Below the pieces are notes generated by a model. The model ran no database searches. It was not told the DNA's origin and worked only from the letters and a program-made list of their open reading frames with translations. Below, in pieces: positions 1 to 64,000 of a stretch of DNA of 64,000 nucleotides (the stretch's first letter is position 1; each line of letters starts with the position of its first letter). The translations under genes were made by a program, and so were the position numbers. Origin of the DNA: Candidatus Eiseniibacteriota bacterium (GTDB taxonomy: Bacteria > Eisenbacteria > RBG-16-71-46); NCBI GenBank assembly GCA_963717505.1, contig OY970342.1, forward strand, positions 3,936,001 through 4,000,000, given 5' to 3'.

Positions 1-833
1 ACCTTCCCCGAGGGCGCCCGATCCACGATCTTGAACTCGAAGGATTTGGGAACTCGCTCGCGCAGAGCTCGCTCGGCTTGCTCCAGGGACATGTCGGGCG
101 TGAACCGATAGTTGAGGTTCGCGACCAGCTCGTCGGGTACGACGTTGCGCGCCCGGCCCGCACGCAGCGTGGTCACTTGCAGGGTTTCGGCGAACTCGAC
201 TCCTTCGAGTTGCTTGCGCACCACCGGCACGCGCGTCACTTCCGCCAGCCAGTCGGCCGCCTGCTCGACCGCGTTGATGCCGGTCCAGGGCCGCGCGCTG
301 TGGGCGCTCTTCCCCACCACCCGCACCTCGGCGTTCAGCGAGCCGTTGCAGCCCAGCTCGACCTTGAGGTCGGTGGGCTCGAGCAACACCGCGAGTCGGG
401 CGGAGCGCAGCCACGGCATGTCCGCGATCACGCGACCGAGCCCGTTGTCGTCGGCCGGACCCTCCTCGGCGTCGTAGAACACGAACGCCAGATCGAAGCG
501 CGCGATCATCGGGTCCAGCGTTTCGAGCAGCGCCAGCATCACGGCGAGGCCGGACTTCATGTCGCTCGAGCCGAGTCCGACCACGCGGTCGTCGACGCGA
601 CGCGCGGTGCCGTTCCCCTGCGCCGGGACCGTATCCAGGTGACCGGCCACGACGGCGAGCGGCCGGCCGCTCTGCGGTCCGCGCCACACCACGCTCAGCT
701 TCGAGCGCAGGACTTCGCCGCCGCGATCCCGGAGTCGGTCCTGGACGAATGCCGCGATCTCGGCCTCGCGGCCGGTTTCGCTCGGAATGTTGATCAGCGT
801 TTCGAGCAGGTCGGCGAGCGCGGTGCCGGTCAT
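1..833 (-). CDS. dapE: Succinyl-diaminopimelate desuccinylase (M20 family), truncated at window edge
   Basis: Manual translation (not in ORF track): MTGTALADLLETLINIPSETGRE...GHLDTVP...GSSDMKSG...FYDAEEG...LLEPT...AHSARPWTGINA. Confidence 0.85.
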   Translation of the reverse strand, partial: MTGTALADLLETLINIPSETGREAEIAAFVQDRLRDRGGEVLRSKLSVVWRGPQSGRPLAVVAGHLDTVPAQGNGTARRVDDRVVGLGSSDMKSGLAVMLALLETLDPMIARFDLAFVFYDAEEGPADDNGLGRVIADMPWLRSARLAVLLEPTDLKVELGCNGSLNAEVRVVGKSAHSARPWTGINAVEQAADWLAEVTRVPVVRKQLEGVEFAETLQVTTLRAGRARNVVPDELVANLNYRFTPDMSLEQAERALRERVPKSFEFKIVDRAPSGK

Positions 834-946
834 GGCCGCGACTCTAGCCCGGTGGCCCGGCGAGGCGCCAGCCCGTCGCGAACCCAGCGTGCGACTCGTT
901 CTGGAGCGAGTTGCCGAGTCGGCGACGCCCACGTAGCGTCTGACCC

Positions 947-1795
947 GTGACCACCCCCACCTCCACGCTGCTGCGCGTCACCGGTCGCGACGCGCTCGCC
1001 GTGCTGCACCGGATCGCCACCCAACACCTGGTGGACCTGGCCGCGGGCCAGGCGCGCATGACCTGCTTCTGCGATTTCCGCGGCCGGCTGTTGGACCGCG
1101 CGTGCGTGGCCGTGGACCAGGACGGCGCGGTATGGCTGCTGCACGACGAGCCCGGCGGCGACGACCTGGCCGAGTTCGTCGATCGCCACGTGTTCCGCGA
1201 GGACGTCAAGATCGAGGATCGGAGTGCGTCCCGAAGCGTGAGTGTGGAGTTCGATTCGAACTTCCATTCGGCGCCGCGCGCGCGGCTCGAGGAAGTGACC
1301 ACGACCTGGGCGGGTTCGATCCGTACGCCCTGGACGGTGCCGGTGTCCGGCGGCGTGCTGTTCACGGTCGGCGGCGATGCGACACTTCCCAGTCATGACG
1401 AAGCCGCGCGCATTCGCGCCGGCTGGCCGCGCCACGATCACGAAGTCGACGAATCGTTCACGCCGTTCGAGGTCGGCCTCGCCCACGAGGTGCACCTGAG
1501 CAAGGGCTGCTACACCGGCCAGGAAGCGCTGATGCGGCTCGTGACCTACCGCAGCGTGCGGCGCCGGCTGGTGCGGGTGCGCGGCACCGGGTCGGCTCCG
1601 TCCGTCCCGACCGACATCGTTCACGGCGAGGCCAAGGTCGGTCGAATGACGAGTGCGGTGGCCGAGGGGGGCGGCTGGGTCGGACTCGCGGTGGTTCAGC
1701 ACGGCGTGATCGGTTCGCCCGGGAACACGCTCGCAGGGGCTGCGATCGACGCCGTCGAACCGTTCCCGTCGAGCCAGCCACTCGGGCTGCCCTGA
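947..1795 (+). CDS. YgfZ/GcvT-family folate-binding protein
   Basis: KGCYTGQE signature; N-terminal VTGRDALAVL. Confidence 0.9.
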   Translation: MTTPTSTLLRVTGRDALAVLHRIATQHLVDLAAGQARMTCFCDFRGRLLDRACVAVDQDGAVWLLHDEPGGDDLAEFVDRHVFREDVKIEDRSASRSVSVEFDSNFHSAPRARLEEVTTTWAGSIRTPWTVPVSGGVLFTVGGDATLPSHDEAARIRAGWPRHDHEVDESFTPFEVGLAHEVHLSKGCYTGQEALMRLVTYRSVRRRLVRVRGTGSAPSVPTDIVHGEAKVGRMTSAVAEGGGWVGLAVVQHGVIGSPGNTLAGAAIDAVEPFPSSQPLGLP

Positions 1796-1840
1796 TCGGC
1801 CATCGCTTCGGAGTCCGCGACTGCGATACATTGGGCGGTC

Positions 1841-4234
1841 ATGACCCTCGCTTCAGGCACCCGTTTCGGCAACTACGAGATCCTGTCTCCTCTCGGCGCG
1901 GGCGGCATGGGCGAGGTCTATCGCGCCCGTGACCTGCGTCTCGACCGGGTGGTCGCGATCAAGTCGCTGCCGGCGGGACTGACCGCGGACCCTGAACGCC
2001 TCGCCCGCTTCGAGCGCGAGGCGCGGCTGCTCGCGTCACTCAACCACCCCAACATCGCGACCATCCACGGCATCGAGGATCTCGGCGCCACGGGCGGCGG
2101 GTCGTGCCTGGTGCTCGAGTTCATCGAGGGCGAAACCCTGGCGCAGCGGATCGCGCGCGGCGCGCTGCCGGTGCGCGAGACGCTCGAAGTCGCCGGGCAG
2201 ATTGCGGCGGCGATCGAGTCGGCACACGAGCGCGGCATCGTCCACCGCGATCTCAAGCCGGGCAACGTCATGCTGACTGCGTCGCGCGCGGTCAAGGTCC
2301 TGGACTTTGGCCTGGCCAAGGACACGGACCCCGTCGCCCCCGGTTCCGGCCCGCTCTCGGCCTCGCCGACCGTGGCGATGACCGCGACCACTCCGGGCGT
2401 CATCCTGGGCACCGCTCCCTACATGAGCCCCGAGCAGGCACGCGGCAAGGCGGCCGATCGCCGCACCGACGTCTGGGCGTTCGGCTGCATCGTGATGGAA
2501 TGCCTCACCGGCCGGCCGACCTTCTCCGGCGAAACCGTGTCCGACGTGATCGCGCGCATCCTCGAGCGCGATCCCGACTGGAGCAGCATCCCGGCGTCGA
2601 CCCCGCAGCGTCTGCGCGACCTGATTCGCCGTTGCCTGACCAAGGAAGCCGCCGAACGGCCGCGTGACATCGGCGACCTGCGGCGCGAGCTGAGCGCCAT
2701 CTCGCTCGATCTCTCCAGCGGCCCGCGCGCGCCGTCCTCCGCCACCGAGGTGCCGTCGCTCGCCGTGCTCTACTTCGAGAACCTGGCCAAGGATCCGGAG
2801 AGCGACTACTTCTGCTCGGGCGTCACCGAGGACATCGTGACCGACTTGTCCAAGATCAAGGGCTTGAAAGTCGCGTCGCGCAACGCCGTGCTCCGCTACC
2901 GCGGAGCACCTGCCGATCCACAGAAGGTCGGCTCCGAACTCGGCGTGCGCGCGGTGCTCGAGGGCAGCGTGCGGCGCGCCGGCGACCGAGTTCGCATCAC
3001 GGTGCAGCTGGTCAACGCCGCTGACGGTTTCCAGCTCTGGGCCGAGCGCTACGATCGCAAGCTCGACGACATCTTCGGCGTCCAGGAAGAGATCGCGTCG
3101 TCGATCGCTGCCGCGCTGCGTGTGGCGCTGACACCGGCCGACGTCGAAAAGCTGGCCGCCGACCGTCCGAACGACGCGCGTGCCTACGATCTCTACCTCA
3201 AGGCGCGCCAACGGTATGGTCAGTATTCCGCCGATTCCTTGAAGGAAGCGCTCGAGCTCTTCCACCAGGCGATCGCGGTGGATGCCAACTACGCTCGCGC
3301 CTGGGCCGGTGTCGCCGACTGTCACGGGCAAATGGTGCAGTGGGGGTTCGAAGCACACGAGGATGGCATCCGGCTCGGGCTCGAAGCTGCACGTCGGGCC
3401 ACCACGATCGATCCCGGCCTCGCGGATGGCTACAAGGCCGAGGGACTCGTGCTTCGCATCGCCGACGATGTCGAGGGATCCCGCGCGGCGTTGGTTCGGG
3501 CGGTCCAGGCGGATCCCAACCACACCCCGGCGATCATCAACCTCGCGGTCCACGCCGTGACCCGCGCCGATCTCGCCGGCGCCGAGCGCCTGATACGTCG
3601 CACGCTCGAGATCGATCCCCAGGAGCCGTTTGCGACGTCCTGGCTAGTGCTGCTGACCCGCTGGACTCGGAGATTCGATGAATGCGAAACGCTGATCGAC
3701 CGGTTGCGCCGCCTTTCGGACGATCCGTTCTACGTCACGGCGGTGTATTCGCTCCGGGCACGATTGGCCGTCGATCGAGGCGATCTCGCATCCGCGGCGG
3801 CCACGTTGGCGGCGAGTCGAGCCGACCACTGTCGGCCCCAAGACATCGCCGCCGCCGAGGCGTTGGTGGCGGTCAACGAGGGCCGCCTCGAGAAGGCCCG
3901 GCAGATTCTTCACGAGATCGGGCAGAAGCCGCTGATGGGCGAGAGCATCCTCGCGGCTGCAGTTGCCGCCGTGCGGCTCGGAGACGTCGAACGGGCGCTC
4001 GAACTCATCAACCGAGAACTCATGCGCGACATGATGCCCTGCGTGGCCCGCCTCGAGCGGGAACTCCACCCGTTGCTCGACCACCGGCCGTTCGCCCCCC
4101 GGCGATGGAATGCGACGATGGTGTGGCCGTTGGAAGCTCCGATGATCGACCCGGCCTGTCACTCGGTGTTTCACGAGGTCAAGATCGAATCGGGTCGTCC
4201 ACAGGGCAGCGACATCCTGCGCGGGCTGGCCTGA
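1841..4234 (+). CDS. Hanks-type Ser/Thr kinase with TolB-like and TPR domains
   Basis: GAGGMGEV, HRDLKPGN, DFGLA, YMSPEQ; SLAVLYFENL domain; TPR helices. Confidence 0.92.
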   Translation: MTLASGTRFGNYEILSPLGAGGMGEVYRARDLRLDRVVAIKSLPAGLTADPERLARFEREARLLASLNHPNIATIHGIEDLGATGGGSCLVLEFIEGETLAQRIARGALPVRETLEVAGQIAAAIESAHERGIVHRDLKPGNVMLTASRAVKVLDFGLAKDTDPVAPGSGPLSASPTVAMTATTPGVILGTAPYMSPEQARGKAADRRTDVWAFGCIVMECLTGRPTFSGETVSDVIARILERDPDWSSIPASTPQRLRDLIRRCLTKEAAERPRDIGDLRRELSAISLDLSSGPRAPSSATEVPSLAVLYFENLAKDPESDYFCSGVTEDIVTDLSKIKGLKVASRNAVLRYRGAPADPQKVGSELGVRAVLEGSVRRAGDRVRITVQLVNAADGFQLWAERYDRKLDDIFGVQEEIASSIAAALRVALTPADVEKLAADRPNDARAYDLYLKARQRYGQYSADSLKEALELFHQAIAVDANYARAWAGVADCHGQMVQWGFEAHEDGIRLGLEAARRATTIDPGLADGYKAEGLVLRIADDVEGSRAALVRAVQADPNHTPAIINLAVHAVTRADLAGAERLIRRTLEIDPQEPFATSWLVLLTRWTRRFDECETLIDRLRRLSDDPFYVTAVYSLRARLAVDRGDLASAAATLAASRADHCRPQDIAAAEALVAVNEGRLEKARQILHEIGQKPLMGESILAAAVAAVRLGDVERALELINRELMRDMMPCVARLERELHPLLDHRPFAPRRWNATMVWPLEAPMIDPACHSVFHEVKIESGRPQGSDILRGLA

Positions 4235-4264
4235 GCGGTCGTGCCTGCCGAATCTCGGTGAGTG

Positions 4265-5857
4265 TTACTCCGGCGCTTCCGGCTCCTCGTCCGAGTCGTC
4301 GACCACGATCGCGTCGGTGGTCAGCACCAGCGTCCCAATGCTCGCCGCGTGCTGCAGCGCGCAGCGCGTCACCTTGGTCGGATCGACGATGCCGGCGGCG
4401 TTCAGGTCGCAATAGCGGCCTTTGAGCGCGTCGTAGCCGAACGCGTCCTTGCCGCCGCGGATCCGTTCGATCACCACACCCCCCGGCTCGCCCGCGTTCT
4501 CCGCGATCTGGCGCGCCGGCTGTTCCAGCGCCTTCGACACGATGGTCACGCCCATCTGCTCGTCTTCCGACAGCGATAATGATTCGAGCACGTGCGCGGT
4601 GCGCAGCAACGCGACCCCGCCGCCCGGCACCGTGCCCTCCTCGACCGCGGAGCGGGTGGCGGCCAGCGCATCGTCGTAGCGCGTGCGCCGTTCGGCCATC
4701 TCCAGCTCGGTGGGCGCGCCGACACGCACCACCGCGATCCCGCCCGACAAGCGCGCGACGCGCTGGCGCAGGGCATCGCGCTCGAATCCCGGACCTGCCG
4801 CACCCGCGGCGCGATCGAGTTTGGCGATGCGGTCGCGAATGATGCGCGCATCGCCTCCGCCTTCGATCAACGTGGTGGTGTCGCGATCGACCACCACGCG
4901 CTGGGCGCGTCCGAGATCGCCGGGCTCGAGTCGATCGAGCGTACGGCCCATCTCGCGGGTCACCAGCGTGGCTCCGGTCAGCACCGCCAGGTCCTCGAGC
5001 AGCTCGCGCCCGCGCTCGCCGCTCTGGGGCAGGCGGACTCCGACGCAGGCGATGGTGCCGCGCAGGCGATTGACCACCATGGTCGCCAGGGCTTCGCCTT
5101 CGATGTCCTCGGCGATCACCACCAGCGGCCGGCCGGCCTGGGCGGCGTGCTCGAGGACCGCGAGCACTTCCTGCGCCGCCGCGAGACGCAGCGACGTCAA
5201 CAGCACGAAGGGGTGCTCGAGCGTGACCGTCATGTCCTCGCCACGCGTCACGAAGTAGGGCGAAACGTAGCCGTAGTCCAGCCGCACGCCTTCGACCACC
5301 TCCAGCGTGTCGGTGAGCCCGCGCCCCTCGTCGACCGTGACCACGCCACTGCGCCCGACCCGATCGAACGCTTCCGCCACCAGCGATCCGATCCGCGAGT
5401 CGTTGGCGCTGATCACCGCGACACGCTGGAGGTCTTCGCGGCCGTCGACCGCGCGCGCCTGTCGCTTGAGATCCTCGACCACCAGGTTCACCGCCCGTTC
5501 GATTCCGCGCTTGAGCGCCATCGGGTTGTGCCCCGCGGCAACTGCCTCGAGTCCGCGGGACACGATGCCGTGGGCGAGCACCGTGGCGGTCGTGGTGCCG
5601 TCGCCCGCCACCTCGCCGGTCTTGATCGCGACTTCGCGCACCAGTTGGGCGCCCAGGTTCTCGAACGGATTGACCAGCTCGATCTCGCGAGCGATCGCCA
5701 GCCCGTCGCTGGTGATGGTCGGCACCCCGTGCAGGTGATCGATCACCACGTTGCGCCCGCGCGGACCGAGCGTCACGCGCACCGCGCCCGCCAGCTGGTC
5801 GACGCCGCGTCGTAGTGATTGTCGAGCCTGATCGTCGAACTCGATGCGCTTGCCCAT
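4265..5857 (-). CDS. groL: Chaperonin GroEL paralog
   Basis: VTLGPRGRNVVI, GDGTTTATVLA, GIVDPTKVTR; acidic tail instead of GGM repeats. Confidence 0.93.
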   Translation of the reverse strand: MGKRIEFDDQARQSLRRGVDQLAGAVRVTLGPRGRNVVIDHLHGVPTITSDGLAIAREIELVNPFENLGAQLVREVAIKTGEVAGDGTTTATVLAHGIVSRGLEAVAAGHNPMALKRGIERAVNLVVEDLKRQARAVDGREDLQRVAVISANDSRIGSLVAEAFDRVGRSGVVTVDEGRGLTDTLEVVEGVRLDYGYVSPYFVTRGEDMTVTLEHPFVLLTSLRLAAAQEVLAVLEHAAQAGRPLVVIAEDIEGEALATMVVNRLRGTIACVGVRLPQSGERGRELLEDLAVLTGATLVTREMGRTLDRLEPGDLGRAQRVVVDRDTTTLIEGGGDARIIRDRIAKLDRAAGAAGPGFERDALRQRVARLSGGIAVVRVGAPTELEMAERRTRYDDALAATRSAVEEGTVPGGGVALLRTAHVLESLSLSEDEQMGVTIVSKALEQPARQIAENAGEPGGVVIERIRGGKDAFGYDALKGRYCDLNAAGIVDPTKVTRCALQHAASIGTLVLTTDAIVVDDSDEEPEAPE

Positions 5858-5908
5858 GGGGTCCATCCCTCGGCCGACCGGCGGCCGGATCCGGCATACG
5901 GCAATGAG

Positions 5909-7696
5909 TTACGGGTTGGTCTTCAGGTGACGCTCGATATCCGGCTCCAGATGGCGTTCGAATGCTCGCGCCCAGCCCTTCACCTGGTCATCGGCCTCCG
6001 GATGACGCGCCGCCACTGCGAACCAGCGGGCGGCCGACGACGAGTCCCCGGCCATCGCGAAACATACCCCCGCGTCCGCCGGGTGTCGCGCCGAGTCCGG
6101 CTCGGCGCCGGCCAGCAACACGAACTCGCCCGCTGCCGACAACCAGTCGCCGGCCGCAGCGAACCTCGCCGCCAGCTCCCGGTGATCCTGGGACCAGCGC
6201 TCGCTCGCGCGCCGCTCAGGATCGGACTCCTCGCGTCCGGCGTGGATCTCGACCCACCCCGACGTGCTGTCGTAACGAAAGAAGCGATCGGGACCGTCGG
6301 GTGCTCGCGAGCTCCGGGCGGCGTACGCGCTGAAGAACCCGCCGCTCAACGTGGGGTCCCGATACCACACCCGGAGCGCGGGTCCGCCTTCGGTGAGAAA
6401 GCCGACATGGGTGGGCACGCGCGTGAAGAAGAAACGGGTGTTCGGCTCCGGCTTCGGCACGACACGAAGCAGGTCGGCGCGCAGGAACGACACGAAACTC
6501 GCCGCGCGCTTCTGGTATGCCTCGGTGCCCCAGTCGGTCGACGGCGTCGCGCTCAGAATCCCGCGGAGCGCCACCAGCACAACGACCACGCTCACCGCCA
6601 CCCAGCGCCGGACAGCAACCCAGGGCGACAGCGCGATCCACACGCCCATCGCACCGAGCAAGGTGTAGTAGGCGTGCCAGCCGGCGCCCGGCCAGAAGGC
6701 CGGCATCCACGCGACCAACGCCCACACGATCCCGCACGCGGTGACACGCCACGGTTCGGCAGCCGGCTTCGGCGCCGGCTTCGGGGCCGGCTTCGGATCG
6801 TCGTCTTCGCGGGGGCGATACAATACGAGCAGCAGGAGCGGAACCAGCGCCGGCATCGTGCGCTTGAGGATGGCGAGCCAGGGCTCGGCGGGCGCCGGTG
6901 CGTGATCCAGGTTGAACGGCACCAGCAGAGTGCGCACGACACGGGTCGTGAACGATGCACTTCCCTCCGGCGCCTCGAGGCCACCCGACGCCGCAGCACG
7001 CAGAGCGGGGTGGAGCAACGCCCATCCGGCGGCAACGACCAGCATCGGCAACGCCCGTATCAGGACGGTTCGCGTCGAAACCCGATCCGCGATCAGTGCG
7101 AGGGCGATCGCGATCCCCGGCACCACTGCCGCCGACTCCTTGCTGAGGAGTGCCGCCGCAAGGAAGCCGGCTGCGATCCACGGCCGGTGCGCGAGAAACG
7201 CATGGAGCGACAGCAGACCGAACAGGAGCATCCAGGATTCCTGCACGCCCGCCACCCAGACCACCGGGACCGCCCAGGCCGCGAGCGCCGCCGTCGCGAC
7301 GATCGCCACCGTCGCCGCCCGCACCCCCGCGATCCGCCGCGCGATCTGGAAGTAGACCGCGAGTGCCCCGATCGCCACCGCGACCCCGACCAGGTGGAAG
7401 ACGAGCTCGTTCGGCCCCACGGCTCGCTGGAGCCACCAGTAGTGGAACTCGCGCGACAGCGGTCGCCACCAGCCGAACATTAGCGACTGGGTGCCCCACA
7501 GTGATGCGAAGCCGGCGTCGCGCGTGCGATCGAGGAAGATGTAGTCGTCGTTCAGGAATGGCGCGCGCCGCGCATAGCTGTACCCGGCGATCAGTGAAGC
7601 CGCGACCAGCAATGAACTGCGAAGCCCCGCGCTGCGGATGCGCTTGAGAATCTGGTTGGCCCCCGCCCGAATCAGCAGGGCCGAAATCACCGCCAT
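5909..7696 (-). CDS. Multi-TM GT-C-like (GT39/PMT-like) membrane protein; start uncertain
   Basis: NDDY, WRPLS and LLSKE motifs; many TM segments; paralog of 11525-13249. Confidence 0.6.
   Translation of the reverse strand: MAVISALLIRAGANQILKRIRSAGLRSSLLVAASLIAGYSYARRAPFLNDDYIFLDRTRDAGFASLWGTQSLMFGWWRPLSREFHYWWLQRAVGPNELVFHLVGVAVAIGALAVYFQIARRIAGVRAATVAIVATAALAAWAVPVVWVAGVQESWMLLFGLLSLHAFLAHRPWIAAGFLAAALLSKESAAVVPGIAIALALIADRVSTRTVLIRALPMLVVAAGWALLHPALRAAASGGLEAPEGSASFTTRVVRTLLVPFNLDHAPAPAEPWLAILKRTMPALVPLLLLVLYRPREDDDPKPAPKPAPKPAAEPWRVTACGIVWALVAWMPAFWPGAGWHAYYTLLGAMGVWIALSPWVAVRRWVAVSVVVVLVALRGILSATPSTDWGTEAYQKRAASFVSFLRADLLRVVPKPEPNTRFFFTRVPTHVGFLTEGGPALRVWYRDPTLSGGFFSAYAARSSRAPDGPDRFFRYDSTSGWVEIHAGREESDPERRASERWSQDHRELAARFAAAGDWLSAAGEFVLLAGAEPDSARHPADAGVCFAMAGDSSSAARWFAVAARHPEADDQVKGWARAFERHLEPDIERHLKTNP
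6762..6797. repeat. 3 x 12-bp tandem repeat GCCGGCTTCGGN encoding PKPA x3
   Basis: Read directly from the sequence. Confidence 0.85.
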
Positions 7697-8796
7697 CGAG
7701 CCAGGAACAGGTTGGTTTCGCCTCGGGCCCTGGCCCCCCGATTCGAGGCGAACACCAGCCACTGTCCGTCGGGGCTGAACATCGGGAAGCCGTCGAAGGT
7801 CGGATCACGGGTCACCGGCTCAGCGGTCCCGCCGCCGACCGGCACCAGGTAGAGGTCGAAATTGCGACCCTCGGGCTGCTCGTGGTTGGACGAGAAGATC
7901 AGCGCTTTGTCGTCCGGGGTGAAGAACGGCGCGAAGGAGGCGCCCGGCAGGTTCGTGACCTGGCGCTTGTCGCTGCCATTGGCGCGCATCACCCACAGAT
8001 TCATGTGCGAGGGCCGCACCAGATCCTGCGCGAGCAACGCCCGATAGTCCGCGACCGCCACCGAGTCCACCGGATGGTCGGCGCGGTAGCAGATGAGCTT
8101 GCCGTCGTGCGAGAAGAACGCGCCACCGTCGTAGCCGACTTCGTGCGTCAGGCGTTGCCTCGCAGTGCCGTCGGGTTTCATGCGATAGAGCTCGAGGTCG
8201 CCGTGACGCAACGAGGTGAACACGATCCATTTCCCGTCGGTGGAAACGGTGGCCTCCGCGTCGTAGCGCGGCGAGGGCGCCAGCGGCTTCAGGTCGGAGC
8301 CGTCGGGCTTCGCGGTGTACAAGTCGTAGCCGGGGTAGAGCGGCCATACGTAGCCGCGGGAGTAGTCGGGGCGCGGCGGACAGGTGTCGGCGGCGGCGTG
8401 GGTCGAAGCGAACAGGATGCGGTGGTCCTGGTCGTAGAAGTAGCCGCAGGTGGTGCGTCCCTTCCCGGTGCTGACGCGCTCGGTGGTGCCGGTCACCACG
8501 TCGAGAATGTACTGCTGGTCGCACGGCCAGTCCCCGCGCGTCGCCTGGAAGATGAGCCGGGTGCCGTCGGCCGACCAGTAGGCTTCGGCGTTCTCGCCGC
8601 CGAACGTCAGCTGCCACAGCTCGGCGAAGTGAGTTTCGCCTTCCCGGATCAGACTGTCGGCTCGGTAGTCCTGACTCATGGGCTCCGTGGACTCGGTCGC
8701 ACTCACGGGCGACGAGAGCCACCGTCCGCCGGCGGGGACCCAGGCCATCCCGGCGACCATGCCCACGACCGCCATTCGCGTGACGATGCGTCTCAT
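7687..8796 (-). CDS. TolB-like PD40 beta-propeller secreted protein
   Basis: Signal peptide; GENAEAYWSADG, YDGGAFFSHDG, FDGFPMFSPDG repeats. Confidence 0.88.
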   Translation of the reverse strand: MRRIVTRMAVVGMVAGMAWVPAGGRWLSSPVSATESTEPMSQDYRADSLIREGETHFAELWQLTFGGENAEAYWSADGTRLIFQATRGDWPCDQQYILDVVTGTTERVSTGKGRTTCGYFYDQDHRILFASTHAAADTCPPRPDYSRGYVWPLYPGYDLYTAKPDGSDLKPLAPSPRYDAEATVSTDGKWIVFTSLRHGDLELYRMKPDGTARQRLTHEVGYDGGAFFSHDGKLICYRADHPVDSVAVADYRALLAQDLVRPSHMNLWVMRANGSDKRQVTNLPGASFAPFFTPDDKALIFSSNHEQPEGRNFDLYLVPVGGGTAEPVTRDPTFDGFPMFSPDGQWLVFASNRGARARGETNLFLARWR

Positions 8797-10664
8797 CGGT
8801 TGCGCCGCCCCAGAATCGCCAGCAGCTCGACGTCGGCCCCACCCCGTTTCACCGTGATGTGCACCTGCTGCCCGGGCTTTCGCGAGCGCAGAGCAAACGT
8901 GTAGTCGTAGATGTTGTCGACGCGGATGCCGTCGAAGCGCACGATGACGTCCCCGCCCTTGAGCCCGGCCGAATCCGCCGGGCTGCCGGAACGCACGCCC
9001 GAAAGCAGCACGCCGCCTTCGGTCTGCATGTAGTCCGGAATGGTGCCCAGGTAGGCGCCGTAGCCGCCACCGCCGGCGATGCGTCCGGTCGAGCTGTCGG
9101 CCTTGGCGCGCACGTAGCGGACGCGCGGCCGCGCATCGAGTGACTCGACCAGGGCGGTCGCGAAGCGCGTCACCCGCTCGAGCCCGGCGGCGTTGATCTT
9201 GTCCCAGGTGTCGCTCGGCTTGTGGTAGTCGGCATGCGCCCCGGTGAACATCATGAGCACCGGAATGTCGCGCTTGTAGAACGACGAGTGGTCGCTCGGC
9301 CCGTAGCCGTCGCTCGAAGTTCGGAGCGTGAACGCGCCCTTCGCCTCGCTGCTCGCGTGCGCCTGCGGCGAACCGACCGCGCGGTTCACGTTGGCGAGCA
9401 GCTCGGGGAACTCGGCGGCCGTCCCGGCGCCCATCACCATCAGGCGGTCGTCGCGCAGACGCCCGACCATGTCGAAGTTGAGCATGGCTTCGACAGTCTC
9501 GATCGGCCGCGTCGGGTCGTCGACGAAGTGCGACGAGCCGATCAGCCCGCTCTCCTCGCCGGTGAACGCGCAGAACACCAGGTTGTGGTCGGGGCGCTGG
9601 CCGGCGCGCGCCTCGGGGCGCAGCGTGCAGGCGAGCCCGAGCAGAGCCGCGGTGCCCGAGGCATTGTCGTCGGCGCCGACGTGCGGCACCTGTACCTCGG
9701 GCGTGAGCGAGCTTTCGCCGCCGTACCCCAGGTGGTCGTAGTGGGCGCCGATCACGATGGTGCGCGTGGTGTCGCGGCCCCGGATCCATCCCACCACGTT
9801 GCGCGTGTTGGCGCGGGTGCGCTTGAGCGACACGGTCAGCGTCACTGAATCCGCGAGCGCCAGGCTGTGCGGGCGCCCGTGCGCCTCGATCGCCGATTGC
9901 GCCGCCGCCAGGGTCAAGCCGCTGCCGGCCAGCATCTGCTCGGCCAACCGCTCCGACACCCGTGCCGCCAGCAGCCCGCTGGTCATGTACCCACCACCGT
10001 CGGTGCGGGGTCGCGGCAGCGGCTCGCCCGCGTGCCAGCGCGGACCATTCACCACCAGGAGCCCGATCGCGCCGTGCTCGCGCGCGGCAATCGCCTTGGT
10101 GCGCAGCTCGGCGTGCGCGGTGTTGACGCTGCCGTCGAATCGGCTGGACGAGTCCATCTCGCCCGGTTCATGGTTCAGCACCAGCACCAGCTTGTCGCGC
10201 ACATCGATCCCGGCGTAGTCGTCGTAGTCGAAGCCCGGAGCGCTGATGCCGTAGCCGGCGAACACGACGGGAGCGGTGACCGTGCCGTTGGTCGAGAAGC
10301 CGATCGGCTGATAGTGATCGCCGGATGGAATGCGATCAGTGCCGGTTTGGATCGCACTCGGCGCGACCACTTCGACTCCGGTCGTGACCTCCACCGACTG
10401 GAACCAGGTGCCCTTTTCCCCGCCCGGCTCGAGACCGAGCGCCCGCATTCGTGCCGCGATCCAGTTCGCCGCCGAGTCGATGCCGGCGGTGCCGAGACCG
10501 CGTCCCTCCCACGCCGGGTCGGCGAGGCGACGGACGGACTCGATCAGGGCGCCCGGAGGGCACGTTTCCGTGCTCGCATGCGAGACGGACACACAGATGA
10601 CCGAAAGCAAGACCGGCAGGGATGCCTGTTGCCAGGCGCGCAGCGGACCCACGCGGCGACTCAC
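8793..10664 (-). CDS. M28 peptidase with PA and PDZ domains
   Basis: GAHYDHLG, GADDNASG, GEESGLIGS, SDHSSF, DYHKPSD; C-terminal PDZ. Confidence 0.92.
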   Translation of the reverse strand: MSRRVGPLRAWQQASLPVLLSVICVSVSHASTETCPPGALIESVRRLADPAWEGRGLGTAGIDSAANWIAARMRALGLEPGGEKGTWFQSVEVTTGVEVVAPSAIQTGTDRIPSGDHYQPIGFSTNGTVTAPVVFAGYGISAPGFDYDDYAGIDVRDKLVLVLNHEPGEMDSSSRFDGSVNTAHAELRTKAIAAREHGAIGLLVVNGPRWHAGEPLPRPRTDGGGYMTSGLLAARVSERLAEQMLAGSGLTLAAAQSAIEAHGRPHSLALADSVTLTVSLKRTRANTRNVVGWIRGRDTTRTIVIGAHYDHLGYGGESSLTPEVQVPHVGADDNASGTAALLGLACTLRPEARAGQRPDHNLVFCAFTGEESGLIGSSHFVDDPTRPIETVEAMLNFDMVGRLRDDRLMVMGAGTAAEFPELLANVNRAVGSPQAHASSEAKGAFTLRTSSDGYGPSDHSSFYKRDIPVLMMFTGAHADYHKPSDTWDKINAAGLERVTRFATALVESLDARPRVRYVRAKADSSTGRIAGGGGYGAYLGTIPDYMQTEGGVLLSGVRSGSPADSAGLKGGDVIVRFDGIRVDNIYDYTFALRSRKPGQQVHITVKRGGADVELLAILGRRNR

Positions 10665-11077
10665 CAGGTCCGCCCCGCGATGGTCATGACGAATCGGCCG
10701 ATGTCACCAAGGGATTCGTTCAGGTATTGGTACACTCGCGCATCGTCTACCTCCCAGTACATGTGGACCAGGCGATTTCTGAAGCGGGACATGGCGCGCA
10801 GCGCCTCGGCGTCCCCGACTTCGAGGATCCCCTGTTCGGAGAGGACCGAGAAGCTGTCGGCGTTGTCCTTGGGGAAGCGAAAGTTCTCGGACGCAATGAC
10901 GTGATTGGCAACGTCAATGCAGCACTCGATTGCGATGACCAGATGGTACTTGGCGTTGCCGAGTTTGTCGGAATCGGCCAGGAACACGTCGCGTGGAGTC
11001 GCCGCCAGAGCGTGAAGGGTCCCGAGGTATCGCTTGAGGTTGGAAAGCAGCTGGTCCAGTTTGGCGGGGTCGACCAT
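10661..11077 (-). CDS. hepT: HepT/DUF86 HEPN RNase toxin
   Basis: RNRLVHMY (RX4HXY) motif; translationally coupled to MNT gene. Confidence 0.88.
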   Translation of the reverse strand: MVDPAKLDQLLSNLKRYLGTLHALAATPRDVFLADSDKLGNAKYHLVIAIECCIDVANHVIASENFRFPKDNADSFSVLSEQGILEVGDAEALRAMSRFRNRLVHMYWEVDDARVYQYLNESLGDIGRFVMTIAGRTW

Positions 11078-11506
11078 TCACAACCCCTTTTCAGCGATCC
11101 GGCGCAGCCGTAGCTCGTGCATTTGCCGGAACTCTTCCTTGTAGTCGTGGTACCGCCCAAGGATATCGACCTCGAGCGCGACGCGGGCCGCGTCGTCCCC
11201 CGAAAAAATCCTCGCGCCCTCTTCCAAGACTCGCCCACGGAGTTCGAGCGGCGCATCGCCGAGGTTTCTCAGATCCACGCTCGATCCCGCCACTCTCGAG
11301 AGTTCGGCAGCGAGATGGCCCTCGTCGCGAAGTGAAAGAGCCGATCCTTGCCGGTACTCCCTCAGGTAGTACCCGACATCAAGGTCGCTGTCCGGTCGCG
11401 GAGTCCCCACCACCCGACTGCCGTGAACGTAGGCCGCGAGGATGCCGCGTGCCGGAAACAGCTTCGCGGCCCCATCCCGCAGTCGAGTCAGCAGTTCTGG
11501 GTCCAT
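11078..11506 (-). CDS. mntA: MntA-like minimal nucleotidyltransferase antitoxin
   Basis: GS-X8-SDLD motif; VDLRNL. Confidence 0.88.
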   Translation of the reverse strand: MDPELLTRLRDGAAKLFPARGILAAYVHGSRVVGTPRPDSDLDVGYYLREYRQGSALSLRDEGHLAAELSRVAGSSVDLRNLGDAPLELRGRVLEEGARIFSGDDAARVALEVDILGRYHDYKEEFRQMHELRLRRIAEKGL

Positions 11507-11524
11507 GCCCGAGAAACTAGACGG

Positions 11525-13249
11525 TCAGCGCGGCGACTGCCAGCGCGCCGCGAACCCGCGCGCGAAGTTGGCGTCGTCGCGCCCGACGCCCGGCGCGCCG
11601 AGCACGTGGGCATAGAGCCGTGCCGCGCGCAGCGAGTCGCGCGCGACTTCGGCGGCCACCGCGCCGCTCATCGCGAAGCCGACGCTCTCCGGATAGGCGG
11701 TGAACAGTAGCTCGAACTCGGCCGCCGCCGCGGACCAGTCCTCGGCGCGCGCGAAGTGCGCGGCCAGTTCACGATGGTCCTCGCGCCAGCTCGGATTCGC
11801 GGCCCGCGCGGCGACGACCGATCCCGTATCGCGCGACACCTCGATCCAGCGCACGGTGGTGCTGTCGTAGCGAAAGAACAGATCGGGCGCCGCCACGGCG
11901 CCGAGCGCTCGGCGCTGGTACGACGACCAGAAAGCACCCGAGATCGTCGAGTCGCGATACCAGACCTCAAAGGCCGGCGAGAACCACGCATAGCCGAGGC
12001 CGATGCTGTGCGGCACGTGCGCGAAGTACAGCCGCGAGTGGGACGGCAGCCGGGGATGCACCTCGAGCAGCGAGTTCCGCAGCCGCCCGATGAAGTAGGC
12101 CTGCCGGCGCTGGTAGAGGTTGGCGCTGAAACTCCACGTGTTGGTGTCGCCCTGGAGCGGCTGCAGCACGGCCGCCAATGCGACCACGGCGACCGCGAGC
12201 TTGGGGCGCCTCGCCAGCAGTATGCCGAGGGCCAGCCAGGCTCCGGCTGCCCCGAAGAGCGCGTAGTACGGATGCCAGTCGATGCTCGGCAGCACGAGCG
12301 GAAGCCATGCGATCGCGGCCCACGCAACGCCGAAGCGCACCGCACGATCGGCATCGCCGGTCGTCGGATCCGACGGAACCGCGTCGGTCGTGCGTTGGGG
12401 CATGCGACCGAACGCGCTCCATACTGCGAAAGCGATGGCCACGGCGATCGCGGGGAGCGCGGGAAGCAGCGCGCCCGCGAAACCGGACACCGGACGCGGC
12501 AGGCCGGACAGGTTCACGAGCCCGAGCGCCGCGTGAATCGGAACCATCCAGGCCGGCACGGTGTGGGCCGCGACCTCGACCGCGAGCCGGCTCGGCCGGA
12601 GAAGTCGGTCGAGCAGCGTGGGGTGGAACACGAACCAGATGCCGGTGAGCACGAAGGCCGGCGCCAGCTTCTTCAGGACCTGAAGTGGGCGGGCACGCTC
12701 CGAAATCGACAGCCACGCGGCCGCGAGCAAGGGCAGGATCGCCGCGGTTTCCTTGCTGAGCAACGCCCCGGCGAGAAACACCAGGGACGAGCCGACCCGG
12801 CGCACCGACACGGCCTGCAGGTACAGAAGACCGAACAGCAGCAGCCACAGATCCTGAACCCCGGCGGCCCACAACAGCGCTCCCGACCACGCCGACATCG
12901 CGGCGAACCCGATGGCGGCGATCCCGGCGGCGCGCGTCCCGGCCAGCCGGCGCGCGAAACTGAAGAACAACATCAGGGCCGCGAGCCAGAGCGCGAAGGC
13001 CGCGGCGTGGAACGCCAGCTCGTTCGCGCCGAACGCACGATGGAGCATCCAGAAGTGCAGCTCGCGCGACCACGGCCGGTACCAGGCCCACAAAGGCGCC
13101 TCGCGCGACCACAGCTCGGCAAAGGATGCGTCGCGGACTCGCGCGAGAATGGCGTAGTCGTCACCGATGAACGGCATCGGCAACGCGAAGCCCCAGGCCG
13201 CGACCAGGTAGGCGGCGAGCAGGGCGGCGAAGACCAGGGTCAGCGGCAC
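11525..13249 (-). CDS. Multi-TM GT-C-like membrane protein, paralog of 5909-7696
   Basis: GTG start after GGAGG; GDDY, YRPWSRE, LLSKE, WYRDSTISG, FFRYDS shared with paralog. Confidence 0.62.
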   Translation of the reverse strand: MPLTLVFAALLAAYLVAAWGFALPMPFIGDDYAILARVRDASFAELWSREAPLWAWYRPWSRELHFWMLHRAFGANELAFHAAAFALWLAALMLFFSFARRLAGTRAAGIAAIGFAAMSAWSGALLWAAGVQDLWLLLFGLLYLQAVSVRRVGSSLVFLAGALLSKETAAILPLLAAAWLSISERARPLQVLKKLAPAFVLTGIWFVFHPTLLDRLLRPSRLAVEVAAHTVPAWMVPIHAALGLVNLSGLPRPVSGFAGALLPALPAIAVAIAFAVWSAFGRMPQRTTDAVPSDPTTGDADRAVRFGVAWAAIAWLPLVLPSIDWHPYYALFGAAGAWLALGILLARRPKLAVAVVALAAVLQPLQGDTNTWSFSANLYQRRQAYFIGRLRNSLLEVHPRLPSHSRLYFAHVPHSIGLGYAWFSPAFEVWYRDSTISGAFWSSYQRRALGAVAAPDLFFRYDSTTVRWIEVSRDTGSVVAARAANPSWREDHRELAAHFARAEDWSAAAAEFELLFTAYPESVGFAMSGAVAAEVARDSLRAARLYAHVLGAPGVGRDDANFARGFAARWQSPR

Positions 13250-14118
13250 GCCTCCCAGAGAATCCGCATGCCTTTGAGCGTCAGCGCCTCGTCGATCCGG
13301 TTCACGGTCTCGCATTCCGGGGCGATCGCCTGGGCATATCCGCCGGTGGCAATGACGTGCGGCGTTCCTTTCATCTCGAGCGCGAGCCGGCGGACCAGGG
13401 CATCGACCTGCCCGGCGTGCCCCCACAGCACCCCAGCCTGAAGCGACTCCTCGGTGGTTCGACCCAGGGCCCGCTCCGGACGCTTCAGCTCGACACGCGG
13501 GATGCGCGCGGCGCGGCGGAACAGCTCTTCGGCCGAAGTCCCGACTCCCGGCGCGATGATCCCGCCCAGGTAGGCGCCCGACTGGGAGACGCAATCGAAC
13601 GTGGTCGCGGTTCCCAGATCGACGACGATCGCCGGCGTGCCGTACAGCGCATGCACGGCGATGGCGTTGGCAATGCGGTCAGCGCCGACCGCGTGGCGGT
13701 CGCGGTAGCGGATCTGCAGATCGGAAGCGGTGGTCGCGTTGACTTCGACCGGCTCCCCGCTGGCGACGCGCGCGAGGGCCTGAGTCCACGGGGGGGTCAG
13801 CGCCGGCACCACCGAGCACAACACCGAGCCTTCGGGCTTGGGCGCCTCGCCTTCGGCGAGCAGCCCGCGCAAGGTCAGCACGATTTCGTCGGCGGTGTTG
13901 CGCCCGCTGGTCAACCGCCAGAACCCGGCGACCTCGCCGCCTTTGAATAGACCCACCGTGGTTTCGCTGTTGCCGACGTCGACCGCGAGCACGACCGCGG
14001 CGCGATTCGCCCGGGAACGCGACGCGGGCTTCTCAGCCGCTCGACGGGTGCCGGCGCGAGACGGATGCGGCACCAGCTGGGGACCGGGGCGGCGTGCAGT
14101 GAAGCGTCGTGAGGCCAT
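13240..14118 (-). CDS. coaX: Type III pantothenate kinase
   Basis: AVDVGNS, VGADR, VVDLGTATTFD, GGIIAPG, IATGG. Confidence 0.95.
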   Translation of the reverse strand: MASRRFTARRPGPQLVPHPSRAGTRRAAEKPASRSRANRAAVVLAVDVGNSETTVGLFKGGEVAGFWRLTSGRNTADEIVLTLRGLLAEGEAPKPEGSVLCSVVPALTPPWTQALARVASGEPVEVNATTASDLQIRYRDRHAVGADRIANAIAVHALYGTPAIVVDLGTATTFDCVSQSGAYLGGIIAPGVGTSAEELFRRAARIPRVELKRPERALGRTTEESLQAGVLWGHAGQVDALVRRLALEMKGTPHVIATGGYAQAIAPECETVNRIDEALTLKGMRILWEACR

Positions 14119-14145
14119 GGGATCTCCAGGGTTGGATTCGAATCG

Positions 14146-14926
14146 CTATCCGGAAGGCGGCGACACCGGCCGTTCCAGGGTCTCGCGCTCGTCGGCGTCC
14201 TCGTCCTCCCGCCGGCGGCGAGCCACGACCCAGGACAGGCCGACGCTCAGGAAGTACAACACCACCACCGGCAGCGACATCACGAGCTGCGCGGTGAACA
14301 CGTCGCCCGGCGTGATCAGCGCGGTGACCAGGAAGGCGCCGACGATCGCGATCCGCCACTGCCGGAGCAGGAAGCCGGGCGTCACCAGGCCGATCGCGGT
14401 CAGCGTCATGGTCACCAGCGGCAGCTGGCACACCACGCCGCACGCTAGCGCCATGTTGTAGAAGAATCCGAGCAGCGACCCGACCCGGATCTGCGCGGTC
14501 ATGCTCGGGGTCATGAATGCAGTGAGCACGTCGACCACCATCGGCACCAGGTAGAAGTAGGCGGCGGCAACACCGGCCATGAACAGCAGCATCGAGCCCA
14601 TGGCCATCGGCAGGATCAGGCTGCGTTCGCGGCGCAGGAGCCCGGGCACGATGAACCGCCAGATGCGGTAGAACACGTACGGAGCCACGATCATCAGCCC
14701 GATCAGCAGCGCCAGCTTGATGCGCTCGTTGAATGCCTCGAGCGGCGACAGGATCACGGCGGTGCCGACCGTGCGCTGGATGAGGTCCTCGAGCACTCGC
14801 GGCGCCAGCCAGCCAGCCGGCCACCGCGCCCACCAGGCACGCGCCCACGGTGTGAAACAGGACGCTGCGCAGCTCGTCGAGGTGGCCGAGGAACGGCATT
14901 TCGCCGGTCTGGCGGGGATCGGTCAT
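14146..14926 (-). CDS. tatC: Twin-arginine translocase TatC (frameshift near 14810)
   Basis: EMPFLGHLDELR; IWRFIVPGL; ALITPGD. Confidence 0.9.
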
Positions 14927-15740
14927 GCGGTCGGGATCCACGACGGCTTGGCTCCGAACTCGACGTCACCGGCGATCACGCGCACCAGCTTGCCGGGCGC
15001 GGACTCGACCACCAGGGCGCCGTCCTCGGCGAGATCGCGCGCGATGCCGCGCACCTCGCCCGACGGAGTGTGCACCGACCAGGTCACGCCCCCAGAAGGT
15101 CGCGCGCTTCCGCCAGGCCACGAGTGCCACGCCGCGATCGCCCTCGGTGTGTTCGGTCCACCGCGGCTCGAGCGCATTCAGGAACTCCGCCGCGACCGCC
15201 TCGCGCGTGAGCCGATGCCCGGCGAGCGCCAGCGACGTCGCGCGCTCGCGCAGCTCGGGCGGGAAGTCTTCGCCTCCTGCGCCACGTTCACGCCGACGCC
15301 GACTACCGCCGCCTGGATTCCCGAAGCCGTCCGCCGGCTCTCGCACAGAATGCCGGCAACCTTGCGTCCCTCGAGCAGCAGGTCGTTCGGCCACTTGAGG
15401 TCGGCATGGACGCCGAGTCGGTCGAGCGCCTTCGGCCAGCGCGAGCCCGGCGACCAGCGGCAGGGTACCGAGCAGGTCGGCGCTCGCACGCCAGGTGGAG
15501 CAACACCGACATCGCGAGCCCGTGGTGCCCGGCGTCGAGTGCCAGGTTCGGCCCATGCGCCCACGGCCCTTGGTCTGCTCGTCGGCGACCACGACGGAGC
15601 CGTCCGGAGCGCCGAGCCCGAGCAGCGTCCCAGGCGTCGTCGTTGGTCGATTCGGTCTCGCCGCGGTCGACCAGGTGTCGCCCGAGGTGGCGCGTGTGCA
15701 GGCGGGCGGCGAACACCGCGCGATCGAAGGTGCCGTCCAT
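14923..15740 (-). CDS. birA: Biotin-[acetyl-CoA carboxylase] ligase (several frameshifts)
   Basis: STND, QTKGRGRMGRTW, LKWPND, KVAGIL found in different frames. Confidence 0.88.
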
Positions 15741-15741
15741 C

Positions 15742-16642
15742 TCAGCCAACTTCTTCGATCTCGAGGCTCAGGTCGAGCGCCGGCGCCGAGTGCGTGAGCG
15801 CGCCGACCGAGATGTAGTCGACGCCGATCTCGGCGTAGGCGCGCACGTTGTCGAGACCGATGCCGCCCGACACCTCGATCTCGGGCCAGCGCTTGGCGCC
15901 CGCCGGCATGCGCGGGCTGTCGGGCGGATGCTCGCGCGCACCAGCGGTCGACCTCGGCCACCGCCCGCTTCACCTCCTCGACGCGTCCGGTTGTCGAGCA
16001 GGATGCGGTCGACCTCGGGGCGCAGCGCCTCGCGCAGCTGGTCGAGCGACTCGACCTCGACCTCGAGCAGCAGGTCGCCCTGCCGCGTGCGCGGCGATGC
16101 GATCGAGCGCCGCGGTGATGCCGCCCGCGGCGCGGATGTGGTTGTCCTTGACCAGGTACATGTCCCACAGCGCGAGCCGGTGGTTCTGGCCGCCGCCGCA
16201 CTGGACCGCGTACTTCTCGAGGAAGCGCAGCCCCGGCGTGGTCTTGCGCGTGTCGAGGATCACGGCGCCGGTGCCGGCGACCGCGTCGACGTAGCGGCGG
16301 GTGAGCGTCGCGACCCCCGAGAGGCGCTGCAGGAAGTTGAGCGCGGTGCGCTCGGCCTTGAGGATGCTGCCGGCGTCGCCGATCACCTGCGCGCACGGCC
16401 GCCCCGGCGGTGATCGTCGCGCCGTCCTGCGACCAGCGGCCGGAACTTGAGGTTGGGATCGGCCTCGCGGAACGTGAGTCGGGCGATCTCGATGCCGGCG
16501 ACCACGCCCGGCTGTCTGGCGACGATCACCGCGCGCGCGCCTTGACCCCCGAGCGAATCGTGTTGAGCGTGGTGATGTCGCCGGTGCCGACGTCTTCGGA
16601 CAGGGCGAACTTGACCAGCGGAAGTGCGACCGCTTCGAGCAT
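15742..16642 (-). CDS. nadC: Quinolinate phosphoribosyltransferase (frameshifts)
   Basis: [38 protein letters not shown]. Confidence 0.92.
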
Positions 16643-16696
16643 CGCCAGATGCTAGCCGAGGGTGGGACCGCGGTCGAGCGCGGGCAACTCCGTTCG

Positions 16697-18851
<2,155 letters not shown>

Positions 18852-18943
18852 GGCCCCAAGGGTAAACCGCGGCGCACGAGTCCCGAAAGCGAGTCCTCGC
18901 GCAGGCGGCATCGCGTGAGCCCTGCGGCGAAGCCCGCCTTCGA

Positions 18944-20203
18944 TCAACCGCCCAGCGAGCGCCCGGCCTCACGGCGCGCGGGCGCCACGACATTGGCGAG
19001 CATCACCCCCGCGGCCAGGGCGGCGAACATGATCACCGCGCGGAACGCGGTTTCGACGCCGACCACGACGTTGCGATCCATCAGGTGCGCGAGGCTGCGG
19101 AACCCGATACTGCCCGGCACCAGCAGCAGAATCGAAGGCACCAGCATCACCGCCGCGGGCCTCCTCAGGATGCGCGAGCCGATGTTGCTGACCACGCCGG
19201 CGGTGAGCGCCCCGATCATGATGCCCAGCTCCGGGCCGAGCATCGCGGCACCCCAGCGCCCGCCGCCGAACGCCAGCGCGCCGGCGAGCAGGATCCACGG
19301 CAGATCCGACGGCGCGGCACGCAACAGGACCATGAAGCTCGCAGGCGCCAGGATCAGGGCGAGCGCCTCGGTCCAGACCGGGAGCGCGAGCGCTTCGCCG
19401 TAGCGCAGCGTGCCGAACAGCCAGGCCGCTACGCGGTCGCCGGCGGCGACGCCGACCGTGATCTGCAGGAACACCACCATGGCGCCACTCAGGCGCGCGG
19501 TGCCCGAAGCCAGGTGGCGGGTCGCCAGCTCGATGGTCGCGGTGGTCAGCGTCAGGCCTGGGATCAGCACGATGATGCCGGCGAGTGTCGCGACGAACAC
19601 GTGACCGGGGCCGGTAAGTGAGGCGAGTGCCCCCGCGATCAACGCCGCGAAGAACGCGGCGAGCGGCTCGAACAGCCGCTGCGCCGCCGGCATGCGAGCG
19701 ATCCCGTACGACAAGGCGCCGACCGCGACGCCGATCGCGCCCGCCCACGCGACTTCGCGGGCACCGCCGCCCAGGAAGCGCGCCGCCGCTGCCGACGAGC
19801 ACGCGTAGGCGATCAAGGTCAGTACCCGCCCGTAGCGCGGCGGCGCCGAGGTCAACGCCTCGATCCGAGCGAGCGCCGGCTGGGCGTCGAGCGATCCGTC
19901 GGCGACCGCATCGGCGATTCCATCGAGTGCCGCCAGCCGTTCGAGCTGGACACCGCCCGGCTCGACGCGCATGAGGAAGGTCTGTTGCTGATTCTGCGGC
20001 CCGAACGCGGCGAAGATCGAGGTCGGCGTCGAGAAGAACTGCGCCTCGAGCCCGAGACGATTTGCGACCCGGTCGAGTGTTTCTTCGAGACGGTGCGCCG
20101 GATTGCCATGCGCATGCATCTCGCGTCCCAGTCGCAGGACGAAGGCAATGCGCGGATCCGCGCCGGGTTCGGGCGCGCGCGGCCTCGAGTCGAGTGTCGT
20201 CAC
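18944..20203 (-). CDS. ThrE-family threonine/serine exporter
   Basis: N-terminal soluble domain (HRLEETL, TPTSI); LIPGL and LVPGS motifs; about 10 TM. Confidence 0.85.
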   Translation of the reverse strand: MTTLDSRPRAPEPGADPRIAFVLRLGREMHAHGNPAHRLEETLDRVANRLGLEAQFFSTPTSIFAAFGPQNQQQTFLMRVEPGGVQLERLAALDGIADAVADGSLDAQPALARIEALTSAPPRYGRVLTLIAYACSSAAAARFLGGGAREVAWAGAIGVAVGALSYGIARMPAAQRLFEPLAAFFAALIAGALASLTGPGHVFVATLAGIIVLIPGLTLTTATIELATRHLASGTARLSGAMVVFLQITVGVAAGDRVAAWLFGTLRYGEALALPVWTEALALILAPASFMVLLRAAPSDLPWILLAGALAFGGGRWGAAMLGPELGIMIGALTAGVVSNIGSRILRRPAAVMLVPSILLLVPGSIGFRSLAHLMDRNVVVGVETAFRAVIMFAALAAGVMLANVVAPARREAGRSLGG

Positions 20204-21540
20204 CAGCGCATGCGAATCGTGTAGCGGACCGTGACCTCCTTGCCCGCCGCGACCGGAATCGCGAACTCGATGGTGTTCGCGTCGCGGCGGCGGAACGGAT
20301 GCGATTGCTGGGTGACTTCGGTCTCGCCCCCCGCCGACTCCTCGACCATGATCTCGACGTTGGTCTTCTTCTGGTTTCGCAGCTTGATCTCGATCGTCGC
20401 TTCGCGCTCGCGATCCGAGATCCGGCGGTTCGAGACCTCGCGGCGCTCGGCCACCAGGTCGAACGCGGCGCCGACGTCGAGCGACAGCGTCTCGCGCTCG
20501 GCGGTGTGGCGCATCACGGTCTCGCCCGCGAACTGGAGCGCGCCCGAGGCGTCGGCCTCGTAGAAACGCACGCGACCGCCGGGCAGCGGCATACCGAGAC
20601 CGTTGGCGTCGTGGTTGGCGACGTCGAGCTGCGCCCGTATCGGCGACCCATTCATCGTCCGGTAGCGGGTGCGGAACTTGATGTCACGTCGCTCGTACAT
20701 CGACAGGCTCTGCGCCTCCCGGTCGCGCAGCGTGGCCGGGCGATCGAGCGCGTAGAGGTGGTACTCGGAGAACGTCTGCTCGCTCAGATCGGCGGCGCCC
20801 TCGGAGGCGGTCGCCATCATGCGCATCTCCTTTGGCATCGGCATCGGCGACGGCCCGGCGCGCCCCGGGTCACCGGCGACCAGCTTGAGCGTCGCGTTCA
20901 CGAAGTCGCGCCCGGTGGTGTTGGAGACCGTCACGCCCGAACTCCAGGTGCCCGTACCCTCGCCGCGCCGGACTACGACGTGCTCCGCGTTCCACGACAG
21001 GCCGCCGGTCAGGTAGCTGAGTTCGGCTTCGGTTCGATTGCCGCTCCCGTCGAGCACGACCTCGAGCGAGGGTTCGAGCACCAGGGAACGGCCGCGTGCG
21101 CTGAAGCTGACGTCCTCGACTGCGGTGCGCGCCGCGGTGTGCAATGTGCCGTCGTCGCCACGGATCAGCAGCCAGGCGCCGTCGGTCGCGACCAGCGTGC
21201 CTTCGACCACGCGCTCGCCGCGCAGCACTGCGCGCACCCGGCTGCCGCGCGCGCGCTCGAGCGCCTCGTCGCCACTGCCGACGTCGAACCGGTAGGCCAT
21301 GCGCGCTACACGCCCGGAACGCGGAACCAGGCGCGTCGACGAGAAGTCGATGCGGGCGGGCACGTCGATCAACACGGTGTCACCTCGCGTGGATTCGAGC
21401 ACGCGATCCTCGCGCACGAATCCCAGGTCGTGGCTGTAGACGGTGACCGAGGTCGCAGCGGTCGCGGGAACGGCGCCGGCCATCAGGGCCAGGCTTTGGA
21501 ACAACGCGGCGGCGACGGAACACGAGACGAAACGGCGCAT
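20200..21540 (-). CDS. DUF4139 secreted protein
   Basis: Signal peptide; VTVYS..LGFVRE, SYLTGGLSW, EYHLY, LGMPLPGGRVRFY. Confidence 0.82.
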   Translation of the reverse strand: MRRFVSCSVAAALFQSLALMAGAVPATAATSVTVYSHDLGFVREDRVLESTRGDTVLIDVPARIDFSSTRLVPRSGRVARMAYRFDVGSGDEALERARGSRVRAVLRGERVVEGTLVATDGAWLLIRGDDGTLHTAARTAVEDVSFSARGRSLVLEPSLEVVLDGSGNRTEAELSYLTGGLSWNAEHVVVRRGEGTGTWSSGVTVSNTTGRDFVNATLKLVAGDPGRAGPSPMPMPKEMRMMATASEGAADLSEQTFSEYHLYALDRPATLRDREAQSLSMYERRDIKFRTRYRTMNGSPIRAQLDVANHDANGLGMPLPGGRVRFYEADASGALQFAGETVMRHTAERETLSLDVGAAFDLVAERREVSNRRISDREREATIEIKLRNQKKTNVEIMVEESAGGETEVTQQSHPFRRRDANTIEFAIPVAAGKEVTVRYTIRMRW

Positions 21541-21627
21541 GATTCCCTCCAGGAGAATTCGAACGGCCGAACGATGCCACAAACCGTACGCCGGCGCCCA
21601 TCGGGGCATTCCCTGGAGTCGAAAACG

Positions 21628-22557
21628 CTACGAAGCGGGCAGAGTTCGTTCCCGAACTTCGCCCGAGGACTCGAGCGAGAGGACGCGCTCCTCGAACGTC
21701 GCGATCTCGAAGCGTTCGGCAATCGCCTCGAGGGAGGTCTCCAGCAGCCGGAGCTTGTCCTCGAGCCGCCGGTGCATGCCAGGATGCGCAGCCAGCCGGG
21801 GATCGACGTGGTCTTCGCTGAGTCCGAGCGCGTCGACCGCGTGCAGCGGATAGGAAAGCGGAATGCCCTCCCCCGCCAGCCGATCGAGGATCCGGTGGAA
21901 GCGCGAATCCGACAGGTAGTAGCGCGCGGTGTGGTAGACCGGCAATCGAAGGCCGCGCGACACGGTGAGCGGGAACTCGATCAGGCTGCGGCCGTCGCAG
22001 ATCCAGCGGTGCGGCTCGCGCTCGAGCGTGAACGGCCAGCAGCGCAGCTGCAACGTCCGGCCGATGTCGCCGCCCTTGAGCGCCATGAACATCCGCGCCG
22101 GGAGCAGCAGCGGAGTCGGGTACGCCGAGGCGTCGTAGCGATATCCGGATTCGATCAATGCTGCGATGCCGCGGGCGTCGAGGTCGAAGTTGGGCGCCCG
22201 GAATCCGGTCACGGTCGCCCCGCTCGAACTCTCGAGCACGTTGCGCGAGGCAACCAGCTCGTCACGCATTGCCGCCGGGCTCAGCCGCGAGAACGCGAAC
22301 GGATGACTGAACGTATGGCTCGCGATCTCATGTCCGGCGGCAGCCACGGCCGCGATCGGCCCCGGGTTGGCCTGTGCGTCACGACCGACCACGAAGAACG
22401 TGGCGCGCACGCCGGCGCGGCGGAACAGTTGAACCAGCCGCGGCAACGCCACCGAATAGGCGAGCGGGTCGGGCGTGATCCCGGTGATGCCGTAGCCGGC
22501 CAGGTGCAGATCCACCGGATCCACGTCGACGCTGATGGTCGCCACCGGACGATTCAC
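21628..22557 (-). CDS. Polysaccharide deacetylase (CE4)
   Basis: SVDVD, ATFFVVG, HEIASHTFSH, GFRAP, YDAS. Confidence 0.9.
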   Translation of the reverse strand: MNRPVATISVDVDPVDLHLAGYGITGITPDPLAYSVALPRLVQLFRRAGVRATFFVVGRDAQANPGPIAAVAAAGHEIASHTFSHPFAFSRLSPAAMRDELVASRNVLESSSGATVTGFRAPNFDLDARGIAALIESGYRYDASAYPTPLLLPARMFMALKGGDIGRTLQLRCWPFTLEREPHRWICDGRSLIEFPLTVSRGLRLPVYHTARYYLSDSRFHRILDRLAGEGIPLSYPLHAVDALGLSEDHVDPRLAAHPGMHRRLEDKLRLLETSLEAIAERFEIATFEERVLSLESSGEVRERTLPAS

Positions 22558-22845
22558 GAGCCCTCCCTGGAGTCACGCGGGATCCGGTCGGAAGCCGCCT
22601 TGGGATTCCCTAGCAGGGGGCGCGCCGCCGTCCGGGGGCTGGCGGCCGCCCGGAACCCCATATTATGGTATGCGCTCCAGCGCCCGATACCGTGCCGCAG
22701 CGGGCGGGGCGCGCGGACCCGGACGATCCTCGTTGCGAAACGCACGACGCAACGGCCCTGGCCGGCTCGCCGTCGTGACCGGTCGCGGCTCAAGCGGCTG
22801 GCGAACGCTCGCCTATGTTCCCCGGAAACTCTCAGCGGAGGCGGA

Positions 22846-24173
22846 ATGTCGCTGCATGCGGCGATCATCGGTGGCGGGATCTCGGGCCTGGCGAGCGCCG
22901 TCCGGGTCGCCGGGCTGGGCCACCGGGTGACGCTGTTCGAGGGCGAGGACTACCTGGGCGGCCTGGGCACCACATTCCCGTGGCGCGACCGGCACCTCGA
23001 GCGCTTCTACCACTGCATCCTCCCCAGCGACACAGCCTTGCTCGGGATGATCCGGGAGCTGGGCCTCGAGTCGCAGATGCTGTGGCGCGGGACGCGCATG
23101 GGCTTCATGTACCGGCGGCGCATCTACTCCCTGAACACGGCGTGGGATCTGCTGTCGTTCGGGCCGCTGACGCCGTTCGAGCGCGTGCGCATGGGGTTGC
23201 TCGGGCTGCGCGCGCGTTCGCACGGCCTGAGTCCCGAGCTGGACAGCGTCACCGCCGCCGATTGGCTGCGCGGTATGGCCGGCGACCGCGCGTTCAAGAT
23301 TCTGTGGCAGCCACTGCTGTCGGCCAAGATTGGCGATCGCTATGACTCGCTGCCCGCGCTCTGGGTGTCGAGCCGCATGAATCGCGAGAAGAGCACCGGG
23401 CCCGAGCGCAAGGGCTGCCTGACCGGCGGCTACAAGTCGTTGATCGATGCGTTCGAGCAACACCTGCGCGCCCGCGGCGCCGCGATCCAATTGAACACGC
23501 GGGTCGAGGAGATCGAGCGCCACGGCGAGCGCATGGTGCTCCGGCTCGCGGACGGTCGCCGGGAGAACTTCGACTACGTGGTGTCGACCTCGCCGTTGAT
23601 CCAGTTCCAGAGGATGACCCGGACGCTCGACCTCGACCCGGCGATCCGCGAGCTGCCGCTCGACTACCAGGGCGTGGTCAGCGGCGTGTTCCTCACCGAG
23701 AAGCCGCTCTCCCCCTACTACTGGATGCCGTTCGTCGACAGCGAGACCACGGCGCAGGGCGCGATCGAGATGTCGAACCTGGTGCCGCTCGGACGCGCGA
23801 ACGGGCTGCACGTGAACTACCTGGTCAACTACACGCACCGTTCGAGCGAGCTGTTTCAGCGCTCGGAGGACGAGCTGCTTGCGCGGCTACCGCACCGACC
23901 TCCTGGCTCTGTTCCCCGAGGCCGGGCGCAGCATCGTCGACCAGTATCCTGTTCCGGGCTCCGTTCGTCGAGCCGATCTGGACGCTGAACTACAACCAGG
24001 TCAAGCCACCGACCTCGGTGATCGCCGGCCGGCTCTATCTGTCGTGCACCGCGCAGGTCTACCCGCGCGTCAACTCGTGGAACTCGTGCTGCGAGGTGGT
24101 CGAGGAAATGTTGCCCGGTCTCGCCGCCGAGACGACGGCGGTGCACGCGACGCGCAGCTTAGGCGTAGCATGA
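22846..24173 (+). CDS. FAD-dependent oxidoreductase (amine oxidase/PPO-like, glycan-locus type; frameshifts near 23880-23960)
   Basis: IIGGGISGL, LGGL, ERFYH; stop overlaps next ATG. Confidence 0.82.
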
Positions 24174-25028
24174 TCTAGGTCATCTTCCCGGCCTACAACG
24201 AAGCCAAGGTCATCCGCCCGACGCTGCTGGCGCTGGTCGCGGCCATGCGCGGCAGCAGCGAACCCTGGCACGCGGTGCTGGTCGACGACGGCAGCACCGA
24301 CGCGACGCTGGCCGAGGCCCAGCGCGCCGTGACCGAGAGCGGCGGCGTCCTGTCGCTCACCGTGCTCAAGCACGAGGTCAATCGCGGTCTCGGCGCCGGC
24401 CTGCGCACCGGCATCTACTGGTGCCTCGACCAGGCGGCGGAAGACGATGTGATCGTCACACTCGACGCCGACAACACGCACCCGCCGGCGTTGATCCCGT
24501 CGCTGGTGGCGCGCGCGCGCGACGGCTACGACCTGGCGATCGCCTCGCGCTATCGCGGCGGCTCCGAAGTCCACGGCGTGCCCGGCTACCGCCGCGCCCT
24601 GTCCGACGTCGGACGCCTGGTGTTCCAGGGGATGTTCCCGATTCCGGGCGTGCGCGACTACACCTGCTGCTTCCGCGCCTATCGGGTGCCGATCCTGCGC
24701 CGGGCGCGGCTCGTCTACGGCGACGAGCTGTGCACCGCGCGCGGCTTCGAGGCGGTGATGGACCTGCTGCTCAAGCTGCGGCCCGCTCGGCGTGCACGCG
24801 GTCGAGATCCCGTTCGTGCTCGACTACGGCGGCCGCGTCGGCCAGAGCAAGATGAAGGTGGCGAAGACGATCCGCACGACGCTGGCGCTGCTCGGACGCC
24901 GATTCGCCGAGCGCTTCGGCCGCCATTCGCGGCGCACGATCGGCGCCAAGATCGCGTCGGCCGAGCGAGCCGCCGCGATCCGCGACGGCCGCGCCGCAGA
25001 GGGTCGGGCGCGCGGAGACGCGCGGTGA
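24170..25028 (+). CDS. GT2 polyprenol-phosphate glycosyltransferase (in-frame TAG at codon 3, frameshift near 24785)
   Basis: PAYNE, VDDGSTDAT, NRGLG, LDADNTH, IASRY. Confidence 0.85.
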
Positions 25029-26143
25029 CGATCGGAATCGTCGTCGGCACGCGACCCGAGATCATCAAGATGGCGCCGGTCGTGCGCGCCTGCCTCGCGC
25101 GCCGGGTGCCGTATCTGCTTGCTCCACACCGGCCAGCACTACAGCTTCGAGATGGACGGCGTGTTCTTCAAGGAGCTGGACCTGCCGGCGCCCGCACGTC
25201 AATCTCGAAGTCGGTTCGGGCACTCAGGCGTACCAGATCGGAAGCATCGTGCTCGGCATGGAGCCGATCCTGCGCGAGCGGCGGCCCGACGTCGTGCTGG
25301 TCGAAGGCGACACCAACTCGGTGCTCGCCGGCGCCCTGGCCGCGAACAAGCTGGGGGTTACGGTCGGTCACGTCGAAGCCGGGCTGCGCAGCTACGATCG
25401 CACCATGCCCGAGGAGATCAATCGCATCCTGACCGACCATCTCTCCGACTGGCTGTTCGCGCCGACCGAGGGTGCGCGCCGCCTGCTGCTCGGCGAAGGC
25501 ATCACCGGCGATCGCATCCACGTCACCGGCAACACCGTGGTCGACGAGCTGATGCTCCAGCGCGAGCGCGCCGAGCGCCCGGAGCTGTTCGGCCGCTTCG
25601 GCGTCGAGCCCGGACGCTACGCGGTCGCGACCGTGCACCGCGCCGAGAACGTGGACCACGAGGATCGCCTGCGCGGCATCTTCGACGGCCTGGCGGGGCG
25701 CCGCACGCGCTCTGGGCATTCCGGTGCTCGCCGCACTCCATCCGCGCACCTCCGCGCGCCTCGAGCGGCTGGGCGCGAAGTTCGACAATGGCGTACGTGC
25801 CCTGCCGCCGCTCGGCTACCTCGACTTCCTCGGACTTCACGCGCGCGCGGCACTGACGCTCACGGATTCCGGCGGACTCCAGGAAGAGGCGTGCTGCCTG
25901 GGCGTGCCGTGCGTCACCTTGCGCGACAACACCGAGCGACCGGAGTCGGTCGAGGTCGGCGCCAACATGCTGGCCGGGGCGGACGCCGGCCGCATCGTCG
26001 CCGCCGCGCAGGCGATGCTCGCGCGCGAGCGCGACTGGCCGAATCCTTTCGGCGACGGCGCGAGCGGATTGCGCATCGTGGATCTGCTGACCGGGGCCGC
26101 ACCGACCTCGGGCGCGCCACCCACCATGCCCCCGCGCGCGTGA
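25025..26143 (+). CDS. wecB: UDP-N-acetylglucosamine 2-epimerase (frameshifts)
   Basis: GTRPEIIKM, HTGQHY, GDTNS, HVEAGLRS, TDSGGLQEEA, NPFGDG. Confidence 0.93.
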
Positions 26144-27633
26144 ACTCCCGGGCCTGGTGGACGCCGGCCCTGGCGCTGGCCCTGCTCTACCCTCTCGCGT
26201 TCATCGCGGTCGCGGTCCTGCGCATGGGACATCCGTTCGAGTTGGAATGGATGGAGGGCGGGGCACTCAGCCACGTCCAGCGCATCCTGGCCGGAAAACC
26301 TCTCTACATCGAGCCCTCGCTCGAGTTCACACCGTTCATCTATCCCCCGCTCTACTTTCACGTCTCGGCCTGGTTCGCGCGCGTCTTGGGCGCCGACTTC
26401 TTCGCGCTGCGTCTGGTGTCGTTTCTGTCGTCACTCGGCGCGATCGCACTGATCTTCGCCATCGTCCGCCGGCGCACGGGCGGACTGCTTGCGCCGACGC
26501 TGGCTGCGTGCCTGTTTGCCGCCAGCTACCGCGAGGGCGGCGCCTGGTTCGATGTTGCGCGCAACGACGCTTTGTATTTGTTTCTGTTACTGGCCGGAGT
26601 CTGGGCGTTGATGCGTCCAGGCTCGCCGTGGCTGGCCGGCGCCCTGGGCGGAATCGGCTTCGCGCTCAGTGCGCTGACCAAGCAATCGGCGTTATTCGTC
26701 GCGGTGCCGGTCGGAGTCTGGCTGCTGGCCACCGAGTGGCGGCGCGGCGCGGCGTTCACGCTCGCGTTCGCCGCACTCGCCGGCGGGGCCACGCTTTGGC
26801 TCGATCAGGCCTCGGGTGGCTGGTATCGCTACTACGTCTTCGAACTGCCGCGCGACCATCCGATCATCGGCCAGCTCCTGCGCGGCTTCTGGACCGCGGA
26901 GTACCTCGGCGTCTACGGGCTGGCGCTCGCGATCGCGGCGTTTCGCTTCGTGAAAGCGCCGCTCGGCGAGTGGCGCCGGACCGGGCTCGACCTGGTCCTG
27001 CTGGCATCGCTGATCCTGACCGCCTACGCGACCAAGGTCCGGGTCGGGAGCTTCGACAACCTGATCCTGCCGGCCCACGTCGCCGCCAGCCTCGGTCTCG
27101 GCTGGGGGCTCGGCGCGCTGCTCGAGTACGCGCGCGGGCTGCCCGAGGAGCGTGGGCGGTCGCTCGAGCGATTCGCGGCACTTCTGTGCATCGCTACGTT
27201 CACGCTGACTCTGTACAAGCCTTGGCGGCAATTGCCGCCGGCTGGCGACGTCGAGGCTGGAAACCAGATTGTCGAGAGCCTGCGACGGGTCGAAGGCGAC
27301 GTTTGGGTGCCGAGCCATCCGTATCTCGCCGAGCGCGCGGGCAAGCCCGGGCACGCGCACGAGCTGGCGATCACCGACGTGCTCCGGCCGGTGGATTCGC
27401 CGCAGCACGCGAAGCTCATGGCGTCACTGCGCGAAGCGTTGCGCGAGCGGCGCTGGCAGGTGGTGGTGTTGGACCATGTCGGCTGGCTCAAAGACGAGGT
27501 CCAGCCCTACTACGAGCACAAAGCCCAGATGTTCGGCGACGATGAGTCCGATCGCTTCTGGCCGGCGACCGGCTATCACACGAGACCGGACTTCGTGTGG
27601 GCCGCCAAAGCGGATAGCTCCGGCCTTCCCTGA
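26140..27633 (+). CDS. ArnT/GT39-like membrane glycosyltransferase
   Basis: EWMEG, YPPLY, ARND, LTKQS; multi-TM. Confidence 0.78.
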   Translation: MNSRAWWTPALALALLYPLAFIAVAVLRMGHPFELEWMEGGALSHVQRILAGKPLYIEPSLEFTPFIYPPLYFHVSAWFARVLGADFFALRLVSFLSSLGAIALIFAIVRRRTGGLLAPTLAACLFAASYREGGAWFDVARNDALYLFLLLAGVWALMRPGSPWLAGALGGIGFALSALTKQSALFVAVPVGVWLLATEWRRGAAFTLAFAALAGGATLWLDQASGGWYRYYVFELPRDHPIIGQLLRGFWTAEYLGVYGLALAIAAFRFVKAPLGEWRRTGLDLVLLASLILTAYATKVRVGSFDNLILPAHVAASLGLGWGLGALLEYARGLPEERGRSLERFAALLCIATFTLTLYKPWRQLPPAGDVEAGNQIVESLRRVEGDVWVPSHPYLAERAGKPGHAHELAITDVLRPVDSPQHAKLMASLREALRERRWQVVVLDHVGWLKDEVQPYYEHKAQMFGDDESDRFWPATGYHTRPDFVWAAKADSSGLP

Positions 27634-27897
27634 CTTCTCTTGTGCTACACGAATTTGGCTCTTGACTTGGACCGGGCGCAGGTCGATCTTCCGGGCACGG
27701 GCGTACGAGGCATCGAGCGACTGCTCTGCCGTCCGCTGACGCGCTGAATCCGCGCGAGAACGACACGCCCGAAATCACTTCGATCGGCCGCTACCACCCT
27801 CGCCTCGCTTCCCCGCCGCGCCCGACCGTCAGATTGGGGCCGCGCGTTGCTCTCGGCGAACTCGGCGCAACCATCCCGACCGGGCCATGACCGGGTC

Positions 27898-30891
27898 ATG
27901 GGAGCGTTCGCGATGCGAATGTTCGTGGGGCTGTCGTTCCTGGTGGTGTTGCCCGTTGCCCTGAGCGGCGCGCCGGCGGAGTGCGCCAAGCGCTTCGATC
28001 CGGACGGCCTGACCGTCGAGCAGTGGCGCCAGCTGATGCCCGGGTACTTCCCTCCATCCGACGGCAATCCGCGCGTGGCGCCACTGGCGATTCCGGACGT
28101 CTTCGGTCCGGGGGCGGTGCTGCGGGTTGGCAACGTCCACATGAAGGTGACCAACTTCGGGCACTGCGGCAACTGGTACGGGCACCCCTCCGACGACCCG
28201 GGAGCGCAGTGGCCCGCGGCTTCGGGCGTCCAGTACCTGGAGACCATCCGCCTGTCGGTGGCGGCAGTGAATCCCACCGCCACCGACCCCAACGCCGTTC
28301 GGCGCGTCAGCTATTTCAGGGAATGGCGGCCGCAGACGCTGGACCCGGAAGACCGGATCTACCGCGCGTACGACGGCGCCATCAACTCCTCTCGGTTTGC
28401 CAACGACGACGGTGACGTGACCGCGGACCCCTACGGGTGCGAGATCCCGCCCTGCCAGAGCGTCGACGAGGATTTCCACGACGGCCGAGACAACGACCGC
28501 GACGGCCTGATCGACGAGGACTTCGCGGCGCTCGGTCAGGAGACCTACTCGTGCGTGATCTGGGACAACACGATCGAAGCGATCAACTTTGTGCAGCCGG
28601 AGAAACATGTGCCGCTCGGCCTCGAGTGCCGGCAGCGCGCTTGGGCCTATTCGGTGGCCGGGTTTCAGGACTTCAATGTGATCGAGTGGGAGATCTTCAA
28701 CCGGTCGGGCTCGACCCTCGACAGCATCTACGTCGGCGGACTGGTGAACATGGACGCGGGCCCGCTCGAGCTCTCCAACTTCTTCAACGAGGATTTTGAC
28801 GTTCCGACGTTCCCGCAAGGTGAGTTTCCGATCATCGTAGGCAGCGAGCTCGGCACGCTGGTGGATCCCTTGCGCCGGCAGTTCCCGCACCACCCGGAGC
28901 TGGATGGCTCCCTGGTCGGCAGTGGTGCGGATTCGGCCCTATGTCCGCGAGCCAACATCCGGGTCAACGGCTTCTCGGTGATCGACGACAACGGCGACGA
29001 GGGCCGATCTCAGGGGGTCGGCTCCTTTCTCCTCGTCTCCCATACCACCGATCCCACGGGTGAGACCGGCCCGCAGCGCGTTGGCTTCCGGGCGTTTCGT
29101 TCGTTCCTGTCCAGCGCTCCGTTCGCGCAGGGCGGGTTTCCGACCCTGGATGCCGAGCGGTTCTCGTTCATGTCGGGAAACGCCATCACCAACGTCGGGG
29201 ACGACGGCTTCATCAACGCACCGCCCGGCGACCAGAAAGGGGACTTCTTCAACTACTGGTCGTGCGGTCCGTGGCTCAAGGTTCCCGACGGTGGCCGAAT
29301 TGTGGTGACGGTCGCCTTCGCCGTTCACCCAGCAACCTACGCAGATATGCTGGAGTGGCCTCAGGACCTTCAGCGGTACAAGTCCGGCGCGATGTCGGCC
29401 GAGGGCCTGATGCAACGGTACCCGGCCCTGCGCAACGCGTTCAATGTGCAGCTCGCGTACGAGGGCGTGCACGAGAGGCGCGAGGGCTTCGGTTACTCGG
29501 ACTTCCAGGCGCCCGACTACCACGGTCGCGAGTCCAAACGGCAGATCACGCCCGGCGGCCCCCCGCAGTACCTCTCCGACTGCCGCGACATCGAGCTGGG
29601 CCGGACCCGCCAGGTGACCGATCGCGAGCCGACCTGGTTCGACTTCGATTGCGACTACTGCACGGGAGTCTGGGACTACGAGATGGGCGCCGCTGACTTC
29701 CGCAACGGTGGGCTGTTCCACAAGCACTGGAACGCCGAAGCGCCGCCGCCCAATCCTGCGCTCAACGTGGGTGCGGCCTACAACTACACCGACAACGCGG
29801 GGCGTTCCGTGGTTCCCAGCGGCGACAACCAGATCACGCTGGCGTGGAACAACCTGTCCGAGGTGACGCCGGATCCCAAGTCGGGCTGGCTGGACTTCCG
29901 TGGCTACCGGCTGTGGAAGGTGTCCGACTGGAGGCGGCCGGTGGGTGCGTCGGGTCCCGAGGATGCGGACTGGACCCTGCTCGGCGAGTTCCGGCAGTTC
30001 CGCTACTACGATGCCAATCGTCCGATCACCGACAACCGTTTTGTCGACGGCGCGGGCGACACGGTGTGCCCACGGGTGTTCATTCCGAATCACGTGGACC
30101 CGGTCTCCGGCGCAGTCGGGCCGGCGACAGTGCCGATCTGTCTCCAACGCGGGGATCTGTGGAATCGACAGAACGGCCAGGTCATCCCGCCGGATCGCAG
30201 TCTGCCCTGCGATCAGGACACGCTCGGCAACTGCATCACGGTCAGAGGCTGCATCGTCCACCGCTCGCCGTGTCTCACCGTTTCAAACCAGGAAACCGTG
30301 ACGCAGTACCCGATCGGCTACTACCGGTACGTCGATCGCGAGGTCAAGAACGGCTTCATGTATTTCTACTCGGTCACCGCGTTCGACTCGACCACCGAGC
30401 TGGGCCGGACGACCGAACTGGGCGGCCGTCGTTCCGCGGTCGAGGCCGAAGGGGTGGTGCCGGAAGCCTCGGTCAAGACCGGCCAGGCGGTGTGGGTGGT
30501 CCCGAACCCGTATCGCGGCTACGCGAACATCTCGGATCGGCCATCGTCGTGGGACATGACGCCGAACGCGTCGGACCCGACCGGAACACACATCGACTTC
30601 ATGGGGCTGCCGGCCGGGCGCTGGACGATTCGGATCTACACGGTGTCGGGAGATCTGGTCGAGGAATTGCACTCAGACGACGCGGTGAACGAATCGGTGC
30701 GGCCGGCGCTCCTGTCCCCGGACGGCACCTCGGTACCGGGTTACAACCGGCAGCAGGACTACGCCAACGACGGACAGGCGCGCTGGAACCTGATCACCCG
30801 CAATGGCCAGGACATCGTCAGCGGGATCTATTTGTTCACGGTCGAGTCCGGCGAGGGGACACAGCGGGGACGGTTCGTCGTGATTCGGTAG
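27898..30891 (+). CDS. Large secreted Cys/Asp-rich protein with T9SS/FlgD-like C-terminal domain
   Basis: Signal peptide; DGRDNDRDGLIDED; VVPNPY...IRIYTVSGDLV...WNLITRNGQDIVSGIYLF...GRFVVIR. Confidence 0.78.
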   Translation: MGAFAMRMFVGLSFLVVLPVALSGAPAECAKRFDPDGLTVEQWRQLMPGYFPPSDGNPRVAPLAIPDVFGPGAVLRVGNVHMKVTNFGHCGNWYGHPSDDPGAQWPAASGVQYLETIRLSVAAVNPTATDPNAVRRVSYFREWRPQTLDPEDRIYRAYDGAINSSRFANDDGDVTADPYGCEIPPCQSVDEDFHDGRDNDRDGLIDEDFAALGQETYSCVIWDNTIEAINFVQPEKHVPLGLECRQRAWAYSVAGFQDFNVIEWEIFNRSGSTLDSIYVGGLVNMDAGPLELSNFFNEDFDVPTFPQGEFPIIVGSELGTLVDPLRRQFPHHPELDGSLVGSGADSALCPRANIRVNGFSVIDDNGDEGRSQGVGSFLLVSHTTDPTGETGPQRVGFRAFRSFLSSAPFAQGGFPTLDAERFSFMSGNAITNVGDDGFINAPPGDQKGDFFNYWSCGPWLKVPDGGRIVVTVAFAVHPATYADMLEWPQDLQRYKSGAMSAEGLMQRYPALRNAFNVQLAYEGVHERREGFGYSDFQAPDYHGRESKRQITPGGPPQYLSDCRDIELGRTRQVTDREPTWFDFDCDYCTGVWDYEMGAADFRNGGLFHKHWNAEAPPPNPALNVGAAYNYTDNAGRSVVPSGDNQITLAWNNLSEVTPDPKSGWLDFRGYRLWKVSDWRRPVGASGPEDADWTLLGEFRQFRYYDANRPITDNRFVDGAGDTVCPRVFIPNHVDPVSGAVGPATVPICLQRGDLWNRQNGQVIPPDRSLPCDQDTLGNCITVRGCIVHRSPCLTVSNQETVTQYPIGYYRYVDREVKNGFMYFYSVTAFDSTTELGRTTELGGRRSAVEAEGVVPEASVKTGQAVWVVPNPYRGYANISDRPSSWDMTPNASDPTGTHIDFMGLPAGRWTIRIYTVSGDLVEELHSDDAVNESVRPALLSPDGTSVPGYNRQQDYANDGQARWNLITRNGQDIVSGIYLFTVESGEGTQRGRFVVIR

Positions 30892-31650
30892 CGATTTCGG
30901 GTGACGCGTCCTGGGCCGCGCGTCCGGCGTTGCGGCGCTGACAATAATTTGACTTGACGCGTTTTCGAGGCTTGCCGACGACGCTTCGCCGAGTGGTCAT
31001 GGATTCGCGCTGGAGCGAAACCGTCGGGCGTACAGACGCGTTCACCTCCGATCACACTTGCGATCGCGAAGCGCATCGCGTTTCGCACTCCTCGCGCAAG
31101 CGTGAGCGTCGCAAAGTGGCGTGATAGGAATACCTCGCCCTCGCGTCCGCCTGATCATCGATCAGGCAATTCAAATGCGCGCCCCCGAAGAAAGTGATTT
31201 CCGATGCGCGCGTACCGGTTCGATCACCTCGACGACACGCGGCTGCTCCGCCTCCTGGCCGAATTGATCGACGAGAGTCGCGAGAACACTGCCCAGACCA
31301 TTGCCGTCATCGCCGAGGTCGATCGGCGCCGGCTCTACCTGCCCGCCGGCTACTCGTCGATGAAGGCCTATTGCATCGAGGCGCTCGGGCTGTCCGAGGA
31401 CGCCGCCTTCAAGCGGATTCAGGTGGCACGGGAGATCGATGAGTTTCCCGTCCTGCTCGAGATGCTGGCCGAGGGCAGGCTGCACCTGACCGGGGCTCGG
31501 ATGGTCGTCCCTCATCTCACGTCCGAGAACGCCGGCCAGCTGCTCGAGGCGGTCACCCACAAGTCCTGCTCCGAAATCCAGCGACTGCTGACGGAGTCCT
31601 TTCCGGAACCGGACCTGCTGACGGTCTCTCAGCCCGCCACCGGCGAGACG

Positions 31651-31762
31651 CAACTTGCCGCGCGGCAAGTCGAAGTCGAGACCGGGGTGGTGGGTGGCGA
31701 CCCGCCGACGTCACAGGCAGAGCCTGCCTCGACCCAGGACCAACTTGCCGCGCGGCAAGTTG
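31651..31762. repeat. Two 20-bp direct repeats CAACTTGCCGCGCGGCAAGT (31651, 31741), each palindromic
   Basis: 18-bp and 22-bp perfect palindromes with a 90-bp period. Confidence 0.9.
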
Positions 31763-32512
31763 CGACCTCTACAACCAAGAACCTGTCGCCCCGGCGGATC
31801 CCTCTCAATCTGCTTCCGGAGACCCACGACAAGATTCGCTATGCGAAGGAGTTGCTGGGCCACGAGCTACCGTCCGGAGACGACGCACTCGTGGTGGAAC
31901 GCGCGATGGCTGAAATGATCCAAAGAGCCGAAAAGCGAAAGCTCCGGCCTGGGTCGCCGCGAACCCGCTTGCATAGCCCGTCAACCAACCCGCGGCACAT
32001 TCCGAAGCGAGTGAAGCGCGCGGTCTGGGAACGCGACGGCGGTCAGTGCTCGTTCATCGGCAGCAACGGCCATCGTTGCGGGACGCGCGAGCACTTGGAA
32101 TTCGACCACATCGTCCCGGTGGCCCGAAGCGGTGAGTCGACCGTAGCAAACCTGCGGCTGCGTTGCCGGGCGCACAACCAGTTCGAGGCCGAGCGCACGT
32201 TCGGCGACGGGTACATGCACGAAAAGCGCAAAGCGGCCTGGAGCGCGACCCAGCATGCGAGACAGGATCGTGAGGCGAAGCGAGTCCGTGAGGCGCAGCA
32301 GGCCGAAGCTGCGAGGCAGGCTCGGGCGCGTTCCGCGGCCGAGGAAGTCGTCCCCTGGCTACGGGCGCTTGGCTGCCGCGCCGACGACTCACGCCGAGCC
32401 GCGGCGCTAGCCGAGAGCATCCCGGACGCCCCGCTCGAGGAGCGCGTGAGAGTGGCGTTGACCTGCTTCGGTCGGCGGCCCAAGACCCGAACCGACGCCG
32501 CAGTCCGACGTG

Positions 32513-35209
<2,697 letters not shown>

Positions 35210-35435
35210 GAGTTCCTCCGGAATCGTCCGTCCACCGGGAAGGATGGAGTGCGGCTAGCTAGCGGCTCGGTCCCGGTTCCACGAGGGTGGGAAGGCGGGC
35301 GAAGCTAGCACGCCCGCCAAGGCCTCTCAAACGCTGCGTGAGGCCGAACGTTGGTCTTCCAGCCTTCGAGTGTCACTTCAACTGCGGGCGGCAACGGATT
35401 GGCCGAGGACACGGCCGCGCTGGTAGATTGCCTCG

Positions 35436-37013
35436 ATGCCTTGGCGCCGCCGAAGGATGGTCGTGTTGCTGGCTGCCGCCTGGCCGGCGTTGATCGCGGT
35501 CGGATCGACCCCGGCCGTTTCGGCCCCCACCGAGTACTTGTCGGTCGACGATCCGATCCTCCAGGAACTGCGGATTCTGGATGTGCTCGATCCGGGCCCG
35601 GCGGGGGGACGATTCCTGCTTCCACGGCTGAACACCCAGCCCCTGCAACGAGTTGAACTCCAGGGGGATACTCTCCCGCCTTCGAGTCTGTCTTCAACCT
35701 ACGGCATCACCCTGGCGCGCCTCGAGCGCTCGCTCGGGCGCGACGCGGCGCCGTGGTTCACGCCGCACCCCGCCTACCGTTCGACGCCACGACTCTACCA
35801 GCGAGTCGACGACAATCAGCGTTTCGAGGTCTCGACTGGCATCAGCGGTCGCATGGACTGGGACGAAACCGACACCGACCTGGTCTCCCGTTCGGGCTGG
35901 GAATCGCGCATCGCTCTCGGACTCGACGGCTGGCTCGCGTACACCCGGCTGATCGTCGGCCGCATCGACAGCGCGCGGACGTTCTCGGATCCAATCGTCA
36001 GCAGCACCGACGTCATCGCGCTCACGGACGAGACCTACATCGCGTACACCGCCGACCGGCAGAGATGGGCCATGCAATTCGGGCAGAGCCGCTGGCATTG
36101 GGGCCCGGGCGAGGAGGGCTCGCTCGTGATCTCGAAGACCTCCCCCTCGATGGTCGGGCTGGCGATGCGCGCGCACTTGTCGTCGCTGCGGCTGGACTTG
36201 ATCGCGCTCTCGGCCACCCTCGAGCAGGCGGCCGGCGAACAACTCGCGGCGCACCGCATCGAGTGGCAGCCGCTGTCGTCGCTGCGGATCGGGGTCACCG
36301 AGGCTGCGCGCTACCAGTCGCCCGGCTGGGAACCGCTCTATGCCCTGGGCGCGATTCCCTACGTGCTGGTCCAGCGACTGCTGCTGCAGAACGAGCCCGA
36401 CTCGCTCGGCGCCCACCGCAACAACATCCTGACCGCGTTCGACGCCAGCTGGCGGATTGCTCCCGGAACGCGCGTCTACGGCGAAGTCCTGCTCGACGAC
36501 ATCCAGGCCGAGAGTACGATCAACCCGAACAAGTACGCCTTCCAGCTCGGCTACGAGGGGGTCGCGGCCTTGAGTGGCGGGCGGATGAGCTGGGGCGGCG
36601 AGTACACCCGAGTCACGCAGTTCGTCTACACCTCTTACTTCGGTCGCGACTACGTCGTCCAGGATCAATCGATCGGCTACCCCTTCGCCCCCGACTCCCG
36701 GCGCCTGCGAGTGCGCGCTGCGTGGGATCCCAACCCCGATTGGCAGCTGTTCGCGCTCGCGATCCACTTCGACAAGGGCGAGAACGATCTCGACGAGCCG
36801 TTCATCCCGGGCTCGCCGCGGCCCAACTCGTCGGCGCTTTCGGGTGTGGTCGAGAGCACGCGCGAGTTCCAGGTGGGCCTGCGTTGGTGGCCGGCGAGCG
36901 GCGTCGATGTCCGGGCCACCGCCGGCTATCGCTGGATCGATCAGCCGGGGCACGTCGATGGAGCGAGCGAGGAGACGCCGGTCGGAACCGTCGAGCTGCG
37001 CCTCAGCCGCTAG
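35436..37013 (+). CDS. Capsule assembly Wzi-family outer-membrane protein
   Basis: Signal peptide; WGPG..GSLVIS, AAHRIE, YGEVLLDD; beta-strand pattern. Confidence 0.7.
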   Translation: MPWRRRRMVVLLAAAWPALIAVGSTPAVSAPTEYLSVDDPILQELRILDVLDPGPAGGRFLLPRLNTQPLQRVELQGDTLPPSSLSSTYGITLARLERSLGRDAAPWFTPHPAYRSTPRLYQRVDDNQRFEVSTGISGRMDWDETDTDLVSRSGWESRIALGLDGWLAYTRLIVGRIDSARTFSDPIVSSTDVIALTDETYIAYTADRQRWAMQFGQSRWHWGPGEEGSLVISKTSPSMVGLAMRAHLSSLRLDLIALSATLEQAAGEQLAAHRIEWQPLSSLRIGVTEAARYQSPGWEPLYALGAIPYVLVQRLLLQNEPDSLGAHRNNILTAFDASWRIAPGTRVYGEVLLDDIQAESTINPNKYAFQLGYEGVAALSGGRMSWGGEYTRVTQFVYTSYFGRDYVVQDQSIGYPFAPDSRRLRVRAAWDPNPDWQLFALAIHFDKGENDLDEPFIPGSPRPNSSALSGVVESTREFQVGLRWWPASGVDVRATAGYRWIDQPGHVDGASEETPVGTVELRLSR

Positions 37014-37947
37014 TTCCGCGGGCGGGCTCGACGGCGCGCGCCCAATCGATGGTGCGCCGTAGCCCCTCGGAGAATCCGACAGTCGCCGTCCAGCCGAGCA
37101 CGTCGCGGGCTCGGGTCGCGTCCAGATAGATGCGCTGCACCTCCCCGGCGCGGGCCGGTTCGTGGATCGGCTGCAGCGACGTGCCGAGCGCGGCGTTGAC
37201 CTCGCGCACGATGTCCAGAACCGAAGTGCCGACGCCGGTGCCCAGATTGAGCACTTCGCCATTCGCGCGATCCAGCGACAGCAGGTTGGCCGCCACCACG
37301 TCGCCGACGTAGAGGTAGTCGCGCACCTGATCGCCGGTGCCGTAAATGTGCGGCCGCTCTCCCGCGAGCATCAGGCCGATGAAGATGGCGTTGACTCCGG
37401 CCTCACCGTGAGGATTCTGGCGCGGCCCGTAGACGTTCGGGTAGCGCAACACCGTGTAGTCGAGCCCGTGGAGCAGCTTCCACACGTAGAGGTAGTGCTC
37501 GACGGTGTGCTTGCTGACGCCGTAGGGCGACTCCGGGTTGACCGGATGCTCCTCGGTCGCCGGCAGGAAGCGGCCCTCGCCGTAAAGCGCTCCGCCGGTC
37601 GAGGCGTAGATCAGCTTGCGGACGCCATGGCGCACGCAGGCGTCGAACAGGCCGAGCGAGCCGAGGATGTTGATCCGGGCGTCCGCGGCCGGGTCGACCA
37701 CCGAGTGACGCACGTCGATCTGCGCCGCGTGGTGCGAGACGATGGCCGGCCGAAACTCGGCCAGGCATCGGTCGACCGCGGTCGGCTCCGCCAGGTCGGC
37801 CTGGTAGAAGGTCGCGCGCGAGTGCACGAATTCCCGGCGGCCGCTCGACAAATTGTCGAGCACGGCGACGTCGTGGCCGGCCGCGACGAAGCCGTCCACG
37901 ACGTTCGATCCGATGAACCCGGCGCCACCGGTGACCAGAATGCGCAC
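37003..37947 (-). CDS. NAD-dependent epimerase (GalE-like)
   Basis: VTGGAGFIGS, YGVSK, NVYGPRQ. Confidence 0.92.
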   Translation of the reverse strand: MRILVTGGAGFIGSNVVDGFVAAGHDVAVLDNLSSGRREFVHSRATFYQADLAEPTAVDRCLAEFRPAIVSHHAAQIDVRHSVVDPAADARINILGSLGLFDACVRHGVRKLIYASTGGALYGEGRFLPATEEHPVNPESPYGVSKHTVEHYLYVWKLLHGLDYTVLRYPNVYGPRQNPHGEAGVNAIFIGLMLAGERPHIYGTGDQVRDYLYVGDVVAANLLSLDRANGEVLNLGTGVGTSVLDIVREVNAALGTSLQPIHEPARAGEVQRIYLDATRARDVLGWTATVGFSEGLRRTIDWARAVEPARGTSG

Positions 37948-37977
37948 GTTCCCTCCCTGTCGTCGTCGAACCCGGGC

Positions 37978-38006
37978 ACGTTAGCCGCGACGTCGCGCGC
38001 TGGCAA
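37978..38006 (-). promoter_or_regulatory. sigma70-type promoter TTGCCA-N17-TAACGT for the epimerase gene
   Basis: Consensus match and spacing; GGGAGG Shine-Dalgarno downstream. Confidence 0.55.
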
Positions 38007-38033
38007 CGTCGGGGGCGGCGCGTCGTTGGCCGC

Positions 38034-39735
38034 TCAGCCGGCCGTAGGTGTGACCGGAACGCCCTCGGCCGGCGGCAACGCGAAGAAGAACGTGCTGCCC
38101 TGGCCCGGCGTGCTCTCGACCCAGATGGTACCGCCGTGCTGCTCGACGATTCCCTTGCAGATGACCAGGCCGAGTCCCGTGCCTCCGGCCTGCCGGGTGA
38201 GCGATGAGTCGATCTGCGAGAACTTGCGGAACAGTTTGCCGAGATCCTGCGCGGCGATGCCCTCGCCGTGGTCGCGGACGGACACGTGCACCGAGGTCTC
38301 CGCAGGCACGACCCGGACCTCGATGCGGCCGTGAGCGGGCGAGAACTTGATGGCGTTCGAGAGCAGGTTGGTCAGCACCTGGCCGATGCGGTCGGAGTCG
38401 ATGACCACGTCGGGCAGCGATGATTCGACGTGCAGGTCCAGCGTCAGCGACTTCTCCTCGAGCAGGGTCGCCATGGACTCGGCCGCCTGCGACAGCACCG
38501 GCTCGAGGCGCTGGCGCTCGAGGTTCAAGCGCAGGGACGCCGACTCGAGCTTGGAGAAGTCGAGAATGTCGGAGATCAGCAGCAGCAGGCGCTCGGTGTT
38601 CGCGTGCGCGATGGTCAGCAGCTTGTGCTGCTGCTCGGTCTGCGGGAAGAAGCGCTCGTCCGCCAGCAGCTCGACCGCGCCCTTGACCGAGGTCAGCGGG
38701 GTGCGGATTTCGTGCGACACCACCGCGACGAACTCGGACTTCAGGCGGTCCAGGCTCTTGGTGTGCTCGTAGAGCTGGGAGTTGCGGACGCTGACCGCGG
38801 TCTGGGCCGCGAACAGCGCGAGGAAGTGCTGGTCGTCGTTGGTGAAGCCGGTCTCGCGGTTGAACACCGCCAGCACGCCGAGCACCCGCCCCTCGGCGAT
38901 CATCGGCACGGCGAGCAGCGAGCGATACCGCAGCCCGGGCAACCCGGCGCTTCGTGGTCGACGCCCGCCTCGGCCGCGATTCGGACGGTTCGGTGGTCGG
39001 TGAGCGCCGGAGCCAGGACGCTGTCCGGCATCACCACGGGCAGCGTCGTGCGGTCGGGCTCGAGCCCGCCGACGCCGTGCCACGCGGCCGCGCGGGACTC
39101 CCCCGACTCATCGTGCGCCAGGTAGACGACGGCCGCCTGCGCGCCGCTCAGCTCGGCGCTGCGCGCGCAGATCATCGACAGGCGCGGCGCCAGCTCGAGG
39201 TTGTAGCCGATCTCCCGACCCAGGTCGTACAGCGCTGCAGCTGCGTGGTCGCCCGACGGACGCGCTCCTTGAGCTCGTGCTCGTGCCGCTCGAGGATCTC
39301 GTTCTTCTCGCGCAGCTCCTCAACCAGCCGCCGGTTCATCTCCTCGAGCCGCCGGTTGGCGATGCCGCGTTCGACGATCTGCTCCACCTCGTCGAGCTCG
39401 AACGGCTTGGTGATGTAGTCGAAGGCGCCCTGGCGCAGCGCGTCGATGGCGGTCGCGGCCGACGCGTGGCCGGTGACCACGATGACCGCCGACTTCGTGT
39501 CCAGATCCTTGGCCACCCGCATGACCTCGAGGCCCGACATGCCCGGCAGGTTGATGTCGGTGAGGATGATGTCGGGACGCAGTTCGGGCAGGAGGCGCAC
39601 GGCGTCGCGCCCGTTGTAGGCGACGGTGACGCGGTGACCGAGCCCGGCCAGCAGCTCCTCGAGGACCGCCGCGACTTCGACCTCGTCGTCGACCACCAGG
39701 ATGCGGGCCGACCCTGTCTCGGAAGCCTGGGCCAT
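38034..39735 (-). CDS. Hybrid sensor: receiver-GAF-histidine kinase (frameshifts)
   Basis: ILVVDDE/LTDINLPG receiver; GAF (LLAVPM); SHEIRTPL, NLLSNAIKF, GTGLGL. Confidence 0.88.
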
Positions 39736-39746
39736 CGCGCGTACCG

Positions 39747-40706
39747 TCAGTGGAGCGCCGAGGGCGCGGCCGCGACCACGCGCCGGCGGCCGCCCTTCTT
39801 CGCGAGCCCGACCGCGCGTTCCGCGGCGCTCAACAGGTCGAGCGGCTCGGTGCCGTCGCCAGGGCTCGCGGCCACCCCCGCGCAGGCGCTGATCCGGCCC
39901 GCACGAGGGAACCGATGCTTCTCGATGGCGCGCTGCACGCGGTCGGCACAGCGCACCGCCGATTCGCGGTCGGTCTCGGGCAACACGATCGCGAAGTCGT
40001 CGCCCCCGAGTCGCGCGACGATGTCGGTCTCGCGCAGCGCGAGCTTCAGCACCAGCGCGACTTCGGCGAGCACAGTGTCTCCCGCCTTGCGCCCATACCG
40101 TTCGTTGATCGCGGCGAAGTGATCGAGGTCGATCACCAGAACGGACACCGGCAGGCCGTGGCGGCGCGCGCGCGCCAGCTCCTCCTGGAGTCGCGCATGG
40201 AACGCCCCGGCGTCGGGCAGCCCGGTGAGCGAATCGCGTCCGGGCATGGTGCGCAGCCGCAAGAGCTCGAGCCGGGCGCCGAGGGCGGCGCCGAGGGCTC
40301 CCGCGGCGGTGCGAATCAGGGTCAGCTGCGAAGGCTGCCAGGCACGGCCCGGACGCGCGATCAGGTCGAGCGTTCCAACGCGCTCCGTCCCCCGCATCAG
40401 CGGCACGCTCAAGCAGCCGCGCAGATCCCCGGCGGCCGTGCGCCAGGCGCCGCGCGCGCACCAGGGTTCGATCGCACCCGAGGGCCCGATCGCGTGCAGG
40501 GCGACGCCGTCGCAGTCGAATGCGCGAATCAGCGACATCAGCGCCCGCTGCAGCGATCGCGGCTCGGCCGCGGGCGAGAGCATCGCCTCGCACGCCGACC
40601 ACAGGAACTGGGACGCGCGCCGGCGGTCGACCGCGGTATCGGGCGTTCCGGCGTCGCTCCTGCGCGTCGCGAGCCCGTCGCCGCCGGTGGGCGGTGCTGC
40701 GGCCAA
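39747..40706 (-). CDS. GAF-like plus GGDEF domain protein (GGDDF, RxxD I-site); start uncertain
   Basis: DSLTGL, DLDHF..IN..YG..AGD, RETDIVARLGGDDF. Confidence 0.85.
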   Translation of the reverse strand: MAAAPPTGGDGLATRRSDAGTPDTAVDRRRASQFLWSACEAMLSPAAEPRSLQRALMSLIRAFDCDGVALHAIGPSGAIEPWCARGAWRTAAGDLRGCLSVPLMRGTERVGTLDLIARPGRAWQPSQLTLIRTAAGALGAALGARLELLRLRTMPGRDSLTGLPDAGAFHARLQEELARARRHGLPVSVLVIDLDHFAAINERYGRKAGDTVLAEVALVLKLALRETDIVARLGGDDFAIVLPETDRESAVRCADRVQRAIEKHRFPRAGRISACAGVAASPGDGTEPLDLLSAAERAVGLAKKGGRRRVVAAAPSALH

Positions 40707-40716
40707 CGACGCCCGG

Positions 40717-41001
40717 CTACGCCGCGCGCGACTCGGAACCGTCGGCGTGGAGCCGCGCTTCGACGACGCGAAGACGCGCCATTGCGTTTTCGATCCGTTG
40801 CGTCTCACCCAGCACCACCTCCAAGCGTGTGCGAAACGCAGGGTCGCTCGCCGCCGAATCGGCCAACAGCAAGCGGATCTGCCCCCGCAAGCCTGCCAAT
40901 GCGTTCAAGACTTCGCTGTGGATGCTGATCGCCGAGGTCGCCGCCCAGGCGGAATCGCCGGCATCGGCGCCGGGGACTCCGACCCGCGACTTCCGCTCCA
41001 C
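40717..41001 (-). CDS. Small protein resembling a stand-alone HisKA (DHp) helix pair
   Basis: IHSEVLNALAGLRGQIRLLL...ETQRIENAMARL; overlaps the fliA tail. Confidence 0.45.
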   Translation of the reverse strand: MERKSRVGVPGADAGDSAWAATSAISIHSEVLNALAGLRGQIRLLLADSAASDPAFRTRLEVVLGETQRIENAMARLRVVEARLHADGSESRAA

Positions 41002-41819
41002 GCGCCGTTGCTGTTCAACGCCTTCTGCAGCCGCAGTCGCAGCCGCGCCATCGCCCGGCTGTGCACCTGCGACACGCGCGACTCCGAGATCCCGAGTGCC
41101 CGTCCGATCTCGTTCAGCGTCATGTGCTCGTAGTAGTAGAGCGCGACCACCAGCCGCTCCTGCTCGGGCAGCTGGTCGAGGGTGCGCAACATGACCCGGC
41201 GACCCTGCTCTTCCTCGAGCCGCGCCTCGACGTCGACCGCGTGCGGATCGGCGAGATGGTCGCCGAGGGTCGACGGCTCCTGGTCGTCGCCGGGGCGGCT
41301 CTCGTCGAGCGACACCAGCACCGCGCCGCGGACGTGGTCGAGCAGCCGGTAGAAGTCGGTGCGCGTCATCTTCAGTTCTCGGGCGACTTCCACCTCGGAG
41401 GCTGCGCGTCCCAGCTTCTGATCGAGCTTGCGGGTTACGCCGTCGAGGTTGCGCGCCTTGCGACGCATGGAGCGCGACACCCAGTCGAGCGCGCGCAGCT
41501 GGTCGAGCACGGCGCCCTTGATCCGCCACACCGCGTAGGTCTCGAACTTGACGCCCTTGCCGGTGTCGAACTTCGCGTGGGCGTCGAGCAGTCCGAGCAC
41601 GCCGGCCGAGTAGAGATCCTCGTGATCCACGTTCTTGGGCAGCGTCGCCGCGACGCGCTCGACCACGTGCCGGACCAGCGGCGCGAACCGGCTCAGCAGC
41701 TCGTCCTTGGAATAGGTCACGGGCACCGACGCCGGCGCGCTGCGATTGGCCGGCTTGCGCACGACTCGAATGGGGGCACGGGACCGGGTGGTGGAGCTGA
41801 CGGGGACGGGGCGTGGCAT
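40905..41819 (-). CDS. fliA: FliA/WhiG-family sigma-28 factor
   Basis: DLYSAGVLGL, KFETYA.WRIKGAVLDQLRALDWVSRS, LYYYEHMTLNEIG..LGISESRVSQVHS. Confidence 0.93.
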   Translation of the reverse strand: MPRPVPVSSTTRSRAPIRVVRKPANRSAPASVPVTYSKDELLSRFAPLVRHVVERVAATLPKNVDHEDLYSAGVLGLLDAHAKFDTGKGVKFETYAVWRIKGAVLDQLRALDWVSRSMRRKARNLDGVTRKLDQKLGRAASEVEVARELKMTRTDFYRLLDHVRGAVLVSLDESRPGDDQEPSTLGDHLADPHAVDVEARLEEEQGRRVMLRTLDQLPEQERLVVALYYYEHMTLNEIGRALGISESRVSQVHSRAMARLRLRLQKALNSNGAWSGSRGSESPAPMPAIPPGRRPRRSASTAKS

Positions 41820-41831
41820 CGTGCCTCCCTG

Positions 41832-42744
41832 CTAGGCCAGGAGCCGGCGGGATTCCACCGGTTCCTGAATCGAGGGCTCAGGCTCGGGTGTCCCCCACAG
41901 CAACGCCGCCATCGCCGGTAGGCGATCGCGGCCGGAGACCGGGGAAACGCCGTGAGCACGGGCTCCTGGCGGCGCACGGCCCGCGGGACGCACGGGTCGT
42001 ACGGCACGGAGCCCAGGAACGGAACGTCGAGCTGCAGGAAGCGGCGCGCGACGAGTCGGATGCGGTGCGCGGTCTCGTCGGCCTCGTCCGGCGCCGAGGC
42101 CATGCTGACCACCAGGTGCGGCGACCGCTTGAGTCCCTGCTGGTGGAGCAGCTTGATCAACGCGTAGGCGTCCGAGAACGCGGGCATCTCGGGGGTGGTC
42201 ACGACCACCACGTCGTCGGCCGCCAGGCACAACGAGACCACCGTCCGACGACGCCGGACGCGAGGTCGAGGAGCACGAGGTCGGCGTCGCCGGCCAGCGC
42301 GCCCAGGGCCCGCAGCACCACCTCGCGCCGGAAGTCGTCGAGCTCGGCCAGCTCGGGAGCACCCGAAGCCGCGGGCACCAGCGTCACGCCGCGCCCGGCC
42401 GGCAGCACGATCTCCTCGATGCTGCGCTCGCCGTTCAGCACGTGCTGCAGGTCGTAGCGCGGGTGGACGCCGAGCAGCAGGTCCAGGTTGGCTTGCGCGA
42501 AATCGGCGTCGACCAGCAGGACGCGCGCTCCCTGCTGACCGAGCGCCACCGCGAGATTGGCGGCCAGGTGGCTCTTGCCGACGCCGCCCTTGCCGCTCGC
42601 GAACGCGATGGTCGGCACACGTGGGCGCCGCCAGCTGGCCGGATGCAGGGCCGGTTCGCTCTCGGTGGCGCCCTCGGCGCCGAGCACGACCCGCAGGGCG
42701 TCGGATCCGGCGTTCGCAGTGTTGCGGCCGCGGTGGCGCTTCAT
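41832..42744 (-). CDS. flhG: FlhG/FleN (MinD-like) ATPase (frameshifts)
   Basis: ASGKGGVGKS, DADFAQANLDLLLG, PAASG, VTTPE.PAFSDAYALIK, GSVPYD. Confidence 0.88.
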
Positions 42745-42983
42745 CGGCCCCACCGGGTGTCGCCCTCGTGCTCGGCCATCGTGTGCAGAGCGCCGACGAA
42801 CTCCCAGTACCGACGCTGCTCGCGGCACGACGCGAGCGGCCACTCGAGGCCGATCCGCGCGAGGCGCCGCTCTTCGTGTCGCAGGGTCTCGACCGCCGCC
42901 TGGATCGCGTAGCCGCGCTCGCCGGCGGTGGCGGGAATGACGCGCGACAGCTCGGCGCACGGGGTCAGCGCAGGACGCGTCAC
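42741..42983 (-). CDS. Hypothetical 80-aa protein
   Basis: Start and stop overlap both neighbours (4-nt coupling). Confidence 0.6.
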   Translation of the reverse strand: MTRPALTPCAELSRVIPATAGERGYAIQAAVETLRHEERRLARIGLEWPLASCREQRRYWEFVGALHTMAEHEGDTRWGR

Positions 42984-43261
42984 GACGCCTTCCGCAAACG
43001 CAGCGAGACGCGCGGCGCAACCTGAGCGCGCGGGCGCGCGGCCAACTTCAGCCTGGCGATCAAGGCCTGGTAGGAGCGCTCGAAGCGACGGACCGACATC
43101 CCCATCGCCACCGCCGCCTCGGCCTGGGTCAGGCGCTCGATCAGCACCAACGCCAGCATCGTGCGCTCGTCGGCGGTGTAGTGCTCCAGAGTCTCGGCTA
43201 CCGGACTCGGGCCGGTCGCGGCGCGGCCGCCCTGGATCACACGCAGTCGCGGGCGCTTCAC
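42980..43261 (-). CDS. Small sigma region-4-like HTH protein
   Basis: GTG overlaps upstream stop; ERTMLALVLIERLTQAEAAVAMGMS resembles sigma region 4; LRVIQGG motif. Confidence 0.62.
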   Translation of the reverse strand: MKRPRLRVIQGGRAATGPSPVAETLEHYTADERTMLALVLIERLTQAEAAVAMGMSVRRFERSYQALIARLKLAARPRAQVAPRVSLRLRKAS

Positions 43262-43659
43262 GCCGCTCTCCGGGGACGAGAACGCATCTCGTCGGCGCGG
43301 TTCTGGCCGATTGCCCGGTACGCGGACTGGCGCAGCTGCTCGATTCGGAACGGTTTGGTGAAGCACTCGACGATCCCGACCCGCGCCAGCTCGGCCGGCG
43401 TTCCGGGAGTCGGATCGGCGGTGAGCAGAATCACCGGCTGCCGCCGGTCGCCGCGCTGCAGCTTGCGCGCCAGCTCGACGCCGCTCATTCCGGGCAGCCT
43501 GAGGTCGGCGATCACCAGATCGCTGTCGTGGTCCTCGAGCCAGGACCATGCATCCTCGGCGCTGCGGAAGACGTCGATGGTGAACCCGTCGTCGTTGAGC
43601 CCTTCGGAGAGGGCCCATGAAACGGTCGGTTCATCGTCGACGATCAGAATGTGCGGCAT
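43258..43659 (-). CDS. Single-domain response regulator
   Basis: ILIVDDE, IADLRLPG, ILLTA, TKPF. Confidence 0.9.
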   Translation of the reverse strand: MPHILIVDDEPTVSWALSEGLNDDGFTIDVFRSAEDAWSWLEDHDSDLVIADLRLPGMSGVELARKLQRGDRRQPVILLTADPTPGTPAELARVGIVECFTKPFRIEQLRQSAYRAIGQNRADEMRSRPRRAA

Positions 43660-43698
43660 CGGGTCGGGCTCCTGGGGTGGGAGGACGGAGCCCGAGGT

Positions 43699-43714
43699 TG
43701 CAGTCTGCGTGCCA
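43699..43714 (-). promoter_or_regulatory. sigma54 (-24/-12) promoter TGGCACGCAGACTGCA
   Basis: TGGCAC-N5-CTGCA with GG-N10-GC spacing, 40 nt upstream of the receiver-flhG-fliA operon. Confidence 0.8.
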
Positions 43715-43985
43715 GACCGTGCGCACGTGCGAAGTCGTGGCCGTATGACCCACGGTCGCCGCCCACGAGTGGCCGCGTAGGTGGCTGGCGGGCCGGGTCA
43801 TAGCTTTGGACGGGCGGAAGTTACGGTCGGCGGTGAGACCTGGTTCGAGGCCCGTGCGATGGGTCCCGCGAGGGGTCTCGGCAATGCACAATCGATCCGG
43901 TCGGGTGCAATCCGCCCGCCCAACCTCGTTGCGTCCGGGTCCGGCGACGAATGATTACTGGTCGCCCGGGATGCGAACTGCGCGG

Positions 43986-45421
43986 CTAGGTTTCGTCGTC
44001 GCCGGACTCGTCCGCCCCCTCGTCCAGCGCGAACTCCTTGAGCTTGGTGCGCAGGGTCTGTCGGGAGATGCCGAGCAGCCCGGCGGCCCGGGTCTTGTTG
44101 CCGCCACAGACCTCGAGCGCGTGCTCGATCGCCATGCTGCTCGATCTCGGCCAGCGGCCGGACCGACCCTCGGGGAATACCTCGCCGCGCGACGCGGATG
44201 GGCCGGGACGCTTCCGGCCGGTGATCTCGGCCGGCAGGTGCTCGAGGCGGATCTCGTCGTCGGCCCTGCCAGCTCGAGCAGCACGACGCGCTCGATCACG
44301 TTCTTGAGCTCGCGCACGTTGCCGGGCCACGCGTATTCAGACAGGGCGGCGAGGGCACCGGGGGCGAGGCGCGCCGGCGGCCGTCCGAGCTCGCCGCAGA
44401 AGCGCGCGATGAAGTGCTCGGACCAGCTCGGCCACGTCTCCGGCTCGCTCGCGCAGCGGCGGCATCTCGATCGGCACCACGTTGAGCCGGAAGTAGAGGT
44501 CCTCGCGGAACCGGCCCTCGTCGACCAGCTTCCGGAGGTCGCGATGGGTGGCCGCCACCACCCGCACGTCGACGCGTGATGTCGACGCTGCCGCCGACGC
44601 GGCGGAACGTCCGCGATTCTCGAGCACGCGCAGCAGCTTGGCCTGGAGCTGCGGCGCCATCTCCCCGATCTCGTCGAGGAACAGCGTGCCGCGGTCGGCC
44701 AGCTCGAACAGCCCCTTGCGGAAGCGCTTGGCGTCGGTGAACGCGCCCTTCTCGTGGCCGTAGAGCTCGCTCTCGAGCAGCTGCTCGGGGATCGCGCTGC
44801 AGTTGAGGTCGATGAACGGTCCGGCCGCGCGCGCACTGCGATCGTGGAGGTAGCGCGCCATGAGCTCCTTGCCGACGCCGGTCTCGCCCTGGATCAGCAC
44901 GGTCGCGGTTTCGCTGCGCGCCGCGCGCTCGAGCCGCTGGAGCACGTCGCTTGAGCGCGGCGCTCTCGCCGATCAGCGTGCCGCCGCCACCGGCGCGCCA
45001 GTGCTCGACCTCGCGCTGGAGCCGCGCGTGCTCGAGGGCGGTGGTGACCACCGCCCCGAGCTGGTCGAGGTCGGGCGGCTTGAGCATGAAGTCGTAGGCG
45101 CCGAGCCGGGTCGCCTCGCACCGCGTGCTCGACGGTGCCGTGCCCGGTGAGCATGATCACCGGCAGCGTCGGGTCCTCCTCGCGCAGCGCGCGCAGGACC
45201 TGCATGCCGTCCTCGTCCCCGAGCTTCAGGTCGAGCAGCACCACGTCGACCGATCGCTCGCGCACCTGCGCCAGCGCCTCGCGCCGCCCGGTCGCCTCGA
45301 GCGGGGTGAACCCGAGGTCGCGCGCCCACTCGCCGATGCTGAATCGCAGCGAGCGCTCGTCGTCAACGACGAGGAGTGTGTGCGCGGCCTCGGTCGCTGC
45401 GGGAATCGCGTCTTTCGCCAT
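43986..45421 (-). CDS. NtrC-family sigma54 enhancer-binding response regulator (frameshifts)
   Basis: Receiver; [41 protein letters not shown]; Fis-type HTH. Confidence 0.92.
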
Positions 45422-46580
45422 GACGTTTCTCCACGGGGAAGTTGAGCAGCACGGTGGTGCCGCGACCTTCGCGGCTCGCGATCTCGATCGTGCCGCCGTG
45501 CTCCTGCATGATGGTCTGAGAGATCGCAAGCCCGAGGCCGGTGCCGCGTGCGGGCTTGGTCGAGAAGAACGGGTCGAACAGCTTGGATCGGCAGCGCCGC
45601 GCGGAATCCCGACTCCGGTGTCGATCACGCGCATCTGCTGGTATTCGATCCATCCGGGATCCCCGGCGCGCGCGCCTCGCACGGCGTCCGAAGCCCGCCG
45701 GCCCGGCCCGCGGTTCGGGCGGCGTCGCCGCGCGCGGCGCACCTCGTAGCGCAGGGTTCCCCCCTCGGGCATCGCCTGGATCGCATTGAGCGGTCACGTT
45801 GAGCAGCACCTGGGTCACGAGATCGCGATCGACGTGCACGGCCGGAAGCGCGCGGGGCGCGTCGACCTCGACCGCGATCCCGGCGTCGGCGACGGTCTCG
45901 GCGGTCAGCTCGCGCACCCGCTCGAGGCAGCTGGCCGAGCTCATGCGGGTGCCAGCTCGGGCGTGCGCGGGCGCGCGTACTGGAGCAGGCTGGTCACGAT
46001 GTCGGTCGAGCCGCGCCACCTCGTCGAGGATCACCCGGACGAAGCGCGCGCGTTCGTCGCGCGGCTCGAAGCGTCGCAGCAGCACCTGGGCGCTGGTGCC
46101 GATGCCGGCGAGCGGATTGCGGATCTCGTGCGCGACCCCGGCCGACAGCTGTCCGAGGGTCGCCAGGCGCTCGTGCCGGCGCAGCTCCTGCTGCATGCGG
46201 CGCTGCTGGGTCAGGTCGCGGAGCAGAAGCAACACCCAGGGCGGCCGGCCGATCCTTCGGCTCCGGATCAGGACCGGCGTCCCCGCGCCATCGGGGCGGA
46301 GCAGAACGGTCTCACGCTCGGTGCGCGCGGCGGCCCGCGCCTCCCGCACCGGATCGTCGCCGGGCACGACGGTGCGCACGAAGCTCGACCCGGGCTCGCC
46401 GAGCGCTTGGCGCGGGCGCAGCCCCAGCAGGTGCTGGGCCGCGTCGTTGACGGATCGGACGCGGCCGCGGGGATCGAGGACCAGGACCCCCGCCTCCGAG
46501 GTGCGCATGAGGATGCGGAGCGCCGACTCGAAGGGGAAGCCGGTTCGGGATCGACTCGCCGCAACGCTCGCAGGCGCCAT
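45363..46580 (-). CDS. Cytoplasmic PAS histidine kinase (frameshifts)
   Basis: PAS; AHEIRNPL; FDPFFSTK; GTGLGL; no TM. Confidence 0.9.
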   Translation of the reverse strand: MAPASVAASRSRTGFPFESALRILMRTSEAGVLVLDPRGRVRSVNDAAQHLLGLRPRQALGEPGSSFVRTVVPGDDPVREARAAARTERETVLLRPDGAGTPVLIRSRRIGRPPWVLLLLRDLTQQRRMQQELRRHERLATLGQLSAGVAHEIRNPLAGIGTSAQVLLRRFEPRDERARFVRVILDEVARLDRHRDQPAPVRAPAHARAGTRMSSASCLERVRELTAETVADAGIAVEVDAPRALPAVHVDRDLVTQVLLNVTAQCDPGDARGGNPALRGAPRAATPPEPRAGPAGFGRRARRARRGSRMDRIPADARDRHRSRDSARRCRSKLFDPFFSTKPARGTGLGLAISQTIMQEHGGTIEIASREGRGTTVLLNFPVEKRHGERRDSRSDRGRAHTPRR

Positions 46581-46624
46581 CAGGCCTCCTCGGGAAGTGG
46601 CGAAGTATCGCAGAGCCCGGCGGG

Positions 46625-46661
46625 AAAACGAAAGACGCCCGTCGCTCGACGCGACGCGCGC
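46625..46661 (-). terminator. Intrinsic terminator after csrA-flgM-like genes
   Basis: CGTCGC/GCGACG stem followed by TCTTTCGTTTT on the minus strand. Confidence 0.6.
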
Positions 46662-46679
46662 CTGGATGCTACGAGGACT

Positions 46680-46895
46680 TCAGTTGTGCTTGAGTTCTTC
46701 GATCACCGCCGCGACCAGCAAATCGCGAACCTCTTCCCGATCGTAGTGCCTTTCGGCGATACGGGTTTGGGCGACAGCCACCTTGGACCACCGAATCGCG
46801 GCCTCGACCGCTTCAGGTCGACTCGCCACTCTTCGGACGCGGGTCTTCACTCGGCGGTCCCTGCTGGCGACGGTTTTCTTCTTGGATCCGCGCAT
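46680..46895 (-). CDS. FlgM-like anti-sigma-28 factor (start may be GTG at 46850 or 46829)
   Basis: [35 protein letters not shown] fits the FlgM C-terminal R..KV....RI...Y pattern; downstream of a sigma28 promoter. Confidence 0.6.
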
Positions 46896-47037
46896 AGATC
46901 TCTTCGCGATGGACCTTGACCTCAGGCGGCGCTTCGATGCCAAGCTTTACCTGGCCCGAACGGACTTCGAGGACGGTGATCTTCACAGAATCACCAATCC
47001 TGATGTTCTCGCCTAACTTCCGTGTTAGGACCAGCAT
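46813..47037 (-). CDS. csrA: Carbon storage regulator CsrA
   Basis: MLVLTRK.GE.I.IG...[21 protein letters not shown]. Confidence 0.96.
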
Positions 47038-47088
47038 CGTCGCCCATCCTCCGCTCGGCACCCGGACATTGAATCCGGGACACGAGTC

Positions 47089-47115
47089 GTATCGGCCCTG
47101 GTTTCAAACGGCTTA
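47089..47115 (-). promoter_or_regulatory. sigma28 promoter TAAG-N15-GCCGATAC upstream of csrA
   Basis: Matches TAAA-N15-GCCGATAA consensus with exact spacing. Confidence 0.8.
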
Positions 47116-47154
47116 AGTGGACAATACCCGGAACTTAGACGGCCTTCAAAGACC

Positions 47155-47182
47155 TTGACTCCAGGGGGTCGTCGGCTAGCCT
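47155..47182 (+). promoter_or_regulatory. sigma70-type promoter TTGACT-N16-TAGCCT
   Basis: Consensus match upstream of the PP2C gene. Confidence 0.5.
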
Positions 47183-47213
47183 GCGCCGGGGGACCAACCC
47201 GGACCGGGGGGCC

Positions 47214-49682
47214 ATGTACCGCACCACCTCACTGCTTTCCTGGCTGTTGCTGCCCCTGGCCGCTTTTCTGGTCGCGAGCGCCCTGGGGCTGTCCCAGCAC
47301 CCCTATGTCGGGGCCGTACTGCGCGGGCCGGCCGTGGTCGCCGTCGACCCGGGCAGCCCGGCCGACCGTGCGGGGATCCGGGCGGGCGACCGCGTCCGGG
47401 CGTCGGCTTCGCCCCAGGCGGGAACGGCGGCCCGCCCCCTGGCGGACGCCACGATCGGACGACCGCTGACGCTCGAGATCGATCGTCAGGGCGAGTCGCG
47501 GACGGCGTGGCTGGTGCCCGATCGGCTGCCGGACGGCGATCGACGTCTGATCGGCGCGTTGCTGCTGGTGGCGTCGGGGTTCGTCTTGCTCGGCGGCTGG
47601 GTGTGGAGTGAACGTCGCGACCCTCTGACGCGCGCCTTCTTCCTCCTGTGTCTGGGGTTCGCGTTCCTGCTGGCGCCCCTGCCCCACGCGACCGGGCGCG
47701 CCGCGCACCTCATTCACGAAGCGGTGCTGACCGGCGTCACCGTCTTCCTGCCCGCCTGGTTCGTTCATTTCTTCGCACTGTTCCCCGACCGCAGTGCCCG
47801 CGGTGGGCGACGCGCGCTGGTCCAGGGCAGCTACCTGATCGCCACGGCACTGCTCGTGATCTCGCTCGCCCCGCTGGTCCTGACCTCGACCGGCCACGGC
47901 GCGATCGTGAACCCGATCGATCCCCTGCTCCAGGCGGTGGCCGCGTTGTGGTTCGCCGCCGGAGTCGTGATCGCCATCGCCCTGTTCGCCGCCGCCCTGC
48001 TCCAGGCTGAATCGAACGACGCGCGGCGCCGTCTGCGCGTCGCCTTTGCTGGAACGGTGCTCGGAGCGGCTCCGCTCGCGGCGTTGATCGTCGTCCGCAA
48101 CGTGGCGCCGGAAGTGTCGATTCCGGGGGAGCGTTTCGCCTTGTTGCTCGTGCTGTTCGTGCCGGCGTCGTTCGCGTGGGCGACCGTGATCCACCAGGTG
48201 TTCGACACGCGCGGAGCGCTGCGGATCGGCCTGGTCGCTGCGTTCCTCGGGCTGGTCGGCGCCGCGCTCTACGCGGCCGGTGAGTGGCTGGCGCTCGCCT
48301 GGTGGCCCAATCTGGGGAGCGGCATCGCCGGCGGGGCACTGGCGATGCTGGCGCTCGGAGCGTGCATCGCGGGACCGCTCGCGCCGCGACTCAGGATGTT
48401 CGGAAGCCGCGTCGTCCCCGAGCCCGGAACGCCATCGCTCACGACCTGGCTTGCGCGCGAGCCCGGCCTGCGCGACCTGCCCATGGAGCGGATCCTGCGC
48501 GAAGCCTGCGAGGTGGTCGCACGCTCCCTGCGTCTCGATGGCTGCGCGGTCGTGGTCTACGACGGCTTGCTCCCCTTCGGAACCACCGGGCACGGCACGC
48601 TGTCGGGAAACGGCTGGCCGGTCCCCGATCGATCGGCGTTTCGGGGGCAGGGCGTGCTGGCGCTCGAGGATGCTTCGCTTCCGACCGGCGATCGCGACCG
48701 CTTGGACCTGGCCGGAGTGCAATGGCTCGTGCCGATCGGTGAGAACCCGACTCGGGGCGTCATGGTGATCGGGCGGCGGCTCGCGGGATCGTGGCTCGGG
48801 CGAAGTGAGCAAGCCGAGCTCGAGAGTTTCTCGGCGCATCTCGCGATCGCGCTCGAGAACGAAGCGCTGCGGCGCGAGGCTTCGGCGCGCGGCCACCTGG
48901 ACCGCGAGCTGGCCGAGGCCGGCGCCATCCAGGCGCATCTGCTCCCTCGGCACGCGCCGGTGTTCCCGACGCTCGATTGCGCCGCCGCGGCACTCGCCAG
49001 CGAAACGGTGGGCGGCGACTACTACGATTTCATCCCGGGTCCCGGACGCGACTTCACGCTCGCGGTCGGCGACGCCGCGGGGAAAGGCGTGCCGGCAGCA
49101 CTGGTGTTGGCCGGAGTCCAGGCCCGGTTTCGCAGCCAGGCGGGGCGCGGACTCACGCCCGGGCGGCTGCTCGCCGAGCTCAATCAGGAACTGGTGGGTT
49201 TGGACCAGCCCGAGAAGTTCGTTGGACTGTTGTGCGCGCGTGTCGAAGTCCGCAGCGCGCGCATTTGTTTTGCCAACGCCGGGCTGACCCCGCCGCTGAT
49301 CCGCCGGCGAACGGGAGTGTTCGAGGAGTTCACCGCCGGCGGCATGCTGCTCGGCGTGCGCGCGCCCTCGACCTATCCCGAAACCTGGGTCGAGCTGGAT
49401 GCCGGCGACCTGGTGGTCATCTACTCCGACGGTCTGACCGAGGCCCGGCGCGGCGAGGAGATGTTCGGGGTCGAGGGGATCCAGCGAGTGCTCGAGGAGC
49501 ATCGGGAGCGCCGGGCAGCCGACATCCTCGAGGCCCTGCTCTCCGAGGTCCGGGCCTGGACCGATCAGCCCCTGGACGACGTGACCGTCGTGGTTCTGCG
49601 TCAGCTGACCCGGGCAGGCCGCCCCGGGGGTCCGCAAAACGCACTCAAGCGGACTCCGGTCACCGCCGATGCAATGGGGTGA
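47214..49682 (+). CDS. Membrane PDZ/TM/GAF/SpoIIE (PP2C, RsbU-like) phosphatase
   Basis: PDZ (PGSPADRAGI..GD); about 8 TM; VGGDYYDF, VGDAAGKG, YSDGLTE, DDVT. Confidence 0.9.
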   Translation: MYRTTSLLSWLLLPLAAFLVASALGLSQHPYVGAVLRGPAVVAVDPGSPADRAGIRAGDRVRASASPQAGTAARPLADATIGRPLTLEIDRQGESRTAWLVPDRLPDGDRRLIGALLLVASGFVLLGGWVWSERRDPLTRAFFLLCLGFAFLLAPLPHATGRAAHLIHEAVLTGVTVFLPAWFVHFFALFPDRSARGGRRALVQGSYLIATALLVISLAPLVLTSTGHGAIVNPIDPLLQAVAALWFAAGVVIAIALFAAALLQAESNDARRRLRVAFAGTVLGAAPLAALIVVRNVAPEVSIPGERFALLLVLFVPASFAWATVIHQVFDTRGALRIGLVAAFLGLVGAALYAAGEWLALAWWPNLGSGIAGGALAMLALGACIAGPLAPRLRMFGSRVVPEPGTPSLTTWLAREPGLRDLPMERILREACEVVARSLRLDGCAVVVYDGLLPFGTTGHGTLSGNGWPVPDRSAFRGQGVLALEDASLPTGDRDRLDLAGVQWLVPIGENPTRGVMVIGRRLAGSWLGRSEQAELESFSAHLAIALENEALRREASARGHLDRELAEAGAIQAHLLPRHAPVFPTLDCAAAALASETVGGDYYDFIPGPGRDFTLAVGDAAGKGVPAALVLAGVQARFRSQAGRGLTPGRLLAELNQELVGLDQPEKFVGLLCARVEVRSARICFANAGLTPPLIRRRTGVFEEFTAGGMLLGVRAPSTYPETWVELDAGDLVVIYSDGLTEARRGEEMFGVEGIQRVLEEHRERRAADILEALLSEVRAWTDQPLDDVTVVVLRQLTRAGRPGGPQNALKRTPVTADAMG
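49645..49672 (+). promoter_or_regulatory. sigma28 promoter TCAAG-N15-GCCGATGC
   Basis: Exact spacing; lies at the 3' end of the PP2C gene, facing the intergenic region. Confidence 0.7.
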
Positions 49683-49785
49683 GGCGACAGAGCGCCGCCT
49701 CCCCCGCCCGCGCTGCCAACCCACGGGCGGCCGCAGCTTACGGTTGACCGCGCTGTGCGCGACCTCGATGTCAGGAGGTCCGACC

Positions 49786-49842
49786 GTGGAGTTCGCTCTT
49801 ACGGTGCTCTTCCTCGACCTGCTGTGGTGGATTCGCCGCTAG
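49786..49842 (+). CDS. 18-aa hydrophobic peptide MEFALTVLFLDLLWWIRR
   Basis: AGGAGG 7 nt before GTG; hydrophobic core with RR end; downstream hairpins. Confidence 0.6.
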   Translation: MEFALTVLFLDLLWWIRR

Positions 49843-49997
49843 TCAGCGGACTCCCCCGGCACCTCGCGTAGGTGGGCCGTTCCGGGGGGGCACGACGCTC
49901 CGGAGCGCCGTGTCTCTCTGGGATGGCTCGCGAGGGCGATAGCCTCTGAACACTGGGTCCGCGGCCCGGTCGAGCTCACCGGGTGCGCGGAGCGGTG

Positions 49998-50792
49998 CTA
50001 TGCGCCAAGTGCCGCCTCGAGAGAACGCGCCAACGCCACCACCCGGCCGCCGGCATCCTGCTCCGGGTTCTCGGCGATCGCGCGCATGAACGCGGCGCCG
50101 ACCACCACCGCGTCGGCCTTGCCGCGCAGCGCTGCAGCCTGATCGGGCGTCGAGATCCCGAATCCCACGGCGATCGGCAGCGAGGTTCCGGCGCGGACTT
50201 CGGCGATTCTCTGGGTGAGGTCCAAGGTCTCCCCGGCCGAGCGACCGGTGACCCCGGTGCGCGCCAGGCAATAGACGAACCCACGGCAGCGCTCGAGGAT
50301 TCCCGGCAGTCGCGCCGCGGGCGTCGTCGGTGCGACCAGCAGGACCGGATCGAGCCCGGCGTCGGTCAGGGCCTGCCAGGTTTCGGGCGACTCGTCGGGC
50401 GGCAGGTCCGAAACCAGGACGCCGTCGATTCCGGCTGCCGCCGCGTCCGAGGCAAACGTGCGGATGCCGAGTGCCAGGATCGGATTGGCGTAGGTCATGA
50501 CCACGACCGGAGTCTCGAAGCCGTCGACGCGGAACGAGCGCACGAGTTCGATCGCATCGGCGGCCCCGACGCCCTGGCGTACCGCCCACTCCGAGGAGCG
50601 CTGGATCTCGGCGCCGTCCGCGATCGGATCCGAGAACGGAATTCCGATCTCGAGCGCGAGCGCTCCGGTTTCGGCGAGGCGGCGCATGAGCGACGCGGTC
50701 GCCGGCAGCGAAGGATATCCGGCCGTCAGGTAGGGGATCAGTCCGGTGCGGCCGCGCGCCGCGGCGAAGGCGCGGGCTATGCGACCCGGCAC
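49998..50792 (-). CDS. trpA: Tryptophan synthase alpha subunit
   Basis: YLTAGYP, EIGIPFSDPIADG, MTYAN, GVTG, VGFGIST. Confidence 0.95.
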   Translation of the reverse strand: MPGRIARAFAAARGRTGLIPYLTAGYPSLPATASLMRRLAETGALALEIGIPFSDPIADGAEIQRSSEWAVRQGVGAADAIELVRSFRVDGFETPVVVMTYANPILALGIRTFASDAAAAGIDGVLVSDLPPDESPETWQALTDAGLDPVLLVAPTTPAARLPGILERCRGFVYCLARTGVTGRSAGETLDLTQRIAEVRAGTSLPIAVGFGISTPDQAAALRGKADAVVVGAAFMRAIAENPEQDAGGRVVALARSLEAALGA

Positions 50793-50802
50793 GGACTCGC
50801 GA

Positions 50803-51276
50803 TCAGCGGGCGAAGTAGGGGTCGCGGATGTAGCCGAGGCCGCCGTTGTTGTACTGCAACGGCGAGCGCACGTCCTGGTATTGAACCTGGAGCACCATGT
50901 TCCGGTTCGGCCGCCACGCGAAATCGAGACCTTCGAGGAAGAAGGCGCTGTTCATTCGGCCACCGCTGCCGCCGAACTGGCTTCCGACGCTCACACTCAT
51001 CCAGATGGGCGCACGGAACTGATAGCCGAAGCGAGTGACCTGGAGCCCGTCCGAGGTGCCGCCGAATCCGGTGCCGACACTGACCGTGGTCGACATACTC
51101 AACCGAGACGGGTCGATGCCGAACTTGGGCTGAGCGAAACCGCTGATCGGAACCTGCGGGGTATAGCCGGGGCTCGAGAACGGTCCTGAGCCCGGCGTGT
51201 CGGCGCTCGCCGACCAAGCGGAGAATCCCGCGAGCAACGCCGCGAAGACCACGCCGAACACGATTCGCTGTCTCAT
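50803..51276 (-). CDS. Hypothetical secreted beta-rich protein
   Basis: Signal peptide MRQRIVFGVVFAALLAG..ASA. Confidence 0.7.
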   Translation of the reverse strand: MRQRIVFGVVFAALLAGFSAWSASADTPGSGPFSSPGYTPQVPISGFAQPKFGIDPSRLSMSTTVSVGTGFGGTSDGLQVTRFGYQFRAPIWMSVSVGSQFGGSGGRMNSAFFLEGLDFAWRPNRNMVLQVQYQDVRSPLQYNNGGLGYIRDPYFAR

Positions 51277-51285
51277 GGCTTTGAA

Positions 51286-51314
51286 ACGGTACGCCCGAGC
51301 CTTTGGAGTGTCAA
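51286..51314 (-). promoter_or_regulatory. sigma70 promoter TTGACA-N17-TACCGT (near-leaderless)
   Basis: Perfect -35; -10 lies 9 nt before ATG. Confidence 0.7.
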
Positions 51315-51369
51315 CCACCACGTCACACAAGCCTGACAGTCGTCGCGGAGAACGACTCCGCAGGCACCA

Positions 51370-52486
51370 TCACTCTTCGGAGATGACGATGCGCACGATG
51401 ATCTCGCGCGTCGTGCCCCGAGGAATCGTGATGGGAATGACGGCCTCGGTCGCCCCGCCGCCTCCGGAGACCTCGACGGTCGCCTGCCTCAGGCCGGGGC
51501 GTTCGGCGGTCAGCTCGGGCGCGGGTGCGGCGCGACGCGCCTCGGGCTGGGGCTGGGGTTGGGGCTTCGGGCGCGCCATCGCGATCTCGGCGGCAACCGG
51601 CGCCGGCCGTTTCGCGGCGGGGGCCACGTTGCGAGTCTCGGGTTTCTGGAGCTGAACCGGCTCCGACTCGAGCTCGGCGACCGCCTCGCCCAGCCCCGGC
51701 AGGGCGACTTCGTTGCCGAAGTCGGCCGGCAGCGCCGGCGGACGGGGTCGTGCGGGGTTCGCCTGAGGTGTCTCGAGCATCGGACGCTTTGCGGCGGGTT
51801 CGGCCGCACGAGCGGCGGGAGCTGCGGGCGCCGCCGGCTCTTCGGCGGCCGCCTCGGCCTTGGGACGCGACGCCGGGCTGAACGCGGTGCGCTTGAGGTC
51901 GCGGGTCACCTTCTCCATCAGCAGGTGCGACACGCCGCGGAAGGTCTCGAACACGCCCTTGCCTTGACGTCGCCACCGCCTCGAAGAACGGCACCGTCGC
52001 CGGTCGGGTTCAGCTCGGCGTTCAGCTCTTCGACGGTGTAGACGTTGGGCAGATCGCGCTTGTTGTACTGGATCACCCAGGGAATCTCGTCGAGCTGCAG
52101 CCCGTACTCGGCGAGGTTGGTGCGCAGGTTCGGCGAGACTCTCCTTGTTCTCGTCCATCTTGCCGACTTCGCTGTCGGCCACGAACACGATCGCATCCGC
52201 GCCCTTGAGCACCAGCTTGCGCGTGGCGTTGTAGAACACCTGGCCCGGGCACGGTGTAGAGCAGGAAGCGGGTCTTGAAGCCCATGATCTCGCCGAGGTC
52301 GAGCGGCAGCAGGTCGAAGAACAGCGTCCGGTCGGACTGCGTCTTCATGCTGACCATCTTGCCGCGGCTGGTGTCGGGCACCGCCTCGTAGATGGCCTCG
52401 AGGTTGGTGGTCTTACCGCTCAGGCCGGCCCCGTAATAGACCAGCTTGGCGTTGATTTCTTTGCCCGAGTAGCTCACGACGACCAC
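51370..52486 (-). CDS. mglA: MglA-family small GTPase with Ala/Pro-rich C-terminal extension (frameshifts)
   Basis: [57 protein letters not shown]. Confidence 0.9.
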
Positions 52487-52725
52487 GGTCCATTCCTCCT
52501 TGAGCGACCCCACCCTGTCGCAGAGGTGGATCCCATGGAGCCCCTTGCCGCCCTTTCTCCAATGGGCCTCGCGGGTGCTTGAACGACCTACTGCGATGCC
52601 TAAGCAAGGAGCCGCCGTCCTCGCACCGGATGGGGTCGCGATTCCCGGTCCGCGGCGATGACGCCGCGACTAGACCGGAATCGCGCCACTCCGTTGACTG
52701 TGAGATCCCGCGGACTTCGAACCCG

Positions 52726-52753
52726 GTATCGGCCGGCGATCCGAGGGGCTTGA
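52726..52753 (-). promoter_or_regulatory. sigma28 promoter TCAAG-N15-GCCGATAC upstream of mglA
   Basis: Exact spacing; directly downstream of a terminator. Confidence 0.8.
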
Positions 52754-52758
52754 ACCCG

Positions 52759-52785
52759 AAAAACGCCGCCGCTGCGGCGGTTCGC
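52759..52785 (-). terminator. Intrinsic terminator after the hypothetical gene
   Basis: CCGCC/GGCGG stem plus TTTTT on the minus strand. Confidence 0.55.
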
Positions 52786-52798
52786 CTCGCGTCGGACT

Positions 52799-53220
52799 TC
52801 ATGCGACCTCGACCAGGGACTCGACGCGATGGATCCAGATGCCCGGCCGCTCGCGCACCTGCGCCCGAATCGCCTCGCCCCGGTCGCGATAGTGCGAGAG
52901 GAAGATCTCCTTCAGCCGCTCGCAGTCGCTCGGTCGGAAAGTAGCGACAGGCCCGGGTGAACATCTCGTCGCGACCGGAGTAGACGAACGCGGTGACCTC
53001 GGTGACCCGGTCGTACTGGGTCTCGCCGTAGGCGGCCTCCGGGGAGTCCTCCATGTCGAGCCACAGCGAGGCGCGCGGTATCGAGCACTTCGAAGCCGTG
53101 CTTGCGGGTCATCAGGTACTCCCACAGACCGAAGATCTCGAGCGGCACGAAGCGTGGCGTCGTCTCGCGCTCGGCCAGGCCCGGGCGAATGACGCAGCGC
53201 ACCAGCTTCTGGCTGGGCAT
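52799..53220 (-). CDS. Hypothetical protein of about 140 aa (frameshifts)
   Basis: GGAGG SD; MPSQKLVRCVIRPG...WEYLM...SLWLDMED...RYFP...PGIWIHRV stitched across frames. Confidence 0.65.
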
Positions 53221-53328
53221 ATTGGAACCCTCCAGGCGGGAGTGTCGGCACCGGTGCGCCCCGATGGGCGCGGCCAAGTCGAGCGAGCGACTCGCCAGCA
53301 AAGGGCCGGTTCAGCGACTCCCCCACCG

Positions 53329-53356
53329 GTGTCGGCAACCGCGGGCGGCGTCTCGA
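53329..53356 (-). promoter_or_regulatory. sigma28-like promoter TCGAG-N15-GCCGACAC
   Basis: Exact spacing; one mismatch per box versus the mglA site. Confidence 0.55.
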
Positions 53357-53366
53357 TGGAAATTCA

Positions 53367-53382
53367 TGCAGTTTGCACGCCG
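53367..53382 (-). promoter_or_regulatory. Putative sigma54 promoter CGGCGTGCAAACTGCA
   Basis: GG-N10-GC spacing; same CTGCA -12 as the 43699 site. Confidence 0.5.
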
Positions 53383-53414
53383 GTCTAGGGTCACGGAGCG
53401 GGCAACCCCAGTCC

Positions 53415-53444
53415 TTGACAGGGTTTCGGGGCGCCGGATAGCTT
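53415..53444 (+). promoter_or_regulatory. sigma70 promoter TTGACA-N18-TAGCTT
   Basis: Consensus match upstream of the acyltransferase operon. Confidence 0.65.
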
Positions 53445-53488
53445 CGGGCGCGCAAACCCGCCGCCCGGGGACCCAGGGAGACTGTCCT

Positions 53489-54401
53489 TTGCTGTCACGG
53501 CTCGTTTACAACCTGGTCACGACCCTGATCGCGGCCCTACCGGCCCGGCTCGGCTATTTCATCGCCGTCGGCGCTGACCGAGCTTGCACATGGCCGCTGC
53601 TTCCCCTCCCGCCGCCACGCCGCGCTGGCGAATCTGGCGAGTGATGCTGCCCGGCGCTCGCGCCGCGAGCGCCTCCGGATCGTCCGCGCGCATGATGCGC
53701 AGCTACAACCGCATGCTGTTCGAGTTCTTCCGCCTGCCCCACCTCGGACGCGCGAGGAGCTGCTGCGATGCGGTCGAGGTCGTCGGGCCGCGAGCACCTC
53801 GAGCAGCGCGGTCGCCCGCGGCCGCGGCGTGATCATCGCCTGCACGCCACATCGGCAACTGGGAGCTGGCGGCGGTGGTGCTCGCGCACTGGGGCTACAC
53901 GCTGCACGCGGTCGCCGGCGTCCAGCTCAGCCGCTGGCTGACCGCCGGCGGTGCGCGAGACCAAGAGCCGAGCTGGCGATCCACACCGTGTCGCCCGAGG
54001 ACGGCTTCCGCAAGCTGCTGCGCGCGCTCGAGCACAACGACCTGGTCGCGCTGATGGTGGACGGCGACCTCTACCAGCCACGGCGCCACCGTCGAGTTCT
54101 TCGGCCGCGAGACGCGCTGGCCCGCCGGGCCCGGCGTGCTCGCGCAGCGCACCGGCGCGCTGGTCATCTGCGGCTACTGCGAGCGCACTCGCGCCCGGGC
54201 GCTTCCGCATCGTCATCGAGCCGGCGCTCGATCCGGCCGCGTTCCCGATCGGCGCCGGCGCTCAACGCCGCGATCGCCGGGACCGCCGAGCGCCACATCC
54301 GCGAGCATCTCGACCAGTGGTGCATCTTCCGGCCGATGTGGGAACCCGCGCCGGAGGCGGAGCGCGCACCGGATCCCGCGGCGCGTCGCGTTCGCGCGTG
54401 A
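53489..54401 (+). CDS. Lysophospholipid acyltransferase (LpxL/PatA-like; frameshifts)
   Basis: HIGNWE, VALMVDGD, VEFFG, HLDQWCIFRPMW across frames. Confidence 0.82.
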
Positions 54402-55563
54402 GGATCGGGATCGTCTCCCAGTCCTACTACCCCCGCTACGGCGGCGTCACCGAGCACGTCCACCACACCGCCGTCGAGCTGCGCGCGCCGCGGCCACGAC
54501 GTGACGCATCATCACCAGCCGCTTCCGCGCGCGGCGAGCCGAGGCCCGACCGCATCGGGCGTCGAGCGCGTCGGCTACAACGTCCTGATCCCGTTCAACC
54601 GCGCGTTCGTGGACTTCACCGTCGGCTTGCGGCTCAAGCGCGAGCTGCAAGCGCCTGTTCGCGCGCCACGACATTCGACATCGTGCACACGCACTGCCCG
54701 ATCGCGCCGACCCTGCCGATCCTGGCGATCCAGTCGGCGATCGTGCCCGCAGGTCGGCACGTTCCACACCACCGGCGGAGCCGCAGCGTTCTGCAGGACA
54801 CCTTCCAGGACTTCCTGTCCCGCGTCGTCGGGCGGCTCGACGCCCGCATCGCGGTGTCGCACACCGCGCGCCGAGACCGCGGCGCACCTACTACCCCGGC
54901 CACTACGACGTGATCCCGAACGGCGTGGACGTCGAGCGCTTCCACCCGGCCATCGCGCCGTTCGCCGAGTGGCGCGATCCGGACGTCACGTGAACCTGCT
55001 GTTCGTCGGCCGACTCGATCCGCGCAAGGGCCTTCATTACCTGATCGAGGCGATGCCCGAGATGGTCGCGCGCACCAACGGACGCGCGCGGCTGCTGGTG
55101 GTCGGCGACTCCTACCTGCGCGCGCGCTTCGAGGCCTCGGTGCCGTCGGCGGTGCGCGACCACGTTCACTTCCTCGGCCACGTGCCGAGCGCGGACCTGC
55201 CGCGCTGGTACGCGACCGGCGACATGTTCGTCTCGCCGGCCTCGGGCAACGAGAGCTTCGGCATCGTGCTGCTCGAGGCCATGGCGGCCGGACGCGCCGG
55301 TGGTCGCGTCGGACATCCCCGGCTATCGCTCGGTGGTGATCCCCGGACGACAACGGCGTCGCTGTTCCCGCCCGGCGACGTCGCCGGCGCTCGCGCGGGC
55401 GTTGTCGGCTCTGGTCGCAGGACCCCGATCGGCGCGCGTCAGCTCGCCGCCGCGCGGCCGCCAGCGCGCGCTCGAGTTCGCGTGGCCGCGCGTCACCGAT
55501 CGGATCGAAGCGGTCTACCGCGAGGTCCTGAGCCGACGCAGCGCCGTCCACACCGCCGCCTGA
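54398..55563 (+). CDS. GT4 glycosyltransferase, PimA-like (frameshifts)
   Basis: RIGIVS....GGVTEHV, VGTFHT, RIAVS, IPNGVD, FVGRLDPRKG, ESFGIVLLEAMAAG. Confidence 0.85.
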
Positions 55564-55568
55564 GCGCG

Positions 55569-56828
55569 ATGACGCCACCGTCCGCTCCGCTGCTGCTCGC
55601 AGCGCAACTTCTCCGCGCTGTGGTGGGGCCAGCTCATCTCGATCCTGGGCGAGCGCCTGACCTACCTCGCGCTGGTCGGCCTGCTCGCCCAGCACACCGG
55701 ACAGTTCTCGGAAGCCCGCTCCTCGCTGCTGCTCTCCCTGCTCGCCAACGTCATGCTGGCGCCGGTGCTGCTGTTCTCGCCGTTCACCGGCGCCTGGGTC
55801 GACCGCTGGAACCTGCGGCGCGTGCTCGTGATCTCCGACCTGTCCTGCGCTCGCTGCTGGTGATGCTGATCCCATTGCTCTACGCGGTCACCGCACCACA
55901 CCGGCCCGATGTTCGCGATCGTGTTCCTGATGTTCACCTGCAACGTGTTCTTCCTGCCGGCCAAGAGCGCGATCACGCCCGAGATCGTGCCGCGCGAGCA
56001 GCTGCTGGCCGCCAACGCGCTGCTCTCGGGCGCCGGGATCGTCGCCACCGCGGTCGGCGCGCTGTGCGGCGGCTGGATCGTCGACCACTGGGGCTGGCCG
56101 ACCGCGCTCTACATCAACGGCGTCACCTACCTGGTCTCGGTGGTCGCTCTGGCGATCATCTCCTACCCTCGCGCCGCGTCGGGCACGAGCTGCCGCGCAT
56201 GTCGCTGCGCGGCTACCTCACGGAGGTGACGAGGGCTGGGACATCGTGCGCCGCAATCCCACGGTCGGGCTGGCGCTCACCGCGCTCGCCGCGGTCTGGG
56301 TCGGCGGCGGGTTCCTGCACGTCGCGGGCAACCAGCACATCCAGCGCGCGGCGAGCACGCCGGGCATGGAGCGGGTCGGGGTGCTGATGTGCGTGCTCGG
56401 CCTCGGTGCGGCGCTCGGCACCTGGTGGGTCAACGCGCGCGGGCGCCGGCTGCCGAGCGGGCTGGTGCTCGGCGGTCGGTCTGCTGGTGGTCGGCGCGGC
56501 TCTCGTGGTGTTCGCGGTCTCGACTCGCTTCGCGGTGTTCGCCGGCATCGCGTTCCTGGTCGGCATCGCCGCGGCGCCGTCGTTCGTGCTGTCCGAGACG
56601 CTGCTCCAGGAAGGCACCGAAGCCCGCCAGCGCGGGCGCGTGTTCAGCGCGCGCGACTTCCTGATGCGCCTGGTGTTCCTGGTCGGGGTCACGGTCGCCG
56701 GAGTCGCGTCGCGCAATCTCGGGATCCAGGCTGCGCTGCTGATGTGCGCGGTGACGGTCGGCGGTGTGGGTGCGCTGTCGATCGCGATGGGGCGGCGGGC
56801 CGGCGCCGTTCCCCGCCCCGCTTCCTAG
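55569..56828 (+). CDS. MFS transporter (frameshifts)
   Basis: GAWVDRWNLRRVL motif A; RGRVFS; multi-TM. Confidence 0.82.
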
Positions 56829-59080
56829 ACCGAGACGCCGAGGATCTGCTCGCCGCCCAGCTCCAGGTAGTCGACCGCCGCCGCCCGGCGTCCCTCCTCG
56901 GCGCGGCGCACGATCTCGCCGAAGCGCGGCTCGCCGCGCAGGGAGTCGAGCCACGGATCGCACTTGAGCGGCGTCGGGCAGGTGAATCCCGCCTCGACCA
57001 CCTGCTCGAGCGTGTCGAGGGCGACCGGCAGGTTGCCGGCGCGCGCGAGCGCGCGGGCGGCCATGAAGATCCCTTCCGGGTCGGTGAACGGGTGCGTTCC
57101 GTCGATCAACGGGCGCAGCGCCTCGTAGCAGGCGACCGGGTCGCGCTCGTGCGCGGCGATCAGGGAACGCAACACCACGCGCACCACGAACGGCGCATCG
57201 TCGCTTGATAGCTTTCGGTAGATCTCGAGCGCTTCGTCGGTGCGGCCGAGCATGGGCAGCACGTAGTAGCGGATGAACGGATCCTCGCCGAACTCTTTGG
57301 CCTTCTCCCAGTCGCAGCGCAGCATGTGGGTGTAGAGCACGCTGGTCCGCGCCCCCGGGTCGAGCCGCTTGGCCGCGGCGTCGGCCGCGAGCGAGGCCTC
57401 CATCAGCCCGCAGTAACGGGTCGCGACCACCAGGCCGGAATAGAGATCCGGGTCCGACGGGCGGATCCGGGTCTGCGCCAGGAGCCGGCGGAGGGCGTCC
57501 CGGGACTGGCCGATCTCGACCTGGAAGTGCGTATAGAGGTGGTGGAGGATCGGCAGGTCCGGGCTCAGTTTCAGGGCGCGGTCGAAGCCTTCCCGGGCGC
57601 GCTCGATCAGGCGCGGACCCTCCGCCCCCGCCGAACCGTACTTGGCGATCACCCGGCACGCTCGCGCATGTCGCGCCCAGGCGGGCGCGAAGTTCGGGTC
57701 CTCGGCCAGCGCCGACTCGTAGAGCTGGCGCGCCAGGTCCATCTTGCCGGTGTCCGACATCTCTGCCAGTTGATTCGCGCGGAGATAGAACTCATAGGCG
57801 CGTGCGTTGGCCGGCTGGTCGTGTTGCAAGCGGTGCCGCTCACCGGTCGACAGCGGCACCGAAAGCGAGCCGACGATCGCCTGGGCCAGCTCGTCCTGGA
57901 GCTGGAAGAGATCCTGCATCGCGACCTGCGCGGTCTTGGACCACACGATGGTGCCGGCCGGCACCTCGACCAGTTGCGCGCTGACCCGCACCTGGTCGCC
58001 CGCGCGCAGCAGGGTGCCGAGCAGCACCGCGTCGACCTCGGCCTCGCTCGCCACCTTCTTGAGGTTGACCGCCTCGTCCGTGAAGCGCGCGGCGGCGTGG
58101 CTCGAGCGCACCACCATCGAGCCGAGTCCTGAGAGCGAGGCGGTCACCGCGTCGGGCAGACTGAACGCCAGGAAGTCGACTTCGGCGTCGGGTCGCAGCA
58201 TGCGGAACGGCAGCACGATCACGCGCTTCATCGCGCGCACTTCGTGCTGGGTTTTCGTGACGCCCGAGCCCTGGGTCAGGGCGCCGCGCAGCTCGCGCGC
58301 CATGTCGTCGGCCGAGTCGAAGCGATCTTCGCGGCGCTTGCTCAACGCACGATGCAGCACGCGGTCGACCGCGGTGACCGCCCCACCGCCGGCGAGCGCG
58401 GGCGGACGCTCGTGGAGCACGGCGTGGTAGATCTCGATGGCAGTCTCACCAACAAAAGCCGGGCGTCCGGTCAACATCTCGAACACGAGAGCACCAACCG
58501 CGAACAGGTCGGTGCGCGGATCGGCGGGTTCGCCGCGCCACTGTTCGGGCGCCATGTAGCGCGGTGTGCCCATGACGTAGCCCGGCTGGGTGAGCGTGGC
58601 GTCGCCGGCCGTGGTGGCACCCGGGCGTGCGAGACCGAAGTCCAGGAGCTTGATGCCGTGCGCGGTCAGGAACACGTTCGAGGGCTTCAAGTCGCGGTGG
58701 ACCACGTCGCGCTGATGCAGCGCCTGGAGCGCACCGAGGATCTCGAGCGCCAGCGGTACCGCCTCCTCGAGCGACAGGGGGCCGCGCGCGATGCGGTCGG
58801 TGAGTGGCTCGCCCTGGAGCCGCTCCATGGCCAGGAAGATCTCGTCGCCGTCCTCGCCGATCTCGTAGATCTGGCAGATGTTGGGGTGGCTGACGGCAGC
58901 CGCGGCGCGCGCCTCGCGCCACAGCCGGTTTCGCGCCTCGGCGTCGACCCCCGGGCGCACGGTCTTGATCGCCACCGAGCGGCCGAGTCGCTCGTCCATC
59001 GCTTCGTAGACGACGCCCATCCCGCCCTCGCCGAGCTGTCCGGTGATGCGGAAGCGCCCGATGCTGGTGCGCAAACTCAC
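56825..59080 (-). CDS. Hanks-type Ser/Thr kinase with TolB-like and TPR domains
   Basis: GEGGMGVV, HRDLKPSN, DFGLA, YMAPEQ; VLPF domain. Confidence 0.92.
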   Translation of the reverse strand: MSLRTSIGRFRITGQLGEGGMGVVYEAMDERLGRSVAIKTVRPGVDAEARNRLWREARAAAAVSHPNICQIYEIGEDGDEIFLAMERLQGEPLTDRIARGPLSLEEAVPLALEILGALQALHQRDVVHRDLKPSNVFLTAHGIKLLDFGLARPGATTAGDATLTQPGYVMGTPRYMAPEQWRGEPADPRTDLFAVGALVFEMLTGRPAFVGETAIEIYHAVLHERPPALAGGGAVTAVDRVLHRALSKRREDRFDSADDMARELRGALTQGSGVTKTQHEVRAMKRVIVLPFRMLRPDAEVDFLAFSLPDAVTASLSGLGSMVVRSSHAAARFTDEAVNLKKVASEAEVDAVLLGTLLRAGDQVRVSAQLVEVPAGTIVWSKTAQVAMQDLFQLQDELAQAIVGSLSVPLSTGERHRLQHDQPANARAYEFYLRANQLAEMSDTGKMDLARQLYESALAEDPNFAPAWARHARACRVIAKYGSAGAEGPRLIERAREGFDRALKLSPDLPILHHLYTHFQVEIGQSRDALRRLLAQTRIRPSDPDLYSGLVVATRYCGLMEASLAADAAAKRLDPGARTSVLYTHMLRCDWEKAKEFGEDPFIRYYVLPMLGRTDEALEIYRKLSSDDAPFVVRVVLRSLIAAHERDPVACYEALRPLIDGTHPFTDPEGIFMAARALARAGNLPVALDTLEQVVEAGFTCPTPLKCDPWLDSLRGEPRFGEIVRRAEEGRRAAAVDYLELGGEQILGVSV

Positions 59081-59108
59081 GCCAGTACGCAATGCCCGCA
59101 GTTCGGAG

Positions 59109-59615
59109 TCACTCGCTGGCCTCCCACGAAGGCAAATCGATGCCGAGTCGGTCGCGCAGCGCCTCGAGGAAGATCGCAGCCGGCGCGCCGGCGCCGGCTC
59201 GGGCGCGGTAGCGATCGAAGGCATTGAGCAAGATCGCACCATGGCGGGCGAACAACGCGCCTTCGGCATCGGCGGCGACCATCGCCTGTGCGCGCTGGTC
59301 ACCGATCTCCTCGATCGCGATGCGCGCCACGACCTCGGCCGAGCGGACGCCGAGGGGGTCGAACCCTTCGGCGGTCGCGCCTGGCGCAACGGCCGGTTCT
59401 GGCTTCGGGTCGGGCGACGAGCGGGCGAGCGCGGGGGGCTGCCGGGTTTCGTTTGGGTCCCGAGAACGCCTGAGATCGTACACGCGCTCGCAGCGCGGAC
59501 AACGGATTCGCGCCCCCGCCGGGCCCATGCGCTCGGCCGGCAGCGCGTAGACCGCGGCGCAGCCGGGACATTGGGTGACGAAGATCGGATCCTGGAGCGT
59601 GAACGGGGATGCCAT
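59109..59615 (-). CDS. MJ0042-type zinc-ribbon protein
   Basis: CPGC-X-RIRCPRC. Confidence 0.75.
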   Translation of the reverse strand: MASPFTLQDPIFVTQCPGCAAVYALPAERMGPAGARIRCPRCERVYDLRRSRDPNETRQPPALARSSPDPKPEPAVAPGATAEGFDPLGVRSAEVVARIAIEEIGDQRAQAMVAADAEGALFARHGAILLNAFDRYRARAGAGAPAAIFLEALRDRLGIDLPSWEASE

Positions 59616-59651
59616 CGGCGTGTCGATTCCTTCGGGATCGCGAGCGACGCT

Positions 59652-61779
59652 TCAGCCGGCGAGCGCCAGCTCGAGCGGCTCGCTGTACGACGCGAGCAGA
59701 ACCGCTCTCAGGTTCGCATGATCCGCGGAGCGCAGCAACGGGTCAGACACGACCGTGGAGTGCGCCGCGGCGTGCGCCTGCTCGAGCAGCTCCTGGTCCC
59801 TCGCCAGGTCGGCGAGCCGGAAGCGCGGAATCCCGCTCTGCCTCACCCCCCACAACTCGCCCGGGCCGCGCATCTCGAGGTCGGCTTCGGCGATCTCGAA
59901 GCCGTCCTCGGTGTTGGTCAGCACCTCCAGACGCTGTTGCGCGCGAGCGCCGAGGAACCTGGGCTCGGGATCAGCACGCACACCGAGCGCTCGCTGCCGC
60001 GCCCGACGCGCCCGCGCAGCTGGTGGAGCTGGGTCAGCCCGAATCGGTCCGCGTTCTCGACCACCATGACCGTCGCGTTGGCGACGTCGACGCCGACCTC
60101 GACCACCGTGGTTGCGACCAGGGCGTGGAGCCGCCCCGCCACGAAGCCGTCCATCACCGACTGCTTCTCGGCCGACTTGAGCCGCCCGTGGAGCAGTCCC
60201 AACCGGAACTTGGCGAGCAGCGGATGCTGCGACAAACGCTCGATACTCGGCTTCGGCGGCTTTGTGACCCTTGGTCGCTGCCGGACGCTCGCCCGGCTCC
60301 CCCTCTTCGATTAGAGGCACGACCACGAACGCCTGGCGCCCGGCCGTCGAGTTCCTTCGCCAAGAACTCGACCACCTGCGGGAACTTCTCCTCGCCCGCG
60401 ATCCGGGTGACCAGCCGCCCGCGACCCGCCGGACGCGCGCGCAGGCGGCTGACGTCGAGGTCGCCATAGGTGGCGAGCATCAACGTGCGCGGGATCGGGG
60501 TCGCAGTCAGCACCAGCACGTCCGGCAGCACGCTCTTCTTGGCCAGCACCGCGCGCTGGCGCACGCCGAAGCGATGCTGCTCGTCGACAATCGCCAGCGC
60601 GAGCTCGGGAATGCGCACCGTCTCTTCGAGCAACGCGTGCGTGCCGACCACCAGCATCGGGGTTTCGGCATCGAGCCGGGCCGCGATCGCGCGCCGCGCC
60701 TCGGTGGGTGTGCCGCCGGTCAGCATGGCGACGTCGACTCCGATTGCCGTGCCGAGCTTCGAAAGATTCAGGCCGTGCTGCCGCGCGAGGATCTCGGTCG
60801 GCGCCATGAACGCGACCTGGTGGCCGGCCTCGATCGCGTGCAGTGCGGCGAGGAAGGCGACGATGGTCTTGCCGCTGCCGACGTCCCCGAGCAGCAGCCG
60901 CTGCATCGGCCGCTCGCGGCGCAGATCGGCGACGATCTCAGTGAGTGCGGTGTCCTGGTCGGCAGTCAGCGTGAACGGCAGCGCTGCGCGCGCCCGCGCG
61001 GCGAGATCGCCCGAGGCATCGATCGCCAGGCCGCGCCCCGACTCGTCGAGCACGCGCCGGCGCAAATCGAGCACCGTCTGGAGCAGGAACAGCTCCTCGA
61101 ACGCCAGGTGGCGACGGGCTTCGGCCAGTGCCTGATCGCTTTCGGGAAAGTGGATCGCGGCGAGCGAGTCGGCGAGTGTGGGGAAGTTGTGCGCGGCGCG
61201 CACCGACGGTGGCAGCGGATCGGGCATGGTGTTCGCGAACCGGTCGATTGCCGTGCGCATGAAACGACGCATGCCGCGCGCGGTCAGCCCGCGGGTCAGG
61301 CCGTGCACCGGCACCAGGCGCCCCGCGTGGATCAACTGCGCGACCTCGTCCTCGACCACCTCGAACATCGGATTCGGCATGCGCCGGTCGAACGGGTCCA
61401 GCTCGCCGCTCAGCACGACCTGGGTGCCCGGCTTGAGCAGGCGCGAGAGGAACGGTTGGCCGAAGAAGTGACAGCCGAACGTGCCGGTGCCGTCGGTGAC
61501 CGAGATCGAGAAATCGGTGCGCCCGCCGCGCGTGCGGTGCGCGGCCGCGTGTATGACCGTGCCGACCACCGTGACCAGCCCGCCGGGCTTCAGGTCGGCG
61601 ACCTTCACGAAGCGGCGCGCGTCGAGGTAGGTGCGTGGGTAGTGTCGCAGCAGCTCGGCCACCGTACCGATGCCCAGCCGCTCGAAGGCCAGGGCGCGCT
61701 GGGGACCGACGCCCGGCAGGTACTGGATCCGGGTGTCGGCGGCGGGCGAGCGCGTCGGGGTCGCGTGGTCGACGGTCAT
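59652..61779 (-). CDS. recG: ATP-dependent DNA helicase RecG (frameshifts)
   Basis: [44 protein letters not shown]. Confidence 0.95.
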
Positions 61780-61959
61780 GGGCGCCCGCAAGGCTACACA
61801 TCGGCACGGGCGGCTGCACCCCGGGACCCTTTCTGGCCCCTTGGTACGTGAAACTACGGAGTCCCCGGTCACGGTCTTGTGGTATTCCGCGGTCATCTCG
61901 GGGAGTAAGATATTGCCCGTCGCACGTTCATACCCTATGGCTCACGACGGAGGTGTTCA

Positions 61960-63228
61960 ATGAACGGTCGCCTCGCGGTATTTGCCGTGGTGTTCACGCT
62001 CGCACTCCCGCCGGGACGCGCAGCATCAGAGGGCTACTGGTCGATCATCAACTCTGGCCCCGACCCCGGAAGTCTTTACGACCACTCTGCCATCTACGAC
62101 GCCCCGCGCGATCGGATGATGGTGTTTTCTCCGGGCGGAACATCGGTCCTGCCGATGAACTCTTACAGCTGGTCACCCCTCACGACGGCCGGACCCACGT
62201 TCCTCGTGCAGGGGGCGCACACCGCGATCTATGACCCCGTGCGCGACCGCGTGATTCTGTTCGGCGGCGGCACCAATGAGCTGGGGTCGCTCTCCCTTTC
62301 GGGAACGCCCACCTGGTCGCTCCTGGTCGCCTCTGGAACCCCGCCCGCGCCACGCGGCAACCACACGGCAATCTACGATCCCGTCGGTGACCGGATGATC
62401 GTGTTTGGCGGATCGGGTGCGGCGACATTCAATGACACCTGGGAGTTGGCTCTCTCGGGACCGACGCCGGTGTGGACGTTGTTGAGCCCTGCCGGCACGC
62501 CGCCATCACCGCGTTCCAATCACGCGGCGATCTACGACCCGGTGCGGCAGCGGATGATCGTCTTTGGCCCTGTCAACGCGGAAGTCTGGGCATTGAGCCT
62601 CGAGCCCGGAGGCTCACCGCAATGGACGGCACTCGCCCCTTCGGGAACGCCACCCCCATGGTCCTACGAATCGGTGGCGATCTACGAACCCCAGTACGAC
62701 CGCATGCTGGTTCACGGTGGAGGCCCTCTCTACCAGACCAATCAGTTGACGGAGCTCTCACTCACCGGCTCGCCCTCCTGGTCAATGGTCACACCCGACG
62801 CCGGCTACGGACGCGGCTACCACGCCGGCATCTATGACCCGATTCGCCATCGCCTGGTCATCCAGGGTGGCTACTATCAGGGAGGCGTCACCACGTTCAT
62901 CTGGCAACCATCGACCTGGGCGGTCACGTGGCCGGCGCCGGCCGCCGTCGAAAACGCTCCTTCATCGGTCGGCTTCCGCATTGCGGTCGTACCCAATCCC
63001 GCTGTGCGGCGTTTCTCCGTCGACTTCGTGCTACCGAGCCCTGGCCGCGCGGTGGTCGAACTGCTCGATCCCATGGGTCGCAGGCTCGAGGTTCGCGACC
63101 TCGCGACGGCCGCGGCCGGCAGGCACTCGGTGCCACTGGAAGGCAGGGGCCTCGAGCCCGGGGTCTACTGGGTGCGCGTGACGCAGGCAGGGCTCAGCTC
63201 AGCATCGCGAGTCGCCTTGATCGAGTAG
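61960..63228 (+). CDS. Secreted Kelch-repeat protein with T9SS-like C-terminal domain
   Basis: Repeated H.AIYDP...RMIVFGG; VVPNP...PGVYWVRV. Confidence 0.85.
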   Translation: MNGRLAVFAVVFTLALPPGRAASEGYWSIINSGPDPGSLYDHSAIYDAPRDRMMVFSPGGTSVLPMNSYSWSPLTTAGPTFLVQGAHTAIYDPVRDRVILFGGGTNELGSLSLSGTPTWSLLVASGTPPAPRGNHTAIYDPVGDRMIVFGGSGAATFNDTWELALSGPTPVWTLLSPAGTPPSPRSNHAAIYDPVRQRMIVFGPVNAEVWALSLEPGGSPQWTALAPSGTPPPWSYESVAIYEPQYDRMLVHGGGPLYQTNQLTELSLTGSPSWSMVTPDAGYGRGYHAGIYDPIRHRLVIQGGYYQGGVTTFIWQPSTWAVTWPAPAAVENAPSSVGFRIAVVPNPAVRRFSVDFVLPSPGRAVVELLDPMGRRLEVRDLATAAAGRHSVPLEGRGLEPGVYWVRVTQAGLSSASRVALIE

Positions 63229-63385
63229 CGTTCCTCTTCACGACTGATGACACGGCGGCTCGCGAATTACGCGGGCTGCCGCTCCGTTGCGTTCGAGCCC
63301 CGGGGCTGGTAGTTTCTTCGGCCATTCTCCGGCGGCCCTACGCTGCCGGGCGTGGCCGCCGAAGTGTTCTCAGGAGGTTGTTCTC

Positions 63386-63616
63386 GTGGCTCAACGCTGT
63401 CATGTCTGCGGTCGGGGCAAGATGTTCGGGAACAATGTGAGCCACGCTCACAACGTGACCAAGCGCGTCTTCAACCCGAACCTGCAGCGCGTCCGCGCCC
63501 TGATCAAGGGCACGGTCAAGACCATCGACGTCTGCACCCGCTGTCTGCGCAGCGGCAAGGTGGAGAAGGCCGCGCGCGGCCGCGGTCGTCCGCCCAAGGC
63601 TACGGTTCCGGCGTAG
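63386..63616 (+). CDS. rpmB: 50S ribosomal protein L28 (Zn-binding Cys form)
   Basis: CHVCG...[18 protein letters not shown]...VCTRCLRS. Confidence 0.95.
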
Positions 63617-63721
63617 GAGTCGGCGGCCCGACGTCGACCCGGGCACCCAAGACGGCCAGGCAACCTGAGAGCTCGGCGCCGGCGATGTGCAAAGGTTGGA
63701 CGGGATTCCCGGGGCGTCGCC

Positions 63722-64000
63722 TTACTTTCCCCAGGGGAACAGGTAGGTCGCGAACAACCGAAAGTCCATGGTGCGCGTCGCATTCGAAGGCACCGTGAGC
63801 GGGGCGCCGTTGAAGACGACCGTCCCGCCCTCGTTGATGTCGATCAGGCCGATGGCCGCCCGCCCGTCGAACATCAGGCGCTGCGCCGCGCCCACGGGGA
63901 AGCCGATCCCGGCGCCGAGATCCAGGCTCAGATCGTAGGGGCTGAACACGTCGTTGAAATCCACGGTTTCGTTCTCGGTGCCCTGAACCAGCTTGGCCTC
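63722..64000 (-). CDS. Outer-membrane beta-barrel (porin-family) protein, C-terminal fragment
   Basis: DLSLDLGAGIGF..FDGR..IGL...FATYLF. Confidence 0.55.
   Translation of the reverse strand, partial: EAKLVQGTENETVDFNDVFSPYDLSLDLGAGIGFPVGAAQRLMFDGRAAIGLIDINEGGTVVFNGAPLTVPSNATRTMDFRLFATYLFPWGK

What the first reader, a model, noticed from the sequence alone, without database searches (positions are those of the whole stretch)
38034..53382. Flagellar-type sigma54/sigma28 cascade with no flagellum genes, apparently rewired to other targets
Seen: one co-oriented block of csrA, a FlgM-like ORF, PAS kinase, NtrC activator, sigma54 promoter, receiver, two small ORFs, flhG, fliA, a DHp-like ORF, a GGDEF protein and a hybrid kinase. 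No flhF, flhA, fliC, fliW, mot or che gene is present. Known: flhG-fliA normally follows flhA-flhF, and the FleSR/FlrBC-sigma54-FliA/FlgM hierarchy controls polar flagella. Inference: the regulatory skeleton was kept after flagellar loss or relocation and now runs another programme (surface motility, polarity or development), as WhiG does in Streptomyces.
Basis: partly seen in the sequence, partly recalled or inferred. Interest (0 to 1): 0.88.

Follow-up and report, generated by a model that had tools for sequence, protein, structure and literature searches.

The report
Flagellar sigma cascade without a flagellum
An uncultured soil bacterium (Candidatus Eisenbacteria) that has no flagellum genes has kept the flagellar regulators, and they appear to switch on about fifty other genes, among them a cell-polarity GTPase and pilin-like genes.

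Summary
On the minus strand (47061 down to 38034) lie csrA, a FlgM-like ORF, a PAS kinase, an NtrC-type activator, a sigma54 promoter, a receiver, two small ORFs, flhG, fliA, a DHp ORF, GAF-GGDEF and a REC-GAF kinase. The single-contig genome holds no FlhA, flagellin, rod, FliW or CheW.

The block is conserved across Candidatus Eisenbacteria. FliA was found in 187 of 201 genomes, FlhA in 66. The window's FliA is the ortholog of the FliA inside flhA-flhF-flhG-fliA clusters of flagellated relatives. One family keeps fliN-fliO relics beside flhG-fliA.

FliA looks active. TCAAG-N15-GCCGAWA occurs 17 times in this genome and 0 times in a reversed control, mostly just upstream of genes. Targets include csrA/flgM, an MglA-family GTPase at 51373-52513, pilin-like genes, HEAT-repeat proteins and envelope genes. 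These sites are conserved in relatives.

Frame breaks in the NtrC, flhG and kinase genes are probably assembly noise: 15 of 128 genes tested genome-wide show them.

This is a new variant of a known kind. Legionella longbeachae and L. oakridgensis keep FliA, FleN, FleRS and FlgM without flagella. The scan noted the receiver/sigma-4/hairpin operon before, in another genome (e1-1384589).

The parts
52727..52753 (-). sigma28-type promoter TCAAG-N15-GCCGATA in front of the MglA-family gene
   Evidence: PWM 24.3 bits. The orthologous position carries a site of 16 bits or more in 27 of 30 same-family loci, about 190-245 nt upstream.
51373..52513 (-). MglA-family small GTPase with a Pro/Ala-rich tail; broken into two frames in this assembly
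   Evidence: The N-terminal piece is 93% identical over 90 aa to the intact 354-aa ortholog L209. L209 matches Thermus and Myxococcus MglA chains at E 6e-72 to 4e-70. One search reports 3 TGA stops inside the window copy.
47214..49682 (+). PDZ-GAF-SpoIIE (PP2C) phosphatase, divergent from csrA
   Evidence: Pfam SpoIIE 143.8 bits. It holds the same position in relatives. Any role in the cascade was not tested.
47090..47116 (-). sigma28-type promoter TTAAG-N15-GCCGATA in front of csrA
   Evidence: PWM 22.0 bits. A PWM site of 14 bits or more lies upstream of csrA in 46 of 49 relatives' loci.
46813..47037 (-). csrA
   Evidence: Pfam CsrA 91.1 bits; NCBIfam csrA 96.8 bits against a cut-off of 73.
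46683..46853 (-). FlgM-like small ORF (start uncertain)
   Evidence: Conserved C-terminal motif RV..A..RI.(S)GYYDR..VR..L..AVL.EL. 16 of 36 orthologs hit Pfam FlgM at E<=1, best 3.4e-5; the window copy itself does not. Complex model with FliA scores 0.69 against a best control of 0.00.
45363..46580 (-). PAS-HisKA-HATPase sensor kinase
   Evidence: Pfam. 58.6% identical over 411 aa to the L010 ortholog, in one frame.
43986..45421 (-). NtrC-type sigma54 activator (REC, AAA+ with GAFTDA, lid, HTH_8), frame-broken in this assembly
   Evidence: The domains lie in different frames. tblastn pieces fall in three frames. About 8 frame changes by reading the three frames. It is intact at about 477 aa in L010.
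43699..43714 (-). sigma54 promoter TGGCAC-N5-CTGCA about 40 nt before the receiver gene
   Evidence: A site with 9 or more of 11 consensus positions lies at the same place in 64 of 68 relatives' loci.
43258..43659 (-). single-domain receiver
   Evidence: Pfam Response_reg 89.3 bits. 63% identical to the L010 ortholog.
43034..43264 (-). stand-alone sigma-factor region-4-like domain (first small ORF)
   Evidence: Weak sigma70 region-4 hits. The L010 ortholog is 48% identical over 31 aa to FliA residues 214-244. The recognition-helix part is not conserved.
42714..42977 (-). second small conserved ORF of unknown family
   Evidence: 45% identical over 88 aa to the L010 ortholog. No Pfam or NCBIfam hit.
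41915..42696 (-). FlhG/FleN-type MinD-like ATPase, one frame break near 42248
   Evidence: Pfam CbiA, AAA_31 and ParA in two frames. 68-71% identical to the L010 ortholog. Orthologs follow flhF in flagellated relatives.
40905..41819 (-). FliA/WhiG-family sigma factor, the only one in the genome
   Evidence: TIGR02479 243.7 bits against a cut-off of 189.6; one match over the cut-off in the genome. 86% identical to the L010 ortholog.
40717..41070 (-). stand-alone DHp (HisKA-like) ORF; H-box HHEINNALVGVRG in the relatives' orthologs; the window copy was not printed
   Evidence: tblastn. Pfam HisKA 31.5 bits for the L010 ortholog. 54 orthologs found; H-box read in the first 12 printed, all from relatives.
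39747..40682 (-). GAF-GGDEF diguanylate cyclase
   Evidence: Pfam GGDEF 130 bits. 62% identical over 317 aa to the L010 ortholog.
38034..39972 (-). REC-GAF-HisKA-HATPase kinase, two frame breaks
   Evidence: Pfam domains in separate ORFs. tblastn pieces in three frames. Intact at 643 aa in L010.

Best explanation
This is a conserved regulatory locus of Candidatus Eisenbacteria. It descends from the regulatory end of the phylum's flagellar gene cluster and outlived the loss of the flagellum. The reading has two operons.

Operon 1. Tandem sigma70-like and sigma28-type promoters drive csrA, a FlgM-like anti-sigma and probably the PAS kinase and NtrC-type activator.

Operon 2. A sigma54 promoter, presumably fired by that activator, drives a receiver, a sigma-4-like domain, a small ORF, FlhG and FliA, and probably the DHp ORF, the GAF-GGDEF cyclase and the REC-GAF kinase.

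FliA, held in check by the FlgM-like protein, then reads promoters of the form TCAAG-N15-GCCGAWA. There are about 30-50 of these in this genome. They stand before csrA/flgM (feedback), an MglA-family GTPase 10 kb away in the same window, pilin-like genes, HEAT-repeat proteins, envelope proteins and further sensor kinases.

The most likely output is a surface, polarity and envelope programme with c-di-GMP signalling, not swimming.

Shown: the gene content, the absence of flagellar genes, the orthology with flagellar-cluster FliA, and the enrichment, spacing, placement and conservation of the motifs.

Inferred: that FliA reads the motif, that the activator fires the sigma54 promoter, the operon boundaries, and the physiological output.
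For: Anatomy of the block.

No flagellar genes in the genome.

Phylum sample: FliA over its cut-off in 187 of 201 genomes (117 of 121 high-quality ones). FlhA over its cut-off in 66 of 201, and at E<=0.001 in 49 of 121 high-quality ones.

Synteny: in six families the orthologous FlhG-FliA...GGDEF-kinase follows flhA-flhF. Family f7 has fliN (62 bits) and fliO relics next to flhG-fliA.

Tree: one FliA clade (SH-aLRT 95) mixes activator-linked, flhA-linked and relic contexts along taxonomy. For example, within f12 an activator-linked row is sister to an flhA-linked row at 99.

Promoters of flagellated relatives: 5 of the 6 main flagellin genes inspected (L153-L158) carry TAAAG-N14/15 followed by a GCCGAWA-like -10 (GCCGAAA in two of them, more degenerate in three).

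Motif in this genome:
- TCAAG-N15-GCCGAWA occurs 17 times against 0 in the reversed control. Nine other spacings give 0-2.
- PWM of 18 bits or more: 53 hits against 1.
- Of 27 hits at 22 bits or more, 25 lie outside genes and 21 lie within 260 nt upstream of a same-strand gene. Random positions give 88 of 400 and 23 of 400.

Motif in the phylum: 118 of 121 genomes carry it. By my addition of the table, the 45 same-family genomes hold 479 matches against 6 control matches.

Conserved target sites:
- csrA, 46 of 49 loci.
- MglA-family gene, 27 of 30 same-family loci.
- Pilin-like gene, 13 of 27 loci against 2 of 108 control segments.
- 8 of 30 exact-motif loci of two relatives have downstream genes homologous to targets here.

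sigma54: promoter conserved in 64 of 68 loci; rpoN is present.

FlgM-like ORF. The complex model supports binding at sigma region 4: score 0.69, best of 3 controls 0.00. That mark was reached by 116 of 157 solved complexes and 2 of 215 mismatched pairs. The runs agree in at least 54% of their contacts and the partner's pLDDT is at least 64. A FliA-FlgM complex has been solved (recalled), so this shows likeness.
Against: No expression or binding data exist; every link is read from sequence.

In this assembly the activator (about 8 frame changes), flhG (1) and the last kinase (2) are broken. If these breaks are real, the upper tier is dead in this strain.

The PWM was built from this genome's own hits, so counts made with it are partly circular. 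The exact-pattern counts and the other genomes are not.

The -35 element (TCAAG) differs at two positions from the textbook TAAA.

The window's own FlgM-like copy hits no Pfam model.

The target list is heterogeneous and most top targets have no known family, so 'polarity/surface programme' rests on a few named genes.

The pilin-like site is seen in only about half of the relatives. None of the 30 exact-motif loci of G001 and G008 lay before a homolog of the two pilin-like targets.
Confidence: 0.75

Rival explanations
1. Decaying remnant. In this particular lineage the cascade is being lost. The NtrC-type activator, flhG and the REC-GAF kinase are true pseudogenes, and only fliA and a few neighbours are still intact by chance.
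For: The activator has about 8 frame changes in 1.4 kb, far above the genome-wide mean of 0.21 per kb. flhG has 1 and the kinase 2. No public run holds this stretch, so the reads could not be consulted.
Against: Frame changes are genome-wide: 15 of 128 genes with an ortholog of 50% identity or more in a relative, 27 changes in all. They also cluster elsewhere, for example 7 in two neighbouring genes near 4.007 Mb. rpoN, a glycosyltransferase and the MglA-family gene are split too. Within the aligned frames, identity to L010 is like that of the intact neighbours: 59-73% against 54-86%. The block is intact in the relatives read in full. The motif regulon is as rich here (17 exact sites) as in relatives.
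Confidence: 0.12
2. The TCAAG-N15-GCCGAWA motif is read by another sigma factor or is a non-promoter element. On this view FliA has few or no targets left.
For: The -35 half departs from TAAA. The genome has other sigma-70-family genes (10 weak FliA_WhiG matches). Nothing was measured.
Against: The GCCGAWA -10 half at a fixed 15-nt spacing is the textbook sigma28 pattern (recalled). It also stands before flagellin genes of flagellated relatives whose only FliA is the ortholog. It stands before csrA/flgM next to fliA itself. Only one FliA-family gene passes the cut-off in the genome. The sites are oriented and placed as promoters.
Confidence: 0.08
3. Ordinary split locus. A full flagellar gene set lies elsewhere in the genome and this block simply regulates it.
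For: Same-family relatives with flagella do carry a separate, complete cluster elsewhere, with its own flhG and fliA. Marker completeness of this genome is only 86.68%.
Against: The genome is a single 4.16 Mb contig. Six-frame HMM searches for FHIPEP, Flagellin_N and Flg_bb_rod find nothing. Of 22 proteins of the same-family cluster, 19 find nothing by tblastn, and none of 7 from the other cluster type does. Frame-broken copies would still be seen, as they are in other long-read genomes (G032, G182).
Confidence: 0.02

Closest known systems
Legionella longbeachae and L. oakridgensis: flagellar regulators kept after loss of the flagellum
   Same: L. longbeachae carries no flagellar biosynthesis genes except FliA, FleN, FleR/FleS and FlgD (PMC2824747, passages read). 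L. oakridgensis keeps only functional FliA and FlgM. Its flgM is sigma28-dependent and its FlgM seems to be degraded, not exported (PMC5655016, passages read). The surviving set here is the same: sigma28, a FleN/FlhG ATPase, a kinase plus sigma54 activator, and an anti-sigma under a sigma28 promoter.
   Different: Here the state is found across a whole candidate phylum, not single species. At least 68 of 121 high-quality genomes have FliA without FlhA. The genes form one compact block, with csrA, a sigma-4-like domain, a DHp ORF, a GGDEF cyclase and a hybrid kinase. The predicted regulon is larger and includes an MglA-family GTPase.
FlrBC/FleSR - sigma54 - FlhFG - FliA/FlgM hierarchy of polar flagellates (Vibrio, Pseudomonas; recalled)
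   Same: A PAS kinase and an NtrC-type activator, a sigma54 promoter ahead of flhG-fliA, a FlgM-like anti-sigma, and sigma28 promoters at late genes.
   Different: There are no flhF, flhA or structural genes. NCBIfam models for FlbD and FlgR score far below their cut-offs (218.7 and 210.6 against 750), so orthology of the activator with FleR/FlrC is not shown.
Bdellovibrio FliA as attack-phase master regulator
   Same: A flagellar sigma factor whose regulon has expanded to pilin (Tad/flp) and many non-flagellar genes (PMC5430801, passages read).
   Different: Bdellovibrio is flagellated and its FliA still drives flagellins.
Streptomyces WhiG with the c-di-GMP-armed anti-sigma RsiG (recalled)
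   Same: A FliA/WhiG-family sigma in a non-flagellated organism runs a developmental programme and is linked to c-di-GMP. NCBIfam's WhiG equivalog is the top-scoring model here (250.7 bits, below its cut-off of 343).
   Different: The RsiG c-di-GMP motif (recalled as E-x3-S-x2-R-x3-Q-x3-D) is in 0 of 54 orthologs of the DHp ORF that follows fliA. The anti-sigma here is FlgM-like.
PhyR-NepR-sigmaEcfG partner switch
   Same: A receiver and a sigma-like decoy domain are encoded beside a sigma factor.
   Different: The receiver and the sigma-4-like domain are separate proteins, only region 4 is mimicked, and the sigma is sigma28. No binding test was run.
CsrA-FliW-flagellin circuit of Bacillus (recalled)
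   Same: csrA sits in a sigma28 context. Flagellin leaders of flagellated Eisenbacteria carry a GGA hairpin and a GGA-containing ribosome-binding site.
   Different: This genome has no FliW and no flagellin.

Membership tests
FliA/WhiG sigma-28 family (TIGR02479) | Profile score above the curated cut-off; sigma70 regions 2, 3 and 4 present | tested here: met
   243.7 bits against 189.6. Pfam Sigma70_r2, r3 and r4 all hit.
FliA/WhiG sigma-28 family (TIGR02479) | Reads TAAA-N15-GCCGATAA-type promoters | tested here: inconclusive
   A TCAAG-N15-GCCGAWA motif is enriched, strictly spaced and placed as a promoter. That FliA reads it is inferred, not measured.
FliA/WhiG sigma-28 family (TIGR02479) | Controls late flagellar genes | tested here: not met
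   No such genes exist in this genome. Orthologs in flagellated relatives sit in flagellar clusters, and 5 of the 6 main flagellin genes inspected carry the promoter type.
FlgM anti-sigma-28 (PF04316) | Profile match to the C-terminal sigma-binding region | tested here: inconclusive
   16 of 36 orthologs match at E<=1 (best 3.4e-5). The window copy and 19 others do not. A profile of the family finds no FlgM chain in the PDB.
FlgM anti-sigma-28 (PF04316) | Binds sigma28 | tested here: inconclusive
   The complex model supports binding but does not show it. Score 0.69, best of 3 controls 0.00. That mark was reached by 116 of 157 solved complexes and 2 of 215 mismatched pairs. The runs agree in at least 54% of their contacts and the partner's pLDDT is at least 64. 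The interface lies on FliA residues 206-264. The score may reflect likeness to a solved complex.
FlhG/FleN (MinD-type flagellar number regulator) | MinD/ParA-type P-loop ATPase encoded directly before fliA | tested here: met
   Pfam CbiA, AAA_31 and ParA. Position and orthology to the flhF-adjacent gene of flagellated relatives, 43-54% identity. No FlhG-specific model exists in the libraries used. minD models score below their cut-offs.
FlhG/FleN (MinD-type flagellar number regulator) | Partner FlhF present | tested here: not met
   FlhF of relatives finds only an SRP-type GTPase at 33% identity, or nothing.
FleS/FleR (FlrB/FlrC) two-component pair | PAS kinase next to a REC-AAA+-HTH sigma54 activator with a GAFTGA-type loop; rpoN present; sigma54 promoter at a target | tested here: met
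   Domains. GAFTDA read in the translation. rpoN 283.4 bits summed. Promoter at 43714, conserved in 64 of 68 loci.
FleS/FleR (FlrB/FlrC) two-component pair | Orthology with the flagellar activators | tested here: inconclusive
   FlbD 218.7 bits and FlgR 210.6 bits against cut-offs of 750. NifA, RtcR and NorR models score higher. Only the AAA+ piece was scanned.
CsrA | Profile score above the cut-off | tested here: met
   NCBIfam 96.8 bits against 73; Pfam 91.1 against 27.
CsrA-FliW module | FliW partner present | tested here: not met
   No PF02623 match in the genome.
MglA small GTPase | Close sequence match to solved MglA chains over the whole G domain | tested here: met
   Ortholog L209 matches 3t12_A at E 6.3e-72 over residues 12-201. 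The window copy is 93% identical to L209 over 90 aa but is frame-broken. A second MglA copy lies next to the genome's only Roadblock (MglB-type) gene elsewhere.
RsiG-type c-di-GMP anti-sigma of WhiG | E-x3-S-x2-R-x3-Q-x3-D motif (recalled) | tested here: not met
   0 of 54 orthologs of the DHp ORF carry it.

The most novel reading that the evidence does not exclude
In Eisenbacteria the flagellar checkpoint has been replaced by a partner switch. On this reading the stand-alone sigma28 region-4 mimic is made from the sigma54 promoter when the PAS kinase and NtrC-type activator fire. It acts as a decoy that draws the FlgM-like anti-sigma off FliA, so that signalling rather than export through a hook-basal body frees sigma28. 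Freed FliA then runs a phylum-wide polarity and surface programme (MglA-family GTPase, pilin-like genes, envelope proteins, c-di-GMP) that predates and outlived the flagellum. The evidence so far: the decoy shares 48% identity over 31 aa with the part of FliA that the complex model places against the FlgM-like protein. Its DNA-reading helix is not conserved.
Probability: 0.2. Interest if true: 0.8.

Novelty: new variant of a known kind. Interest (0 to 1): 0.62.

Why it matters
Flagella are lost often, and what becomes of their regulators is known from only a few species (Legionella, Chlamydia, Streptomyces). Here a whole uncultured soil phylum shows the process at every stage:
- genomes with the regulators inside a flagellar cluster;
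- genomes with a second, separate flagellar cluster;
- genomes with relics;
- many genomes with none.

In all of these the sigma28 gene, its anti-sigma and a recognisable promoter motif persist. That gives a sequence-defined regulon for organisms that cannot be grown. It links sigma28 to an MglA-family polarity GTPase, a link I did not find in print. It also poses a testable question: how is a FlgM-type anti-sigma relieved when there is no export apparatus?

Tried and rejected
1. The textbook pattern TAAA-N14-17-GCCGATAA gave 15 hits against 32 in the reversed control, so no enrichment. The working motif came only from the alignment of csrA upstream regions.
2. The flagellar/chemotaxis contig G152:C70 has 56% G+C against 74.5% for that genome's block contig, and a gammaproteobacterial gene order. 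I treated it as contamination and used it only as an outgroup and as a source of Mot/Che queries.
3. The RsiG-type motif in the DHp ORF: 0 of 54.
4. A profile of the FlgM-like family against PDB sequences gave only chance hits to a helicase.
5. The 175-aa ORF after the MglA-family gene has no family; only weak OmpA hits at E 0.16.
6. Sequencing runs: no run holds more than 0.12 of the sampled words of 43900-45500.
7. Two sigma54 scans had an index slip in my script: the whole-window part, and (0 of 75). They were redone correctly.
8. Sequence around the frame breaks shows no obvious long homopolymers, so that test is uninformative.
9. The careful tree search did not finish. The tree cited is the quick one, with SH-aLRT support only and several long branches.
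10. Earlier-findings look-ups by place (near) and by words returned nothing.

Full report
WHAT IS THERE

The window is 70% G+C, so raw ORF lists are crowded with false frames. I used Pfam on 110 ORFs, NCBIfam and tblastn with the intact genes of a relative. On the minus strand, from 47061 down to 38034, these give the following order:
- csrA
- a small ORF
- a PAS-HisKA-HATPase kinase
- a REC / sigma54-AAA+ / HTH_8 activator
- a sigma54 promoter
- a receiver
- two small conserved ORFs
- a MinD/ParA-type ATPase
- a FliA/WhiG sigma factor
- a stand-alone DHp ORF
- a GAF-GGDEF cyclase
- a REC-GAF-HisKA-HATPase kinase

The sigma factor scores 243.7 bits against a cut-off of 189.6 and is the only one in the genome over the cut-off. 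The sigma54 site TGGCACGCAGACTGCA at 43714-43699 matches 10 of 11 consensus positions. It is the best of four sites with 9 or more in the window.

WHOSE GENOME, AND IS THE FLAGELLUM REALLY ABSENT

The window lies in a single 4.16 Mb contig. The FliA protein finds 104 relatives in public genomes, and the 80 kept are 61-90% identical. Most of these records are titled Candidatus Eisenbacteria.

Six-frame profile searches of the whole genome find no FHIPEP, Flagellin_N, Flg_bb_rod, FliW or CheW.

I also searched the genome by tblastn:
- 22 flagellar-cluster proteins of a same-family relative. Only FliA and FlhG hit (both to this block), and FlhF hit an SRP-type GTPase at 33% identity. The other 19 found nothing.
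- 7 proteins of the other cluster type. None found anything.
- 6 further queries. MotA, CheW and the f7 FliN and FliO found nothing. MotB matched over an OmpA-like part only (31% over 128 residues) and CheA over a kinase ATPase part only (26% over 136 residues).

Marker completeness is given as 86.68%. I attribute this to frame errors (see below).

FRAME BREAKS

The activator's domains lie in different frames. Its homology falls into three frames, and reading the three frames side by side I count about eight changes. flhG has one and the last kinase two.

To see whether this is special to the block, I took 265 genes of a relative's 420 kb and searched this genome. Of 128 genes with an ortholog of 50% identity or more, 15 show at least one frame change. 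There are 27 changes in about 128 kb, and they cluster elsewhere too. rpoN, a glycosyltransferase and the MglA-family gene are also split.

I read the breaks as assembly noise. No public run holds this stretch, so this could not be proved.

THE BLOCK IS CONSERVED AND DESCENDS FROM A FLAGELLAR CLUSTER

In relative L010 every gene of the block is intact and in the same order, between trpA/SpoIIE and an epimerase.

In a sample of 201 genomes of the phylum:
- FlhA passes its cut-off in 66. Among 121 high-quality genomes, 49 have a match.
- FliA passes in 187, and in 117 of the 121 high-quality genomes.

So at least 68 high-quality genomes have FliA without FlhA. The FliA tally and the pattern tally in the regulon section include one unpublished genome, G015. 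Without it they read 186 of 200 and 117 of 120.

I fetched 40 loci and labelled their genes by BLAST against Pfam-annotated references. Four contexts appear:
- Type A (families f3, f5, f6, f10, f12, f13). The order is fliLMNOPQR-flhB-flhA-flhF-FlhG-small ORF-FliA-...-HDOD-GGDEF-REC-GAF kinase. FliA tallies are listed for six of these genomes, one per family, and each shows a single FliA match.
- Type B (f1, f4, f8, f14, f16). A complete separate cluster, flgDE-fliLMNOPQR-flhBAF-flhG-fliA-flgFGAHIJNK, is present. In four of these genomes (G071, G070, G140, G182) the kinase-activator-...-FliA-GGDEF-kinase block was fetched as well. In G090 and G062 a partial form was fetched. For the eight others only the flagellar cluster was fetched; six of them show two FliA matches and two show one (G039, G195).
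- Family f7. There is no FlhA, but fliN (62 bits) and fliO lie directly before flhG-fliA, with fliPQR-flhBAF missing.
- Many genomes like this one, with the block only.

A quick maximum-likelihood tree of 53 FliA sequences puts the 15 type B sigmas in one clade (SH-aLRT 99). All block-type sigmas fall in another clade (95). Inside that clade, activator-linked, flhA-linked and relic contexts interleave along taxonomy. The careful search did not finish and several branches are long.

My reading: the window's FliA is the vertically inherited sigma28 of the phylum, and its flagellar neighbours have been lost or replaced repeatedly.

A SIGMA28-TYPE REGULON WITHOUT FLAGELLAR GENES

Five of the six main flagellin genes of five type A genomes (L153-L158) carry TAAAG-N14/15 followed by a GCCGAWA-like -10: GCCGAAA in two, more degenerate in three. 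All six carry a GGA hairpin in the leader.

The textbook pattern is not enriched in this genome. An alignment of the csrA upstream regions of 50 loci shows two elements in most: a sigma70-like TTGGAC-N17-TATTCT, followed by T(C/T)AAG-N15-GCCGATAC. A PWM site of 14 bits or more is present in 46 of 49 loci.

In this genome:
- TCAAG-N15-GCCGAWA occurs 17 times against 0 in the reversed sequence. Nine other spacings give 0-2.
- A weight matrix gives 53 hits of 18 bits or more against 1.
- Of 27 hits at 22 bits or more, 25 lie outside genes and 21 lie within 260 nt upstream of a same-strand gene. Random positions give 22% and 6%.

Across the phylum, the exact pattern is found in 118 of 121 genomes, and the tool's backward control is mostly zero. 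By my addition of the table, the 45 same-family genomes hold 479 matches against 6. Genomes with and without FlhA are alike in this.

WHAT THE TARGETS ARE

I scanned the genes behind 33 promoters with Pfam. Named targets include:
- two operons of prepilin-type proteins, one with a PilX/GspK-like gene
- three HEAT-repeat proteins
- an M23/Csd3-type peptidase
- two outer-membrane barrels
- a PEGA protein, LptE, CreD and MreBCD
- a family-2 glycosyltransferase and a sugar nucleotidyltransferase
- three sensor kinases, one of them followed by an ECF sigma gene
- many proteins of no family

The site inside the window (52753-52727) stands before a gene whose intact ortholog matches MglA structures at E 6e-72. 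A site of 16 bits or more stands at the same distance in 27 of 30 same-family loci, and sigma28-like sites stand before the gene in two flagellated genomes of other families.

A pilin-like target has the site in 13 of 27 loci, against 2 of 108 control segments. Of 30 exact-motif loci in two relatives, 8 have downstream genes homologous to targets here, but none to the pilin-like genes.

The genome has five PilT-family ATPases, one Roadblock (MglB-type) gene next to a second MglA copy, and rpoN.

THE SMALL ORFS

The ORF after csrA has a conserved C-terminal motif. 16 of 36 orthologs hit Pfam FlgM (best E 3.4e-5), though not the window copy.

A complex model of it with FliA supports binding but does not show it:
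- The score is 0.69 and the best of 3 controls is 0.00.
- That mark was reached by 116 of 157 solved complexes and 2 of 215 mismatched pairs.
- The runs agree in at least 54% of their contacts, and the partner's pLDDT is at least 64.
- The contacts lie on FliA residues 206-264, that is region 4.
- A FliA-FlgM complex has been solved (recalled), so the pass shows likeness.

The first small ORF after the receiver is a stand-alone region-4-like domain. It is 48% identical over 31 aa to FliA 214-244, and its recognition helix is not conserved.

That note prompted my decoy idea, which I could not test.

The DHp ORF's orthologs in the relatives carry a kinase H-box; the window's own copy was not printed. 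None of the 54 orthologs has the RsiG motif.

The sigma54 promoter before the receiver is present in 64 of 68 loci.

COMPARISON WITH WHAT IS KNOWN

- Legionella longbeachae lacks all flagellar biosynthesis genes except FliA, FleN, FleR/FleS and FlgD (PMC2824747, passages).
- L. oakridgensis keeps functional FliA and FlgM only (PMC5655016, passages).
- Bdellovibrio FliA controls Tad pilin genes and most attack-phase genes (PMC5430801, passages).

The kind of thing is therefore known.

What is new here is the phylum-wide scale, the visible stages of loss, the compact block with csrA, a sigma-4 mimic and c-di-GMP enzymes, and the link to an MglA-family GTPase.

Literature searches:
- 'sigma-28' with 'MglA' and 'type IV pili' found no paper.
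- 'FliA' with 'MglA' found 27 papers. I saw the listing of 10. One (Bdellovibrio) I read in passages; by title and abstract start none of the other nine is about such a link, and eight of them do not concern MglA as a polarity GTPase.
- 'Eisenbacteria' with 'flagella' or 'sigma factor' found nothing on this locus (listings only, except passages of PMC13443453 on CsrA).

VERDICT

This is a new variant of a known kind. It is of moderate to high interest because it gives a sequence-defined, testable regulon and an open mechanistic question in an uncultured phylum.

Noticed in passing
L093 (G152:C70:1-20000): A 23 kb contig of a same-family MAG carries fliMNOPQR-flhBAFG-fliA-cheY...cheA-cheB-motAB-parA-cheW-DUF2802, the gene order of gammaproteobacterial polar flagella. 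It has 56% G+C against 74.5% for that genome's block contig. It is probably a binning contaminant, and it inflates that genome's FlhA and FliA counts.
   Followed up: partly
L153-L158 (flagellin genes of G076, G026, G006, G144, G044): All six flagellin leaders carry a conserved hairpin with GGA in the loop (GGGTATGGAAACCC in two, related variants in the others) and a GGA-containing ribosome-binding site. This looks like a pair of CsrA-binding sites as on Bacillus hag mRNA (recalled).
   Followed up: no
window 49641-49676 (+): A third sigma28-type site (21.3 bits, TCAAG-N15-GCCGATG) lies at the 3' end of the SpoIIE-type gene. It faces the convergent trpA / MglA-family operon. It could be an antisense or small-RNA promoter, or chance.
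   Followed up: no
window about 47117-47160 (-) and relatives' csrA upstream regions: A sigma70-like promoter (TTGGAC-N17-TATTCT in most relatives; TTTGAA-N18-TATTGT in the window, read by eye) lies directly upstream of the sigma28-type promoter of csrA. csrA would then have tandem promoters.
   Followed up: partly
L097 7826-8484 and L112 (family f7): fliN and fliO remain as the only flagellar structural genes, directly before flhG-fliA, in genomes with no FlhA. They are either relics or genes re-used with FlhG.
   Followed up: partly
G000:C1:2184907-2186003: The genome's only Roadblock (MglB-type) gene (27.3 bits) lies just upstream of a second MglA-family match on the same strand. That match is 44% identical to the window-type ortholog L209; its length and C-terminus were not examined. 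The window copy has a Pro/Ala-rich tail and no MglB beside it.
   Followed up: partly
G000:C1:321317-321352 (+): A weaker site (17.4 bits, TCCAG-N15-GCCGAAA) stands just before one of five PilT-family ATPase genes (321370-322383).
   Followed up: no
window 53951-56387 (+): A glycosyltransferase has its GT4 N-domain and its GT1 C-domain in two different overlapping frames. This is another frame break of this assembly.
   Followed up: no
G000:C1:4006945-4009300: Two neighbouring genes outside the window carry 7 frame changes in 2.4 kb, so the assembly's indel errors are clustered.
   Followed up: partly
G026:C4, G144:C8, G006:C18: In three flagellated (type A) genomes the MglA-family gene with the tail lies 15-30 kb from the flagellin genes on the same contig. 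This hints at an old association with the flagellar neighbourhood.
   Followed up: no

What the first reader, a model, noticed from the sequence alone, without database searches (positions are those of the whole stretch)
47089..53356. Four sigma28 promoters within 6.3 kb define a non-flagellar regulon
Seen: TTAAG-N15-GCCGATAC (csrA-flgM), TCAAG-N15-GCCGATGC (peptide), TCAAG-N15-GCCGATAC (mglA) and TCGAG-N15-GCCGACAC (unknown gene). All have exact 15-nt spacing and face a gene. Known: the sigma28 consensus is TAAA/TCAAG-N15-GCCGATAA. I found these by eye in gene-proximal regions, not by an exhaustive scan.
Basis: partly seen in the sequence, partly recalled or inferred. Interest (0 to 1): 0.8.

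Follow-up and report, generated by a model that had tools for sequence, protein, structure and literature searches.

The report
Conserved sigma-28 promoters in an Eisenbacteria genome
Three of the four proposed promoters are conserved sites of the type read by the flagellar sigma factor, whose gene lies nearby, and they face a regulator operon, a cell-polarity gene and a tiny peptide gene, but it is not shown that the organism lacks flagella.

Summary
All four strings are in the window exactly as described. Sites 1-3 are kept, with the same 15-nt spacing, at the same places in related Candidatus Eisenbacteria genomes (3 of 3, 5 of 5 and 3 of 3 orthologous loci). Site 4 is kept in 0 of 3.

A FliA/WhiG sigma-28 gene lies about 5 kb from site 1. 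It sits behind a FleN/FlhG-like ATPase and a conserved sigma-54-type promoter.

- **Site 1** drives csrA, then a small protein that a model docks onto sigma-28 region 4. The docking score is 0.71 against 0.00 for the best control. A histidine kinase and a sigma-54 activator follow.
- **Site 2** starts a conserved structured leader and an 18-codon ORF.
- **Site 3** drives an MglA GTPase gene behind a 232-nt conserved leader.

So there is a real sigma-28 promoter set with unusual targets. 'Non-flagellar regulon' is not shown. The module looks like a flagellar regulatory cascade, and flgM is a classic sigma-28 target. The rest of the genome could not be searched for flagellar genes. Site 4 is probably chance.

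The parts
47089..47116 (-). Site 1: sigma-28-type promoter in front of csrA (TTAAG-N15-GCCGATAC). The predicted start is near 47081, giving a 44-nt leader.
   Evidence: Conserved in 3 of 3 syntenic loci (alignment A1). Best hit of the ortholog-trained matrix in the window.
46813..47037 (-). csrA
   Evidence: Pfam CsrA, E 4e-26. NCBIfam CsrA, 96.8 bits against a cut-off of 73.
46683..46946 (-). Small ORF overlapping the end of csrA (stop-to-stop limits; the start is uncertain). Its C-terminal ~40 residues are conserved. Putative anti-sigma-28 factor that works like FlgM.
   Evidence: 45 homologues of 44-108 aa, none named. Docking onto sigma-28 region 4 scored 0.71 against 0.00 for the best control. 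Pfam FlgM is not met.
45366..46580 (-). PAS histidine kinase
   Evidence: Pfam PAS, HisKA and HATPase_c. The intact ortholog is in L001.
43989..45793 (-). NtrC-type sigma-54 activator (receiver, AAA+ and Fis-type HTH domains). It is in pieces in the window.
   Evidence: Pfam hits on three window pieces. The L001 ortholog is an intact 592-aa ORF with all domains.
43700..43714 (-). Sigma-54-type promoter element TGGCACGCAGACTGC, 40 nt before the start of the receiver gene.
   Evidence: TGGCACGCA...TGCA is invariant in 4 of 4 sequences of alignment A9, where mean column identity is 61%.
43261..43659 (-). Single-domain response regulator
   Evidence: Pfam Response_reg, E 6e-25.
41832..43047 (-). 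FleN/FlhG-like MinD-family ATPase, split between two frames in the window.
   Evidence: The intact L002 ortholog is closest to FleN (5J1J, 3e-55) and FlhG (4RZ2, 4e-40), ahead of MinD (1e-30).
40905..41819 (-). FliA/WhiG-family sigma-28 factor
   Evidence: TIGR02479, 242.8 bits against a cut-off of 189.6. 83-86% identical to the orthologs in L001-L003.
39750..40904 (-). GAF-GGDEF diguanylate cyclase directly after fliA
47214..49682 (+). Membrane PDZ-GAF-PP2C (SpoIIE-type) phosphatase, divergent from csrA. Its last 38 nt hold site 2.
   Evidence: Full-length orthologs are found only in 5 Candidatus Eisenbacteria loci. A conserved TTGACT-N16-TAGCCT lies upstream; I read it by eye from alignment A1.
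49645..49672 (+). Site 2: sigma-28-type promoter (TCAAG-N15-GCCGATGC). The predicted start is near 49680.
   Evidence: Conserved in 5 of 5 orthologous loci, including two without the csrA-fliA neighbourhood (alignment A2).
49679..49785 (+). Conserved structured leader: two hairpins, plus a helix that covers the ribosome-binding site and start codon of the small ORF.
   Evidence: No Rfam match. A covariance model finds it only at this place in 6 of 81 sources.
49786..49842 (+). 18-codon ORF encoding a hydrophobic peptide that ends in DLLWWIRR.
   Evidence: The last 8 residues are invariant in 6 of 6 sequences, although 5 of those 8 codons vary synonymously.
52726..52753 (-). Site 3: sigma-28-type promoter in front of mglA (TCAAG-N15-GCCGATAC). 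The predicted start is near 52718.
   Evidence: Conserved in 3 of 3 syntenic loci (alignment A3).
52764..52780 (-). Terminator-like hairpin with a T-run between the unknown gene and site 3.
52487..52718 (-). mglA 5' leader. Two invariant, mutually complementary blocks (GCGACCCCAUCC and GGGUGGGGUCGC) enclose a conserved hairpin.
51370..52486 (-). MglA-type GTPase with a Pro/Ala-rich C-terminal extension of about 190 aa. It is frameshifted in the window.
   Evidence: The intact 382-aa L001 ortholog matches solved MglA at E 6e-72 over residues 3-192.
53329..53356 (-). Site 4: TCGAG-N15-GCCGACAC. Probably a chance match.
   Evidence: Present. Not conserved in 3 of 3 orthologous regions. Scores below 8 bits with the ortholog-trained matrix.
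52800..53220 (-). Gene for a conserved ~137-aa protein of unknown function, frameshifted in the window.
   Evidence: 531 homologues, all unnamed or 'hypothetical'. No Pfam, PDB or fold match.

Best explanation
Sites 1, 2 and 3 are promoters read by RNA polymerase carrying the FliA/WhiG-type sigma-28 encoded at 40905-41819. Together with that gene they form a compact regulatory circuit that is conserved in Candidatus Eisenbacteria.

Inferred flow:
1. The PAS kinase and the NtrC-type activator switch on a sigma-54 promoter (43700-43714).
2. That promoter drives the receiver gene, fleN/flhG-like and fliA.
3. Sigma-28 then fires three promoters:
   - P(csrA) drives csrA, a small FlgM-like anti-sigma protein, and probably the kinase and activator genes. 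This would give negative feedback through the anti-sigma factor and positive feedback through the activator.
   - P(mglA) drives the polarity GTPase MglA behind a 232-nt structured leader.
   - A promoter inside the end of the phosphatase gene makes a short RNA with a structured leader and an 18-codon membrane-peptide ORF.

Shown: the motifs, their conservation, the identities of the genes, and the RNA and ORF conservation.

Inferred: that sigma-28 uses these sites, the extent of each operon, the feedback loops, and any role of CsrA on the leaders.

Site 4 is most likely a chance match. The circuit has the make-up of a flagellar regulatory hierarchy. Whether it also controls flagellar genes elsewhere is open.
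For: Motif and conservation:
- All 14 sites at the three places (window plus L001-L004 and L012) read TNAAG-N15-GCCGA[TC] with identical spacing, while the spacers differ (alignments).
- In L001, L002 and L003 (19-22 kb each) the pattern occurs only at the three orthologous places. In L004 and L012 it occurs only at the site-2 place.
- The ortholog-trained matrix picks sites 1, 3 and 2 as the top three of 64 kb.

Cognate factor:
- The sigma factor matches TIGR02479 above its cut-off.
- The -10 box matches the sigma-28 consensus GCCGATAA, and the -35 box resembles TCTAAAG (PMC12784957, passages).

Transcript features:
- The conserved site-2 leader starts 8 nt after the -10 box, where +1 is expected.
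- A terminator-like hairpin separates the unknown gene from site 3.

Circuit:
- The sigma-54 element is invariant in 4 of 4 sequences.
- The ATPase is closest to FleN/FlhG.
- Docking of the small ORF product onto sigma region 4 scored 0.71, with the best of 3 controls at 0.00. This mark was reached by 116 of 157 solved complexes and 2 of 215 mismatched pairs. The runs share at least 47% of their contacts, and the partner pLDDT is at least 57. Solved sigma-28/FlgM complexes exist, so this pass may reflect likeness only.
- MglA identity: E 6e-72 to solved MglA.
Against: - There is no transcript or start-site data.
- Conservation rests on only five related genomes of one phylum. Two of them (L004 and L012) are close to each other, so the independent comparisons are few.
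- The spacing is 1 nt longer than in the P. aeruginosa fliC promoter.
- In 200 simulations a matrix score of up to 23.9 bits arose by chance, and 3 hits of 15 bits or more were reached at least once.
- The small ORF is not recognised as FlgM. In Pfam 1 of 34 members matched, at E 0.05. PDB profile searches found no FlgM.
- Site 2 lies in coding sequence, so part of its conservation could be protein constraint.
- One TNAAG-N15-GCCGAY match lies inside a gene in another Eisenbacteria contig (L070). This shows that chance matches do occur.
Confidence: 0.8

Rival explanations
1. One reading: the organism has no flagella, and this sigma-28 runs a purely non-flagellar regulon, as WhiG does in Streptomyces or sigma-28 in Chlamydia. 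Here it would govern MglA-based polarity or surface motility.
For: - No flagellar structural gene was found by Pfam in the 77 ORFs scanned across the 64-kb window.
- None was found in the ORFs scanned in L001-L003 or in L004 and L012.
- fleN is preceded by a receiver gene. I recall flhF as its usual neighbour.
- Two of the three supported targets (mglA and the micro-ORF) are not flagellar.
Against: - At most 64 kb of any one genome was seen.
- The module (FleN/FlhG-like ATPase, FliA, an FlgM-like protein, CsrA, a kinase with a sigma-54 activator, and a sigma-54 promoter) is the regulatory kit of flagellated bacteria.
- flgM is a standard late flagellar gene.
- One preprint reports chemotaxis proteins in an Eisenbacteria genome and cites 'nutrient-attracted motility' second-hand (10.1101/2025.11.25.690425, passages).
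Confidence: 0.3
2. All four sites, site 4 included, are sigma-28 promoters. Site 4 would be a lineage-specific gain.
For: - Exact N15 spacing.
- Its -10 variant GCCGAC also occurs in the conserved site-2 copies of L004 and L012.
- The gene needs a promoter of its own in 53221-53490. Its upstream neighbour is divergent, and the tool found no sigma-70-like site in that stretch.
Against: - TCGAG breaks the A that is invariant in all 14 conserved sites.
- It scores below 8 bits.
- No counterpart exists in 3 of 3 orthologous regions.
- In L003 the aligned stretch reads as a sigma-70-like TTGACC-N17-TACGAT (by eye).
Confidence: 0.2
3. The conserved boxes are not promoters of sigma-28. They would be targets of another sigma factor or a DNA-binding regulator, or they are chance matches kept by other constraints.
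For: - No expression data exist.
- Site 2 overlaps coding sequence.
- The spacing differs by 1 nt from the P. aeruginosa fliC promoter.
Against: - GCCGATA is the hallmark -10 box of sigma-28.
- A two-box architecture at a fixed distance, with free spacers, is kept at three unrelated places.
- The only FliA/WhiG-family gene seen lies in the same cluster.
- The simulations argue against chance.
Confidence: 0.07

Closest known systems
Late (class III/IV) flagellar promoters of FliA/SigD, e.g. P. aeruginosa fliC and B. subtilis flgM
   Same: - The -10 box GCCGATA(A/C) and a -35 box of the T(C/A)AAG type.
- A cognate FliA.
- An anti-sigma gene under sigma-28 control.

Sources: PMC12784957, passages; PMC4054197, introduction.
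   Different: - The spacer is 15 nt rather than 14 nt between the 5-mer and the 8-mer.
- No flagellin, motor or chemotaxis gene is seen behind these sites.
- The anti-sigma candidate is not a recognisable FlgM.
- Sigma-D control of B. subtilis csrA is recalled from memory. I did not see it in a paper.
Sigma-54 to sigma-28 flagellar hierarchies with FleN/FlhG (Pseudomonas, Vibrio, Campylobacter); recalled, not read here
   Same: A kinase with an NtrC-type activator, a sigma-54 promoter, and FleN/FlhG next to fliA.
   Different: - No flhF and no structural genes are adjacent.
- The kinase and activator genes lie behind a sigma-28 promoter, which would close a loop.
Bdellovibrio FliA as master regulator of attack-phase genes, including Tad/Flp pilus genes
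   Same: A flagellar sigma factor extended to non-flagellar surface-behaviour genes (PMC5430801, passages).
   Different: - That organism is flagellated and the control was shown by reporter assays.
- In the passages I read, that paper cites MglA only in its reference list and does not call it a FliA target.
WhiG of Actinomycetota
   Same: A sigma-28-family factor with diversified targets and a link to c-di-GMP. Here a GGDEF gene follows fliA (PMC12871210, abstract and passages).
   Different: - WhiG2 is held by RsiG with c-di-GMP, and no RsiG was looked for here.
- The best NCBIfam hit here is the WhiG model, at 250.7 bits and below its cut-off of 343.
Sigma-28-dependent small RNAs of E. coli and Campylobacter
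   Same: Short sigma-28-driven transcripts, some arising from gene ends (PMC10578931 and PMC4626219; titles and abstracts in the listing only).
   Different: - The unit here carries a conserved 18-codon ORF and a leader that masks its start.
- No base-pairing target is known.

Membership tests
Sigma-28 (FliA)-dependent promoter | -10 box resembling GCCGATAA | tested here: met
   GCCGATAC, GCCGATGC and GCCGATAC at sites 1-3, and GCCGACAC at site 4. Consensus from PMC12784957.
Sigma-28 (FliA)-dependent promoter | -35 box of the TAAAG type at a fixed distance | tested here: met
   TNAAG-N15 in all 14 conserved sites. This is 1 nt longer than in P. aeruginosa fliC. Site 4 has TCGAG, so it does not meet the feature.
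Sigma-28 (FliA)-dependent promoter | A cognate sigma-28 gene in the genome | tested here: met
   TIGR02479, 242.8 bits against a cut-off of 189.6, at 40905-41819.
Sigma-28 (FliA)-dependent promoter | Conservation at orthologous positions | tested here: met
   Site 1 in 3 of 3 loci, site 2 in 5 of 5, site 3 in 3 of 3, and site 4 in 0 of 3.
Sigma-28 (FliA)-dependent promoter | Transcription start 7-9 nt after the -10 box, dependent on FliA | not testable with these tools
   Indirect evidence only: the conserved leader of site 2 begins at the expected +1.
Non-flagellar sigma-28 regulon (Streptomyces WhiG or Chlamydia type) | No flagellar structural genes in the genome | not testable with these tools
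The literature searches gave no statement either way.
FlgM anti-sigma-28 factor | Match to the FlgM family model | tested here: not met
   Pfam gave no hit for 3 of 3 orthologs. 1 of 34 family members matched, at E 0.05. PDB profile searches found no FlgM.
FlgM anti-sigma-28 factor | Binds sigma-28, with C-terminal helices on region 4 | tested here: inconclusive
   In-silico docking only: score 0.71 against 0.00 for the best control, with residues 33-67 on sigma residues 182-240. The pass may reflect likeness to solved complexes.
MglA GTPase | Sequence similarity to characterised MglA over the whole G domain | tested here: met
   E 6e-72 to 3T12 and 4e-70 to 5YMX over residues 3-192 of the L001 ortholog. 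The ~190-aa C-terminal extension is additional. No Roadblock/MglB domain was found among the ORFs scanned.
FleN/FlhG | Closer to FleN/FlhG than to MinD or ParA | tested here: met
   FleN 3e-55, FlhG 4e-40, best MinD 1e-30. The NCBIfam MinD models score below their cut-offs.
Sigma-54-dependent promoter | GG-N10-GC element, conserved, with an activator gene nearby | tested here: met
   TGGCACGCA...TGCA is invariant in 4 of 4 sequences. The NtrC-type activator is adjacent. rpoN was not looked for. The loose consensus itself is not enriched in the window: 32 matches against 56 expected.

The most novel reading that the evidence does not exclude
In Candidatus Eisenbacteria a complete flagellar-type regulatory cascade has been cut loose from flagella. 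The cascade consists of a kinase with a sigma-54 activator, then FleN and FliA, then sigma-28, held by a non-canonical anti-sigma protein. On this reading it now times MglA-dependent cell polarity or surface motility. It would do so together with CsrA, a structured mglA leader and an 18-residue membrane peptide that travels with a membrane PP2C phosphatase.
Probability: 0.25. Interest if true: 0.7.

Novelty: new member of a known kind. Interest (0 to 1): 0.45.

Why it matters
Sigma-28 promoters are among the few bacterial promoters that can be read from sequence alone. A conserved set therefore gives a first regulatory map for a phylum with no cultured member.

The map links a flagellar-type sigma factor to MglA, the switch that sets cell polarity in gliding and pilus-driven bacteria, and to an unnamed micro-peptide RNA.

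If that link holds, two things become testable. One is how swimming-type and surface-type motility controls are coupled. The other is how a flagellar control module was reused after flagella were lost.

My searches found no paper reporting mglA under FliA control. One search returned 19 papers holding all three terms. I saw the titles and abstracts of 15 of them, and passages of one.

Tried and rejected
Searches that found nothing:
- Rfam on the whole window at gathering scores, and on 46900-53500 at E up to 1, gave 0 matches.
- A covariance model of the site-2 leader, run over the window and 80 loci, found only its six training copies. A weak hit in L029 (E 0.086) is taken as chance.
- Pfam, NCBIfam, PDB sequence search and the protein atlas gave nothing for the unknown protein behind site 4.
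- The AlphaFold model of that protein had mean pLDDT 62.6, and its fold search gave 0 matches at E up to 0.001. No function is proposed.

Candidate sites rejected:
- The third GCCGATA in the window (20638) has no TNAAG box and lies inside a DUF4139 gene, so it is not counted.
- The TNAAG-N15-GCCGAY match in L070 lies inside a GAF-domain coding region, so it is taken as chance.

Ideas dropped:
- I considered the WW in the 18-residue peptide as a Trp-attenuator leader, because trpA is nearby. trpA is convergent, and tblastn found no trpA in L004 or L012, which still keep the peptide unit.

Literature:
- Searches on Eisenbacteria with flagella, motility or chemotaxis, and on the class name, gave no direct statement about flagella.
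- The supplementary tables of those papers were not opened and may hold gene inventories.

Full report
**Observation**

The window has 69% G+C. Many genes are broken by frame shifts, including valS, uvrB, the NtrC-type gene and mglA. The assembly is therefore noisy, and I took gene models from cleaner relatives.

The four strings are present exactly as described, each with 15 nt between the boxes. Site 1 (47089-47116, minus strand) lies 52 nt before the csrA start. Site 2 (49645-49672, plus strand) lies in the last 38 nt of a membrane PDZ-GAF-PP2C phosphatase gene and faces an 18-codon ORF. Site 3 (52726-52753, minus strand) lies 240 nt before an MglA gene. Site 4 (53329-53356, minus strand) lies 109 nt before a gene of unknown function.

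**Where it comes from, and relatives**

A scan with the phosphatase found full-length orthologs (49-58% identity) only in five Candidatus Eisenbacteria genomes. L001, L002 and L003 share the whole neighbourhood. Its order is GGDEF, fliA, fleN-like, receiver, NtrC-type activator, kinase, csrA, then the phosphatase, then trpA, a small secreted protein, mglA and the unknown gene. L004 and L012 share only the phosphatase and what follows it. The ORFs scanned around it there match ordinary metabolic enzymes, peptidases and a transposase, and none matched a flagellar family.

**Conservation**

Alignments of the non-coding stretches have mean column identities of 65%, 52% and 67%. They show the two boxes invariant and the spacers free:
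- site 1 in 4 of 4 sequences
- site 2 in 6 of 6
- site 3 in 4 of 4

All 14 sites read TNAAG-N15-GCCGA[TC]. In L001-L003 this pattern occurs nowhere else. In the window it occurs three times at N15 and never at spacings 11-14 or 16-20. In 100 first-order Markov simulations the mean was 0.23 and the maximum 2.

A matrix trained on the 11 non-window sites ranks sites 1, 3 and 2 first in the window, at 17.8, 17.3 and 17.1 bits. Against this, chance scores in the simulations reached 23.9 bits. Three hits of 15 bits or more were reached at least once in 200 simulations. One in-gene match exists in another Eisenbacteria contig.

Site 4 has no counterpart in 3 of 3 orthologous regions. It scores below 8 bits. 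It also breaks the invariant A of the -35 box. I treat it as a probable chance match, with about a one-in-five chance that it is a lineage-specific promoter.

**The factor and its module**

A FliA/WhiG-family sigma gene lies at 40905-41819, with TIGR02479 above its cut-off. It is preceded by a MinD-family ATPase that is closest to FleN and FlhG.

Forty nt before the receiver gene that heads this group, the element TGGCACGCA...TGCA is invariant in 4 of 4 sequences. This is a sigma-54-type promoter. An NtrC-type activator and a PAS kinase are encoded just upstream. About 230 nt further up lies another conserved block containing TGCAC repeats, which may be the activator's binding site. I read that by eye and did not test it.

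**The operon behind site 1**

After csrA comes a small ORF whose last ~40 residues are conserved in the four loci and in 45 further proteins of 44-108 aa. None of them is named. No model calls it FlgM: Pfam gave no hit for the three orthologs tried and matched 1 of 34 family members at E 0.05, and two PDB profile searches found no FlgM.

A complex prediction placed its conserved part on region 4 of the sigma factor. The score was 0.71, with the best of three controls at 0.00. This mark was reached by 116 of 157 solved complexes and 2 of 215 mismatched pairs. The runs agree in at least 47% of their contacts, and the partner pLDDT is at least 57. Sigma-28/FlgM complexes have been solved, so the pass may reflect likeness only. 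I call the ORF a putative anti-sigma-28 factor that works like FlgM, not a member of the FlgM family.

**The unit behind site 2**

Eight nt after the -10 box, at the expected start, a highly conserved RNA begins. It has two hairpins and a helix that covers the ribosome-binding site and start codon of the small ORF. Of 33 predicted pairs, 5 show changes on both sides; the three in the two hairpins come from the L004/L012 pair.

The ORF encodes 18 residues ending in DLLWWIRR. Those eight residues are invariant in 6 of 6 sequences, although five of the eight codons vary synonymously. It is therefore translated.

Rfam has no match. My covariance model finds the RNA only at this place. Because the unit stays with the phosphatase in L004 and L012, a functional tie to that membrane phosphatase is my guess and nothing more.

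**The unit behind site 3**

A terminator-like hairpin ends the unknown gene just before the -35 box. The 232-nt leader holds two invariant, mutually complementary blocks that close a domain with a conserved hairpin, just before the ribosome-binding site. The pairs never vary, so they say nothing for or against the fold.

The protein is a clear MglA, at E 6e-72 to solved MglA. It carries a Pro/Ala-rich extension of about 190 aa and a short conserved end. The leader carries several GGA motifs, so control by CsrA is conceivable. That reading is by eye and untested.

**Comparison and verdict**

The boxes fit the sigma-28 consensus. GCCGATAA and TCTAAAG are 14 nt apart in P. aeruginosa fliC, and that paper states that spacer length is not conserved. 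The Eisenbacteria spacing is 1 nt longer.

Sigma-28 factors with non-flagellar targets are known:
- Bdellovibrio
- WhiG in Actinomycetota
- sigma-28-dependent small RNAs (listing only)

flgM is a standard sigma-28/sigma-D target. The finding is therefore a real, conserved sigma-28 promoter set with two unusual targets in an uncultured phylum. It is embedded in a cascade of flagellar type.

The claim that it defines a non-flagellar regulon rests only on not seeing flagellar genes in 64 kb. I could not test it.

Noticed in passing
window, whole length (e.g. 32516-35304 valS pieces; 16956-19002 uvrB pieces; 43989-45793; 51370-52486): Many genes, essential ones included, are split between reading frames, while their orthologs in L001-L003 are intact. 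This points to insertion and deletion errors in the assembly and not to pseudogenes.
   Followed up: partly
window 47140-47185 (+): A sigma-70-like TTGACT-N16-TAGCCT lies in front of the phosphatase gene. Both boxes are conserved in alignment A1. csrA and the phosphatase gene would therefore be divergent units with different promoter types. I read this by eye.
   Followed up: partly
window about 43900-43960 (-); alignment A9: A conserved block (AACGAGGTTGGGCGGGCGGATTGCAC, followed by a TGCAC-type repeat) lies about 230 nt upstream of the sigma-54 element. It may be the activator's binding site. By eye, part of it is nearly complementary to the second hairpin of the site-2 leader RNA. Neither point was tested.
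   Followed up: no
window 51370-51900 (-); L001 14038-14600 (-): MglA carries a long Pro/Ala-rich tail that ends in a short conserved beta-like motif. This extension is absent from the solved MglA proteins, which are 195-203 aa long.
   Followed up: partly
window 52800-53220 (-); L001 15539-15949 (-): This is a highly conserved protein family of about 137 aa. It has 531 homologues, and the best 120 listed are 66-99% identical. It has no name, Pfam domain, PDB relative or confident fold, and it lies next to mglA in all four loci.
   Followed up: yes
window 50806-51277 (-): A small gene between mglA and trpA encodes a Gly-rich protein with a signal-peptide-like start. It has no family match.
   Followed up: no
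window 10664-11077 (-): A HepT-like ribonuclease gene (Pfam E 2e-27), the toxin half of a HepT/MNT pair. The partner was not looked for.
   Followed up: no
window 53416-53445 (+): A TTGACA-N17-TAGCTT lies in front of the gene that diverges from the unknown gene. Its -35 part is shared with L003 in alignment A4.
   Followed up: no
window 56828-59707 (-) and 1796-4231 (+): Two Ser/Thr kinases with TPR repeats. One of them has a weak FlgO-domain match (E 7e-5).
   Followed up: no
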